A stretch of 64,000 nucleotides of DNA. Origin: Epiperipatus broadwayi. Its lineage: Eukaryota; Animalia; Onychophora. Numbering within the stretch: the first letter of the stretch is position 1; every line of letters starts with the position of its first letter. Below the pieces are notes generated by a model. The model made no database searches and was not told where the DNA came from. It saw only the letters and a program-made list of their open reading frames with translations. Of this stretch, positions 1-64,000 are shown piece after piece. The stretch is from positions 24,304,001 to 24,368,000 of the forward strand of contig JAQFVV010000003.1 of the NCBI GenBank assembly GCA_028023455.1, in the 5' to 3' direction. The translations under genes and the position numbers were made by a program.

Positions 1-3000
1 AATAATATCTCTTCTCTTTCTTTATCTAACAAATATTAAATAATCAAATTTCTTGGCATTCTTAAGAAGTTCAAGTGTTAGTAGCAACAGAATTGGGTGC
101 AATTCATAGACTATGAGTTCCATAATCTGTCATTTTACCACTATATCAATCCATGTGGGGCATCATTAGTTATAAAATGTTTACAGATATCTTGTGAAGG
201 TTGAAGGTTTGGCCAAAACAGTTAGAAAGAGAAAATAAAATTGAAAAATTCAAAAAAAGAAATGATGTCACTATATGATGTGCAATCATGAGTACTGACT
301 TTCTTGCTATTCATCATGATTTTCAGGAAAAGACACAATATGTTGAATGGATTATTATAATATAAATAAGGTGCATGGGTTTTGTGATTATTTACAATGA
401 TCAAATAACCAATATTGATATGTTGCAATGTATTGCAGTAGCATTTAAAGAAATAAGTGAAGTCATAATGCAAAGTGGGTGGAAGAATTGGAATGTTGCT
501 TGGATATTTTTTCCCCACACAGACTAGCACAATGACAGATTTGGAAGTAATATATATTTTTCCCTACCAGAAGGCTGCATCATGATACTAATATATTTTT
601 TACACAATCTGTGCACCAGCAATCACCTGTCCAATTCATGGTCTCAATTTAACTTGGCAGACCCTAATCATTTAATTTGTATTATTTTCTTTTTATCTAA
701 AACCCAGAAGCAAACATTATTTATCTCAAAAAATCTATTTTTCAAACAATCTATTTGTTATTTATCATGGAATAGAACCATTTACTTGTTAAAATGATGG
801 TGGGAATCATTAGAATTTATGCTGTAAAATTATGTTAAAATAAAATACAATAAGAAATCAGCAAACCAACACTGATGATGATTGATTGTTTTTAATTAGT
901 TATAGTATTTTTACCTAGTTAATAAATATTTACTTTAATCAAAGAGTCTATCTTACATATATCAGAAAAATATGGAATTATTTGGATCTTTTGATGCTAT
1001 TGTTAATCATGTTTATTTTTGATATAACCTTGATCTTGTGTCAATTTGAGTGCAAGATTCTCAAAGATAGATAGATAGTTAGATGTACATATGTGTGGAA
1101 TTTTTCTTTCTTTTAATCATTCTGAGAAAAAAAGAAAATCTATTCATGGATTTCTGAAATTATGGGTAATAATTAAATTTTATATAATATATATGTTTAA
1201 CACATATACATGCTGCTACATCAAATAATAAACAAAAAAATAAAATAATGTGGCTCTAACAAATAAAACTAATAAATCAAGAGAGAGATCACATAACTTA
1301 TGGAGTACATGATAAGAGTACACCTGAGATAATGGCAGATTGAGAAATGATTTACAATTGTGCATGTACTTTGGAAAAGCTGTCACATACATGATATTTA
1401 TAAATTCAGATTTACAATTTTTTAAATATTTTTTTGAAACTCTCGCTAGTGAGTATTTTATATGTATAATATTTATACCAATTTCAAAGTTTTTAGCTTA
1501 TCAGAAAATTTAGTCATTTAATATATTAATATAATCCTATATGACAGATTAAACACAACATTTCTAATTATTTGACCAAGATGAGATATGTTTTATTTCC
1601 TTCAGATGAGAACTGTTCAGGAATCGTAAGTTTTCAAAAGAACTCAACAGATGGAGCATGATAACATACTCAAATAATATTCATTTTTCTACATGCACTG
1701 CACATGACTGTATCACTTTCAGAAAATGCCACACCAATATGTTTCCAAGATATCAATGGTGGTCATTAAATTTATTGTAAGCAATTGCAAAAACCAACAT
1801 TCATATTTTGCTTCAAAAATTTATGCAATACATAGTGCTTTTTTCTTCAGATTTGTGGCCATTAAAAGAAAAAATTAAAGTCAGTAATCAGGGGATACAC
1901 ATCATACTGCAACTATTATGTATTCAGAATAAATTGGGTTTCCCATTAAGATGAAACCTATCTAGTATTTTTACAATTTGTTATGTAATTTTTATTTTGT
2001 ATTAAAATTGTTTAGATAAATTTATGAATATGTTTTATAATTTCAAGAGATGAAAAACTCCTTAAGAATATACTTATTATCATTATATGCTTTACAAATC
2101 TTATTTATTCTATGAACTAAATTGCTTCGTATTCATATATAATACATTATTATTGTTTATCATACATGACTTGAGTCAATTATTGAAATTTAGGCTGTTA
2201 CAAAGTAATGTAGCACTTTGTTATTATAAAATCTATCAAAGTACATGTTTGAGTTGATAAAACTTGCAATTCACAGTTTAGAAGTGTTAATGGAAAAACG
2301 CTCAAGAACATTATAGTTATTTATTTAGGGAAAAAGAAAATTGAATAACAATGTATATAAAGTTGTTTTATTGATCTCAAATATGTCCTATAAAAGTTAA
2401 AAAATTTAGTATAATAAAAGATAAAATATATCTAGAGTTCATAATTTTAAATATGAAGATAAAAAATTGAAATATAATATTTTTTATTTTTAAAGATAAT
2501 TCCATGAAATGAAAAATTTATGTTTAAAAAATTGAAATGGTTTTGATATCAAACTTAAGTTCTTATAGTTTTAATATTGACTAAAATTGGAGTAAGTTGC
2601 ATAGGAATTTGGCTAATCCAATAAACAATTTAGACAACAAATATGAAATAGACAATAAAGTTTGTTTATTATAAACAAAAAAAAAAACATATATTAGTTA
2701 TTCAGTGCATATATACATAGTTAATTACTAAAATTGTAAATGATAAAACACTGTGAGATTATGAAATAATGATTTAATATTTAGTTTTAATTAGATTATA
2801 AGTTGAGAAACTGTTTAATATATGGTTGCAAACATTGGAAAGATGTAATATTTCACCATTTAGTAGTTGCATGCTAAATTCATGCAAGCTGTTTTCAGAA
2901 ATAAACTTAGTGATAAGAAAAATTCTATCCAAAAATTTAAGTGTCCATCAAAGAAGATGATCATTCTTCAATTGTTCTAATTATAGCCAATCCTTATGAG

Positions 3001-5513
3001 ATGTAGCCTGCTGAATTTTTTTAAGTATTTTCTCTAGTTGTTAGCCCTATCTGCCAAATTTCTATATAAAATGATGAAAGTGTAATAAAAGTTTAACTAT
3101 CAAAGAGAAGTAATCTCAGAGTAAGAAGAAATTATCAACTAAAAGATGGTGCTTAGGTAGAGAATATAATGTAGAGTGCACACATGAGTTTAAACTAATC
3201 TACAAAAGTAAAAAAAAAATGTATGCAAACTTCTAAAGTTCACTAGAATTCAAATTCTAAAAATAAGAGAATGTTTATATTTTTGTTTAACCCAGTTTAT
3301 ATATTTTTATTACTAATTTTAATTATGTCAAAAATATTTATTTATTAATTTCTATATTTCATTGTTTAACATTTAGTGTCTCATGGTTTTGTTTTCTTTT
3401 TTTGGAAATATGCTTTTGTATTTTATAGGCTCAAATTTTTATGCCTAATCTGCTTCATTATTTACTTATATACATTTACAAATGTTATGTCAATGTAGAC
3501 TGTTTTTTTTTACCACACATAAAAAGTCTAATGTATATTTTAGACTGTTGTCTGTCATAGTAGAAATGAAAATACAATTTAAAAATTATTATCTTAAAAT
3601 TGAAATGAACAATAAGATTATTAATTACTTGATATAAAATATTCATTCTGTACCATGTTCAAAATTTAATTTTTTAAATCATTTGTTAATAGTTAAAGCT
3701 TTCAGTTTTTTTTTTTTAATTCTCAATTCTATACACTATTGAAGTTATATAATATTATGCAATGAGTGTGTGATAATCAGATATTAAATTTTGAATTTCA
3801 AGTTGGCATATGATAATACGTTTATTAGATATAAAGTTAGTATTAAGGGAAAAAGCAATTCAAATTACACAAATTAATTATTGGTAATTATAGTTGTGTA
3901 ATCTATATTAGAGATGGTGCTTGGTGGTATCATCCATCATAAATGTCAGATATCCTCATTGCATTATCTTAAGGATAACTGATAGAGAGATGGTTTAATA
4001 ATTTAGCTTTTCCAAAGTGTATAATTGGAGGATTATGTATTTTCTGTTTAAGCATAAGCAACTCTAGCTAATGTCACTTAAATAAATGTCTATAAATTAT
4101 TATTATTTATGATTCCATATAATTTAACTGCTTCGGAAGTGTATCTTATCAAATGACTTAAAAAGAAAACAGTCTTATACATATCATATTTTAATTCCAA
4201 TATCCCTTTTTTACAGAATAATTTATATATTTCTTTATGAGTCATCTGTGCATTCTGTTTCTGCTACATTTGGCAGCCTAAGTGAGGTATGATTACCATG
4301 AGTCATCCATGAACTATGCAATAGGTGTATCATCCCATAATTCTGCTAATGTTTCAACCATATTCTGAAGTCTTTTCAAAAGTCATATATGTAAATTTAG
4401 CCCAGCATGTTTTGATACAGTGGTCTTAGGTCCATGGATCAAACGCAGATCTATTATTTGTAGTTTCTCAAAACTTGATTATTTTTTGATAATTTATAAA
4501 TTATATATAGATTTATAAAATTATAAGTGTGTAATAAAAATTTCCTAAATATTTACAAATCTGCATATTTTTTATAATTTATGTTTCCAAAAGTGGACTC
4601 CATAATTAATTACATCAACAGTAGTAAAAGTAGAAAAAATAATTCAATCTTATAAATTTATATTCCTTGTTTCCCTTCATTTAATTATAACAGTGGTAAA
4701 TGTAAAAAGATAAAATGAATGTAAAAAAAAAAAAAAAAGAGGTAGGATTGAATAATTGTTGTTGTTAATTTGATCTATAGTAATTAATTGTGAAGCTCAT
4801 CTTTGTAAATATAAATGGGAATTGTAGATATTTAGGAAATTATTATTATTATTTATTTATAATTTTATAAATCTATATGTAATTAATAAATCTATTCATA
4901 GAAATAACTGGAAATACATCTTGAAAATGATTTATACAATAAACAGTTTCTAAAGAAAACAAGTAATAATAAGTATATCGATAAATTTTTATATATTAGA
5001 ATTAATGGGAGATTTTAAAAAAAGAAGTTAATTATTTAGTTAACCTTAAAATTATATAGCATACTGCTGTGTCCTATGACCAGCAAGTAAAAAATTGACA
5101 AAGGTAGAATTGAGATGATAAGCTTATAGTTTAATTTAAATAAATACGATTAATTTTACATACATTGTCTATAAGGCATAATAAAATAATAAAAGGTCGT
5201 GGTGACTTGCACATAATAACCCTAATCCTGCTTTTTGATTTACAGAGGCAGGAGTCTCTGATGTACATTAATTACTCAGAACAAATAAATTAGGCTCTGG
5301 TGGTTTATATATACCTCAAGACTTCTGGAGTATTTTAGATATCTTACCATATATAGTGTTTTCACATACATATAGTATTTATTACATTCCTCACCACTAT
5401 GATTAATAACATTGTTATTTAACAATCGTTATATTGTTACATTCTATGATTACAGTTATTCATATAATTGTTTACGTACTATTGTTATACATAATTACAG
5501 TACAAAGTTATTA

Positions 5514-5607
5514 TTTTTATTCTACATTTTCATTATACATTTATTATTGTACAACTTATCATTTTTATTCTACATTGTCATTATACATTTATAATTGTAC
5601 AACTTAC
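5514..5607. repeat. Two-copy 48-bp tandem repeat
   Basis: tttttattctacatt.tcattatacattta..attgtacaactta at 5514 and 5562. Confidence 0.8.
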
Positions 5608-5685
5608 ATATGTATACTTTGCTTGCCCTTGAACACTGCACATACTAATTAATTAGTGAATTAAGACTACTAATAATGGCATATA

Positions 5686-6630
5686 TTCAAACAGGCAAAA
5701 CTCTCTATACATATTGCCACTCAGTGCAAGCCAGAGTAATCAATGGATGCCAGAAGGCTTGTGCATAAAATTCCCATCTAGTGCCTGCTCATCCAATATC
5801 CCCAGACTAGTTTTTGTCTTGTGGCCTTCATCAGTGAGGAGCCTTGGATCTGAGAGCACTGCACCTAGATCTTAGGATCTAATGCAACCTTCCAGCACCC
5901 ACCTTTTATCTCAACTACAAAACTATGAGACTTAAATTGAAAACACTATAATATTTTCAATTCAAGCTCATCAGCTTATATAGTCATATAGGTCTGAACT
6001 CAGTTCAGTACCTATACATTTTGGTGTCTTTGGTTCTTTAATAACCATAGCCACCACTATCCTATTAGGCAGAATTGGTTTTAAGCCAATAAACATCACA
6101 TGATCACCATTTCTTATGCTTGCTATTAACTATTATTCAAACAGGCAAAACTCTCTATACGTATTGCCACTCAATGCAAGCCAGAGTAATCAATAGATGC
6201 CAGTAAGGCTTGTGCATAAAATCTCCATCTAGTGCCTACACATCCAATATCATCAGAGTAGTTTCTGGCTTGTGATATAAGCTGATGAGTTTGGATTGAA
6301 AATATTATAGTGTTTTCAATTTAAGTCTCATAGTTTTGTAGTTAAATAGAGATAAAAGGTATTTGCTGGAGGGTTGCATTAGGTCCTAAGATCTAGGTGC
6401 AGTGCTCTCAGATCCAAGGCTCCTCAATGATGAAGGCCACAAGCCAGAAACTAATCTGGAGATATTGGATGAATATGCACTAGATGGTGATTTTATGCAC
6501 AAGCCTTCTGGCATCCATTGATTACTCTGGCTTGCACTGAGTGGCAATACGTATAGAGAGTTTTGCCTGTTTGAATAATAGTTAATAGCAAGCATAAGAA
6601 ATGGTGGTCATGTGATGATTATTGGCTTAA
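5686..6630 (-). mobile_element. Retrozyme-like family B, locus 1: 450-bp monomer (5686-6135) + partial tandem copy (6136-6274) + inverted segment (6275-6630)
   Basis: Period 450 (ttcaaacaggc at 5686 and 6136); reverse-complement arm; degenerate TSD AATGGCATATA (5675-85) / ATTGTCATATA (6630-40); decayed hammerheads at 5791-5849(-) and 6412-6470(+). Confidence 0.85.
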
Positions 6631-9556
6631 TTGTCATATACTAAACAATAAAAGAATGAGTATAACTTTATTCTTCAGAAATGGTAGTCAATATTCTCAA
6701 ACAAGATGACAATGTACTTATAGTGGTAATAAATATATCTTGTATTTCTAGGCATTATAATTAGAGATAAAACTGAAGCTTTTAAAATAAGGAATTTGAG
6801 ATATTTTGTTTGATCATTTTTTTCGAATGTGAGAGCTTATAATGTTAGCGTATTACGAGATATTTATTACAGCTTTAAATATTTAAATTAAAATTATTTC
6901 TACTTTATGAAGAATATCAAATATTTTTATATTTGGAAGGGGAGGGGATATTATGAGTAAAATTAATATTTTGTTTTGCTTTATTTATAGTTTACTTTGA
7001 ATTTTAAAAGCCTTTTGTATTGTTTTCTGTTACAATAAAAATGCTTGTTTCTGTAATGTTTAGTTTTAAAAGCTATATTAGAGATTCTGTTAGCAGATAG
7101 AGTTATCAGTTGAATTTGATACTGTCGCTTCTTAAGACAGTGATGTCAGTTTAGGGAATATGGTTTCCAGATTTCAGAATAAGTGTTTTGATCAGCTGAT
7201 CAAGTGAAAGCACTAATTTATTAAACTAAAGTAATGATAGGAGGAATGTAAGATTTAAAAGATTATACATTAAAGACGTAAAGATAAACAGTGTGATTTA
7301 TAACGTGAAGATGGGAAAAGGGTTTAACCTTACGAGATCTAACTATAGGTTTATATAATCACACACAACCATAAATACATGTCTGAATATCAGTAACAAT
7401 TGTTTTAAATATATAACAGTTTGGAAGACTGCGTTTTTTATTAATTAGATTTTTGTAAATAATTGAATTGATTATTTAGCTTCATTTCTGCCCTTTACTA
7501 TGTTTTATGCGTGTAAAAAAATAAAACCTTTAAATAGTTTATTATAGAGCAAAACTGTCAGCATACTCCCATATGCAAAAATTAGAGAGAAGATATTATT
7601 CACCAATTGTTAGTAATATTTTTATATTTCTCTCTCTTTATCTTATAGCTACAGGACTAGTCTTATAAGTGAGGCAGATTGAAATAGCTGCTAAAATGAG
7701 GAGTATGTTAACAAAATAATTTTTATTAAATTAGTCGGTAAAATACCTAAATAAGAATTTTAAAAATGTAGGGATGTTTTTAATGTAGAGAAAACTCTCT
7801 GCTTTTTTATCAATCCTCTATACAAATTTTGTGTTCACTTAAAAAAATGTTCCTGGATTCTTTAATGAAGCAAGTATACATTAACAGAATTATACACTGA
7901 AATTTTTTTAATAAAGATTTGCAATCAACATCACTCAAGATTAATGAAGTGATCTAGCAATAATTTGTATAATAAAGATAATATCTGAAACAATAAATTA
8001 TAGAGATATTATCAAGATGCTATTTTCTGCAAAAAAAGCCTGAAAATGATTTCATGTATTATGATTTTTTTATTATATTTTAATTTATTCTGTTTTCATT
8101 TTTCTGTATTTTTTTTTTAATTCTATAATTTTTTTATTTACGACATTATTTTTTAATAAATATTTTTAATATATATCATTTTCTATAAACCATTTTAAAT
8201 AAATATTAATAAACTTTAATGAGCAGATTTTAAAGCTTATCTCGGTGTCAAAATTGGTGTGGTTCTTTAGTAGCCATGTAACCATTTGCTTATTAATAAT
8301 TGAATGGCTAGCTTAGGGTGTAATAATTGATAAATTTAAACAAATATTTCTAAAGTTCTTAAATAAATATAATTTAAATATGCACTATATATTTCTACTA
8401 CATTCTTAAAGCTCCTGCTTCAACATTTTTATTTCATTAGTCATAGATACATGATTAAAGCTCAGAATTGACCAAAACTTCCTTTATAAATATATAAAAT
8501 TAATTTAATATCAAATAGGGGTGACCTCAAAATTATTGGAAATAATAGTATTGATTCTATAAATTCAAATGCACAACATAAGAATTGACCATCTCATACA
8601 TTTTATTTAGACAGGAAAATTGATATAAAGGAACTTAAGTATCTTCAAGTTAGTCAATATTATATAAGCAATTATGTTTACAGATTGCTGAATAAATCAT
8701 AATTAAAATACTTCAAGGTTAAAATAATTATAGTAACATTAAAAAATAAGTCTTATTTCAAGCATATAGATTGAGAATCTGCTGTATATTCTTTGCAAGT
8801 TATTGTTATATGTTAAAATTCAATAGCTTAATAAATATTAAAATTGTAATTTTTCATAATTTATGTATCTTGTGGATGCAATTAATTTTGTTATTGGGTC
8901 ACTAAGAAGAAATTTTCTGATTGGATATTTCTGCCAATGGTTGTATCATTAATTAATTGAAAGGAAATATGTCATTCTCTTTTTGGCTGCACAATAAAAT
9001 TTTGGTGCTTTATAAAAAATATATGAATTTAAAGACAGAAGTTCAATAACTAGCAAAAAGACTTAAAAAAATATTTTTGTATTAAAACTGAAAAAAATAT
9101 AGTCACTTTATTATTGTGGTTGCTGTAGATTTTTTTTTTCTGAGGCATTGAAAATAACATCATATGGCCTGTAAAAATAAAATTGCACAATTTATTTAAA
9201 TATGATTATCATATTTTGAACAGATGGCCATTTTTTGAATAATAGTAAAAAATTCAGACTGATTGCTTTTAATGATATATTCATCCTATTGATTCTTGTA
9301 GATTTGGGTTGAGATATTCAACTTGGATAAGATCAAGAATTATTACTAAATATCAAGTTTGAATTAAAATTATTTAATTTTTTATAGTTTTTAATATGTG
9401 TAAATATTTTCTTTTGTATGTTTAATTTTGTTATGATAAAGTCCTTCATGTATAAACAGAGCAAAACTCTCCATATAGTATTGCCACCTGTGCTAAACAG
9501 AGTAATCAATGGATGCCAGAAGGCTTGTGCATAAAATCCCTATCCAATGCCTACTC

Positions 9557-9615
9557 ATCCAATATCCCCAGACTAGTTTCTGGCTTGTGGCCTTCGTCAG
9601 TGAGGAGCTTTGGAT
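9557..9615 (-). ncRNA. Type I hammerhead ribozyme (family B)
   Basis: The minus strand reads ATCCAA agc TCCTCA CTGACGA aGGCcacaaGCCa GAA ACTAGT C / TGGGGA ta TTGGAT. Confidence 0.85.
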
Positions 9616-10012
9616 CTGAGAGCACTGCATCTAGATCTTAGGATCTAATGCAATCCTCTAGCAACCACCTTTTATCTCCACTTAACTACAAAACTATGAG
9701 AATGAAATTGAAAACACAAAAAATATTTTCAATCTAAGCTCAATAGCTTATATAGTCATATGGGTCTGAACTCAGTTCAGCACCCATACATTTTGGTGTC
9801 TTTGGCTCTTTTACAACCATAGCCACCACTATCCTATTAGGCAGTATTGGTGTTAAACCATTAAGCATCACATGATCACATTTCCTATACTAGCACATTA
9901 ATTGTTGATAAACAGAGCAAAACTCTCCATACAGTATTGCCACTTGTGCTAAACAGAGTAATCAATGGATGCCAGAAGGCTTGTGCATAAAATTCCTATC
10001 CAATGCCTACTC

Positions 10013-10071
10013 ATCCAATATCCCCAGACTAGTTTCTGGCTTGTGGCCTTCGTCAGTGAGGAGCTTTGGAT
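10013..10071 (-). ncRNA. Type I hammerhead ribozyme (family B), second tandem copy
   Basis: Identical to 9557-9615, 456 bp downstream. Confidence 0.85.
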
Positions 10072-10456
10072 CTGAGAGCACTGCATCTAGATCTTAGGAT
10101 CTAATGCAACCCTCTAGCAACCACCTTTTATCTCCACTTAACTACAAAACTATGAGAATGAAATTGAAAACACAAAAAATATTTTCAATCTAAGCTCAAT
10201 AGCTTATATAGTCATATGGGTCTGAACTCAGTTAATAGGATAGTGGTGGCTATGGTTGTAAAAGAGCCAAAGACACCAAAATGTATGGGTGCTGAACTGA
10301 GTTCAGACCCATATGACTATATAAGCTATTGAGCTTAGATTGAAAATATTTTTTGTGTTTTCAATTTCATTCTCATAGTTTTGTAGTTAAGTGGAGATAA
10401 AAGGTGGTTGCTAGAGGGTTGCATTAGATACTAAGATCTAGATGCAGTGCTCTCAG

Positions 10457-10515
10457 ATCCAAAGCTCCTCACTGACGAAGGCCACAAGCCAGAAACTAGT
10501 CTGGGGATATTGGAT
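10457..10515 (+). ncRNA. Type I hammerhead ribozyme (family B), inverted copy
   Basis: CTGACGA 10472-78; stem II GGC/GCC; GAA 10492-94; palindromic stem III ACTAGT; predicted cleavage after C10501 (GUC). Stem I TCCTCA/TGGGGA is extended by ATCCAA/TTGGAT across an internal loop. Confidence 0.87.
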
Positions 10516-11672
10516 GAGTAGGCATTGGATAGGGATTTTATGCACAAGCCTTCTGGCATCCATTGATTACTCTGTTTAGCACAGGTGGCAATACTGTATG
10601 GAGAGTTTTGCTCTGTTTATCAACAATTAATGTGCTAGTATAGGAAATGTGAGCATGTGATCCTTCATGTATATTGTGAAAGTTACAGCTCTGAAGAAAA
10701 TTGTTGGACAGTCAAAATTAGTAACTATTTTTAAGAATTTGGAATAATAAATATCTTATTTGGATTTTATTTAGTGCATAGAATGTTAGTATTATTTGTT
10801 TATATTAATATTAAAACAGTTTTTTGTAATCTTAAAAAGTAATGGCTATTGGTCCCAGCAGGATATGCTAGTAATATTTTAGCTCCAAAACTATTACATT
10901 TTTTAATTAATAAACAAATGAAGATGTGACACTTAATTTTAAGGAAGCTTTTGTTGTTGTTGTTATACTTAATGAAAATAAATGTGATAAAAAGACCCTG
11001 GTAATAATCATGGAATATCATTGGCATTCAGTATAACAAAAGTGTTTTTAATGACTTATTTTAAAATATTCTATCAGAGAGACAATGAAATTTTAGAAAA
11101 TCAGTACTAATGATTTGTTTTGTTGCAAAGTGAGTGCAGGAAAAATATTACAAATAAAGATATGATTTACACTTAACTTTTATTGATTTGGTTAATATTG
11201 GAAATTTATTCATATTCTACAGCTGCTTTATGATGCCAAGAGAAAAAACATTATTATTGATAGGTGGAAAACTGCAGGCATTTGAAATGAAAACCAATGT
11301 TAAACAAGGATATGCACTAGCTTCGACTTGTTATTTTTATATCAATAGTCTTTGTGATAGGTTGGAGATAATTTTATAAAGTAGGTATCATGATTTATGT
11401 TACATATCCACCATAAAACATCATATTTTCAATTGAATAAAAAACAAAATAAGAATTTTATCTTTTTGTTTTTAGATTATCACTATTATTAATGAATATA
11501 ATATTCTTGTCAATATGCAAGATGATCTGTAGAATATTCTTAATGTTTTAAAAGCAACTTATAAATGGATTGATTTAAAGAAAAATTCAAATGTTTTTGA
11601 CAGCCACTGGAAGAGGAAAAATCTTCAACAATTTTTAGCTTGAATAATTTTCTGTTTAAGAATATGGAACAC

Positions 11673-11749
11673 CACATGACCTTCTGGCATCCATTGATTA
11701 CTCTAGCTTGCTGTGTGTGGCAATACGTATAGTGAGTTTTGCCTGTTTT
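11673..11749 (+). mobile_element. 5'-truncated family B copy (3' terminal ~70 nt) with a 12-bp TSD
   Basis: ccttctggcatccattgattactct...gagttttgcctgtttt matches the family B end; AATATGGAACAC at 11661-72 and 11750-61. Confidence 0.85.
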
Positions 11750-13539
11750 AATATGGAACACTTTTGTTAATTTTTTAGATAGAAGGATGGATTTAGAGTT
11801 TGATGTTCAGTATAGATTCCAGTGTGCTGATGCTGCATTTAACAATTTACAGAAGAGAATATTTCCAACACACTAAGATAGAGTAATTCAATTAGATACT
11901 CTTTTCAAAGCCTTTATCCAACCAAATTTATTTTATTGAGATGAAACTTGTGCTACTTATTAAAGTATTTTGCCATCATGGCAGAATCATAGTAATAATC
12001 AGAATCTTTAGATTGTTGGATATGATCTCACTGAAAATATAGGAATGCATAGTGAAAATGAAGTAGATGAACCATATCAGATCTTCTCAACTCTAACATA
12101 GTCTTTCAGGAGAAATGGACCCTTTTATAGTAAAAATATTTCATCATAAAGAAATAAAAATATCAATAACTTTCATTGTGAAAATATGAATGAGTATAGA
12201 ATATATTGGAAAGCTATGCTCAGGCATTGTGTTAAAACTTCATAAAAAGGACTGCATCTTAAGATATCAAAATTAGGAATAACATATAATATACAATGAA
12301 TGCTTAATCCATCATTTTTCAAGATAAATGTGTAAAAATGATAGAATATAAGACTATTAAAAACTATAGATAAGTAATTTTAATGATTATTCCCTGAAAT
12401 ACAGCATACATAAGGTATAATTTAACTATAAGCTATAAGTACAATCAGATATTCTAATTCAAAACTTTGCACTCTTAATTTGCAAAATATTGTATACATG
12501 TTATAAAATACAATATATATAACTTTAATATAATAATTGAATATGTTTAAAAATTGAACTTGATTTTAAATTATATATAATCATTATAATTTTTAAATAA
12601 ATAACTTTATTTAGTCATTAATTTATTATAAAAAAAAAGATGACATTTTTGTGACAAATTTTACTACTTCACATATATTAAAAAATGTTAAGACTAATAG
12701 GAAGTTGTATAAAAAAAAAGTAAAAGAAATAATTTTTCTGAACTATAGGAATTAAAAGACAGAAAAAAATATGATATTTATTACTTTTTTAAATAAAATA
12801 AAATTGTTTATTTTGAAAGAAAAAAAACTATTCATGCTTTAGTTTCGTGATTTCATTAATGGTAAATGCCAAAAAAAAAAAAAAAATGGTGGTTCAAAAA
12901 ATGATATTTGTTTGCATATTGAAAAGCTCATTTTTAACTTTTTTTTTTTTTGTTTCTAGAGTTTAAATGGCCATATATCTAATATTTAGAAGTCATGTGT
13001 TCTGTCAAAACAAATTTTTACAAGTGTTAGATTTATATATATATAATAAATGTAATCTTAGCTTTAAAATGTAATGTAATGAGTTGTTTTGCTCTATGGT
13101 TTAGTGAAGTGTTAAAATGGCACTATCTAGAGTTTAAGGTCCATGAATCATGACTCATTTCTATCACTTTTGAAATCCAAACTTATTATAAACTCATGAG
13201 TAAAAACACCATTTAATGATTTTATTAGTTGGATTATTTTTTTATATATATTTACAATTGTTAAATTGTATCCACACATAACCATGCTATAAATTTTTAG
13301 ACCCATAACACATTACTTTATTGAACCTTATTAATGATTGATGGAGGATTGGTAGGAGGAGGATGAATGTTTACAAAGTGTCACAATTTAATTCATGGAA
13401 TGCACCTTTATAAAATATGTTGAAGTGTGTGCTAGTGGCCCCTGTCACCTTAAAGGTAAACCCCTTGTACACCTATACACTGATTAAAATGGTAAAGCAC
13501 AACTAAAACTCATTTTTAGGAATATAGTTGAACAGTTAT

Positions 13540-14460
13540 CTCACCTTTTATTAGATATCAATTATAGTAGAAAAAATTCATCCTTTCAGTGCAGTTTTTA
13601 ATTTTGGAAATAACCAAACATCACAGGGAGCTAAGTCAGGTAAATAGGCATGATTGTCTAGTTGTATAATTGATTTTTTCCAAAAAGTCTCACAATGGGC
13701 ACTCTATGACCTGGTGCATTGTTATGATGAATGATCCACTTCTCAGGCCACAGTGCAGACCTTTTTCTTCTAATAGAATCTCATAATTAATGTAAATAAC
13801 ACTGTTGTTTGATTATTGGTCTCTGTTCAATAAATTATTGGTGGACTATTCTTTTGTGATTAAAGAAACACACTAGCATGCTCTTAAACTGTGAGCATAA
13901 TATGCATGCCTTTTTAGGGTGCAATGAATATGGGGGTTTCCATTGCATGCTCTGACATTTTTTTTCTGAGTAAGTACTGGAACCACCAAGTTTCATCAAC
14001 TGTAATTACTCTTGGAAGCAGATGTGTATTTTAGTCACAATATCAAATCGATGCTGTTTTTGTTCATCCATCAAGTTCCAAGGTACAAACTTTGCAGAAA
14101 TCTTCCTCATGCTCAAATCTTTATTTAAAATTAATCTGTATCTCAATTAATCTGCAATTCTTCAGCTATCAATCTGCATTTAATCATCTATTGGACCATA
14201 TTGCATTTCACACTTTGTTAATACTAATGTCAGTTATTGTTGTTTTTGGTTGTCCACTTCTGGGATTATTCATGTCTTCTTTCCTATTTTTGAACCTCTT
14301 ATGCCATTCAAACACATTCAATTTCTTTATGGCATTTTCACCATGTGCCACTTGAAATAGTTCTAATGTTTCAGTAATACATTTGCCAATTTTCACACAA
14401 AATTTGATTTTAATACATTGGTATTGCCTATTTTTACACCAAGGTGTCTGCACAGATATT
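13540..14460 (-). mobile_element. Mariner (Tc1/mariner) transposase relic
   Basis: IKFCVKIGK..TET.....AHGE...VFEWHKRFK...PRSGQPKT, HNNAPGH and YLPDLAPCDVWLFPKLK (YSPDLAP-like); multiple stops. Confidence 0.85.
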
Positions 14461-16272
14461 TATTATCTTCTCAATAGCTAACTAACAACTAGTTCCATCA
14501 GCTTAAAATTTATACATGTGTTAGCTTAAACATGTTCAATACACTTAAGTCTTGGGTAACCCATATGGTCATTCTGGGAATTAAATTGTCACTCCTCATA
14601 TATATACATAAAATAAATAGACCATGATAAACAAATAATAAATGAAATAGAATATAAAATTATAAGTTTGACAATTGTAAATTATTTAAATAATTAACAA
14701 ACAAAAAGAAGCAAAAATATACAGTATGCAGTAATTCTCACCATAGGAAGTTAAAAAACAGATCTAAGAGAAATGATTAACTATATATATATTTTATTAT
14801 TTAATGCCTGACTTCTTTTGACAGTGGCAAGTTTGATAAGTGACTATTTTGGTTTTATCAAACTGATATTCATTAGAGAGCAGTTCCCATCATTGAATGA
14901 TCTCACGTTCATCATAAATTCTTTATCAGTTTACTTAATGCTCTTTCACTTCTAGCTATTGACATAGTCAGTGAAAATAACATTCTGACACCACTGCGAA
15001 ATTTCAAGAAATGGAGTTTTTAATTGAAATACATATATAGCATTTATCAAAAAATAAGGCTTTAGCAAAAGATATTTAAGTAATGATATCAAGCACTTTC
15101 ATTGGATTAAAGTTGAAATAGTCATAATTATATTAATTAAATAATTCTACATTATATATTTAATTACTGCAGTACTCTTGCATTTGCTATCTTTGGTTTC
15201 AAACCTTCCCAAAGATACTTGGAATAGCAGATAATAGTGAAAATTTGTAGATATATGTGTGTAACATATACACACATATGTCAATGTAATTTTTAAAACG
15301 TACATATTTAGACATCACCAAAATAAAATTAAAACAATAATTATATATATAAGGATTGTAATAAATCTAGAGATAAAAGAGAGAGAGAGAGAGAAAGCAA
15401 CCACATTGATTGTATGCAGAGCTGAGGTGGCTGATTGAGAGAGAACTCCCAATTACATTCTTATAGGTGATTGCATTAATTTCTAAACAATTTTATGAAT
15501 TTCAAATTTTTTATTTAATACTTTTTCAAACTATAAATTATTGAAATCATGGATGATGAATTTGTTGTTATAGAAAGATTACTATATTATAATTATATTC
15601 AATATTTATTTTAATGTTTTATAATTGTTTATTAATAATCATTAATTTCTCAAAGTAAATAATTTTAATTCAAGCATCACAATGGTGCTTTGCTTAACTA
15701 GGGCGAAGGCAATGTCATTTTAATTCCTTTTTGTTTTTTATTTTAGTCAAATACTGTACAATTATTTAGCATCTTTTTGCTCTTTGATAAAAATAGTTAA
15801 TGAAAAAACTAAAAATGTACTTGGAAATATTTAGTCTCCTCCCTCATTTTTATTCTGAACTTAAAATATTCTGATAAATGAAGTACTGCTGTGTGTTGCT
15901 AAGGTGTGGTATATTTAAGTAATTTAGGAGCTATTGTTCACTGCATTCAGTATATTTCAGAGCCATTTATTGGATGCTTTAGTAATCACCAGACATTAAA
16001 TGGTAGAGTTGTAATCCATATCTCCAGAGTAGTTTTTTATCAATGGTTTTCATTAGTAAGGAGTTGTGGAATATTAGCAAAAACCTTAAACTCTTGTTGT
16101 ATTTATATATTAGACTATTTTCATCATCTAATATTAAGTATTGAATGTCTTTGGAACAATTTAACTTTATTTAATTTTTCCAATTACATTGTATATGTAC
16201 AACGTTTTGAGAGGTATTATTTTCCTCTCTTCTTCAGGTGTTGCTGGCCTGACCAGTAACAGTACTACCATG

Positions 16273-16348
16273 GTAATTGAACCAGGACCCTTAGATTCTT
16301 GAATATTGAATTTTGAGATAATGCTCTAACCAACTGAGTCATCCTGCC
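16273..16348 (-). repeat. tRNA-derived SINE head or tRNA pseudogene
   Basis: The minus strand has GGCAGGATGACTCAGTTGGTTAGAGC (box A/D-arm like) and GGTTCAATTAC (box B like); no intact cloverleaf. Confidence 0.5.
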
Positions 16349-18440
16349 AGACAGAACACAACTAAAATACCATCATCACAAACCTTCAGGAAAACATCTT
16401 AAACTTTTTTATATTTTCAAGCTAATAGCCTGAAATTCAAAAACAACCTAAGTTTTAAATATTATGAAAGAATTAATTAAAAGAGATTTGAATATTATGA
16501 AACTGTTTTCTGACAGTGGCCATTAGTCTTTAAGTATTTTGAATGTGGGCATTTATAGACTTTGTATCTAAGGTTCATTGATTATCAGGCTTACATTAGA
16601 ATACTCTAGAGTAAATTTAGAAAGATAAAACAGCTTTTATATAGTTCATTTAAAAGCAAAGATCTCTCCAGCAGTATCTCATTGAGTAACTATGAAGGAA
16701 AGGCAATATTAATCAGACTCGCTATTTGCTGTGTAGTGTGGTGGTTTTTCATTTTTACTTTGCCCTCTACTATTTATGGATTAGCTACAATGGCTATGAA
16801 AGGAAAATTACAAACTTGTTGGCAGGTGCACAGCATGAGGAGTAGAGTGATTTATTATTCCTAAAACGGTATTTACATGGTATTTACATATTATTAGTCC
16901 AGGCAGCAAAATTTTAGTCTTTCATTAAAATCATTATGATTATCTATGATTGCTAAATATTTGATAGTAAGTTTTAATTAATTAATTAAGTAAATTTAAC
17001 TTTCAAGGATAAGGAAGATCTCTAGAATATTTTTATATCTTCTATACTTCTTTATTAACTTTTAATTACCACTGACCTACTTATACTTTAAAGATGGACA
17101 TCTTTTATCATGTAAATAAATTGACATTAATACAGAAAATGGAGTTATTTACAATGTTAAAAATGATTTTTTAAATTTTTGAAAGTTAAATTTACTTAAT
17201 TAATTAAATAAAATGTACTATTAAATATTTAACAATTATAAATAATCATAAGTAATGAAGACTAAAATTTCATGACCTGGACTAATACTTAAGCACTCTA
17301 CAGATTTTATCCTGAATCTCTATTGTTTTTTTACTGTCTAATACTATTGACATTAGCATCTAACACAACACATCTTTAGTATGTTGAGTGAATGATTTCT
17401 CTTTCATTTTAGAATAAAACTTTTTATATGTTTTTATTTCCAAAGATATATAGGGGGAGGGGGCTCCAGATTTTATTAGAGATACATTATGATTTTTTCT
17501 AAGATCTGTTTTTATAATTAAAAAAAAAATCACTTCTCTCGTGCCAGATTCCAGAGTTTTAATTTTTACAAAAATGAATTTTACTGCTCTCATCAATAGT
17601 ATGTACAAGATAGTAGAGCTTTTTAATATTCTGATCAGTTTTTGGTTCATGACCTTCATTCATAAATGAAGAGTTTAGATCTTGATCTAGTGCTCCTAAA
17701 TTTTTATCCAGAAGTTATCCTTTTTTACTATCTTTTTTTTTTCTATCAGGTTAACAACCTGAAATTCAAAACATCTTAATGTTTTGAAACCAAATAAATT
17801 TTCTTACATGCCAGTTCAGTAATCCTATATTTTGGTATTCTACATTTTTATCCAGGATTAGCATAAAACAAAACAAAAAAAATCATAATCCCCAACATAC
17901 ACAATACTTTATGAAAACAAGCTTTATGTATTTTACTCCACTGTTACCTATTGAGTGTTATCTGTTGTATTTAATCTGCCTCTTGTATTCTCACATGTCG
18001 CATAACTTCCTTGGCTACTAAACATGATTATTAAATTAAAAAGATGTTCCTCCAAACCAATGATAGTTAACAAATGTAATAACCAAAAAAAAAGTTCTGT
18101 TTGAGAATAAAATTTCTCTTGCTAAAATGTTCTATTTAATATTTATTCTTTTTGTAGCATAATAAAATGATGTATTACTGTTTTTGCATTTTTAAATTTA
18201 TAATGCCTTATAATATTCCTTTTTTTATGTAGTTTTGATTTCTTAGCAATCTTTTTTAAAGCTTTGTATTAGTTATATACCCATCTACATAGTATTCAGT
18301 AATACTCCTGAGAATATTTACAATCAAACAAATCTTTTATATTTGTTTTGCATTACTCCTGAAAGCTTGTTGCTAAATCATCTTCAACCTTTAAATTAAA
18401 TGAGTCTTAGTTTAAAACATATAATTATAAAGTTTGAGAT

Positions 18441-19115
18441 CAGGGCCATGCCAACCTGAGGGTACAATGAGTGCACCATACCTGGATGGCAACATTGATA
18501 GAATTGGCAAGAAACAAGTATAAAATATTTATTTTATGTAGGTAATATCTAATTTAAATTATACAGTGTAATCATTAATAGTAATAATAGTCATTTCTTA
18601 GTATATCCTACATGTAAAGTTTATGATGCAAAGCCATTCTGAATGTATGAAATAGGAATTCCAACTGAAAAAATAATTTTTTTGTTGTTCTTTGAGAATC
18701 ATTTCAATAATAATAATATGCTATCATTATTATTTTCAACAATGAAATTCAAATTTTATAACTTGAATTTTATTACAATAATTCTGTATTTAGACATCAT
18801 ATAATAGTCTTTTATTATTTTAAACAGTCTATTTTAACTTTTTGCAGATAAAAGAGGTGTTGAATCCCATACTTTCATTTTGACAAAATATATACACCAA
18901 TAATTTGTGTTCAATGAGGATAGATTTAGAAGCTTTAAAAGTATTCTCAGTATCAGGCTTTTTTCTTTTTTTATTAATAATTTTGTTTTGTATAAATTGT
19001 TATTTATTGTTGTAAGTACTACATGCAATTTCTTTTCACTACTTTTTTAAGGGACTACCAATAAAAGTTTGCACCTAGATGGCAAATATGTTTGATGCTC
19101 TCCTGTCTGAGATTG
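18441..19115. mobile_element. Possible decayed MITE
   Basis: A CAGGGCCATGCC start and a degenerate complementary end; internal gcacc..gatggcaa repeated at both ends. Confidence 0.3.
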
Positions 19116-21148
19116 TCTCTATATGATTATTTAGGTATTTCAAACCTCTGATTTATCTAATGAGGGATTGGAGGTTAATCTATTAAATACATGTATAATG
19201 AAACGAGTTAGAATGGGATCTTTTACAATCAATGATAGCTCATGATTTAATCACAAGCTTTCAGTGGAGAAGCGCGCAACAAATTTAAAAACAAAACCGA
19301 AGTTAATACTGATAATATATTTTGGGAAATAAAATTATCTCTTGATGATGAGAGCAGATGGTGATTAAATTAATCAATATTCACAACTTAGTATATCATT
19401 TTCTATGTAAATAAATATTTTGTTGATGACGGAATAACATATAACTATTTTAATTGGTAGTGGTACCAGTAATGATGATGATGGCTATTTAAAGTGCATA
19501 TATCAGAAGCACTATATATCTATAAAATTGTTAAACTATCAATAATATTTATAAGGTAATCATTTATCTATTCAGACTTTAAAAAGATCCACTTCCTGAT
19601 TAAACCAATGGAATCACACCAGCTACTTAAATTTTTAAATATTGTTTATTTCTCCATGTATATATGATCAAAACTAGTTCGTATAAAATGTAAATTCAGA
19701 CACTTAACAAACACACAAATAATTATTAGAGTAGTAATTAATTGTTCATAAAAATGTGATTACTGAATTTAAATAACAATAATAACAATCATTATATTTA
19801 AAATTAAGATCAAAAGATTTTACTATTTACTTTTCCTCTTTTATAATTTTCTTTGTTTAACAACTGGAAAGAAAATAATTTCAAAATATTTTTAAATAAT
19901 TGTTTTTGAAAATGGTACAGTTGTGAAATGTTTTCATATATACAGACTGGAAGTTAAAAAGATTTTTAAACATAACAATTAATAAATATAATTTTCTTTT
20001 AAAACATTTTTTTTATTTAGTCTGCATGGGTATATGTGTCATTTGCGTAAATATACTTGAGATATAAAGATTTGTAATAAATAAATACTAAAATTCTAGA
20101 AGTGAAATACTCCTATATTTTAAATATTGGATTTGGCAGATTTATCTGCATAAATTGATACATTCAATTTTAATAACGATCATGGAATAGTGATTTATAT
20201 CCAGTTATGTAAATTTTCTAGAAATCGATGTTCAGTTTTTCGTAATTTTATGCTGTCATGACTTAGATAATTTTTAGCACAGGTAATGTTTAAGTTAATT
20301 AACCTTTAATGTTTTTTTTTCCTGGTTTAAATAAGATAATCTTTAGCATTGTGATAATAGGAGATAGCCATTCTTTTCAGATATACATGGGCAATTTCCA
20401 ATAATTTAATAATACATGGCTTTGATATAACAACTTATATAAAGTGTAGAATGGCTTAGCTATCCAAGCACAGTTAACTGTAACTGATTGTAGATGTCTT
20501 CCTTAATTAACTCTGAAATTCTCTGAATGAATTATATTACAGTTTGTAATATACTCTATATTAATATGCACTACTTTATGCATTATTCCAAAAAATGTAA
20601 ACAAATAAAAAAAAAATTATGATGTGCAGCCATTTTTCCATTTTGAAGGCTGTATGTGATCATATTTATTACTAAAGTTTATTCAGGTTACATAAAAATA
20701 TATTTTATGATTTGCTTCTCTTTTTTTTTGTCTTTAAATGACGTGCAATATTTCATATAATAAAATGTTTTCTAAGCATAAATCTAAAAGGGTTATAAAA
20801 TTTTTAAAAAAAATGTTAAGTATTTTTTTTAGCAATAATAATGAAAACTAGTTTTTAGTAGTGACAGAAAAAAATTGTAAAACATTCTTGAATTGTGTCA
20901 GCAAGCTTAAAGTTTGAGCAATTGAATGAAGAATTTTAAATGATTAATGGCAAATAGAGATACCTGTGTGGATTCGGAAGTAGATGTGAACTTAAAAACA
21001 TGAAACAATTACAGAGGAGCATAGTTTGCTGATAACAAAACTCCTACAGCATTTCTATAGGGGAAAAAAGTTATTGAAAAAAAGGGATATCATCCAAAAA
21101 ATGTTTGTGATAAAATTCACTTCATTGTTCATTTTATTTAAATAATAA

Positions 21149-21610
21149 TAATTAAAGAGAAAAGATTTTCACTTTTAATATATGCACTATACTGTTCTTA
21201 TAATAAATGGCTCAGAGATGTCATGTTTAGTACTGAGGATAATCTCAAACACAAGATAGAGATTTTTGAAAAGATAAGAAGCCATCTTATCTTTAAATCT
21301 ATATTCTAATTATGTAGGCTAATCTGAAGCACTTTAGTTTGAGAGTGTGAAGATTCTCTATTCATGTAAAAATAATGGATGTAAAAGTGAATAGAGAAAC
21401 ATCTTCACACTCTCAAACTAAGATGCTTCAGATTGACCTACATAGTTAGAATGTAGGTTTAAAGGTAAGATAGCCACTCTTATCTTTTCAAAAGTCTCTT
21501 TCTTGTGTTTGAGTTTGAGAGTATCCTCAGTATTCAACATAACATCATTGAGCTATTATAAGATCAGCAAAGTGCATATATTAAAAGTGGAAATTTTTTC
21601 TCTTTAATTA
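21149..21610. repeat. Long imperfect palindrome (~215-220-bp arms, 23-bp spacer); foldback/MITE-like
   Basis: 21149-21364 is the reverse complement of 21388-21610, with scattered mismatches. Confidence 0.85.
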
Positions 21611-21659
21611 CATATGATCTCTGCACTTAGTAAATAAATTTGCATATTAAATAGTAATA

Positions 21660-21900
21660 ATAAGTGAATGTGAGTGAACACGCACATTATCTATATTATC
21701 ATTTTTTCTATTTTAATTTACATGTTCATATTATGCAGACATATGGAAAGGCCAGTATACTTGCAGTTATAAAGTAATATTCTATTAGAATCAAAGCTTA
21801 TCAACAAATAATGAGCTATTAGGTCCCATGTATGTGAGAGGGGCTTGGAACAAAATATAATTTGATATTGCTGCTCTGCTATAAATTGGTTTTGCCCTAT
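21660..21900 (+). repeat. Dispersed repeat, second copy at ~49665-49930
   Basis: Shared gaatgtgagtgaaca, gagctatt...atgtatgt.aga..gcttggaacaaaatata blocks. Confidence 0.55.
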
Positions 21901-24735
21901 TATAAGTTCTTTTGAAAAATACATCAGGTTATTTTTATATATATTTTTCATAATTGTTTTTGCTTTTCAAATTCCTTAATTTGTTTATTTACGTGGCTTA
22001 TATACTTGTTTACATATTTTTCATTTTTTAATTAATTAAAGTGACACATAACATACTTATCAAAAAACACATTTACAAAATATTTAATTTTTTTTTTTTT
22101 AAGTTAATTTATTTACCTACATTATTTAAAGAATAATTAGTAAATGTAATTTTATTTATTAATTTTTTGATTCTGCTTTAATCAGAGTTCTTTTAATTAT
22201 TATTTTTTTCTTTTTAAATCTTTATGTATACAGACCCATTTTTAAAAGATAAACTAAGTTGACTTCATATATTATGTGTTAAATTTTCTAATCCCAAAGC
22301 AATAGGGGGAATAGAGTACTGCAAGCAAATGATCATTAGGGATGCAGTTTGTGCCATCCATTTATATTATTTATTCTAGATTCTTAATATTGAAACTAGC
22401 GTAATGAGTCTTTTATATTATTACAATAATTAGATTAAAAAGTTAAAATTAAAACTATATGTTTGTTAAAAAATACTTTTAATTTGATTTTTAAAACTTA
22501 TCTGCCATTTTAAATGTTATCAACATAATTCAAATGGAGAATTTGTCATTTATGCACAGAAGATAAATTTTTCTAAGCCAAGAACACTTTATAAAAACTT
22601 GATGAGTTAATAATTAAAGAGTAATATTTTTATTAACTGAATTGCTTATTTCTATACTTACATTTTTTATATAGTATACAATAAATATGCCTGTTTCTCT
22701 AATTGTTTTATCTGCAACTGGAACATTATAACTATAGTTAATTTGTAAAAAAATATCTATTCTAAAAATTACATGTTTATTATGTAAATGTGATGTTGAT
22801 TTTAAATATGCATTTGTTAATATTGGGGGGGGGGGTCGTGCAAGTGGCCACTAAGATGTATTTTAACGAACCAAATTTCAGTTACATCAAAACTCACATA
22901 GTTTGACAAATGCTATATACTGTTATGTTATTGGTATATATTGTACTAGTTGACTTTGTAAATATTCATTTTCTCACAAACACTCCTTCACAATAATATT
23001 CTTTTAATAACTATTTAAATGTTCAGTAGATTTGATGTTCCAATATCACACAACCTTCTGAGAAACTAATTTGATTGTTGTTGTTTTTTTAATTAGGATT
23101 TGTTACATTATATTTAAATTTTAAAAAAGTTTGTATATACTGTATTTATTAATACAATACTCTTTATGTAAGATCATGACAATCTTTATTCATCTCTTTC
23201 TGTTCATCCACAATCTACAATTACAATTATTTTCAAACTAGCTTTTACATTTCAAAGATATGACTGCAGATATTGGAGCTTGGTTTAACTAATGAGATTT
23301 GCTTGATCAAAATATATCTTATGAGTTATTTGTATGTTATTGTTTGTTTTAAAATCTGAAAATGAGTGTTTGAAATATGAAAATATAATTAATTATAATT
23401 TGTAAAAAAAATACGAGATCGTGGTAAATAAACAGAAAGAGGTAAAGAATTAGAAATTAAAATTATCATCCACCTATATAAGGTAATTTATAGAAATAAT
23501 TGAAAATTTATTAGTCTTTATCTAATATTAAATGAAATATATTAATTTTTAATGTAATAAAAAAAATTAATAATCATTTTAGTATTTATTGAAAACTAAA
23601 TATTGTAAATATTTGTCAAAAATAAACCCTTACTGATTAAATATATTTAACACAGTATATACGTGCGAAAATTTAAAAGATTTTTTATATTTATCACAAG
23701 ATGGCGCTTTTGGGTTTTTTTGTTTTTTTTTTAGTTTTTTAATCATTCTGTTTAATACTGGCATTTTGACTAATTAGTAAGAAAGAACTGACAGGAGATA
23801 ATTTGAATGATATCAAGGATGGAATCTCCTTATCACTGACGATCTACTTTAAACTCACATTAAACTTTTTTTTTTAATTTCTAATTGGTTGAGGAATTTT
23901 CCTCTATGCTTATATGTATATCATTTCATGAGAACTTAATTTTTTTTCCTATCTCACTGAAAGTAAGATAATTCTAAACCTATGGAAATTATTATTACTA
24001 GAGGAGAAACGTAATATTTAAAGTGAGTGTATAACTACAAATACTGTTTACAATTTTTTCAATTAAAGGTATTTATAAAATGAACAATGATATAAAGTTT
24101 ACAAACTAACCCTAAATATTGTGATAATAATGTGAAGTGTGTTAAAGATTGAGAATCAAATAACTAATAGTTGTGATGATGATGACAATGAAGTGTTGAC
24201 ATAATAATGCCTGATATTTCAATCTGATCTCAAATAGAAAAATCAAAATACATATAAAATAAATAAAGGATAATGATTCAAGAGCTTAGGAAGATTTGGT
24301 ATTGTACATGTCACTAAATAAAATAAATAATTGTATGTTCAGTTGCTCGGGGGGGGGGGGGTCAAGTGATATTCGAGAGTAAAAGTTATAGACTGGGTAC
24401 ATCAAATTATTCAATTAACTATAATTCTAGTCCTTTTTACTGAATATACTATGCCAAGACAAGCATATATACATGTAAGTGTTGTCTAGAAAATCTTGAC
24501 TTACCTGTTTATTGTTATTAACAGATAAATTATTTGGAAAAGTATAAACTTTGAATTTTTTAAAACTACATTTAATAACGGAAATAGTCCAATAAATAAT
24601 TACATGTGTTTTATTAATTTTAATAACCATGTAAATAAATATTAAATATATAGCTCTGAGATCATATCATTAGTATTTCTGAAGTACTAATCTTCAGATA
24701 TGCATACCATAATACTCATTTACAAATTAGACTTT

Positions 24736-24840
24736 AATATTTACTAAGGCTGTACACCTTAGGAATAAGCGTCTGAAAAATTCGAAGGTAGGGACCTCTA
24801 CAGGTCTTAGCCACAAGCTTACGCAGCCTTAGTAAATATT
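24736..24840. repeat. 105-bp element with perfect 17-bp terminal inverted repeats
   Basis: AATATTTACTAAGGCTG / CAGCCTTAGTAAATATT around a GC-richer core. Confidence 0.75.
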
Positions 24841-27800
24841 ACTTAATATAATAATGTGCGTTTAATAAAATTTATAATTAAATTAGACTTTGTAGAATCA
24901 TTTAATAAAATGCAAATAACACCCTCTCTAATTAATTCATTAGCTAGATAAAAATGAATTTAATATTATTTTGTCTCCAAGTTGTTATATAGGAGTAGAA
25001 CATTATATTAGAGATAATCTTAGCAAAGCCTCAATCTAATGAGCCAACATTTTCAGAGAACAATTCAGATGTAACTGTATGTATTGTAATGATTAGAAAT
25101 GTGAGTGAGTGATGAAAAGCGAAACTACTACCAATATATTTCTCTTAAGAATGAATTACAAAAAACCAATAAATAACTATATATGTTTTTTAAATAACAA
25201 ATAAATAAATAGTTTGTCACATTGTAGCATTAAATTTACAACAACTTACTCAATATCTAATGGAAAGCCAAAATCAGTAAAAATGTAATCATCAAATTAT
25301 GCAAACTACAAAATCAAATTTTATAATTATTAATTATAATAATAACAGCTTATACCATGGCACATGTGCTTCACAGATGGAATGCTATTTATAATGAATA
25401 CTTTCTTTTCCAAACACAAGATAAAGTCTTTTTAAAAGATAGAATGGATTACTCTATCTTTTTCACCCAAGCTATATGTATGGACCAATTTGTAACTGAG
25501 TTACATAACTTTATGAAAGTCTATTATTATGTGCTTTAATTTCTATAATAGCAATATTACTCAATCTTTTGTGAACTCTATGATATGGTTTATTATACTT
25601 TAATGTCTCACATAACATGAGTGTGCACAAAATCACTCCTAAACATAAAATGAGCCTTTTAGATAAAGTTTAAAATCCATGATCAAAACATTTTGTCATA
25701 TTATACATGTTAATTTTGGTAACAAATTTATTCTCAACTGTAAGATGAAGCTGTATATATATAATACACCTATACAAATCATAATATTTAAATATAATCA
25801 GGTAGATGAAATTTAAGATAATTAATATCATTATTCTATAACAACAATACATTTGTCAGCTTTCAAATGCACACATAAATATATATGCCACAAACATTCT
25901 TATACAAATACAATTAAGAAGCAGATAACTAATCATCATACATCAGGATCCCCAGTTCAATTTACGAAATGTCAAAATATATATAAGTTAAGGGCATGAA
26001 TATCATTAAACAACATAAAGCAACAATGAACATCTGCAAGCATGCCTATTATCATAATAGTAAAAATAAGCAAGAATTCCACATCTGCATTCTAGTCAGA
26101 ACATTATATACATAACTTCAAACTTGGAATAATGTAATGTCTACATGCCTGTTGATAATATTAACTTCATATAAATATATTTACATGCACTCTCCAAACT
26201 CCAAATCTTTATAACTAAACAATAGATAAATATTTAATTTAAATTAAGTTATACTATTAATTGTAAGAAGATTGTGATAAGCTATTACAAATATTTAATA
26301 TGTATTCATTTAATATGTATGAAATAAAATTTGAACAATCATTCAACATTCACATCTAATGATCTCATATAATTTATTCAATATTGCCTTAAGTTCATCT
26401 ATACAAATTCAAATCTATAACATTTATGCAAAATTGTTTGTATAAGTTTCTTTAAAACTAATAATTTATTTGTATGAATGGTAAAAATGTCTTACTCGAA
26501 CGTTGATTTGTTTAAATTATAATAAATAATACCAAATGAAAATTTTATATTATTGTCAAAGCAAAATTTAAACTATATGTAAACTTAATACATTGAAATC
26601 ATAATAATAACAATATATAAGTACTACTTATAAAGCATTTTAAAGTATATAATAAATAACTCAAATACTATATTTCCATATCCAAAAAGTGACTAAGTTT
26701 ATGACAGTTTGTAGTAAAGTTTATGCAGATTAAATTATTGGAACTAGTGCACAATAGAGATGTCTAACAGAAAGTTTAATTTTAATTTAAATCTTGTAGT
26801 TATTAATAGAAATATTCTTGGATTATTTACTTTAGAGTTGTAATATTTTCTGGTTTATTGACTGCAAATTATTTTAATCCTTATCAAAATATTTGAACCA
26901 CATTTAAAATATTTACTGCTGCTGATTGCTTTGAACACAATTCCATTAGCATATTATTAAATTGCTATCGAGGATGAGATTTTCTGGTATTTTATTTTAA
27001 TTCATCTTGGAGGCATTCAAATAAAATTTGCTTACAGATCTAAGTAGGAATTCTGATATTTTAGCCTGCTACAAAGTGAAATCTACCTTCAATATTTTAA
27101 TTATAGCCATTTTATTTTAATTTCCTAATTGCAGACAAACTTTCTTTCATTTTTGTAAAACCATGCAGACTATCCAATTGTTAGCACAGTTTTCTAAGTT
27201 ATCAAATTTGTACTCAGTGCTTTATAAAATTGAAATATTAACTAATATTATTATCTTTGTAAGATGAATTATTTGAATTGCAATATTGTATATGAAGTAG
27301 CAGAAATAAAGGAATGAAAGAAGAAAAGTGTTAAGAAGGATTATATATAGATATTATTATCTTTGTCAGTAATTTAAATTATTCTAAACAATATTAAAAA
27401 TTAACTAATAAAATATTTTAAATAATTATTAAAATATATTTTTATAACAGTATATATAATAACAATTATACATAGACATGCTTATCTATTAGTGTTATGA
27501 ATTAGTTATTTCCTAAATATGCAAGTTTTATTTTACTATGTTTATGTGACTCTATTTCTACCTTGTTTTACATAATTTGTTTTCAAAAAAATAAAAATCT
27601 ATTCTGTCCTATATCTCCTATTTTTATTAAATGGAAAATATTAATAATCAGGTGAAATGATTATACCATTTCATTATGTATATGCAAAATCTATGAGGGG
27701 GGAAAAACCCAGAAAGGAAGATTAATATTAAATGTCAAAAAACAATTACACTTATATATGATCATATTCTAGCTATTTTATATATAGTAGAAGATTTTAA

Positions 27801-29588
27801 TGCATTTGTGTATGGAGACCAAAATTATAGTATCCCGAATTCATAAAAATATTCATATTAAGATAAATGAGTTATTGGAACTAGTTATCCATTTTGAATG
27901 TATAAGTCAAATAAAATGAAAATATTGAGAAGGAAATATGTAGCATTCACTTATGAAGCTTTAAATATGATTAGTTACTCTATTTGGGTCTCTTAACTAA
28001 TGATATTTTAAAAACTGTAACTTTTTGTTTGGGAGATGGAGAAAAAGTTAAGTGATAAAATTGTGCAAGAAAAAAAGATAAATTATCTTTCAAATTAGAA
28101 CCAGAACACTGAACTGAATAGAGCATATAGTGAGACATTCCAATTTACAAAGAAAGATAGTGAAGATGGAATAGTCTTGAAAAGTTATTTTATTTTTATA
28201 GATCAGCAATTCAGAGACACTGACATTTGGAGCTGTAATGTAGAAAAACTATTAATTTATTTGATAAAATGCTTTCCAATAGATAAATTTAAATACTGCT
28301 AAATGATAATCATAATAAATAGAAAATTACCACAGGATTCAGTTTTCTCACATTTTTATATTATTTAAAAATTACATATATACATTAAAACATCAACAAA
28401 AATAGAATAATGTGCAATATAGGTTTTAAGACATATGACTATAATATATAGGCAGTTGTTGTTTTTTAATGATACAATATATGTACAAACCTATGCTGCA
28501 TGGATTTTAATATTATATATGCACATTAAAATACCAACAAAATAAAAACTTACCATTCTTTTTCAGACTCCTTGTAATGAAAATTGGTAATAATGAAATG
28601 CAATACTTAGATTATTTTAAATTGCCAGTTTTTCAGCACATCTGTCTGTAGTGTAAAAGTAACATAGGTCATTTCCTTATGACATTTATATCATAGTATC
28701 AAAGAGATTGCAATGTGAATTAAAATTTAGAATATATATATCTAACTTGAACACTTCATCTTCAAGATTATCTTTTAAAAAAAAACTTTATTCCTCTTTT
28801 CTCCATTCATAAAGTTACTTTCATAATAACTGTGTGTCTTTCTAATCATAATTTATCTTTTGATATCAGGGACAGTCATAAAAATTTTGACATCCTAGAC
28901 AAATTCCCAAGGCAACAGTGAACAAAATGAAACAAAACTTCTCATATTTAAATATTAACTTCACATTAGCTCTAAATGTACATAATGTGTTAAATTGAAA
29001 TAAGACATGATGCTAGCTATGATGTTCCTTTTATGCCATAGATGACTACCTAAGTACACCCATAGCTTGGTCAGACCTGGTTGGCGCTTCATAATGGAAA
29101 GTACAGAGTGCTTAATGATGGATTCACAATTCTAAATGTTTTTCGATGCTGAATGGACTTGAAGTTGAATCACAGATATTGGTCTTACAAGGATGTTTCA
29201 TTTATATTTATTAGTTATTACCTAACTAACGTCTTGCTTAACATTTTTCATTTATTCCTCCAAAGCTTCATGATCATCTAGAGCAGCAATTCCTTATATA
29301 AGTCATTAAAATTAAATAATATATTTTACCTTGAAGTTGGAAAAATAAGTCTGTTCGCAATATTTTTTTTTCTTTGCAAATTATATTCCTTTATGAAATA
29401 AATTCATGGAAAAGTGAACACGAGGTAAAAGATTTAGTATTTTTTTCAAATCACAACAAAATTAATCAGCACGCCTTGAGATAGTGAATATTGAAGCTTC
29501 CTATCTTATGCGAAAGTGTGTGTGTTTTGTAGATTGAATAAATAAATGTCAAGATGCTGATAAATTAATAATATCACTATTACTACGC

Positions 29589-29665
29589 TTAAAAAAGATA
29601 TATTTATATAACTATGCTTAAAAAAGATATATTTAATATAAATATTTTTAAAAAAGATGTATTCG
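29589..29665. repeat. Three degenerate ~29-bp tandem units (ttaaaaaagatatattt...)
   Basis: Direct inspection. Confidence 0.6.
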
Positions 29666-29812
29666 CACACATATATCAATTATCTCTTGAAATTGTGAGA
29701 AAAGAAAGCTAAACAAGTATTCAACTCATAATCTTTAAAGAATAACTGATATTTCAACAGATAGTAACACACGCATACTTATATATTATAATTTTTAATA
29801 TTTTGTTTTCAG

Positions 29813-30046
29813 AATTTTACCATCAAGATTTGGTATCCCCTTCAAATCTGCAGTTGATAGCGCGGTTGGCGGGATGCGAAAACAAACGAAAGATTGAAAA
29901 CTGTTTGGATCTTGCCTTTCATCATAAATATCGAACATATGACGGCACATGTAATAATCTGCAAAATCCATTATGGGGAGCTTCTCTTACTCCTTTCAAG
30001 AGATTAGTCAAATCGGCATATGAAAATGGCTTTAATCTTCCTATTG
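29813..30046 (+). CDS. Pxn: Peroxidase domain 1, N-terminal exon ([10 protein letters not shown]...ENGFNLPIG)
   Basis: ttttcag acceptor at 29811-12, G/gtaagt donor at 30047; [19 protein letters not shown]. Confidence 0.93.
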
Positions 30047-33000
30047 GTAAGTGAATGGATGGGATATTAGAAAGTGGAATGTTACTAATATATATATTTT
30101 TGCGAATGGGAAAAATAAATAATTTCAAAGCTAAATAAAAAATTTCGAGCGTTAAATAAATTTTCCTAAATATTTATATAAATGTTTTTTTTTTTTTAAC
30201 AAAGTTAACTAATCTGAGAAATTAATTAAGTATTAAACCCCATTTATTACTAAGCTGTTGCAAATAAAATTAAGATGTCTATAATTATTTAAGATTAAAA
30301 TCCTTAATAATTTTAATCATTAATAGTTAAAAATCAGTGTTTGAAAGTTTTCATATAATAGTTTCATTTTTATAAAAGTTAACTGAATTTTGTATTTTCA
30401 GAATTATAATTGATCCTTGTAATGTGATGTGATGTATTATGAATGAAAGCATTAAGCGTCCTCTATTAGCTAATTGTGAAAATAAGATATAAGCTGTTGC
30501 AAATTTTTTTTTTTTAAAAAATTGAGCATAGAATTATATATCATTTTTTTTATTAAATTTTCTGCTAATTTTATTGTAATTATCTCAGAAAAACAATCAA
30601 AACTGTAGCTATGGCAATTAGTTATAATTATTGCTGTCATTTAATGTTCGAAATTGAGAAATGTTTAATTATTGATTAACATGCATTTATTCATATTATT
30701 CTGATAAAAAAAAACTATTTGATTAAGAAAATTTTTGTTTTTTTTTAGGTTGGAATAGTTCACGATTATATTTTGGATTTGCAAAACCAACAGCTAGACT
30801 GGTATCGTCATCTCTTATATCCACAAGTACAATTAGTCCAGATTCTGAATTAACACATATGGTCATGCAATGGGGTCAGTTCTTAGATCATGATCTAGAT
30901 TTAGCTATTAATGCAATCAGCCATGAACGTTTTTCTGATGGCATACCATGCACTGGCTCATGCAAAAAAGATCACCCATGTTTTCCCATAGATATTCCAT
31001 CTAATGACTCTCGCAACAGGCACAATCATCAGTGTATGGAATTTTTACGTTCTAGTGCAATTTGTGGTTCAGGAAGTACATCTGTATTTTTTAATACTGT
31101 AATGCCTCGGGAACAAGTCAATCAAGTGACAAGTTACATAGATGCTTCTATGGTTTATGGAAGCAGTGAAGCAGAGGCTCTTCGACTTAGGGATCCCCAT
31201 AGTCTTGGATTAATGAGAATGGGAATTACAATGGCCCAAGGAAAACAACTACTACCCCCAAATATTAATGCACCTATGGATTGTCAACAGGATCCTTCTG
31301 AACGCCACATTGGTTGTTTTTTAGCAGGGGATATTAGAGCCAATGAACAGTTAGGATTGTTAACAATGCACACTCTCTGGGTAAGAGAACATAATCGTAT
31401 TGCAAAGGAATTACCCAAAATAAATCCTCAATGGGATGGAGAAACTATTTATTTAGAAGCCAGAAAAATAATAGGAGCTGTATTGCAGCATATCACATAC
31501 CAGCATTGGCTCCCCAAAATTCTTGGTGTAAAAGGCATGAATATTATTGGACATTATAGAGGGTATGACCCAACTATTGATGCTTCTGTTGCTAACTCAT
31601 TTGCTGCAGCAGCAATGAGATTTGGACATACTATGATCAATCCTATTCTTCAAAGATTGGACAATGAATTTCGAAAAATACATCAGGGGCATTTACCATT
31701 ACATAAAGCTTTTTTTGCACCTCATAGACTTGTTGAAGAAGGAGGAGTTGATCCAATCCTAAGAGGTTTATTTGCTGTTCCTGCTAAAAAATTAAAACCT
31801 GATGAGTTTTTAAATAGTGAACTTACTGAACGACTTTTTGAATTAGCTCGAACTGTTTCATTGGATTTGGCTGCATTAAACATTCAGAGAGCACGCGATC
31901 ATGGAATTCCAGGATATCTAGAATTTAGAAAGTTCTGCAATCTTTCACATGCTGAAACTTTTAATGATTTGCGAGGTGAAATTCGTGACGTAACTTTAAG
32001 AAACAGGATTCAGAGAATTTATGGACACCCTGGTAAGTAAAAGATATTTTATAATTTGTAACATTAAAACTTGAATAATTTTTTTTTTTTAATTAATACA
32101 TTTTTTGTAAAAATATTGTTTTCACTTACAGGTAAAGTTAATTTAATTTGTTGAGATATGTATTTTGTTGTTGTTTATATGTAAAATTAAAACACAGTTT
32201 TTTCTTTTCTATTACTAAAAAATTATAATCTAAATGCAATATCATTAATTTCACAACAATGATTTTACCAGATAATTTTTTTTCTGGATTTAAATTTACA
32301 ATCATAAATTTTCGTGAAATCTCATCAAAATCAAGATGACTAATACCTATTTGGAAGAAATAATAAGGATATCATAGCATGCAGCCTAACATGGAAAAAT
32401 TGATCAAAGCTATAAAGCAACTTCATTTTTCTCCTTAATTATTTTTGAAAGAATTGTAATTGATTTAAATAATTTTAATTACAAGAATAATTATCGATTT
32501 TTATTAAATATATCATTTGATTTATTTAACTAGTATTTTTCTGTAAAGACTTCTGATAATTTAAAGTTTAATCATCTCTGCCCTATAACATTTTTAAAAT
32601 GTATGTATAGTTTAGTTTAATTTTTTAAATGTTTGCATTAAGACATTAATAATAAAAAAAGGATACACTTTTGAAAAGGACTACAGTAGTAAATTAAGAG
32701 ATCTAGAGAGAGGAGGAGTAGCCATATGATTGTTCTAGATAAGATATTAGGCATCTGTTAATTGGATGTAAATGCTTGCAAGTAGAAAGGGCACAAATAA
32801 TGAAGTTGTGAATAATAAATATAAACAAAGGGATTATATAGAAAGTGGGTTCTTTGTTTTTATGCTAGGTTTGGAAAAAGATAAGGGGTAAAAGCCATGG
32901 AGTTGACAAAGATTATAGAATGGAGCAGGATAGAGAAGAATATGGGGAAAACTTAGAGTGGGGAATGGAAAGAGAAGGTAAAGTGGCTAACCGATTTCTC

Positions 33001-36000
33001 TGGATATGGTAGCTGAGAGATTTCTGATTTCGAAAAAGAAGTCACAGTGCATCTCATCTCATCTTAAGAGAGTGAATGACTGAAAGATGATTGATGATAA
33101 TATTCATACTGGCAAGTGTGAACATGAGATTTACGAATTCAAATTTACATATATTTAAAAGTGATTAATGAAATAATAGATATCAAATCTGCCAATGAGG
33201 AAGGGAGATTACTATATTTATAAAATGTTAACAAAAAATTTCTGCGCTAATCAAAGTATTTCCCTTTAAGATATTTAGATTTTTATGATGAACATTTTTT
33301 GGTTTATATGTTTTTTTAACTAAAATATGTTCAAAACCAAAGTGTAACATGAAAACTTGAAAAAAATATATATATTTTTCTTCTTTTAGATTTGAAACAT
33401 GTTTTAAATATTTTTATTTTTTTTGTTTGCATTTGAAAAAAAAAAAATCTTGGAAATGTTTAAAATGATTATTTATTTGAGAAATTTCCCTGTTGTCAAG
33501 ATAAGATAAGTAGTGCGTTAAATAAGACCAGTTAAGTATTTGTAACATTATTGGGGGGAGGGGGAGTGTCTGTCTCTCCACTTATTTAAAAGATGTTACA
33601 AGTTGAATTTCGTTTCACACTATTTTCTCCTCCTCATTTATTACAAAACACAACTTTGTTACAAAATATCTTTTAAAAAGAAGTTATATATATTATAAAA
33701 TTATTAGGGGTTTTCTTCTCTCTTTATTTTAACTTTTTCCATTATAAGCTTGAATAACAATGTTTATCAGATGGTACTGTATTTAACCCCCAAACTCAGA
33801 CTGGATTCTGAGGACTTGGAATTCAAATCTTGAAACCATTACTGGTTATCATCTTTAACTTCTGTCGGTACTCCCCCCCCCCCAATCAAGCTAATAACCT
33901 GAAATTTTGAAACCAAGCTATCTTACTTGCATAATTAGTTAGATCTAATAAGATGCATAACTTGATTTTCTCCACATTGTTTTATTCTATAATAATTTAT
34001 TGCAAATCAAATGACATTATAATCATTGACCTGTGAAGTTTTGATTTTCAATACATCGTAATATGCGGGATTCAAACTCAGACTTTCACACGACCCACTA
34101 CTCTCAGTGCCATCTCATATTGCTAACCCACCTGAATATTGGCTATCTTAATATAAAGTTGAGCACTGGTTGTATATATGTGTGGAGATGGTAATCTGGA
34201 CCAACTGATGAGTGCTGGTTTAGCATGAAATACTATATTGATGATTATTTATCTTTTCAACATGTGTGTGATCAGCTGGGTCAACAATATGAGATGGCAC
34301 TGAGAGTAGCGGGTCGTGTGAAAGTCTGAGTTCGAATCCTGCATATATTACATATATAAATGCAAGTTTAAGCCTGTACAATGTATTAATACATCGTTAT
34401 GTGTTTTAATGACGTAAAAAGCTCCTCAATGTTTAAGATGCTCTGTTTGGATTAATACAGTGCTAGAATGGTAGACCCTGGAGCGCAAAATCAGTGACTC
34501 ATTTCTGTCACTTCGTGAGCTCAACTTTTTATGAACACCCAAGCAATAAATCATTTGATTATTTTTTTATTAATCTTTATGATATAATTCTAATATTGAG
34601 CTGCTAGAATCAAATATGAAAAAGGAGTAGCAAATAACCAACATATAATAGTAAAATATTATTTGCTGATTATAAAACGTATTGGCTACACTAAAATAGT
34701 TGGTTAGTTGTTCAGGAAATAATATGACATTCGATTTCCAGAAATCGTGTGAGGTTTGATTACAAAAGTAACTGGTTGATCTTTAATTTAGGAACTTTCC
34801 CTTGCTCTTCAAAAAACCATTTCAGAGAAATTTAGGAATACATTTGGTATCTAGAAAAAACCATTTAAAAACATATATATAATGCGATATTTTAAAATAT
34901 TTTTCTTGTAAGTTTTAAGGGTTGTACTGAATCTATATAATGCAACCAATGATAACGATTCGTGTATTGATCTCCATAATTTATAACTTGGAATAAGTTG
35001 AATGTTGGAAATTATTCAGCACTCAATTTTAAAAAATTTTTTCCAGCAGTTATTCATTGCCATCTATTTATTGGTTAGTAAATAGGTATCTGGCTATTAA
35101 TAATTATAGAATAAAGTTTCCAAAATAATCAGAATTGATCAGATGACGATGCATTGGATGTCAAATATTAAATACAACTAATATAATTCTTCTTTCACTG
35201 CTGGCAAAGGGGGAGGGGCCTTATTTCTATAGGTGCTGAGCCCACTTTTAAATTCTATTTTTCCATTATTTTTTATTTCAAATTCTTGTGTGTTTTTACT
35301 TTGTGCACATTTTTAAAACGTTCACTTAATTCTCCTGCCCCCCTCCCCTTCTTCAATATAGATTGTACTTCAACCCATTCAGTGCTATTGGATTTACATA
35401 TATATAAATAATTTTAAAAAAGTCTAACATAAAAGCATTGGCAATTCATCAGCTATCGATAGGATGATTCTTCAATTGAAAGTAGCTTGGATTAATTAGT
35501 CACCAGAGGGCTACAAAATAAACAAGTTTAGTGCATTCGAGGCCTACTTATGGCTTTATATTCATAACACTGAGAGTTAAATGAAAGTGCATGTATATAT
35601 ATGCAATAAGTTTATTCAAATTATATGGAACATTTTTTATATAGGGGAAAGCAGAATTCCTTCTTATTAATGGAGTTGGGATTGTTGGTGATATGCCATG
35701 CTTCTTTAATCTTGCACAAATGTGATTGATTTATTAGATTATTCATAACCCTTTTATAAAGATATTTATATTGTGATAGCCTTGTGGTGAGGTTGGCACA
35801 TGATTCATTGTAGTAGATGGCATTGCATCTTGCTTGGGTGCATGCTATCATATACATTGTGAGGTATTTGTTCATTAGGGAATCTTATCTTTCAAATTGT
35901 TTATGAGTCTATTTTTTGTGGGTGGAATGTGATATCTTACGTGATGAGATGTGAGCAGATTTTAATTAAGTTTTTGGCTATACATGGAATATAAGGGAGC

Positions 36001-39000
36001 AGTATCCATGCTCTGTCATCTTTTGATGGATTTGTTCTCATTTTGTTATAGAACTTGTTCACTATCCTTGTGAGCGTTCTATATTTGAATCCTACACAAC
36101 ATAAATCATATAGATATTTCTCAATGTTGGCCTTACAGGCAGCTTCTTGTTTTCATAAATGGTGGTTTGCATAAAGTAACAATGTTAGGCTGGTATATGG
36201 GTTTTGAAAGAGATGGATTCATAGTTCATATATTCTCTTATTTTGAAAAAGATGGATTCATGCTTCATATATCCTCTTATTTTTATTGGCTTTAAGTGAA
36301 GCTTCTCCTTTTGCACATAAATGTTGAGGTATTTTAACCCTTGTTGCTCATTTTCACATTCACTTGTCCAGATTAGTGTGATCTTTGCCTCTAGTTCCCA
36401 TTTAATTTTGTTGATTTGGAGCTCCGAGGCACATATGAAACATTGTAAAAAATTTAAAATCACTTTTGAAATTTTGTTTGGATACTAGAAGCTTTTGAAT
36501 AATAGATTAAGAATATTCTACCTGTATCTCAATTATTTAGAGCTATGTCTTAAACTTAATAAGCTTTTAAATATAAAGTTCACAAATAATTATTATATAA
36601 GTTTTTAAATTGTTAGTGCAGTGTACATGTTTATAATAGATTTTAAGATTAATATTAAAATTAATTTACATAAACAACTTTCATGCATTCATGAAAAGAA
36701 AACTAAAGGCAAATAAATTTTGTTAGAATATCATTAATTTTTTTTTTTAGATATATACTTATTTACTACAAAAGAAATTATTATTATATTAATTTCATAA
36801 CAATTTTCTTTTATAATATTATTTGTAGGTAATATTGATTTATTTGTGGGAGGAATTAGTGAAACACCAGTAGATGGTGCACGAATTGGACCTACTTTCA
36901 TTTGTCTTTTGGCCCATCAATTTAAACGTTTAAGAGATGGAGACAGGTAACATTTTTTCATTCACTGCTTTATTTTCAATGCTTGATTCAGATATTTTTT
37001 ATGTATAGAAAAGTATTAGATCACATGAAATTAATGATAATTATTTTAATACACAGGACAGATAATATATCCACTCACCATGCTTATAATCCCTTGATTC
37101 AAATTCAGGTCTAGTAATGTTGGAAATTTTTTCAAAAAGACTTTGGTGAGGGATTTTTTTTTTTTTTTCAAATACCTAAACAATAACCCAAGCCAACCAA
37201 CCATAATTATCTAATATTAATCGGGGAAACGATTAACTAACTATTCTTAACTAGAAGTAAAGAAATGGTGAATACTGACTTTTCTTCAACACTCCTTTAT
37301 GAAAAGCTTCTGCCTTAAAATGGACAGTATAACCAAAGTAAAAGTCAACCATCCAGTCATAACTATTTAATATTGGTCAGTAAATAGGTATCTAGATGAG
37401 TTTAGCTAGAGGGTAAAACAATGGTGTAAAAATATTTAAATACCATCTCTCAATTAACAAGTCTAATAAAAATTTACTGCTCCTTCACTATTCCTCTACA
37501 AAGGAGCTGTTGGAGATATTCCCTGAAGTGATGATCTATTGAAAGATTATTTTGCCCACCTTCTCCATGTGTTTCAGAGCATCAAAACTTTATATTCTTT
37601 TTTTTATTAATCAGTACATTTAATGATAGGAAATACCATAACTTGAACAAACTAAGAAATAATAAAATGGCATAAAAATTATGCCATTTTATTATTTATT
37701 AGTTTGTAGTCCTTAGTAGAAATTAAAATTCAAAATGCAGAACTTTCTCTTCCTGTATTGTTTTACAATTTACTGATATATTCCTTTATCGATATTATAT
37801 TATTATGAACCAATAAATGAAAGTTTTCCTTTTCAGGTTTTGTTTTTGAATGAGGGGATATCAGTTAATTATAAACCAGAAGTGCCATTATTTTGTCATT
37901 AGAGATAACTGATATGGTTTGAAAAAAAAATTTATAAATATTTAATTTTAGCATCATATTTCTTTCAGGTTTTGGTATGAAAACCCAGGTGTCTTCCGAT
38001 CTGAACAGTTAGCAGAAATCAAACGAACTTCCTTAGCCCGAGTAGTCTGCGACAGTGGCGATAATATTCAAATGGTTCAAAGAGATGTTTTTCTAATTGC
38101 CCATCAGGAAGATGAATGGCTGCCATGCCATCGGATACCACGTATTGATTTAAATGTTTGGAGAGAAGAAATTAATTCCCCACCTCCTACAGGTAACATT
38201 ATAAAGCTGATGTAATGCATTATTTAATCATCTTTACTCTGTTTAATATTTTGCTTAAAAAATAAGCTTATAAATTTTTATAACATTTTTTATTATTTTT
38301 CTAGCACAGCTGAGCTTTAAACGTTTAAAAAAATTAAAATGTATGATTAGAAAATGGCTAAAATAGGCTATATTGTTCTAAAAATTATCTAATTTTCTCC
38401 CCATGTTATTAATAATTTTAAAATTGTTATAGAGATGTTTGAGATTTCGTTATGTAGAATGGGGTAGGGGGGGGTAATGAGTTAGGGTTTTATGGGATTT
38501 GTCGAATTAAGAGAGTAGCTAAAACAATTACATTTTTAATGTAAGTGCACTGAATACATCTGTTTGTCTTTATGGGAAATATATGGGCTGCTCACAAACA
38601 CGCATTAGCCAGCGTGGTGAGTTTATTGGCTTTTTACTTCTGAGTTTAAGATCAAGAAACACCATGGTCTTTTTTCTCAGTGCCTGATAAAGCAGAATGA
38701 ATGTTTGTGTAAATTATAAATATTTTTCCAATACATATATACAATTATGACAGACAAAAATAAAGCATGGCCCTTATTCCCAGGAGGCTGTAAAGTCACC
38801 AACCAAGGCAGCGATTGGTGGCCGAAGGCGGAGGGTGCTAAGAATCTCCTGATTGTGGACCCAGGCTGCCATTTGATGATGACTTTTTATTTAGGTACTT
38901 ATAACTGCAGATCACTTTCAAGTGAAGGAAGATTGCAAGAATTAGAAGAAGAATTGTCTTATATTAAATGGGACATTATTGGACTTTGTGAAGTTAGAAG

Positions 39001-42000
39001 AAAAGGTGAAGAAACAATTGATTTAAAAAGTGGAAATATACTCTATTATAAAGGCACACATATTGGAAATACAAGTGGAGTAGGATTCATTATAAATAAA
39101 AAGTGGAAGAACAATATTGTGGAGATTGATGGTGTATCGGACAGAGTTGCAAGATTAGTTATACAACTTAATAGCAGATACCAAATGCAGATAATTCAGG
39201 TTTATGCCCCAACAAGTTCTCATAATGATGAAGTAATAGAAGATTTTTATATGGATGTACAAAAGGCTTTTGATCAGAGTAAACTACATTTTAAAATTGT
39301 TATGGGAGACTTTAATGCTAGAATTGGTAGACAAATGAAAGATGAAATTGCTGTAGGTAATTTTGGTTATGGTAATAGAAATGAGAGAGGCCATAGACTT
39401 GTGGAGTTTGCAGAAAAAGAAAAACTTTATATTATGAATTCATTTTTTGAGAAAAATGTTAAACGGAAATGGACATGGAAGCATCCAAATGAAGGTACAG
39501 CAGAATTGGATTATATTTTGACTAACAGGAAATACATATTCCAAGATTGTAATGTTCTTAATAAATTTAACACAGGAAGTGATTATCGATTAGTAAGATG
39601 TAAGATACATGTTAATGCAAAACTAGAGAGACAAAAATTATTAAGAAAAACAATATTTACAGTTGATATTCCTAATCTTCAGAAACATTCTAATGAATTT
39701 AAATTAGAACTTACAAATAGGTTTCAAGTGTTAGGAGATTTTGAACATGATTCAGATTTGAATGAAATTAATATGAAAATAACTGATACACTTTTAAAAA
39801 CTGCAGCAAAGATAGCTGGTAGGAAAAAGCAGCAATTGACTAATAAAATTTATACTGAGACTAGAGAATTTATGAAGAAAAGAAGGAATATGAAGATATA
39901 CAAAAATGATGTATTAAAAAGAATTGAATATCTCGAATTTTGTAAAATGGTACAGAAAAGAGTTGAAAATGATATAAGAAAGTATAACTGTGAAATAGCA
40001 AGGAAAGCTGTAGAAGAAAATAAAAGTCTCAAGAATGTTAAACAACATTTTGGTATTGGTAGGAAATTTATATCTGCAATAAGAAAAAAAGATGGAATTA
40101 TTACTAAAAAGAGAGATGACATCATGAAATTGGTAGAAGATTTTTATCAAGAATTATATAGTAATAAAGAACAAGTACCTCTTATATCTATTACATCTTC
40201 CGAATTGCCCAGAATTTTAAATGAAGAAGTGAGACATGCAATTAAATGTATGAAGAAAGGAAAGGCTCCAGGAAATGATGGAATTATAATTGATATATTA
40301 AAAGAAGCAGGTGAAGAAGTAGAAACAATTTTAGCAAAGTTATATACCAAATGTCTAAATGATAAAGATGTACCGGAAGATTGGAAGAATGCAGTAATAA
40401 TATTAATATTTAAAAAAGGTGATAAAGAAGATATTAGAAATTACAGACCTATCAGCCTTTTATCAGTTTTATATAAAATTTTTACCAAGATAATTACAAC
40501 TCACCTACAGAGAACTTTGGATTTCCACCAACCAAGAGAACAAGCTGGATTTAAAAGTGGTTTTAGTACAATAGATCATATCCAGGTATTGAGAGAAGTC
40601 ATAGAAAGGACAAATGAATATGAGTTGTCATTATGTTTTGGATTTGTAGATTATAAAAAGGCATTCGATTCTATACACATTTCTTCAGTGATTAAAGCAT
40701 TGGATCATCAAGGTATAGATCCAGGATATTGTCATATTTTAAAGAATATTTATAAAAATGCAACAGCAACAATTAGATTACATAATGATACTGGAAAAAT
40801 CAACATTGAGAAAGGTGTAAGACAAGGTGACTCCATATCTCCAAAACTTTTTACAGCAGTGCTGCAAGAAGTATTTTGTGGATTAAAATGGGAAACTAAA
40901 GGAATGAAAGTAAATGGAGAGTATTTAAGTCATTTAGATTTTGCAGATGATGTAGTTGTTTTTGCAAATAATGCTTCAGAGCTGCAGGAAATGTTGCAGG
41001 AGTTATCAGATGAAAGTAGAAAAGTAGGACTAAAGATAAATGTTAAAAAGACTAAAGTAATGTTTAATCGATTTGCTCAAAGTATGAAAATAAAGATTGA
41101 TTATGAAGAATTAGAAGAAGTTAACAGTTACAAATACCTTGGTCAGATTATTAATACAGATGGAAACATAATGGAGGAAATTAATCATAGAATTAAACTT
41201 GGTTGGAGTGCTTTTGGTAGAAATAACTTGATACTAAAAGGAAATATGCCTATGTGTTTGAAAAGGATGGTTTTTAACAAATGTGTTTTACCAGTTCTTA
41301 CTTATGGATCTGAGACTTGGACACTTAATAGAAGAGCAATACAGAGACTTCAGACCACTCAAAGGAGTATGGAGAGATGTATGTTGGGAGTAACAAGAAG
41401 AGGTCGAAAACGCAATGTATGGATAAGACAACAAACACGTGTTACTGACCTTATTGAAAAAATTAAAAGATTGAAATGGAGTTGGGCTGGACATATTGCT
41501 AGAAGAAATGATAATAGATGGACAATTGAAATTTTAAACTGGATTCCAAGAGATTGTAAAAGACCCAGAAAGAGACTACATGTGAGATGGATGGATGAAA
41601 TAAGAAAATGTGCAGGGGTGTTGTGGAAAAGAGAAGCTAAAGATCGGAGAAGATGGATTAAACTTGGAGAGACCTTCATCCTGCAGTGGATTGATAATGG
41701 TTGATGATGATGATGATGATATTTATCTAGTATTTGCAAAATTATAATTTGAATTTTGAGTGACCTAATACATTGAATATCAAAATTCAATTTAAGATAA
41801 TGTAAAATTTAGAATTGTCGATTTGAATATTTATCGAAACCTTTGTTTCATGACCTTCAAAAGAAAAAATACCCCACATACACATTCACAAACTAGCACA
41901 AAACTGATATTCTCACCTCTTAATTTATTGTATTTTTTTTCACTGTTAATTAAAGAAATAATTTACATTCGAATATCAGCCTTTCAAGCTAATTGTGCAA

Positions 42001-45000
42001 ACGCTTTACGAGTGTTAATAATAAATGAATACATTCTTACCAATACAAGATATAATATAACACTCGCAAAGCGTTTGCACAATTAGCATGAAAAGCTGAT
42101 ATTCGAATGTAAATACAAGTGTATACAGACGCTATATAAAATAAATGCTTATTTAAAGAAATAATGAAATAAAAGAAACTGATATCTTGTTAATTAAATA
42201 TTTAAAAATTATATTGTAAAAATCACTAAAAAATATTGTAGGTTGTAAAATTTTTACATTTTATTTATTTATTTTCAGAGAAAAGTATCAAATATATTGG
42301 TGATCCATACGTCCGTCAGTCCATTAATGAAGCTATAGAACAAGTAAACAAAGCAGTTGAAGATACTATTAAAAAGCTACACGATGGGCACAAACCAACA
42401 ACTCCTTCAGAATTTTTAGCCTTGTTTAGATTTCCTAATCCTGAAGCTCGGGAAGTAGCCAGGTCTGCAGAAATTTATGAGCAAACTTTGGAAACCATTC
42501 GTAGGCATATAGAAGCCGGAATGAAATTTAATTTAAGTGGTAAGTTCATTTAGTAATCTTACAAATTTTAATGCATATATAGTTATCTAATGGTAAAATA
42601 TTCCTATATGTTGAATTTAATTTTAATAAGTAAAAAATTCACTACAGTTATACATCAATTTATGGCAGGGTTACATTCCAGCAACCTGGTTACGATATAG
42701 TTAAATTATTGCACTAAAAATAAATAGGAAACAGTAATAAGTAGCCATAATGGCTATGTATTTATAATGACCATTATCTGTAAAAATCTTTTTATTATAG
42801 TTTTGACCACTGGCAGCACAATTGTTTTATTTTGATATAGTTTGTTTTATGATTATAACTTCTTCATGGTAAATTTAAATGGGTATATTGTCACATGGAT
42901 ATATATATTATTTTTAGAAAAAGTTACTGTACATTAAGAACATGCTAAAGATTTAATGACAAAATTATTATCTATCCCTTGTGTACTGTTTCATTAAAGC
43001 CAATTACTTTCATCATCATTTGAAAATGTTATTTCCTAGCAATTTTTGTCATGAGTTTTTATTATAAATGACTTTTTATTCAAAAATTGTTAATATTATA
43101 ATTCTTTGACCACTGGTTGATAGATCTTGAAGTAATGAAAGTAATTAAAATCAAAAAATAAACCAACAAGAATTATTTTTAAAATAAAATTTAATCTTGG
43201 AATTGGAATACATAAATCCTGAATTCTTGAGGTTGCCTTCAGCATTAACTATGTAAATTATGGTATTTATAGTCATTAAATTATTTTGGCTATTATTGGA
43301 TTGGAAATGTTGTGTGGAGTACTCTAAAGTTACCTTAGTATTATTTTAATAATTTCATTTTAAACAAAATACAGTACAATTATTATTTTTATGATTCTTC
43401 TTAAAATAACTAAAATAATAAGTACAGCAAGTATTATTGAATTTGACACATTTTTATAAATTGAATACTTTGAAAACTACACATGTCTAATCGAATTTCA
43501 ATTAATGAATGTTTATAATTAACAATTTTTGTAATTAATAATGTTTAATTTGTTGTTAATGAATGAAAAAAATCATTTGTTTCTCTTTTTGAATAATGTG
43601 ATAAAGAAGAAAAAAATATTTTCTTGAATGATTTGGAAACAAATATTATATCTTATTTATACAATGAATTAATAACTGGTGATTGAAAATTCCCATTGAT
43701 TTGAATTGTAAACTATTTTATAACATCTTGTATTTAATGTTTAGAATGAGCTAATAGAAGATGCTTAAACACTTTGATTTATATTGTCAGCATATAATAT
43801 ATGACTATAATGCATTGATTACATAATTGATTAATTTTTTTACCTATTTTTAAAATTTTATAATGTATTAAAATAAGCTGTTAAAAATTTCATCATTGTG
43901 TAATTTTAAGTAAGTATAGAATACATAAAATTTCTGCCAGTGTTTTAAATTGTGATGATTTAGAGACCATCTTCTCACATCTAGTTTTTTTCCAAGAATA
44001 TCAGTTTTCCATTAATATATAGATATAATCTTCAGTTCTTGAATTATTATTTTTATATCTATGTATTGGAGTTTTCATGTAGTAAAAATATAATAACTAA
44101 ATAGCTGATGTTTTACTACAATAACAAGTACTTTCCTCAGAGCTTCTTCTTTTTCAAATCATAAGAAGGTGTGTGATGAGATTTAAAATCATTATTTTTT
44201 TCTTTGTTATTTTCTCCTCATTCTCAAATTCTATTGGTTGAGAAGTTTTAAAAAATATTTTATCCTCCAATAGCTTTTTCCAAATATTATTAATTTTCTT
44301 CAATTCACACTTTTTATTTATGCTTGTAGGCCTTTTAAAAAATGTTTATGGCTTCCCTTAGCAGTCTCTAGTCATATTGTTCAATTTTTGCCAGAATATG
44401 TGTTTTATTAAAATTGATGTCATGGTTAGTTAATTTAATGTGTGAATAAATGGCTCCTGAATTGGATTTGACTCTAACTGCAAAAATGTGTTCTTCCTTT
44501 TTTATGTTTATTCTATGATTAGTCTGTCCAATGTATGAATGTTAACAAACTCCATATGGAATTTCATATACATCATGACACTCCAAAGGAATTTTATCTT
44601 TAGGGCATGGAAATACTTCATTTATTTTTTTAAATTTAGTATAAATTGTGCAGATATTATTTTTCTTTAAATATTACCAATTTTATCAGTTATTCCCTTT
44701 ATATATGGCAGAACTGTCTTAATTTCTGAGGTATCAAAAAATTTTTTTTTATTATATAAAAAAAACCCTATTGATGATCCTATGATCAAAACCATCATGA
44801 AGAAAAATGTCTGTCATCAGAAAGTCTCTTAGTTCTGTCTAAGAATATCTTTGCCACTGAAAATAATTATGCTGGATGGTGGTGAGAAGAAAAATATAAA
44901 TATTTCCCAGTGCGTGTTTGCTTTCTATATGTACCATGGGATAAAGAACCATCCTCTTTCTTTTAATTAAAATATCTAAGAATGGAAGTTGGTTATTATT

Positions 45001-48000
45001 TTCTATTTCCATAGTAAATTTGATGTTGTTATGAAAAGAGTTTAAGGAATTTAAAAATTCATCAAGTGCATGCTTGCCATGAGACCAAATAACAAACATA
45101 TTATCAACATACCTCAGCCATACAGATGGTTTTTTTAATTGCTGATATCAAAATTTTATTTTCCAAGTTCTCCATAAAAATATTAAGCTAATGCTGGATA
45201 AATAAGTGAACCCATAGTTAAATCAAATGTTTGTTTATATATATCTTGTGTTCAATAAGCAGTGTTCATTCAATCCCACAACAAAATCAGGTCATTGAAT
45301 ATTTTTCAAAATTTCATTAGCTTCCTTTATAGATACACTAGTAAAAAGCGAAACAATATCAAAACTTACCAAAATATCACTTTTAGTTAATTTAATATCC
45401 CAGATGAGCTTGAGAAAATAATTCTCATTCTTAACATAAAGTGACATTTCTGTTAAATGTGGCTGATGTCTGTGTTGGTGAACCAACTGCACTTACATTC
45501 AGTCTCAATGGAATATCTAGTTTGTGGATTTTTGGCAAACTATATAACTTTGGATAAAAAGATTTTCTGTAGGTGTAAGATAGATCTTAGTTTTTAAATC
45601 TAAATCAGTATATATACATATATAGGGATTTGAACACAGACTTTCAAGCTCCCATCAGCCATTCACTCTATCTCATATAACCAATGCAAATGACCACACA
45701 CATGTGATAAAGATAAATTATCTCCAATATACGTATTTCATGACAAACCAGCATTCATCAGTTGACTCAGATCATCATCTCCCACATATATATTGGAGAA
45801 GATTGAAGCTGTTCATTAAAGTTTGAAGATTTGCTATCTTAATATAAACCAAGCACTGATTATATATGTGTGGGAGATTATGATCTGAACCAATGGATGA
45901 GTGCTGGTTCAGCATGAAATATGTATATTGGAGATCATTTATCTTTTTTGCATATATTTGGTCATATGTTTTGATTGTATAAGATGCCATGGATGACAAA
46001 ATTGACCTTGAAAATCTAGGTTCAAATGCTATAATTACATCTAGCTTAAAAATATATATACAATATACTTGTACTTAAATATTACCCATTCAGCCTGTAT
46101 TTATTCTCTCCATCCCTCTTCTGTGTATTAAATGGCTTATCCTGCATATGAGAGTCATAATGACTTATGGTCAACATAGGTATAACAACAAAATTGACAA
46201 ACAAGGGCTTTGAACATGCCATCATCAATATGGGTAGTTGGAGAGTGGAGAAGATTGAAACCTGTCCATTAAAGTGAGAAGATTTACTATCTTAATATAA
46301 ACCAAGCACTGATTATATATATGTATAGGGGATGATGATTTGGACCAACTCATGAGTTTTGGTTTAGCATGAAATGCATATATTTAAGATCATTAATCTC
46401 TTTTACATGTATGTAGTCATGTGTATTGGTTGTATAAGATGGAGTGGATGACAAAAGGGAGTTTGAAAGTCAGGGTTCAAACCCCTATAATTACATCTAG
46501 CATAAAAGTATATATAATATATTTGTATTTAAACATTAAAATTGTATAGTAATAAAAAAAACTACAATCTTCTGAATTATTGAGCACTTTAAATAAAAAG
46601 ATGACATACAATTAAAAATATGAGGGAAAATCTCTAAAAAATGATGAAATTATTATTGATATCTTAAAAAAAACAGGTGAAACAATAGAACAAAACTATA
46701 TACTAAATATCTACATAGTAAAATTGTATTAGATGAGCAAGAATGCAATAGTTATTCTAATATTTAAGAAAGATGAATTTAAAAAATATTAGAAATTATA
46801 GTTATATCAATTTTTTTCAGTTTTATGCAAGATCTTTGCCAAAATAATTGCATTTCATCTATAGTAAATTTTGAATTCAAACCAAACAAAATAATGAACT
46901 GAATTTGAAAGTGGTTTTAGTATAGTCAATCACATCCAAATTTTCAGTAGTTGTAGAAAGAATGAAGGAAAATAAGCTGCCATTATAATTTATATTTTAA
47001 TAATTATAAAAAGGCATTTTCATAATGATTAGAGCTTTATTATATGTTATATAATGAGCATGCTAATAGCTCTTAACAAGCTTTTCTAAATATCCCTGAC
47101 CTCAGACTGGTTTCTAGTTCTGGCTGTCATCAGTGAGGTTCTGGGACATTTGTAGTACAAGCTTATTAAATTAAGTCACATGATATATGACTTTATTTGC
47201 TTGCAATAATTAGAGCTTTATATATCAATTGCATTTGCTTTTTTTAAAATTTCATTTAGCCTCATAATTCCATTTGATTTGTTATTTATTGCTTTCATTT
47301 AAAACATTGCTTTAATTTGTTTATGAATTATTTTTTGCCTATTTTTTATTTCATATAGACTATTATAAAGTAAAAGCATTTAAGTGAATTACATTTCACC
47401 AAGAAAAAATTAAAATACTGGATTTAAAACTTGACACTGTAAAACTGGATTCAATAAAAACTGAAATTCAGTATTTATGGTTGAATTAATGGCTACAAAG
47501 TTTTTTTCAATATTAACTTTTTGTTATTCTTATTTCTTTTCACATTTCAAACATGGATTACTTTTAGCTTTGCTTTATTAATGCACATCCTCATTGCAAA
47601 ATATATTATTTTCTTCATTTTATTTAACATGCACTTATCATCATAAATTCAAGAATAAATGCAGTCATTGTTTTTTATCAATCAATTTTTATTGTGTTAA
47701 ATACTAAGACAGTGAAGATTAATCAAACAAATGGACTATACACTCACTATCATCATCAATATTATTCTGTTCCATGGACAGATTCAGAGAGTAGTCATGT
47801 CACCAATTCATCCATTTTTCCACTCCATTCTCTTCATTGCCCAGCTCTTTTCTTCAACTCCATGTAACTCTTCCTATCTCTTATGTCATTCAACAATATC
47901 AATCTTTTCCATCCTTCCTTTCTTGCTTACATTCATTGTTCTCTCCAAAACATATTCATTAAACTATACTTTTTTTTAAATATATGTCCAATCCAGTTTC

Positions 48001-51000
48001 TCTTTCTATATCAATTTCTTCAATCAATCTTTTTTCATTTACTTTCTCAAAGCTATACACTGTAGGAATTTTTTAGAAGAAAATAAAAATTGATAATGAT
48101 GAGTTAGGAGAAGTTAACAATTACAAATATCTTGGTCAGATTTTTTGATACATATGGAAGCACAATGGATAAAATTAAATTTAGATTAAGTGGTTTTGGA
48201 GATGCTATGTAATATTTAAAGGAAGTATGACCATTTTCAAAAAGCAAAGTTTTTTAATAGATATGTTTTACCAATTTTTATATATACAGCTAAGCCAAGG
48301 TACTTGATAGATGAGCAGTATTGAAATTTCAGATCATTCAATGTAGTATGAACAGATTGTGTTGAGAGTAACAAAAAGAAACTGAAAATGAAATATATGG
48401 GTGAGAGAACAAGCAGGTATCATTTATATTATTAAAAAAATTAAGAGAGTGAAATGAAGTTGGAAACATTGCTAGAAAAGATGATAATGGATGGGTGGTT
48501 GAAGTTTTAAACAAGATCCCAAGAGATCGAAAAGACTACATATGAAATGGATGGATAGAATGTATACTTATATGAAGTGGAATAAAAAGCTACTGGTCAG
48601 AAATATTGAATTAATTTTTTCTCTACCTTTTTTATTTTATTTTCTGTACAATAAAGTCATAATGTAAGCTGTATTAATATCCAATGCTTTTATAATATGC
48701 CAACCAAAAAATTAAAAAATGTAAATAAATAAAAAAATAAATACAAAATTTGTAAATTTAATAAATTTTACAATACAGTATTAACTACCGAGCCTCTGAA
48801 CACATGTACACATATAAAAGGGCATAGAAGAACAACGACAACACTTCTACAGTTCTTGGACATCTAATAAAGACTGGCCATGACTTCATTTCCTCCAACC
48901 CCAAAATTGTATGTATAGAAACAAACGACTGTAAAAGAAAAATAAAAGAGGCATATTTTATCAATGGTAATAATAACAACGCAATAAACAGACATGACGC
49001 CCGCTTTGATATTTTTAAAAAATGGACAACCTAACTCATTTGCATTTAATTTGCATGTATTAAGTATAATACAAACAATACCACAGTTTTCAATATGGCC
49101 GTGATTATGAAGCATGGAACCTCGAAAGCACTCAGCCTTAACTGAGTGTTTAATATTTTTCAGGCGTATACCTTCTGCAACTTGCACAGCATATGTGCTT
49201 TGTAGATTATTACATTTATTAATAATATTTCTTCAGATTAAATTAAAAGTGCATATATTTATTCATTGCTTTGATATGATAGGGCATTTGCATAAAAATG
49301 TTTCTAAAACTAAAAGTTTTATAAAATTTGTAAAGTATCTTTCTTATGTGATAAAATAAAAGTTAGAATATGACTATTATTGCATTAAAAAGCTTACAGT
49401 TTGAAGAGTTTAATCCAGAATTTGAAATGGCTAATAATAAGTAAGAGTGGCTATAAATTCCAAGACTAAAATAATTTTAAAAACATCAAAACAACTAAAA
49501 AAGCTGATGTCTGCTAATAATGAGACCGCTATTAATATTTCCTTAAAGTGAAAAAAAATTATTGAAGAAAAATGATATCCAATTGTAATGACACTGTGAT
49601 TCTTCACTATTCATTTTATTTAAAAAATAAAGATAGGAATATATATTCTTATTATTTTTACTTTTTGAATGAATGTGAATGAGTGAACATGTATATAATA
49701 TATATATTACTCCATCAATTTATTGCTAATATATGCAATATTATTTTTTTAAAAATTGGTTTATACCATAATCTTAATTTACGTATGCATATTATACATA
49801 TAAAAATGTTTGTGTAATATATGTGTGTGCATGTTAAAAAAATACCATTGCAATTCATTAAACAATATATGAGCTATTGTACATGATATATGATGTATGT
49901 AAGAAGAGCTTGGAACAAAATATAGCACATGTTGTAATTCCACTGTATTTGTTATATTTATTGTTAATGCAGGGGTGGGAAAATAACGGCCCAAGGGCAA
50001 CATGCAGCCTGCCAAGACAATCAGAAAAATCCACCTTGACCTGAGATTTCCTTCCCATGTGCAACCGAAGATTTGTCTCATATTTTTCACTAGGATGGCT
50101 ACATCAATACACATGCACAATGTTGATATGATGTGCAGTGCTTTTTCAATTGATCTGATTAATTTCAATTTTGTCTTTGCATTAGCAAATATATACATTT
50201 CCTACTTTAGTGAAACCATGAACCCTCTGAAAAAATGTAATATCGGTGATGAATGTCGTGTATTTAATGAAGAATGGACAAACAAATATTTTTTTGGTAA
50301 TACAGGGAATAAAGCAGTGTCTTTATTGTGTCATGAAAAAAAGGTGCGGCCCTCCACTAACCTTCGCTTTCACAAAGTGACCCCCAATGCATCCCTCTAC
50401 CAACCTCTGCAGCCCCCGAGCCAAAACAATCACCCACCCCTGTGCTAATGTATTAAGAAAATTTAACAGTAATCTAAAAAATTATGATTAAAGAGAAGGG
50501 GAAGTAGACCATTTTTTTTATCAAAAATATTCCAAAATTATTTTTTTTTAAAATAATTTATTTAGATATTTTTCTGTACTTAATTATGCAAAAATTATTT
50601 TTAAAATATTATGTCTTATTTAAATAATTGCATTAAAATACAATGTATGAATTTTGCTTTTCTCTGTTTTCCTTTTTGTAGGATTTATAGCAGTTATGCT
50701 AATAATCATCAAAAAAAACTTTAAAAAATATGATTTTCTTCTTTTCTGTGACATGTGATAAATCTGATTTTATTAATTTATATTTGTAGTTTTTTATAAT
50801 AATAATAATAATAATAAAAAAACCTTCTAATATTTTAGCAGTAAATAATGTTTTTTTGCTATCACTTATTTTTTTATTTCAATACTATGAGGTCTATTAC
50901 AACAAGAGTTCCCACTATAAATAAATTGTACAACTATGGCAAATATTATAATGAAGATATTTTTATTATATTTCATAAAGTTTAAATTATCAATTTAGTT

Positions 51001-54000
51001 TGTTTACCTGTTTATAGTTTAATACTGACAGTATACTATAGTTATCTTATTTTTAATTATCTTACTTCAAATCTATAATAATTTTAACTATAATCCTGAA
51101 AATCAGAATTAGACAGTGATTAAGATAATCCAGAAAAACTTCCAAATGAAAAAAGATAAAATGTCAATGAACACAAATGTTATGATGAATATTAGATGCT
51201 TGAGTTATCTGTTCTAGCTTTGATTTCTAGTCCTCTCTGATAAAGATAAAAGTAAGAAACATCTAGATATGGAGATACTGTAGCATTTCTCCATCTGGTA
51301 TCCATTGATTATCTAAGTTTATAGTAAATGAATCTAGAATAGAATGAGTATATCTTCACTTTACATATATACACATTACTTGTCCCTATGAATTTTGCTG
51401 AATCAAAAGCTTCTTCAACATCTGCCTGCCCATTATGGTAGTAGCTAGCATAATGGGATTTGAACATCGCATAAAACAAATAAAATTTGAAAATGAAATA
51501 AAATGATTTTTATTTCCAGTTAGTAATTATAAAACAATAACCGTACATTAGTAACAATCAGCCTTGCATCAACAGGAGATAAACTTATTACATATTTTAT
51601 AAACTTTTCAATATTTATCTGAATTATTATTATTAAGTGTCTTGGAGGCATACAAAATTTTTAGTTAAAATTGGGTAGACATGTAAACTGAGATCTGCAC
51701 CTTCTTTCTGCATCTTCAGCAGAAATAAATTGTGTAAAGACAATTACTTCTCTTATTGCTTTGCTGGTCTTGTGAAACTTGTCACTTTTTTTTAATTATT
51801 AAAATACTATTTTCTAAAATCGTTATTAATTTATGTGAAGGTTTTCCAATATTACATATATTTTGTTTTTGTTTTATAAATAACAACTAAATGTTAAGTC
51901 CATGCTGCATTTTGTGTGAATTAGTTTTTTAGTTAGATATTTTGTACAGGTAGTTGTGCAGTCATAGTTGGAGAAAAATTAACAAAAGTATATTTTCATC
52001 AACTATGATCGAACAACTACTTAAAAAAAATATCTAATGAAACAACTTTAATTTAAAGCCCGTTATTATTTGGGTCACCACAATTCTTCAACTTCGCAAT
52101 AACCTTGACAAGGATTAATGAGATTTCATCCATACCTCTGGTAGTCAATTTCTGCAAGAGAATTTCTTTATCTGTAAATGGGGATTTTTTAAAGAAACTT
52201 TAAACAGGATGTTTTAAATGCCAAATAAAAGAATTTAACCAACATATAAGACAAATACAATATATGTCCCAAATTTTCCTTCATTTTATCTTTTAACTAT
52301 GGAAATTTTCATTATAATATACTGATATGTAGATATAAGAAAATTGATTTTTCACTTCACATATATATATATTTTTATATAAATCACTGTATAATTTTGT
52401 GTTTTATTGCTGATATATAGATATATACATCCATAAAATTAAAAAGCAAACAGTATTAAATTACACATATAGAAGTGAAAATTTATTCTTGATATAGGGT
52501 TATTTTATCAAGAGATCATACAAGGTAGATTAATTAATAACTGATGAGCTATGAAATGATAATGTTGATAATTTCTAATGTTCTAAATCAATAAGAAAGT
52601 TATAGAAGTTTATAGCTTGAAGAAATATAAGAGATTGTATTTAGATTTTTTTCCATGGGTTTGAAACTTAGTCCAAATCTCTTGAAGATGTTGCACCTTC
52701 CATATTGATGCACAACTCAAGTTTTGTTGTTTGTGATTATTAATCTTGCTAGCCTTTTTTTTTTAAATGTTTAAACCCTTAAATTGATTAATATCTGCAA
52801 AAACACATGTTGTTTAGAGCTGCCCCCATCCCTAGCTTAATATTACTTTTCTTAAACGTAAATAAAATTTATTAATTGTATGAGAATTGTTTTTTTTCCT
52901 TCTTATAGTCTAGACTGTTTGTTTTTTTCAGTTTGTTTTTTACTCCCTGGTTCAGTCTTGAATTTAGGAAATGAAAAAAATATTTCCAATTCATTTATCA
53001 AGGATTTGGTTCTGACATTCTGAATTCCACTTAAAGAATAAATGAAGCCCATAGAATTCATTAAATATGCAAAATAATAGTTTTTAAAAAAGAAAAATGA
53101 ATTTTAAATATTAAAAAAAATTTCATCATTATTATTTATTAAATGTTCTTAAATTACAGAAATTAATTTGATACATTAAATAAAGATTGTGTGTTGTAAA
53201 AATATATTCTTTTGTGTCTGTATAAAGTTACAATGAAGTGTAATAAAAGCAGATTGCAATGTAAAATATTGGGGGGAAATGCAATTTTTAGCTTATTTTT
53301 TAATTGGAAATCATATATAAAATATATATGTAATTTTAAAAATAAGTAAATATTTCTATAATGCTCTTCTTCTTTTTGTATTGTTTTAATGTGTAAAAAA
53401 AATATTTCTTTTTTGCAGTTTTGACTGTTTTAGACTTCAGTTAGTGTTTTTCTTTTTAAAAAAATACTTAAATATACAGTGTGATTGAACTCGGAAGATA
53501 ACTAATAGTCAGTAGAAATTCCAAACATTAACAGTAATAAAAAGACATTGCAGAAATGAAAAAGACAAATGAAATATATTTTATTGAAACATATTTAAAT
53601 ATAAAAATCAGAATTGTTCATATTGTGATGATTCTGTGATTTTATAAAAGTGAAAGATGAACATTAAAGGATGATAGGAAAAATGTTAACATTTGAAACT
53701 GTGGTGTTCTATGAAAACTTTTGAGAATATCATGAATAGCAAGAAAAATGAACAAGTTGATGCATCATCCAAATAAATTGCAATTGTTTCTTGAAATACA
53801 AATGATGTAGTCAAAATTATCCTATTTTGTTTATATTTTGAGGTGATCTGATGTATTAGAAAAATATACGGTGCTCATCAATAAAAGTGGGAATAGTTGG
53901 AAACTCCATTGTTACAAAAATAAAAGTTGCTTTTAACTTCTTTAGTGATGTAGTGAAAATTACAGTACTGAAATATTATCCATTATTAGATAATCTCTAG

Positions 54001-57000
54001 TCTAATGAATGACTAATAAAAATCACTAATTGCTTTTAACTTGTTTCAAAAACCAAACATTTATCTACCACAGCCATCATTTAAAATTTGAAACCATTGG
54101 AATTTTGAACCTTTTTTTCAACAGCTGAAAATTTTCAAGCAAGCTTAGATTTTTTTTAAAAAATAACTAGCCCATATCCAATTCAGTTAGTTATCGAATT
54201 ATTATATTGTTCGGTAAATAGGTACTATATTGCTCTTAAAAACTTTCACTAATTGGAAGTTGTCTAACCTAGTGCATTCTTTATGTTTCTTCTAAAAAGA
54301 AATAATGGATAAGTATTTACCCTTAAGTGATTTTATATTTAATATCATAGACTTTCGCCCACTACTGACTTGAGAAAATATTTTGAAAGTAAATTAAAGC
54401 CCTAAATGTTTAGTCATACAATGTATTTTTATTATAAAAAATGTTGTTCGAATTTAATTTTTTATAATAAAATATACTCTGTCCATTATTTTTGAAAATA
54501 TGGAATAGTAAAATATTTCATTGACCTTATGTAAAGTGCATAAAAGGTTGTGTTATTATTGTTTATTAATGTTAGTATAGTGGAATGATTGATTTTTAAA
54601 GATAAAATAAGTTTAATATGTTTGTTATTTAGATTGAATTTAGTTCCATTTGTTTTATTTTGATAAAGTTTATTTAATTTTTATTTTTTTTAGATTTTAG
54701 TTATAAAGATTTGATTTCACCGGAAAATCTGAAGTTGATTGCAGATGCCGCACGTTGTGGAACTCATCGTAAAGTGGTAAATTGTTCAGACATGTGTTTT
54801 CATCAGAAATATCGTTCTTATGATGGAACATGCAATAATTTCCAACATGTTACCTGGGGAGCATCGCTTACTCCATTCAAGCGCTTATTAAAATCAGCAT
54901 ATGAAAATGGTTTTAATACTCCTATAGGTATTGTGCTGTTAGTATCTTACTAGGAATATGTTTGTTGTTGAGTGTGGAATGCTCAGGCTTTCAATTAAAT
55001 AAAATGAAAAAAAAAAGGGCTGTTATATTCAATCTGTCACTTGGTTATTTATACATCATATGACCTTTCTCAGTAATAACTTTATGGTTATTCTTAACAT
55101 TTAACACCATGTACTAAAAATGGTTAGAAGTAGACTTTTCCATCATCAAACACAAACTACTTTTTTCCAAAAACATTTTGAAGATGGAGGAAATAGAAAA
55201 ATTTATGAAATTATAAACATTTTGTATTGTGATATGTAAAATAATTTTAAAAAAGCAACATAAAGCAGAAACTTTAAAGTTTGTAGACAATGAAATAATT
55301 AGATTAACAATATAACAGACTAGTAGAAATGAAGTTGCAAAAAAAAAATATTAGGAAATTCTTGCTTAGTTTAAAATGAGGTATTATATGGAGAAAAAGC
55401 ATTACAATCAAGAAAGACATAATAAAGTTTGAAAGTCAAATTTTGTAAAAAAAAGAGGAAGTATTACTTTAAAATGGTTTATTGAGAATTGCAGTTAAAT
55501 ATACTTTTAATCTCTTATATTAAATTTGATATTGTTTTGTTAAAAAACATTTACATAAACTATTTATTGTCTCAATTGACAATGATATCTAAAACTTGAT
55601 TGTAAAGTAAGATCATTATTTTGAAGAAAAAAACTATAAATCCCTGTTACTAAAATATATAGTTGCTAATCTAATATTAAGTCTAAGATTAATTTCTTGT
55701 TTATGAAATTAATGCATTCCACAAGATTTAACATAATTAGATTTATGTGAAAGTTGGAAAAACTATAATTTTTTATTATTATGATATATTAATCTTTTTC
55801 TATTGGTGATCTTACTGAGTGTTTCTATTTTGAAAATATTTTTACAAAGCCTACATACATTATTTGAAGTATCATCTTTCTAATAATTTGCAAGTGCTAT
55901 ATTTTTTGTATGTACTTATTTAATGGTGTTGTTCTTAGATAGTTATTAGTAATTACTATTTTAAACTTCATTAAACATTAATATATCTTCTTATATATTT
56001 AAGTAATGAATGCATTTTAATTAACAGTTTTATGATTAATAAAGTTTTATTGTGTTGCTAATGCATGAAAGAAAAATATTTCCTCCTTCCTCTTTTTTTT
56101 TTATATAACTTTGATCAGTACAATAAGAAATAATGCTAATCTGCTGCTAATGAATGAAAGAAAGATATTTTCTTACTCTTTTTTTGTTAATTAATATAAT
56201 ACAAAAAGTTAATTTGCTGTTAGTGAATGAAAAATATATTTCTCCTCTCATTTTCAAATTGTAAAATTGAACTATTAAGTTATCTTTGAAGCTTGTGATA
56301 TATTTTGAATATTTTGCATGTCATATCTATATAATCTGTATATAGATAGATAAGTAGGTAATCTCGAGTTCAAGGCCTTGCAATATTTAAACATCTTCAA
56401 GTCATTACTTTGAACAGTACAATAAATGTAAAGATAATTGCTACAAAAATATCTTCAATCTCATATTCCTCATTGATGAAGATCAAGAGCCAGAAATTTA
56501 TTCTGGGGATTTGGTTGTCATCATTTACCTGGATTGCTGAAGTTAATGCAGATGTTAATTTTAAGTGAAGGATGTCATGTGATTATATGTTTTATAACTC
56601 ATAGAGTTAAATTAATAAGACAATGTGCTTGCAGTCTTAAATTTGAATTGAATGAAAATTTGTTACTGATAGCTCTCGAATTTTCTTCATCTGTGTCTTA
56701 TCTACATGGTTTATCACAATGCTAGAGTAAAACTCAAAAATTAAAGATTCCTGAGTCAAATCTCAAATGTCTGTTGCTCAAATATTATTTTTTGAGTAAT
56801 TTTACTATTAGATTTTTTTATTTTTAGAAATGCCATATTTTTTAAGCTTAAACTTGTTCTTGCATATTCTGTCAGCATTTCTGATAGATTTCATCCTTAT
56901 ACAATATGACAATGCCATTATCTTAAAACTAGGTTTTATGACACAATTATTAAGATATATATATATATATATATATAAAGCTTAAAAATTCATAGTGCGA

Positions 57001-60000
57001 AAAATCCATCAGAGAATAATTGATATGTTACAAATGTACTAAACTTTTCTGACAATATTCTGCAGTATCTTAACTTTGATAATTTCTTCAAAAGTATAAA
57101 TAAAAATATTGCTAATGAACACACATACACATTAACTCTACTAATAAACAAGCATTATGCACATGGAAATATAAAAGCTATAGATTTTACAGTGAAAAAA
57201 CTATCAATATAATAAAATAACTCCGCAGTCCTAGAATAGCCATTATAAGTGCAGTAAGTAATGAGTATGTCTCAAAACCCACATGACATTTCATTACTAT
57301 TGATAAAAAAACCTCAAAATTTAATTTTGTTTTTGTTGTCATTTTCTTTTGCTTTAATTCTGATTTATCTTCTGTTTATTCCTTCTTAAGTCAGGGGGCA
57401 ACATTTTTTATATAAGCAACAAGCATAAATGAATAACTTAAACTTAAATGTATGATTTGTTTATCTGTTTAATAGATTTTTCTCATACTATGCTTTTTTG
57501 TTTCTTACTAATAACATATTTCATTTGTTTTCAATCTGATGTTTTCTTTTATGTTCCTATTATTATAGTTACAACTGATTAAACTAGCATTTTTTATTAA
57601 TAAATATTTTAGATAGCCTTACATATTTTAAATATTAAAAACACTGTATTAAAGGTATATATAGTAGAAACAAGTCTCTCATGAGCTAAAGTATCTAGTG
57701 CTTGTCAGAAAACTAAGCCTTAAGATCTAGGAGTAAATGGACTAATTTATTCTGACAAAAAAAGTGGATATTTGCTTTTATGATTTTATTATTTGAATTG
57801 ATAGTACTTAATATTTTTTAAAATAATTGCTGTTAATAGTCTTTGTTGTGAAATTCACATGCATGTGTATTAAAGATAAGTTTTGCTCCAAAGGCAAATT
57901 GAATAACTAGAAAGATAAAGATTCCTGATCCAAATTTCATCCTATAACTTCTGATGCTCAGTCATGAATAATACTTGATCATCATCCTTGATAGATTTTG
58001 TAAAAAGTTAAAAAAACAATGGCCAATCTAATCGTTTCTCAAACTTTTTCATCCTCACATATTTAGATAAATATAAGATCAAACTATATTATCACATTCA
58101 AAGATTGTTTATAGATAACCAAAGTATTAATCCAGAATAGTATTCATTTATAGAACTGAAATCTGAGGCAATAATCAATAAAGGTAGCATCAGTCTTTTC
58201 AATATGAAACATTAAAGATAGCACTTTTTCATAGCAGTTCTGTAGTGGTCTAAATTTATCCTTTTTTAAACATGGATGATATTAATTATTAGAACATTTT
58301 TTGGAAATTTACAAAAATATTTTGATACTCCAAAATAAGAATAATCTACCATCAAAATAGTCTGATGGAAACATAATTTATAGAAAGAAAAAAAAATCCA
58401 AGTTGGTGAAGATGGTTTTGTACATATATTTGGATATAAATCTATTTCATGAAAAAAAAAAAACAAATATATTACTGTTTCATGAAATAGGTTTATATTC
58501 TTGGTGTTATATATCTGGTAAGCTGTATCATTAATTAAGGAATAAAGAAAATTAAAGATAGCTTAAGAATTTTTCATATAGCTGTAAATATTAAGCTTGT
58601 GGTTTCTAATGGTAAGATAAGAATGGAATTATTTGTTCTTTTAAGATTATTCTTAAAATTTTGATTATCAATTATTTCTAAAATACTTTTTATATTTTAT
58701 ATAGGTTGGAATCAATCTCATCTATATTTTGGTTTTCCTAAACCTTCTGCTCGTTTTATCTCTTATCAACTTATCAGAGCAAATAGCATTACAAGTGATT
58801 CAGCTATCACCCATATGGTAATGCAATGGGGCCAATTTTTAGATCATGATTTGGATTTAGCCATCAATGCTATAAGCCATGAAAGATTCTCTGATGGAGT
58901 AGATTGTAGGAATTCTTGTGACAATCAAATGCCTTGCTTTCCCATTACTGTGCCTGATAGTGATCCTCGTATACTTGATTCACGATGTATGGAATTTGTT
59001 CGATCTAGTGCTATTTGTGGATCAGGAAGCACCTCGATTTTTTTTAATGATGTAATGCCTCGTGAGCAAATTAATGATGTCACTAGTTTTATAGATGGAT
59101 CAAATGTATATGGAAATAGTGAAAAAATAGCTTTAGATCTCAGAGATGTCAGAGGCAATCGTGGTTTGCTCAAAATAGGAATTGTGATGGCATCTGGGAA
59201 ACCTTTAATGCCTCCTAATCAAAATGCTCCAATGGATTGTCAGCAAGATCCAAGAGTCCGTCATATAGGATGCTTTTTAGCAGGAGATATACGAGCCAAT
59301 GAACAGCTTGGTCTTTTGTCTATGCATACCTTATGGGTACGTGAGCATAATCATATAGTCTTGGAACTTCAAAAGATTAATCCTCATTGGGATGGGGATA
59401 TGCTTTATCATGAAGCTCGAAAAATTATTGGAGGGATGATGCAGCATGTAACATACAAACATTGGCTACCAAAGATTCTAGGACCTAAAGGAATGGATTT
59501 GCTTGGTGATTATAAAGGATATGATCCAAATGTGGATCCCTCAGTATCAAACAGTTTTGCAACAGCAGCTCTTAGATTTGGCCATACTCTTATCAACCCA
59601 GTACTGCACCGTTTAAATAATACCTTCCATCCTATACCTCAAGGACACATTCCATTACATAAAGCATTTTTTGCACCTCAAAAGTTAGTTGAAGAAGGTG
59701 GAATTGATCCTATTTTAAGAGGTTTATTTGCAGTTGGGGCTAAAAAATTAGAACCCCATCAATTTTTAAATTCAGAATTAACTGATAGACTATTTGAACT
59801 AGCCAGAAGTATAGCTTTGGATTTAGCAGCATTAAATATTCAGAGAGGTCGTGACCATGGCTTGACCTCATATAATGAATTTAGGAAGTTTTGTAATTTG
59901 ACTGTTGCAGATACGTTCCATGATCTGAGACATGAAATTCAAGATACTTCTGTGAGAGAAAAATTGCATCGCATATATGGTCATCCGGGTAAGTTGTTAA

Positions 60001-60615
60001 AGTGTATTTTCATTTAACTAATATGAATTAAATGAAGTAATTGATTTGGGTGCTAAGACCATACCAGCTACTTGTACAATGAAATAATTTAGAATAAGTA
60101 ATTTTATGAGAAGCTGTTGTGGTTTACAATTATTTATGGAAATTCTCAATGAGGTGTTTTTAATATATATGAAGAGAGATCAATTAATTAGTCTTGAAAC
60201 ACATATTTTTATTTTGGATACTGACATTGTCATAAGATATTATTTTATTTATTTATTTTTTCATCCAGGGGTTTATTTTAAATTCTGTAATTCTAATGTT
60301 AATGTATTTGTAATCCCTTGATCATAATTATAGGTAATTACATTTTAAAGAGTCCCCTACCTTTTTTTATAGTAATTTACAAAACTTTTAAGATTTTTTT
60401 TTTATTATTTTAAAATAGTATAATTATTAACATCAAATTAATTCTTTTTAATTATAGACACTTTTTTTTTACTTCAATATTAACTGTTTTTACATAGGTA
60501 ATATTGATCTTTTTGTTGGTGGCATAAGTGAAACACCCATAGAAGGAGCTAAAATGGGTCCAACATTCATGTGTTTAATTGTAGATCAGTTTAGAAGAGT
60601 AAGAGATGGTGACAG
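29813..60615 (+). CDS. Pxn: Peroxidasin-like heme peroxidase gene (partial) with two tandem peroxidase domains. Exons 29813-30046, 30749-32032, 36829-36946, 37969-38192, 42279-42539, 54694-54927, 58705-59988, 60498-60615
   Basis: All eight exons have AG/GT boundaries and compatible phases (1-1,1-1,1-2,2-1,1-1,1-1,1-1,1-2), giving 3757 nt of open frame. Motifs YRxxDGTCNN, [43 protein letters not shown]. The pro-region and the [11 protein letters not shown] motif are peroxidasin-type. Orthology to Pxn versus a paralogue is not established. Confidence 0.9.
30749..32032 (+). CDS. Pxn: Peroxidase domain 1, core exon (1284 nt)
   Basis: Poly-T-ag acceptor, G/gtaagt donor. Encodes [40 protein letters not shown]. 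Confidence 0.96.
34060..34387 (+). mobile_element. Retrozyme-like family A insertion: inverted 75-bp 5' segment (34061-34135) + sense segment containing a hammerhead, with a 10-bp TSD
   Basis: 34061-34135 is the reverse complement of 34271-34346; TSD AATACATCGT at 34050-59 and 34388-97; homologous to 45800-46540. Confidence 0.85.
34194..34246 (+). ncRNA. Type I hammerhead ribozyme (family A)
   Basis: CCAA CTGATGA GTGCT ggttt AGCAT GAA ATACTAT A / TTG. Core intact, predicted AUA cleavage after 34237. Stem I is partly decayed in this copy. Confidence 0.75.
35530..36440 (-). mobile_element. Penelope-like element relic (RT thumb + GIY-YIG)
   Basis: [61 protein letters not shown] across frameshifts. 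Confidence 0.7.
36829..36946 (+). CDS. Pxn: Peroxidase domain 1 exon ([14 protein letters not shown]...FKRLRDGDR)
   Basis: tgtag acceptor, AG/gtaac donor; not in the ORF track, read manually. Confidence 0.93.
37969..38192 (+). CDS. Pxn: Peroxidase domain 1 C-terminal exon (FWYENPGVF...[19 protein letters not shown])
   Basis: tctttcag acceptor, G/gtaac donor; [20 protein letters not shown]. Confidence 0.92.
38747..41719 (+). mobile_element. RTE-clade non-LTR retrotransposon with an open 985-aa APE-endonuclease + reverse transcriptase ORF (38747-41704) and a (TGA)6 tail
   Basis: APE motifs [31 protein letters not shown] motifs [30 protein letters not shown]-terminal WAGHIARR...RP..R...RW.DEI. 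Microsatellite 3' tail. 5' boundary not resolved. Confidence 0.95.
41961..42114. repeat. 57-bp inverted repeat (3 mismatches, 40-nt loop), CpG-rich
   Basis: 41961-42017 versus 42058-42114. Confidence 0.9.
42279..42539 (+). CDS. Pxn: Pro-region exon of peroxidase domain 2 ([23 protein letters not shown]...[25 protein letters not shown]...MKFNLS)
   Basis: attttcag acceptor, G/gtaagt donor, phase 1-1. Matches the peroxidasin GDPFV..SI.EA...LLALFRYP...ARA.EIFE.TL pro-segment. Confidence 0.9.
43991..45600 (-). mobile_element. Penelope-like element relic (RT + GIY-YIG, frameshifted) with a decayed hammerhead in the 3' region
   Basis: [92 protein letters not shown]. Hammerhead-like CAAGAA CTGAAGA...GAA...TA/TTCTTG at 43991-44043. 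Confidence 0.88.
45615..46540 (+). mobile_element. Retrozyme-like family A, locus 2: inverted segment (~45615-45793) + ~452-bp monomer x1.65 (45794-46540)
   Basis: Period 452 (ggagaagattgaa at 45795 and 46247); hammerhead copies at 45719-45773(-), 45882-45936(+) and 46337-46391(+), each with different mutations; no clear TSD. Confidence 0.8.
45719..45773 (-). ncRNA. Type I hammerhead ribozyme (family A) with an intact palindromic stem III
   Basis: The minus strand reads GATCT gag tCAA CTGATGA ATGCTggtttGTCAT GAA ATACGTAT A / TTGG AGAT. Confidence 0.75.
46620..47050 (+). mobile_element. Decayed copy of the RTE (RT N-terminal region)
   Basis: 46720-46860 aligns by eye to 40370-40510 of the intact RTE. 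Confidence 0.65.
47091..47157 (-). ncRNA. Isolated decayed hammerhead related to family B
   Basis: The minus strand reads CCTCA CTGATGA cagccagaacta GAA ACCAGT C / TGAGG. Confidence 0.6.
47745..48060 (-). mobile_element. 3' end of another LINE (RTE-X-like) with a (GAT)n tail
   Basis: The minus strand encodes [20 protein letters not shown] and ends in gatgatgat. Confidence 0.5.
48075..48600 (+). mobile_element. Decayed copy of the RTE 3' part
   Basis: gaagttaacaattacaaatatcttggtcagatt etc. match 41085-41600. Confidence 0.75.
48789..49150 (+). mobile_element. 3' fragment of a Penelope-like element (GIY-YIG C-terminus, stop at 49034, and 3' UTR)
   Basis: Frame from 48789: RASEH...[14 protein letters not shown]...[10 protein letters not shown]...AINRHD...KKW*; one in-frame stop. 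Confidence 0.72.
49970..50442 (+). mobile_element. Internally deleted hAT (Buster/SPIN-like) element, 473 bp
   Basis: TIRs CAGGGGTGGG / CCCACCCCTG; 8-bp TSD TGTTAATG / TGCTAATG; retains the transposase N-terminus ([16 protein letters not shown]...KAVSLLCHE) at 50218-50340. Confidence 0.85.
51950..52020. repeat. Imperfect 28-bp hairpin
   Basis: GTAGTTGTgcagTCATAGTTGgaGAAAA pairs with TTTTCatCAACTATGAtcgaACAACTAC. Confidence 0.6.
53560..53800 (+). mobile_element. Highly decayed LINE C-terminal fragment
   Basis: Frameshifted FE.WC..K....S...KNEQV pattern typical of RTE-type C-termini. Confidence 0.4.
54694..54927 (+). CDS. Pxn: Peroxidase domain 2, N-terminal exon ([12 protein letters not shown]...[20 protein letters not shown]...NTPIG)
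   Basis: Poly-T-ag acceptor, G/gtattg donor; 234 nt, the same size as the domain 1 counterpart. Confidence 0.93.
56468..56510 (+). ncRNA. Isolated decayed hammerhead related to family B
   Basis: CCTCA ttgatga agatcaagaGCCA GAAA tttattc TGGGGAT aligns with the family B ribozyme. Confidence 0.55.
58705..59988 (+). CDS. Pxn: Peroxidase domain 2, core exon (1284 nt)
   Basis: atag acceptor, G/gtaagt donor. Encodes [40 protein letters not shown]. Confidence 0.96.
60498..60615 (+). CDS. Pxn: Peroxidase domain 2 exon ([14 protein letters not shown]...FRRVRDGDR); the next exon lies beyond the window
   Basis: catag acceptor, AG/gtaac donor; 118 nt like the domain 1 counterpart. Confidence 0.93.
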
Positions 60616-60739
60616 GTAACATATTTGATGATGATTATATATATATAGTAATGTTTTTTATGTGTATTAAAGTGGTAATTCTCTATATACACTTACAAAT
60701 AACAGTATGTTGTTGGTAAACAGTTATAATTTACACATA

Positions 60740-61410
60740 TATTCTTCATTTACAGATATTGTCAATCCACTGCAGAATAAAAGTTTCTGCAATCTCTAGT
60801 CTCTTTTTCCCACAATATGCCAGAAAACTTTCTTATTTTATCCATACATACATCTCACACCTGGTCATTTTCTAGGCATTTCACAAATGATTCAGGATTT
60901 AGTTTAAGATTTCAACTGTCTGCCTATTATCATCTTTTCTAGAAATAGGTCTAGTGAAACTTCACTTCAATCTTAAATTTTTTCAATATAAGTGATACTT
61001 GTTTGTACCTTTATCCGTGTATTTCTTATTACTTTTAGCATTAAATCTTTCAATATTTCATTGAGAGATCAGAAGTCTTTGAATTATTCTTCTATTAAGT
61101 ATCCAAATCTCAAATCCATAAGTAAGAACTGATAAAGCAAGTCTATTAAAAATCTTCCTTTTCAAACATGTAGGCATATTTCTTTCTAATATTAAGTTAT
61201 TTCTACATTATATTTTCATGTGTATTAATAAACTGATCAAGGTATTTTTAGTTGCTAGCTTTTAATTTATAATAATCTTTATTTTCATTGAACATTACTT
61301 TAGTCTTTTTAGGATTGGTTATCATACTTCAGATTTATTTGTCATGATCATAATTTCCATTAATCTTGATTTGGTAATTTGAAGTGGCATGAATTGCTAT
61401 GTCTTAGCTT
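60740..61410 (-). mobile_element. Decayed RTE copy, antisense
   Basis: The reverse complement of 61020-61200 aligns to 41225-41400 (aaatatgccta..tgtttgaaaagga, cagttcttacttatggat). Confidence 0.7.
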
Positions 61411-61538
61411 GTTGACTGTGCCAAGTTTTGCTATGTCTTAGCTCACTAATCCCCTGAGTAAAAATAACAAATTTCGTATGGAATATTATTTTTTGAGGAC
61501 TTAAAGAACTCAGTGAAGACTTCAATTTATACAATTTA

Positions 61539-62650
61539 ATCACCAGATGGAGCTTACCAATAGCTCTAATCAAGCTTTTATTTTATAAATGCTGAAAGAG
61601 AAAAAATTCAAAATCTCTATTGAGGTCCCCATCTCCAGACCAATTAGTCTTGAGCCTGTGGCTCACCTCAGTGGAGTGCTGGGACTCTAAAAACTAGATC
61701 TAAAATACTAACTCAAAAGTCAGCACTTATAAAACACATTTCTTATCAATTTGAAAGCATGAATTTATCAAACACGTAAATGTCTTCAAATCCAGCCCTA
61801 CAAACCAGATAGTTATATGGGTCTGAATTCAGCTGAGCTTCATCATACAGCAATAGCCTCTGCAATATATAGCATTGCAAAAGCCTTCAAAGGTACACCT
61901 ATAATAATTAAAAATGTCATAAATTTTGTAACTTGTTTTCTAGCTTGCATTTTATGATCACCAGATGGAGCTTACCAATAGCTCTAATTAAACTTTTATT
62001 TTATAAGTGCCGAAAGAGAAAAAATTCAAAATCTTTATTTGGGTCCCCATCTCCAGACCAATTGGTTCTGAACCTGGGCTCACCTCAGTTGAGCACTGAG
62101 ACTCTAGAAACTAGATTTAAAATACTAACTCAAAAGTCAGCACTTATAAAACGTTTCTATCAATTTGAAAGCATGAATTTATCAGACATGTAAATGTCTT
62201 CAATTAGTCTGGAGATGGGGACCCCAATAGAGATTTTGAATTTTTTCTCTTTTGGCACTTATAAAATAAAAGCTTGATTAGAGCTATTATTAAGCTCCAT
62301 CTGGTGATCATGAAATGCAAGCTAGAAAACAAATTACGGAATTTATGACTTTTTTTTAATTATTATAGGTGTACCTTTGAAGGCTTTTGCAATGCTATAT
62401 ATTGCAGAGGCTATTGCTGTATGGTGAAGCTGAGCTGAATTCAGACCCATATAGCTATCTGTTTTGTAGGGCTGGATTTGAAGACATTTACATGTCTGAT
62501 AAATTCATGCTTTCAAATTGATAGAAATATGTTTTATAAGTGCTGACTTTTGAGTTAGTATTTTAGATGTAGTTTCTAGAATCCCATCACTCCACTGAAG
62601 TGAGCCACAGGCTCAGGACCAATTGGTCTGGAGATGGGTACCTTGATAGA
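61539..62650 (-). mobile_element. Retrozyme-like family C: 418-bp monomer x1.6 (61539-62203) + inverted segment (~62201-62650)
   Basis: Period 418 (caccagatgg at 61541 and 61959); reverse-complement arm; three hammerhead-like folds; shares a 29-nt motif with family B; no TSD found. Confidence 0.85.
62583..62638 (+). ncRNA. Hammerhead-like fold with a non-canonical core (family C)
   Basis: CCCAT ca CTCCA CTGAAG TGAGCC aca GGCTCA GG ACCAATTGGT C / TGGAG ATGGG. All three stems are well formed but the core deviates from CUGANGA/GAA. Confidence 0.65.
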
Positions 62651-63284
62651 GCCTTGAAGACAACAAAGAAGAGCATGTGTTGCTTTTTTCCACAGGGTAT
62701 ATACTTTTAGTCCTGTTGTTTTCTGGAGTAATTAAACTCAATGGAGAAAATCTGGGTGGTGGCTATATTATCAGTTTTATCTTGCCTCTATGAATTTAAT
62801 AGTATTTTCCTTTATCTGATTATTTATTTTTTCCTTCTGATAATAATTACTGTACACAATATGTTTTAATTAAATATTTTATTTTACAACAATTTGATTA
62901 ATCTGATTCTGGCTATTTATTATTTATCTATTTATTTATTTCCTGTCTGTAAATTAATTTTATAACTTATTAAAATACATATACTTCACAAATATTATAT
63001 AGACTAAGTGCTACTGGGACCATTTTTAAAAAATCAGCTATTTATTGAGGTTGGATTTGGAGATAAATTAGTCTGTCATATGAAAGCTTTCCAAGTATCC
63101 TAGAGAAGTTTCAATCTTGTCACAGTGGATGAATGACCCCAGCACACAAAGGTGAAGAAAATATAGTGAGAGACCTTTTTTTCATTTATTTTTTCAGAAC
63201 TATTTATATGCAAGACTTATCTCATGGAATTTTAATTACTAAAAAAAAATTATGATAAACTTTATTTTTTGGACTAATTGCAAT

Positions 63285-64000
63285 ATACACAAGGGTACCC
63301 AAAAATAACTGGAATTTTATAATAAAAAATGGTTTATTTTTAAGTGCTATAAATTTAATCTCTTTCTAATTACTATCCATTTGATGCAGTACACTTGTCT
63401 GAATGTGTTTTTCATTTTTCAAAGCAGCCTGAAAATATTTGCAAAATGATACCTTTTAATGTCTCTGTCATTTTCTCCCATCACTTCCAAGTCTGCAAAA
63501 AAAAAAAGAAGACACTTTTTTATTTGAGAGATTAAAAAAAAACTTGCATGAAGTGAGGTCAAGTGAATATGGCATATAGATAGGTTGGATCATGCTAAAT
63601 TTAATTAAAAAGTGTTTCACACTTGATGCTTTGAGAGATGACATTGTTGAGATAGAGTTTACACTCTTTTCTTTCTGCAAAATGGGATGTTTACATTTTA
63701 CCGCATCACATAAATGTTTCAGAACTTGCAGATAAAATGTCTGACCATTACAAACTAAATCTGAGAGAAAAATGCCATTTGTGTAAAAAAAAAAAAAAAA
63801 AGTGTTAATTACAACATTTCAGGCATTATAAAAAAAATTGACAAATATGCAAAATGCACTTTAGAAAAAAATGTGTTACGTGAACTCACAATTTGACACG
63901 GTGACATCATTTGGCAGATTGATGCAGAAAGCTGCCTACAAGAAGTATTTAATAGCTAAAGCAAATACTACAACAGGCACACAAACCATGGAACGATTTT
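63285..64000 (-). mobile_element. Mariner relic (C-terminal part and terminus), continuing beyond the window
   Basis: SVKHFL...PYSLDLTSC.FF and CFEK*KT.SDKCTASNG..LERD*; TA-CACAAGGGTACCCAAAAATAAC TIR-like end near 63285. Confidence 0.75.

Follow-up and report, generated by a model that had tools for sequence, protein, structure and literature searches.

The 64-kb window, by which we mean the whole stretch of DNA analysed, carries two tandem peroxidasin-type haem peroxidase modules on the plus strand, hereafter D1 and D2 (Table 1). Every exon of both modules is bordered by an AG acceptor and a GT donor, as read from the sequence, and the exon matches to Pfam An_peroxidase have E values of 7e-135 and 5e-134 for the two cores and 2e-13, 2e-12 and 3e-10 for the smaller exons. 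When concatenated, the exons of D1 and those of D2 are open in one frame only, the one in which the first two bases complete a codon (phase 1). Exons of 234, 1284 and 118 nt recur in D1 and D2 with the same sizes, AG/GT borders and phases. An earlier reading, made from the sequence only, had described a cassette of 2121 nt repeated with identical exon sizes and phases, and this description holds for these three exons. It does not hold for the 224-nt and 261-nt exons, which are single-copy in the window: tblastn and profile HMMs found no second 224-nt exon in 60616-64000 or elsewhere in the window, and the same searches, run with six-frame ORFs of at least 18 aa, found no second 261-nt linker exon upstream of D1 within it. 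Thus, with three of its five exons seen twice, the complete five-exon cassette is what we infer.

The 234-nt exon of D1 encodes the start of the peroxidase domain, and its 5′ phase is 1, so an upstream exon is required, which must lie outside the window, more than 29.8 kb away. Homology that seemed to continue upstream of 29813 proved spurious, as it crosses stop codons. Searches of the window with 11 full-length PXDNs (tblastn) and an Ig4 HMM found no LRR, Ig, vWC or signal-peptide exon, either between the domains, where the sequence-only reading had likewise seen no signal-peptide, LRR or Ig exon, or elsewhere, and both ends of the gene therefore lie outside the window. HYR-domain or other C-terminal exons of the hemichordate-relative type were also absent from the window, and an Rfam scan of its whole length gave no match at gathering thresholds.

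Table 1. Exons, catalytic residues and intronic features of the tandem peroxidase modules, in window coordinates.
Feature	Position	Strand	Length (nt)	Observation
D1 exon	29813-30046	+	234	AG/GT borders; An_peroxidase positions 1-39, E=2.4e-13; D2 counterpart 68% identical
D1 core exon	30749-32032	+	1284	Pfam An_peroxidase E=7e-135; catalytic residues mapped
D1 catalytic residues	30877-30894; from 31132; 31336-31347; 31627-31629	+		distal Gln/Asp/His; Ca loop; distal Arg and ester Glu; proximal His
D1 exon	36829-36946	+	118	AG/GT borders; in the same transcript contigs as the rest of the D1 end
D1 last exon (exon 5)	37969-38192	+	224	Pfam positions 487-530, E=3e-10; peroxidase-domain end
Inter-module intron	38193-42278	+	4086	skipped in transcript contigs
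RTE-type non-LTR retrotransposon, sense	38583-41720 (borders approximate)	+		Pfam Exo_endo_phos and RVT_1
Linker ("pro-region") exon joining D1 to D2	42279-42539	+	261	homologous to the Ig4-to-peroxidase linker of canonical peroxidasins
D2 exon	54694-54927	+	234	AG/GT borders; Pfam E=1.7e-12; 68% identical to Branchiostoma PXDN
D2 core exon	58705-59988	+	1284	Pfam E=5e-134; full catalytic residue set
D2 catalytic residues	58833-58850; from 59085; 59292-59303; 59583-59585	+
D2 exon	60498-60615	+	118	borders read from sequence

Inside the inter-module intron lies an RTE-type non-LTR retrotransposon, which the earlier reading did not mention. It has an intact 985-aa ORF (38747-41704) and a GAT-repeat tail, and shows very high, multi-copy RNA depth with loose ends at 38583. 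Its nearest Atlas clusters are RTE-like and mainly arthropod.

The final base of exon 5 is the first of a codon, and a GT donor follows at 38193. If this donor is ignored, the frame runs into a TAA stop at 38214-38216, seven codons further on, while a splice from 38192 to 42279 is in frame (G + AG = Glu). We looked for this junction, the central prediction of the sequence-only reading, in contigs assembled from short reads of four public runs presumed to be RNA (X3, X4, X6 and X9). Indeed, contigs from X3 (916 nt), X4 (3400 nt) and X6 (3388 nt) join exon 5 directly to 42279, and X6 comes from a different organism than the other junction-spanning runs, so that the junction is seen in two organisms. 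In record 1 of X3, window positions 37967-38190 align to record positions 499-722 and 42278-42470 to 724-916; because an AG dinucleotide can be assigned to either side, the junction is exactly 38192/42279. Record 8 of X4 and record 15 of X6 show the same adjacency. The junction contigs also lack the 36947-37968 intron and thus represent spliced RNA. They prove molecules that run from exon 4 through exon 5 into the linker and onward, as distinct from one molecule carrying both cores. The assembly of X9 breaks at the junction, and its module 2 contig has 2.4 times the depth of module 1 (49 versus 20.3), which could reflect 3′ bias or isoforms without module 1.

The proteins encoded by D1 and D2 share 70.5% identity across 543 residues, and each has a single 1-residue gap, in agreement with the earlier estimate by eye of roughly 70% and one indel each. 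Between them dN is 0.23 and dS about 2.15, giving a dN/dS of about 0.1, and both domains are under strong purifying selection. Of 20 between-species differences that separate the contigs from the window, 17 lie at third codon positions: 5/5 in the 118-nt D1 exon, 6/7 in the 224-nt exon and 6/8 in the linker exon, counted in the linker frame. Recent gene conversion between the modules was considered and rejected, as third-position identity is about 47% overall, without a near-identical tract. Neither domain contains stops or frameshifts, and the catalytic set is complete at aligned positions in both: the distal Gln-x-x-x-Asp-His-Asp, the distal Arg, the ester Glu, the proximal His and the Ca-binding loop. 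D1 lacks cysteines that D2 and canonical peroxidasins retain (NCLDLAFHH in D1 versus NCSDMCFHQ), and its tail has neither a CCxxC motif nor an R-x-K/R-R dibasic processing site; no coiled coil or vWC domain follows it either.

Phylogenetic trees of 56 and 73 peroxidase domains, an analysis that had been proposed as a check, place both D1 and D2 inside the ecdysozoan PXDN clade (SH-aLRT 98), apart from peroxinectins, chordate peroxidases and DBLOX, as sisters of each other (support 97-99), with branch lengths of 0.26-0.32 for D1 and 0.19-0.24 for D2. Identity to canonical peroxidasins is 55-64% (59-64% for D2), and the linker exon, the single match in the window to a linker HMM (E=5e-36), is 43% identical to Branchiostoma PXDN residues ~588-694. 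Placement, D2 identity and the conserved linker exon together bear out the peroxidasin-type label. The sister relationship and the dS of about 2 support a duplication that appears lineage-specific but old, as had been proposed, and the two supposedly derived segments common to D1 and D2 are indeed absent from the 16 other peroxidasin-type sequences in the alignment. Large protein searches, including one of the D2 core against 1.84 billion representatives and others with the D1 core, the Glandiceps double model and a mixed alignment admitting long proteins, found no protein near-identical to D1 or D2, the best match being about 64% identical; consequently they yielded no independent gene model or protein evidence.

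Reviews describe peroxidasin as a protein whose single peroxidase domain has LRR, Ig and vWC modules flanking it (PMC3533774, PMC4420034). The gene in the window resembles canonical peroxidasin in sequence, in nesting within its clade, in the Ig4-to-peroxidase linker and in having identical catalytic residues, but a single reading frame contains two peroxidase domains, joined in transcripts, where the canonical chain has one. It also differs in that the CCxxC motif and dibasic site that follow the canonical peroxidase domain are missing from the D1 tail, and in that the LRR, Ig and vWC modules have no counterpart within the 64 kb. DBLOX-type arthropod doubles such as mosquito DBLOX and salmon-louse LsPxtl-1 likewise combine two animal haem peroxidase domains in a single chain (PMC10579435). 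The DBLOX-type proteins, however, belong to another clade, arose by an independent and much older duplication, and are only 36-42% identical to the window domains. In our trees the first domains of Priapulus, spider, copepod and leafhopper proteins group together, as do their second domains, far from the peroxidasin clade (support 100), and both window domains fall outside these DBLOX-like d1 and d2 clades (support 96 for each and 100 for the two combined), in line with the distinction from DBLOX drawn by the sequence-only reading.

That reading had also called the arrangement possibly undescribed. This stands for the literature we searched, but databases already hold uncharacterised models from other lineages with two to four peroxidase domains, namely those of Amphiura filiformis (four domains), Siganus canaliculatus (three) and Glandiceps talaboti (two). 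Like the gene in the window these are lineage-specific tandem repeats of peroxidasin-related domains; they belong to other subfamilies, with 41-48% identity, outside the canonical clade. We found neither transcript evidence nor a publication for any of the three. The Amphiura model is free of internal signal peptides, but such peptides occur in at least the Glandiceps model and in part of that from Siganus, which therefore look like wrongly fused tandem genes.

Could the window likewise hold two separate tandem genes? Module 1 would then end at the TAA stop, module 2 would be driven by a separate promoter and begin with a separate signal exon, and the junction would stem from occasional read-through (conjoined) transcripts. 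The closeness of the stop to the donor, an ATTAAA at 38333, the existence of single-unit relatives of about 800 aa and the tendency of gene predictors to sometimes fuse tandem peroxidase genes wrongly, as the second Met and signal peptide in the middle of Glandiceps model P0121 illustrate, all suit such an arrangement. However, transcripts ending past 38192 at the read-through stop, which the sequence-only reading had named, together with an independent promoter and signal exon for D2, as the sign of two genes, leave no trace: depth over 38193-38275 is zero in all four runs, since the 38079-38275 depth bin is explained by the contribution of exon 5 alone. Depth is also zero in all four runs over 41822-42018, which is unique intron sequence, and reaches only 0.4-4 over 42019-42215. 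A stop at 42239-42241 closes the frame of the linker exon with no in-frame ATG between it and 42279, and we therefore rejected a separate start for module 2. The inter-domain sequence contains no Met or hydrophobic signal segment, unlike P0121, and the junction occurs in two organisms. We regard two genes as quite improbable. Still less credible is that one of the domains is a decaying or non-catalytic copy, serving as a pseudo-enzyme spacer. The cysteines lost from D1, its missing CCxxC tail and its slightly longer branch point in that direction, but they are set against open frames in both domains, the retention of all haem-ligand, ester-bond, catalytic and Ca residues, and the low dN/dS.

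Somewhat more room is left, though we still consider it unlikely, for optional or mutually exclusive cassettes, where most proteins would contain module 1 or module 2 alone and the two-domain message would be one isoform among others. Tandem duplication of exons is a textbook route to mutually exclusive splicing, and here all cassette borders are in phase 1, so that either module could be skipped in frame. In X9 the contigs are interrupted precisely where exon 5 ends, with the unequal module depths given above, and an X4 contig ends at the exon 4/exon 5 border. Against this, contigs from three runs cross 38192/42279 without branching, and the depth at the junction equals that of the flanking exons, which indicates that the joined form is not rare. 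No alternative partner exon was seen in the window; it would have to lie outside.

We favour, with a probability of roughly 0.72, a single peroxidasin-family transcription unit with a tandemly duplicated exon block, giving at least two complete peroxidase domains per polypeptide. This reading builds on a splice, an open frame, catalytic residues that are intact, and purifying selection acting on each of the copies, all of which we demonstrate here. The duplicated block would extend from the linker after the last Ig domain to about ten residues beyond the end of the peroxidase domain. Because such a block is phase 1-1 symmetric, splicing exon 5 to the linker exon keeps the frame, and the single polypeptide encoded by the mRNA would contain at least two complete peroxidase domains with an 87-residue linker between them. 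Judged by their residues, D1 and D2 would each bind haem and, like peroxidasin, use H2O2 to oxidise halides or other substrates, and there would thus be two active sites per chain. Since the D1 tail lacks the CCxxC motif and the dibasic site, the two domains are probably not cleaved apart. An extended version, which we put forward as a long shot, is a modular "poly-peroxidasin" with at least three phase-symmetric cassettes reaching past the window, from which splicing would produce proteins with one, two or more active domains. An X4 contig continues for about 1 kb past the point where module 2 should end, and the two modules differ in depth in X9; both observations are consistent with this version but do not show it. 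If true, it would amount to combinatorial dosing of catalytic sites in a single matrix protein.

In summary, the multi-peroxidase layout is real, and unusual but with precedents among haem peroxidases. Its interest is moderate, as another subfamily has already provided examples of double peroxidases and the function here is predicted from sequence. As some multi-peroxidase models in other phyla are clearly mis-fused neighbours, RNA evidence is needed case by case. The locus, with two conserved and apparently active domains in one chain, offers a clean case of domain duplication via a symmetric-phase exon block; transcripts support the layout, and purifying selection has maintained it since the duplication, which is old. 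Peroxidasin, which makes the sulfilimine bonds that cross-link collagen IV, is described as having one catalytic domain in each chain and as working as a trimer. The arrangement described here thus raises the questions of whether a second site would increase local oxidant output or change the substrate range, and whether, given that the cysteines of the D1 tail are gone, it may replace oligomerisation.

The exons of the two tandem peroxidase modules were called from stop-free segments bounded by a canonical AG acceptor and GT donor in this AT-rich (G+C about 27%) eukaryotic DNA, and the table below gives them together with the retrotransposon that separates the modules. Within each module the concatenated exons give one open frame, in which the two leading bases finish a codon. 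Module 1 leaves a single base of its last codon, which puts the 38192-42279 join in frame (G+AG, Glu). Were the donor at 38192 left unused, the TAA at 38214-38216 would shut the frame seven codons on. Pfam An_peroxidase matches all module pieces scanned in both modules (the 118-nt exons lay outside the scan). The 234, 1284 and 118-nt exons are clear duplicates. Neither tblastn nor profile HMMs made from over 100 peroxidasins found a second copy of the 261-nt or 224-nt exon in the 64 kb. The five-exon cassette of 2121 nt postulated in the sequence-only reading is thus reasonable, but its full repeat was not seen, since these two exons are each present once.

Exons of the two peroxidase modules and the retrotransposon between them
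Feature	Coordinates	Strand	Remarks
Module 1 exon, 234 nt	29813-30046	+	AG/GT borders, stop-free
Module 1 exon, 1284 nt	30749-32032	+	AG/GT borders, stop-free
Module 1 exon 4, 118 nt	36829-36946	+	AG/GT borders, stop-free
Module 1 exon 5, 224 nt	37969-38192	+	AG/GT borders, stop-free
RTE-type non-LTR retrotransposon	38583-41720	sense	in intron 38193-42278 between modules
Module 2 linker exon, 261 nt	42279-42539	+	AG/GT borders, stop-free
Module 2 exon, 234 nt	54694-54927	+	AG/GT borders, stop-free
Module 2 exon, 1284 nt	58705-59988	+	AG/GT borders, stop-free
Module 2 exon, 118 nt	60498-60615	+	AG/GT borders, stop-free

Index searches picked out public sequencing runs that contain exon 5 as well as the linker exon, and four of them (X3, X4, X6 and X9) were compared with the region 36700-42600. 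The proposed 38192/42279 junction is borne out by assembled contigs from three runs. In a 916-nt contig of X3, 37967-38190 lies at contig positions 499-722 and 42278-42470 at 724-916, and the one-letter gap left by the aligner is the exact product of a 38192|42279 splice, because the AG of 38191-38192 is identical to that of 42277-42278. Exon 5 adjoins the linker exon in the same way in a 3400-nt contig of X4, and again in a 3388-nt contig of X6, which is from a different organism. In these contigs exon 5 starts two letters early, as expected of a splice from exon 4 to exon 5, and their depth accounts for exon 4 as well. Unique intron sequence has zero depth at 37685-37881 (X3, X6 and X9) and at 41822-42018 (all four runs), so the contig material is spliced RNA and not DNA. 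Window and contigs differ at 20 listed positions across exons 4 and 5 and the linker exon; 17 of these are third codon positions of the predicted frame, which has thus been conserved as a coding frame among the sampled relatives. As short-read assemblies, the contigs demonstrate molecules that span the junction rather than one single molecule across both cores. A complete module 2 would take up about 1 kb less than the 2913 nt by which the X4 contig extends beyond the linker exon, and the transcript thus goes on past module 2.

Two genes joined by read-through alone would be expected to yield transcripts ending after 38192 (read-through stop at about 38216), as the sequence-only reading had recognized, but the read-through stop region has no coverage in any of the four runs: in the bin 38079-38275 the depth equals the contribution of exon 5 alone, to the decimal, in every run. 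Module 2 also has neither a start codon nor a signal segment, and the junction is present in two organisms, so we regard this arrangement as improbable. Somewhat less improbable, though still unlikely, is that the cassettes are used optionally or mutually exclusively. The X9 assembly is broken at the junction, with 2.4 times the depth in the downstream contig (49 vs 20.3), which may reflect 3' bias or isoforms without module 1; the contigs of the other three runs contain the junction. Decay of one copy is the least probable alternative and very doubtful, as both domains (D1 and D2, of modules 1 and 2) keep GQFLDHD (distal Gln, ester-forming Asp, distal His and Ca-binding Asp), the Ca loop, RANE (distal Arg and ester Glu) and RFGH (proximal His).

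Over the shared exons D1 and D2 are 70.5% identical (383/543) with one single-residue gap each, in agreement with the roughly 70% estimated by eye; dN is 0.23 and dS about 2.15, near saturation, and no tract of recent gene conversion between them was found. At 29890-29920, D1 reads NCLDLAFHH and D2 NCSDMCFHQ, cysteines being lost in D1 that D2 and canonical peroxidasins keep. Among solved structures, myeloperoxidase and lactoperoxidase are nearest. D2 shares 59-64% identity with canonical peroxidasins (scorpion, spider, centipede, termite, annelids, amphioxus and vertebrates) and only 36-48% with other multi-domain peroxidases. Maximum-likelihood trees place D1 and D2 as sisters (SH-aLRT 97 and 99) within the ecdysozoan peroxidasin clade (98), where their placement relative to nematode and arthropod peroxidasins lacks resolution. 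The derived segments said to be shared by the domains hold up: two, of 14 and 18 residues, are common to D1 and D2 and absent from the 16 other aligned sequences.

The 261-nt exon, previously taken for a pro-region, does join in frame to 38192, but is no generic pro-region: it is 43% identical to the amphioxus peroxidasin stretch between the fourth Ig and the peroxidase domain, and its start coincides exactly with the end of the Ig domain in that alignment. Canonical peroxidasins continue after the peroxidase domain with a W-x-x-CC-x-x-C motif, a dibasic processing site, a coiled coil and a vWC domain, whereas the domain 1 tail (38150-38192) has no CCxxC motif, dibasic site, coiled coil or vWC ahead of the linker. 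The unit that was duplicated thus begins just behind Ig4 and reaches about ten residues beyond the peroxidase domain. Eleven full-length peroxidasins and multi-peroxidase models used in tblastn, and an Ig4 HMM, found no LRR, Ig or vWC exon anywhere in the window, and hence none between the domains; tblastn with the Glandiceps model discussed below found no HYR exon. Because the exon at 29813 starts in phase 1, another exon must lie upstream of it, at a distance of more than 29.8 kb, and the last exon of module 2 is located past 64000; the gene thus extends beyond the window.

The retrotransposon between the modules has a GAT-repeat tail and an intact 985-aa ORF (38747-41704) coding for endonuclease and reverse-transcriptase domains, and is apparently young and autonomous; without it the intron would measure less than 1 kb. 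RNA contig depth for its family is huge (10^3-10^5). Diverged fragments (71-73%) occur in sense orientation at 46567-47018 and 48079-48556 and in antisense orientation at 60785-61311. Within the same intron, at 41961-42114 and thus about 165 nt upstream of the acceptor of the linker exon, a 57-nt inverted repeat (95% complementary, 40-nt loop) makes up a hairpin-like element of 154 nt, perhaps a MITE or hairpin element, where RNA depth is near zero. The whole window scanned at gathering thresholds contained no Rfam family; any hammerhead motifs, if present in it, would score under these curated cut-offs.

Peroxidasins are described in reviews with one peroxidase domain (PMC3533774, PMC4420034), and fused duplicated peroxidase domains only from the long peroxicins of bacteria, for which expression is unverified (PMC4420034). 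The double peroxidases described from arthropods, DBLOX and LsPxtl-1 (PMC10579435), belong to a different subfamily. In keeping with what the sequence-only reading had maintained for DBLOX, our trees set DBLOX-like doubles (Priapulus, spider, copepod and leafhopper) apart as a distant clade (100). Their first and second domains group apart, pointing to an old, independent duplication, and do so across Priapulus and arthropods, which places it before the priapulid/arthropod split. No publication describing a tandem-domain peroxidasin came up in full-text literature searches, and protein database searches found no protein near-identical to the window domains and no independent annotation. Among uncharacterised models, one from Amphiura has four peroxidase domains and no internal signal peptides, and one from Siganus three with one internal signal peptide. 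The Glandiceps talaboti RefSeq model (XP_077991679.1, P0121; 1647 aa, two peroxidase domains) has a second Met and signal peptide at residue 813, each of its peroxidase units is followed by an HYR domain, and its single-unit relatives are about 800 aa long; it thus looks like two tandem genes merged by the gene predictor. From these three models, tandem amplification of such domains is recurrent.

Most likely, an exon block in a peroxidasin gene underwent an old tandem duplication, and the phase symmetry of the block allows the copies to be spliced head to tail. The product would be a protein of peroxidasin type whose chain bears at least two haem peroxidase domains, probably without cleavage between the two. 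The data show the splice, the open frame, selection on it and the intact residues. From what is known of the family (PMC3533774, PMC4420034), both domains may be active and the protein may act on the extracellular matrix as peroxidasins do. Among multi-peroxidase models the gene is distinct in combining membership of the canonical peroxidasin clade with a transcript-backed fusion.

Follow-up and report, generated by a model that had tools for sequence, protein, structure and literature searches.

A peroxidasin gene with two complete peroxidase domains in the onychophoran Epiperipatus broadwayi

The single peroxidasin gene found in the Epiperipatus broadwayi assembly carries two complete peroxidase domains, POX1 and POX2, which are spliced into one mRNA. 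The order of domains is Ig4-linker-POX1-linker-POX2-Cterm-VWC. POX2 has both of the cysteines that correspond to the inter-chain positions of human peroxidasin (NCSDMC and WTECC), whereas POX1 has neither (NCLDLA and WREEI). Peroxidasin makes collagen IV sulfilimine crosslinks, and a lineage whose sole peroxidasin has two intact catalytic domains offers a natural test of how domain number relates to crosslinking output and of the cysteines on which the trimer is built.

The stretch of DNA analyzed, hereafter called the window, is 64 kb long and represents the middle of a gene that exceeds 200 kb. Searches of this gene were run exon by exon. When a fish peroxidasin was used as a tblastn query, Ig exons, two linker exons, two full sets of peroxidase exons, a C-terminal exon, and VWC exons were recovered, all of them collinear and on one strand. 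[quoted passage not shown] Ig (I-set) exons were located by tblastn with five peroxidasins at window-equivalent positions -110459, -74535, -49437, -21339/-19654, and -19070, which places them upstream of POX1, in order and on the same strand as the peroxidase exons. The remaining features are as follows, with positions beyond the window given as window-equivalent coordinates.

-18594..-18352 (window-equivalent, upstream of the window): linker-1
29813..30046, + strand: POX1 exon A, phase 1 at both borders, where the PF03098 match starts; reads NCLDLA, with Ala at the Cys736 equivalent and the three other cysteines of the exon kept
30749..32032, + strand: POX1 exon B, the main peroxidase body, with all 8 cysteines present (PF03098, E 7e-135)
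36829..36946, + strand: POX1 exon C, NIDLFVGG...RLRDGD; a contig piece covering 36828-36944 is joined to 37967 (GT..AG)
37969..38192, + strand: POX1 exon D, FWYENPG..., with Glu-Ile in place of the CC pair (WREEI) and a phase 1 donor, ACAG/GTAAC
38193..42278, + strand: intron between POX1 and linker-2, absent from the spliced contigs and holding a LINE
38747-41704: open reading frame of this LINE, an intact 985-aa endonuclease and reverse transcriptase (RVT_1, Exo_endo_phos)
42279..42539, + strand: linker-2, the second copy of the pre-peroxidase linker exon, ending ...FNLS and 72% identical to linker-1
54694..54927, + strand: POX2 exon A, reading NCSDMC, with the Cys736 equivalent kept
58705..59988, + strand: POX2 exon B, the main peroxidase body of the second domain, with the checked catalytic residues intact (PF03098, E 8e-134)
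60498..60615, + strand: POX2 exon C
73223-73432 (window-equivalent, outside the window; contig 24377223-24377432): POX2 exon D, ..KIDLAVWTECCQG, reading VWTECCQG
about 87952-93365 (window-equivalent, downstream of the window): C-terminal and VWC exons

The VWC region was matched by tblastn against residues 1314-1464 of the Megalops PXDN protein P0004, a stretch that is VWC by Pfam, at window-equivalent positions 87952-88200 (E 4e-5), 89735-89881 (E 2e-8), and 93273-93365 (E 7e-6). The last peroxidase exon of POX2 is absent from the 64-kb window, and a whole-genome search placed it 9 kb downstream. The genome-wide search revealed neither a further peroxidasin linker exon nor a further peroxidase exon with more than 48% identity. 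No LRR exon was detected within 120 kb upstream, and the genome-wide LRR search was dominated by other LRR genes. An initial annotation of this DNA had joined the two domains by a Pro-rich linker. That feature is merely PPP, and the real linker is a duplicated pre-peroxidase linker exon of 87 codons (261 nt).

The union of the two domains in one transcript is documented by spliced contigs of 6.2-6.5 kb (6250 and 6516 nt, from runs X1 and X4), which join position 38192 to 42279 in frame and at GT..AG borders, thereby skipping 4087 bases. These contigs run unbroken from exon C through exon D of POX1 into linker-2 (record 2997-3600), and further on they match the start of exon D a second time, in a joint that “goes back”, so they hold both domain ends. 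The contigs derive from organism A, a relative whose sequence is about 2% diverged from that of the window, rather than from the E. broadwayi window itself. Runs X1, X4, and X10 are presumed to be RNA; joints that fall at splice sites and leave no intron behind are evidence for cDNA. Because the end of POX1 is joined in frame to linker-2, a single transcript spans both domains, and the LINE that separates them in the gene lies in an intron. The initial annotation had proposed one fused protein with domain 1 in an internal position, and this is therefore borne out.

A different use of the same exons was considered, in which the POX1 and POX2 blocks serve as alternative cassettes, such that transcripts with only POX1 (predicted to lack a disulfide-linked trimer) or only POX2 (canonical) are made besides or instead of the tandem form. 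The loss of cysteines would then mark a non-crosslinked isoform. All block borders are in phase 1, so that skipping either block stays in frame, and among the contigs of run X10 one stops at 38190 and another starts at 42302, as might happen if the assembly graph branched there. However, these breaks are equally explicable by low coverage, the contigs of two runs proceed from POX1 through linker-2 to a second stretch resembling exon D, and among the joints listed there is no alternative joint at 38192 or 42279. Assembled contigs lose rare variants and hence say little about rare block-skipping isoforms. On balance, we consider alternative cassettes unlikely.

Human PXDN forms disulfide-coupled trimers through Cys736 and Cys1315, and the double mutant of these residues is monomeric with reduced crosslinking (PMC8533639). 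This agrees with the roles that the initial annotation had given to the two residues. In POX1 the Ala of NCLDLA, and in POX2 the second Cys of NCSDMC, precede the distal Gln of GQFLDHD by 87 residues, the same spacing as between Cys736 and Gln823 of the human protein (numbering of PMC8533639). At the other end of the domain, the CC pair of POX2 is found 488/489 residues past the Asp826 equivalent, versus 489 in human, and either Cys of the pair could be the Cys1315 equivalent. At this position POX1 has neither Cys. The loss of both trimerization cysteines from domain 1 was thus described correctly at the outset, and the stretches concerned are found on the + strand, in exons A and D. The accompanying statement that domain 2 keeps the first cysteine also stands, but it has to be extended because exon D of POX2, located beyond the window, retains the WxxCC motif as VWTECCQG. 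Domain 2 therefore keeps both trimerization cysteines and not just the first.

Among 94 single-domain PXDN-type peroxidasins from many phyla, selected by one match to each end of the peroxidase domain, Cys is present in 94/94 and 92/92 at the first and second trimerization position, respectively. None of the 94 lacks these cysteines, and neither this check nor the WxxCC kept by POX2 speaks against linking the loss to an internal domain. By comparison with POX2, POX1 retains 14 of 17 Cys columns, and the only ones missing are the Cys736 equivalent and the CC pair, one member of which corresponds to Cys1315. The chance that three random losses among 17 cysteines include the two named positions is p = 15/680 = 0.02. 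That the internal copy has selectively lost both positions whose inter-chain role is defined by experiment provides independent, evolutionary support for that role. The loss had also been put forward as independent support for fusion of the two domains. Fusion holds on the evidence of the RNA contigs, but the cysteine loss by itself does not support it because a separate paralog or an alternative exon block could lose these residues too.

Both copies retain the haem-linking and catalytic residues that were checked. POX1 and POX2 both match PF03098, and each has the distal Gln/Asp/His, the Arg, the Glu of the haem ester, and the proximal His. RFGHT is present in both, and the checked catalytic motifs are intact, with POX2 exon B having been aligned to myeloperoxidase. 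A PDB sequence search with this exon returned no peroxidasin peroxidase domain. Between the two domains, dN/dS is 0.08-0.15 per exon, with dS saturated, and 9 of the 10 differences listed between organism A and the window are synonymous. These comparisons place POX1 and POX2 under purifying selection. Given the kept haem-linking and catalytic residues together with this selection, both domains are probably active peroxidases.

The same data bear on the view that the cysteines were lost by neutral drift in a redundant copy, in which case the loss would be silent on quaternary structure and POX1 might be a spacer without catalytic activity. Duplication frequently leaves one of the copies under relaxed constraint, the POX1 branch is slightly longer than that of POX2 (0.26 vs 0.20), and exon D of POX1 differs in sequence and length at its C-terminal end. 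Against this, only 3 of 17 cysteines were lost, those at the inter-chain positions (p about 0.02), the other 14, all checked catalytic motifs, and the calcium-loop motif were kept, dN/dS is about 0.1, and synonymous changes account for 9 of 10 differences between species. We judge drift to be improbable, and somewhat more so than the use of alternative cassettes.

In a tree, POX1 and POX2 are sisters (SH-aLRT 99) within the peroxidasin clade. The duplicated block consists of the linker exon and peroxidase exons A-D, five exons amounting to 2121 nt (707 codons), with every border in phase 1. An old in-frame tandem duplication of this block would have converted the canonical Ig4-linker-POX-Cterm-VWC order into the present one, with POX2 occupying the position of the single domain in other animals and being followed by the canonical C-terminal region. 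The architecture departs from that of the described one-domain peroxidasins, but descent does not, the tree placing both domains within the peroxidasin clade. That the locus comprises two adjacent genes, linked by read-through or an assembly chimera, is a notion suggested by database “double peroxidases” that may be merged tandem genes and by a signal-peptide-like stretch between the halves of the hemichordate protein P0001, but it is very improbable here. POX1 does not end in a stop codon, and linker-2, which begins in phase 1, lacks both a start codon and a signal peptide. Ig exons and VWC exons each occur at the locus as a single set, and the junction falls exactly on GT..AG in unique sequence in two runs.

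Our preferred account is that a block was duplicated in frame, that both copies are carried in one mRNA, and that trimerization proceeds through POX2 and the C-terminus, with POX1 as an extra head that does not crosslink chains. We consider this account as a whole to be probable. The protein would still trimerize as human PXDN does, and POX1 would be an additional catalytic head that is carried along. Its inter-chain cysteines may have been lost for want of a partner in POX1, or because free thiols beside the POX2 pair would scramble disulfide pairing. The initial annotation had instead deduced an altered quaternary structure, which finds no support here. Since both cysteines are present in POX2, and since the canonical C-terminal region (ECSKSGDF..RLRR) and VWC come after it, canonical trimerization via POX2 is the simpler expectation, and we infer from these retained features that the protein most likely forms a trimer with six haem domains. 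More tentatively, basement-membrane peroxidasin may exist in Onychophora, or at least in Peripatidae, only as an obligate double-headed, disulfide-linked trimer of six haem domains in which the inserted head lacks inter-chain cysteines. If true, this would amount to a natural experiment in which Cys736 and Cys1315 prove necessary solely in the domain next to the C-terminal trimerization region. It would also leave room for a division of labor between the two heads, such as collagen IV sulfilimine crosslinking in one and another oxidative crosslinking role in the other.

Peroxidasins have been described with one haem-binding peroxidase domain per chain in all five clades (PMC3533774), whereas the E. 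broadwayi gene has two complete domains per transcript. In other respects it resembles human and other vertebrate PXDN, represented here by the Megalops protein. Shared features are the Ig domains, the pre-peroxidase linker, a peroxidase domain that is about 60% identical, both trimerization cysteines in POX2, WxxCC followed by ECxxxGxF, a basic RxRR site, and the C-terminal VWC. The difference is the extra in-frame unit of linker and peroxidase, upstream of the canonical one and without inter-chain cysteines.

A polypeptide with two animal haem peroxidase domains is also typical of the double peroxidases of arthropods, such as those of the mosquito DBLOX type, the salmon-louse protein LsPxtl-1 (PMC10579435), and the spider and tick proteins P0019 and P0031. 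Of these, P0019 and P0031 were the ones scanned and placed in the tree. Unlike the E. broadwayi gene, these two representatives have no Ig, LRR, or VWC domains, and the same is true of 12 further multi-peroxidase representatives. Their first and second domains fall in two separate old clades outside the peroxidasin clade, whereas the E. broadwayi domains are sisters inside it, and thus the duplication arose independently of the arthropod double peroxidases. Orthology to insect DBLOX was rejected in view of the tree and of the presence of Ig and VWC exons.

A word search with POX1 exon B found no relative above 63% identity in the 216-688 aa range. Word searches with whole P0001 and with the peroxidase region of a centipede PXDN were built to rank multi-domain proteins at the top, and among the matches listed there was no Ig- or VWC-bearing protein with two peroxidase domains. 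The Ig- or VWC-bearing proteins among these matches are all at most 1628 aa long and are therefore too short for two peroxidase domains. P0034, with two matched stretches, was rejected as a double-domain peroxidasin because its gene model is scrambled.

Like the E. broadwayi gene, multi-peroxidase predictions from a hemichordate (Glandiceps P0001, the top match of the profile search) and an echinoderm (Amphiura P0299) have tandem units of peroxidasin-like peroxidases, which are recent in these predictions. These proteins are known from predictions and differ in having no Ig or VWC domains, and P0001 has HYR domains. Given the signal-peptide-like stretch between its halves, P0001 may represent two merged tandem genes, whereas the E. 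broadwayi peroxidasin is a clean, transcript-backed case of in-frame exon-block duplication.

The window is AT-rich (G+C 22-32%), and translated self-comparison revealed that the exons encoding an animal haem peroxidase domain are present as two paralogous sets, termed POX1 and POX2. The three protein strings quoted in the initial annotation all lie on the + strand, at 29813-30046, 37969-38192 (3' end) and 54694-54927. POX2 exon D had no match inside the window and was recovered by a whole-genome search. When Megalops peroxidasin P0004 and four other peroxidasins were searched by tblastn against 224 kb around the window, the matches were collinear on a single strand, in the order Ig, linker, POX1, linker, POX2, C-terminal, VWC.

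Features of the gene (window-equivalent: window numbering extended beyond the window; G000:C3, the E. broadwayi contig holding the window)
window-equivalent -110459 to -18771, four Ig domains (tblastn)
window-equivalent -18594..-18352, linker-1, the pre-peroxidase linker exon (tblastn)
29813-30046, + strand, POX1 exon A
30749-32032, + strand, POX1 exon B
36829-36946, + strand, POX1 exon C
37969-38192, + strand, POX1 exon D, donor ACAG/GTAAC directly after
38747-41704, + strand (sense), LINE with an intact 985-aa ORF (endonuclease and reverse transcriptase)
42279-42539, linker-2, the second linker exon, 72% identical to linker-1
54694-54927, + strand, POX2 exon A
58705-59988, + strand, POX2 exon B
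60498-60615, + strand, POX2 exon C
G000:C3:24377223-24377420, POX2 exon D, 9 kb downstream, frame open to 24377432 (window-equivalent 73432), ending ...KIDLAVWTECCQG, then a GT donor
window-equivalent 87952-88200, C-terminal exon, reading ECSKSGDFNSL..RLRR..
window-equivalent 89735-93365, VWC exons (tblastn)

Judged by sequence, the gene is a peroxidasin. An insect DBLOX-type protein was the initial candidate and was dropped in view of the Ig and VWC exons and the tree of peroxidase domains. Leucine-rich repeats were not found by tblastn of the five peroxidasins over the 224 kb. Genome-wide, the linker exon has no third site beyond linker-1 and linker-2, and there are no further peroxidase exons above 48% identity; within the scope of those searches, it is the sole peroxidasin gene of the assembly. 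It extends over more than 200 kb (window-equivalent -110459 to 93365; G000:C3 about 24.19-24.40 Mb), with introns of up to ~48 kb (linker-1 to POX1 exon A), in agreement with the intron inflation reported for the E. broadwayi genome. Elsewhere in the window, an identical 45-aa ORF occurs three times at 9493-10579, twice on the - strand and once on the + strand.

The duplicated block consists of a linker exon and exons A-D (2121 nt, or 707 codons), and every border is in phase 1. Such borders fit a tandem protein and alternative cassettes alike, so phase alone does not discriminate between them. Contigs from four public runs, labelled guessed RNA, were placed on 36780-42620. Runs X1 and X4, from organism A, a relative ~2% different from the window in these exons, gave individual contigs, 6250 and 6516 nt long, that are unbroken across POX1 exon C, exon D and linker-2. 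Their pieces (36828-36944, 37967-38190 and 42278-42539, at record positions 2997-3600) meet at two joints, each skipping a genomic stretch flanked by GT..AG. The single mismatched letter at the exon D/linker-2 joint reflects a synonymous ACA>ACC substitution; the actual junction lies at 38192|42279, with no break in frame. Intron-free joints at exact splice sites identify the material as processed RNA and, with the uniqueness of the sequence, exclude an assembly chimera. Further on, the contigs match an exon D a second time over its first 31 letters, the signature expected of POX2's own exon D. No stop codon closes POX1, and linker-2 carries neither start codon nor signal peptide.

POX1 and POX2 therefore lie on one mRNA, as observed in a close relative, and the single fused protein proposed initially is borne out by the in-frame run of POX1 exon D into linker-2. 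Minor isoforms that skip one block are compatible with the contig data, since contigs hide rare isoforms. Because exon D is spliced straight to linker-2, the LINE at 38747-41704 is intronic. Depth of this LINE family is very high in all four runs placed, and a degraded copy occupies the next intron (46622-48562).

Both peroxidase domains on the mRNA are intact. The LNIQR.RDHG motif and a 21-residue stretch are retained by POX1 and POX2 alike, and dN/dS between them is 0.08-0.15 for the four exon pairs with computable dS (linker, A, B, C), with synonymous sites saturated. Organism A differs from the window at 10 listed coding sites, 9 of them synonymous. Phylogenetic analysis of 78 peroxidase domains paired POX1 with POX2 as sisters (SH-aLRT 99) within the peroxidasin clade, and placed the first and second domains of the spider and tick double peroxidases in two other clades outside it. 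The duplication is thus old and lineage-specific, and its origin is separate from that of other double peroxidases. Runs attributed to eight organisms (A to H) contain POX1 exon B-specific words.

A review of the family describes a single peroxidase domain in every peroxidasin clade (PMC3533774). Among 16 multi-peroxidase representatives, a Pfam scan found Ig, LRR or VWC in none; the seventeenth protein scanned, P0062, has LRR and Ig but one split peroxidase domain. Two protein word searches, designed to rank multi-domain proteins first, duly placed Amphiura P0299 and Glandiceps P0001 on top, and in both the Ig/VWC proteins returned were at most 1628 aa long. None of the matches could be recognised as an onychophoran peroxidasin (nothing above 63% identity with POX1 exon B). 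P0001 (Glandiceps talaboti XP_077991679.1) carries a Met and a hydrophobic, signal-peptide-like stretch, METSLVKFCILVIAVLSC, at residues ~815-840 between near-identical halves, and may represent an annotation merger of two tandem genes, which is why transcript evidence matters for the E. broadwayi peroxidasin. The 858-aa P0034 of another species has a scrambled order (peroxidase first half, Ig, linker, exon A, peroxidase second half) and probably reflects a mistake in annotation or assembly, not a double-domain protein.

Human PXDN forms disulfide-coupled trimers via Cys736 and Cys1315, as stated in the initial annotation, and the double Ser mutant is a monomer with reduced crosslinking (PMC8533639). 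In POX2 the second Cys of NCSDMC, and in POX1 the Ala of NCLDLA, precede the distal Gln by 87 residues, in agreement with human 736 to 823. The POX2 CC pair lies 488/489 residues past the Asp826 equivalent (human, 489), and either Cys could correspond to Cys1315; POX1 has Glu-Ile there. Domain 1 has thus lost both trimerisation cysteines, as first noticed, and domain 2 keeps not only the first but also the second, in exon D 9 kb past the window, so that the check on domain 2 proposed in the initial annotation comes out in its favour. An exon-by-exon audit found 14 of the 17 POX2 cysteine columns kept in POX1, the three missing being the Cys736 equivalent and the CC pair only; three random losses among 17 would take in both named positions with p = 0.02. 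We compared 94 PXDN-type proteins ranging from cnidarian to vertebrate sequences, all of them with the linker and one match per peroxidase-domain end. Cys occupies the Cys736 position in all 94 and the Cys1315 position in 92 of the 92 where the alignment reaches; no single-domain peroxidasin in this sample lacks these cysteines.

By sequence comparison, POX2 and the C-terminus retain canonical trimerisation and processing features, and among the features compared POX1 lacks the inter-chain cysteines only. The altered quaternary structure suggested in the initial annotation is therefore unsupported. Its Pro-rich linker amounts to three prolines, behind which comes the duplicated 87-codon linker exon. 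The POX1 cysteines may have been lost for want of a partner, or because they risked mispairing with the POX2 cysteines ~90 residues downstream. Most probably, the chains trimerise like those of human PXDN, by way of POX2 and the C-terminal region, and POX1 would serve as an added catalytic head outside the inter-chain disulfides, so that each trimer would carry six haem domains.
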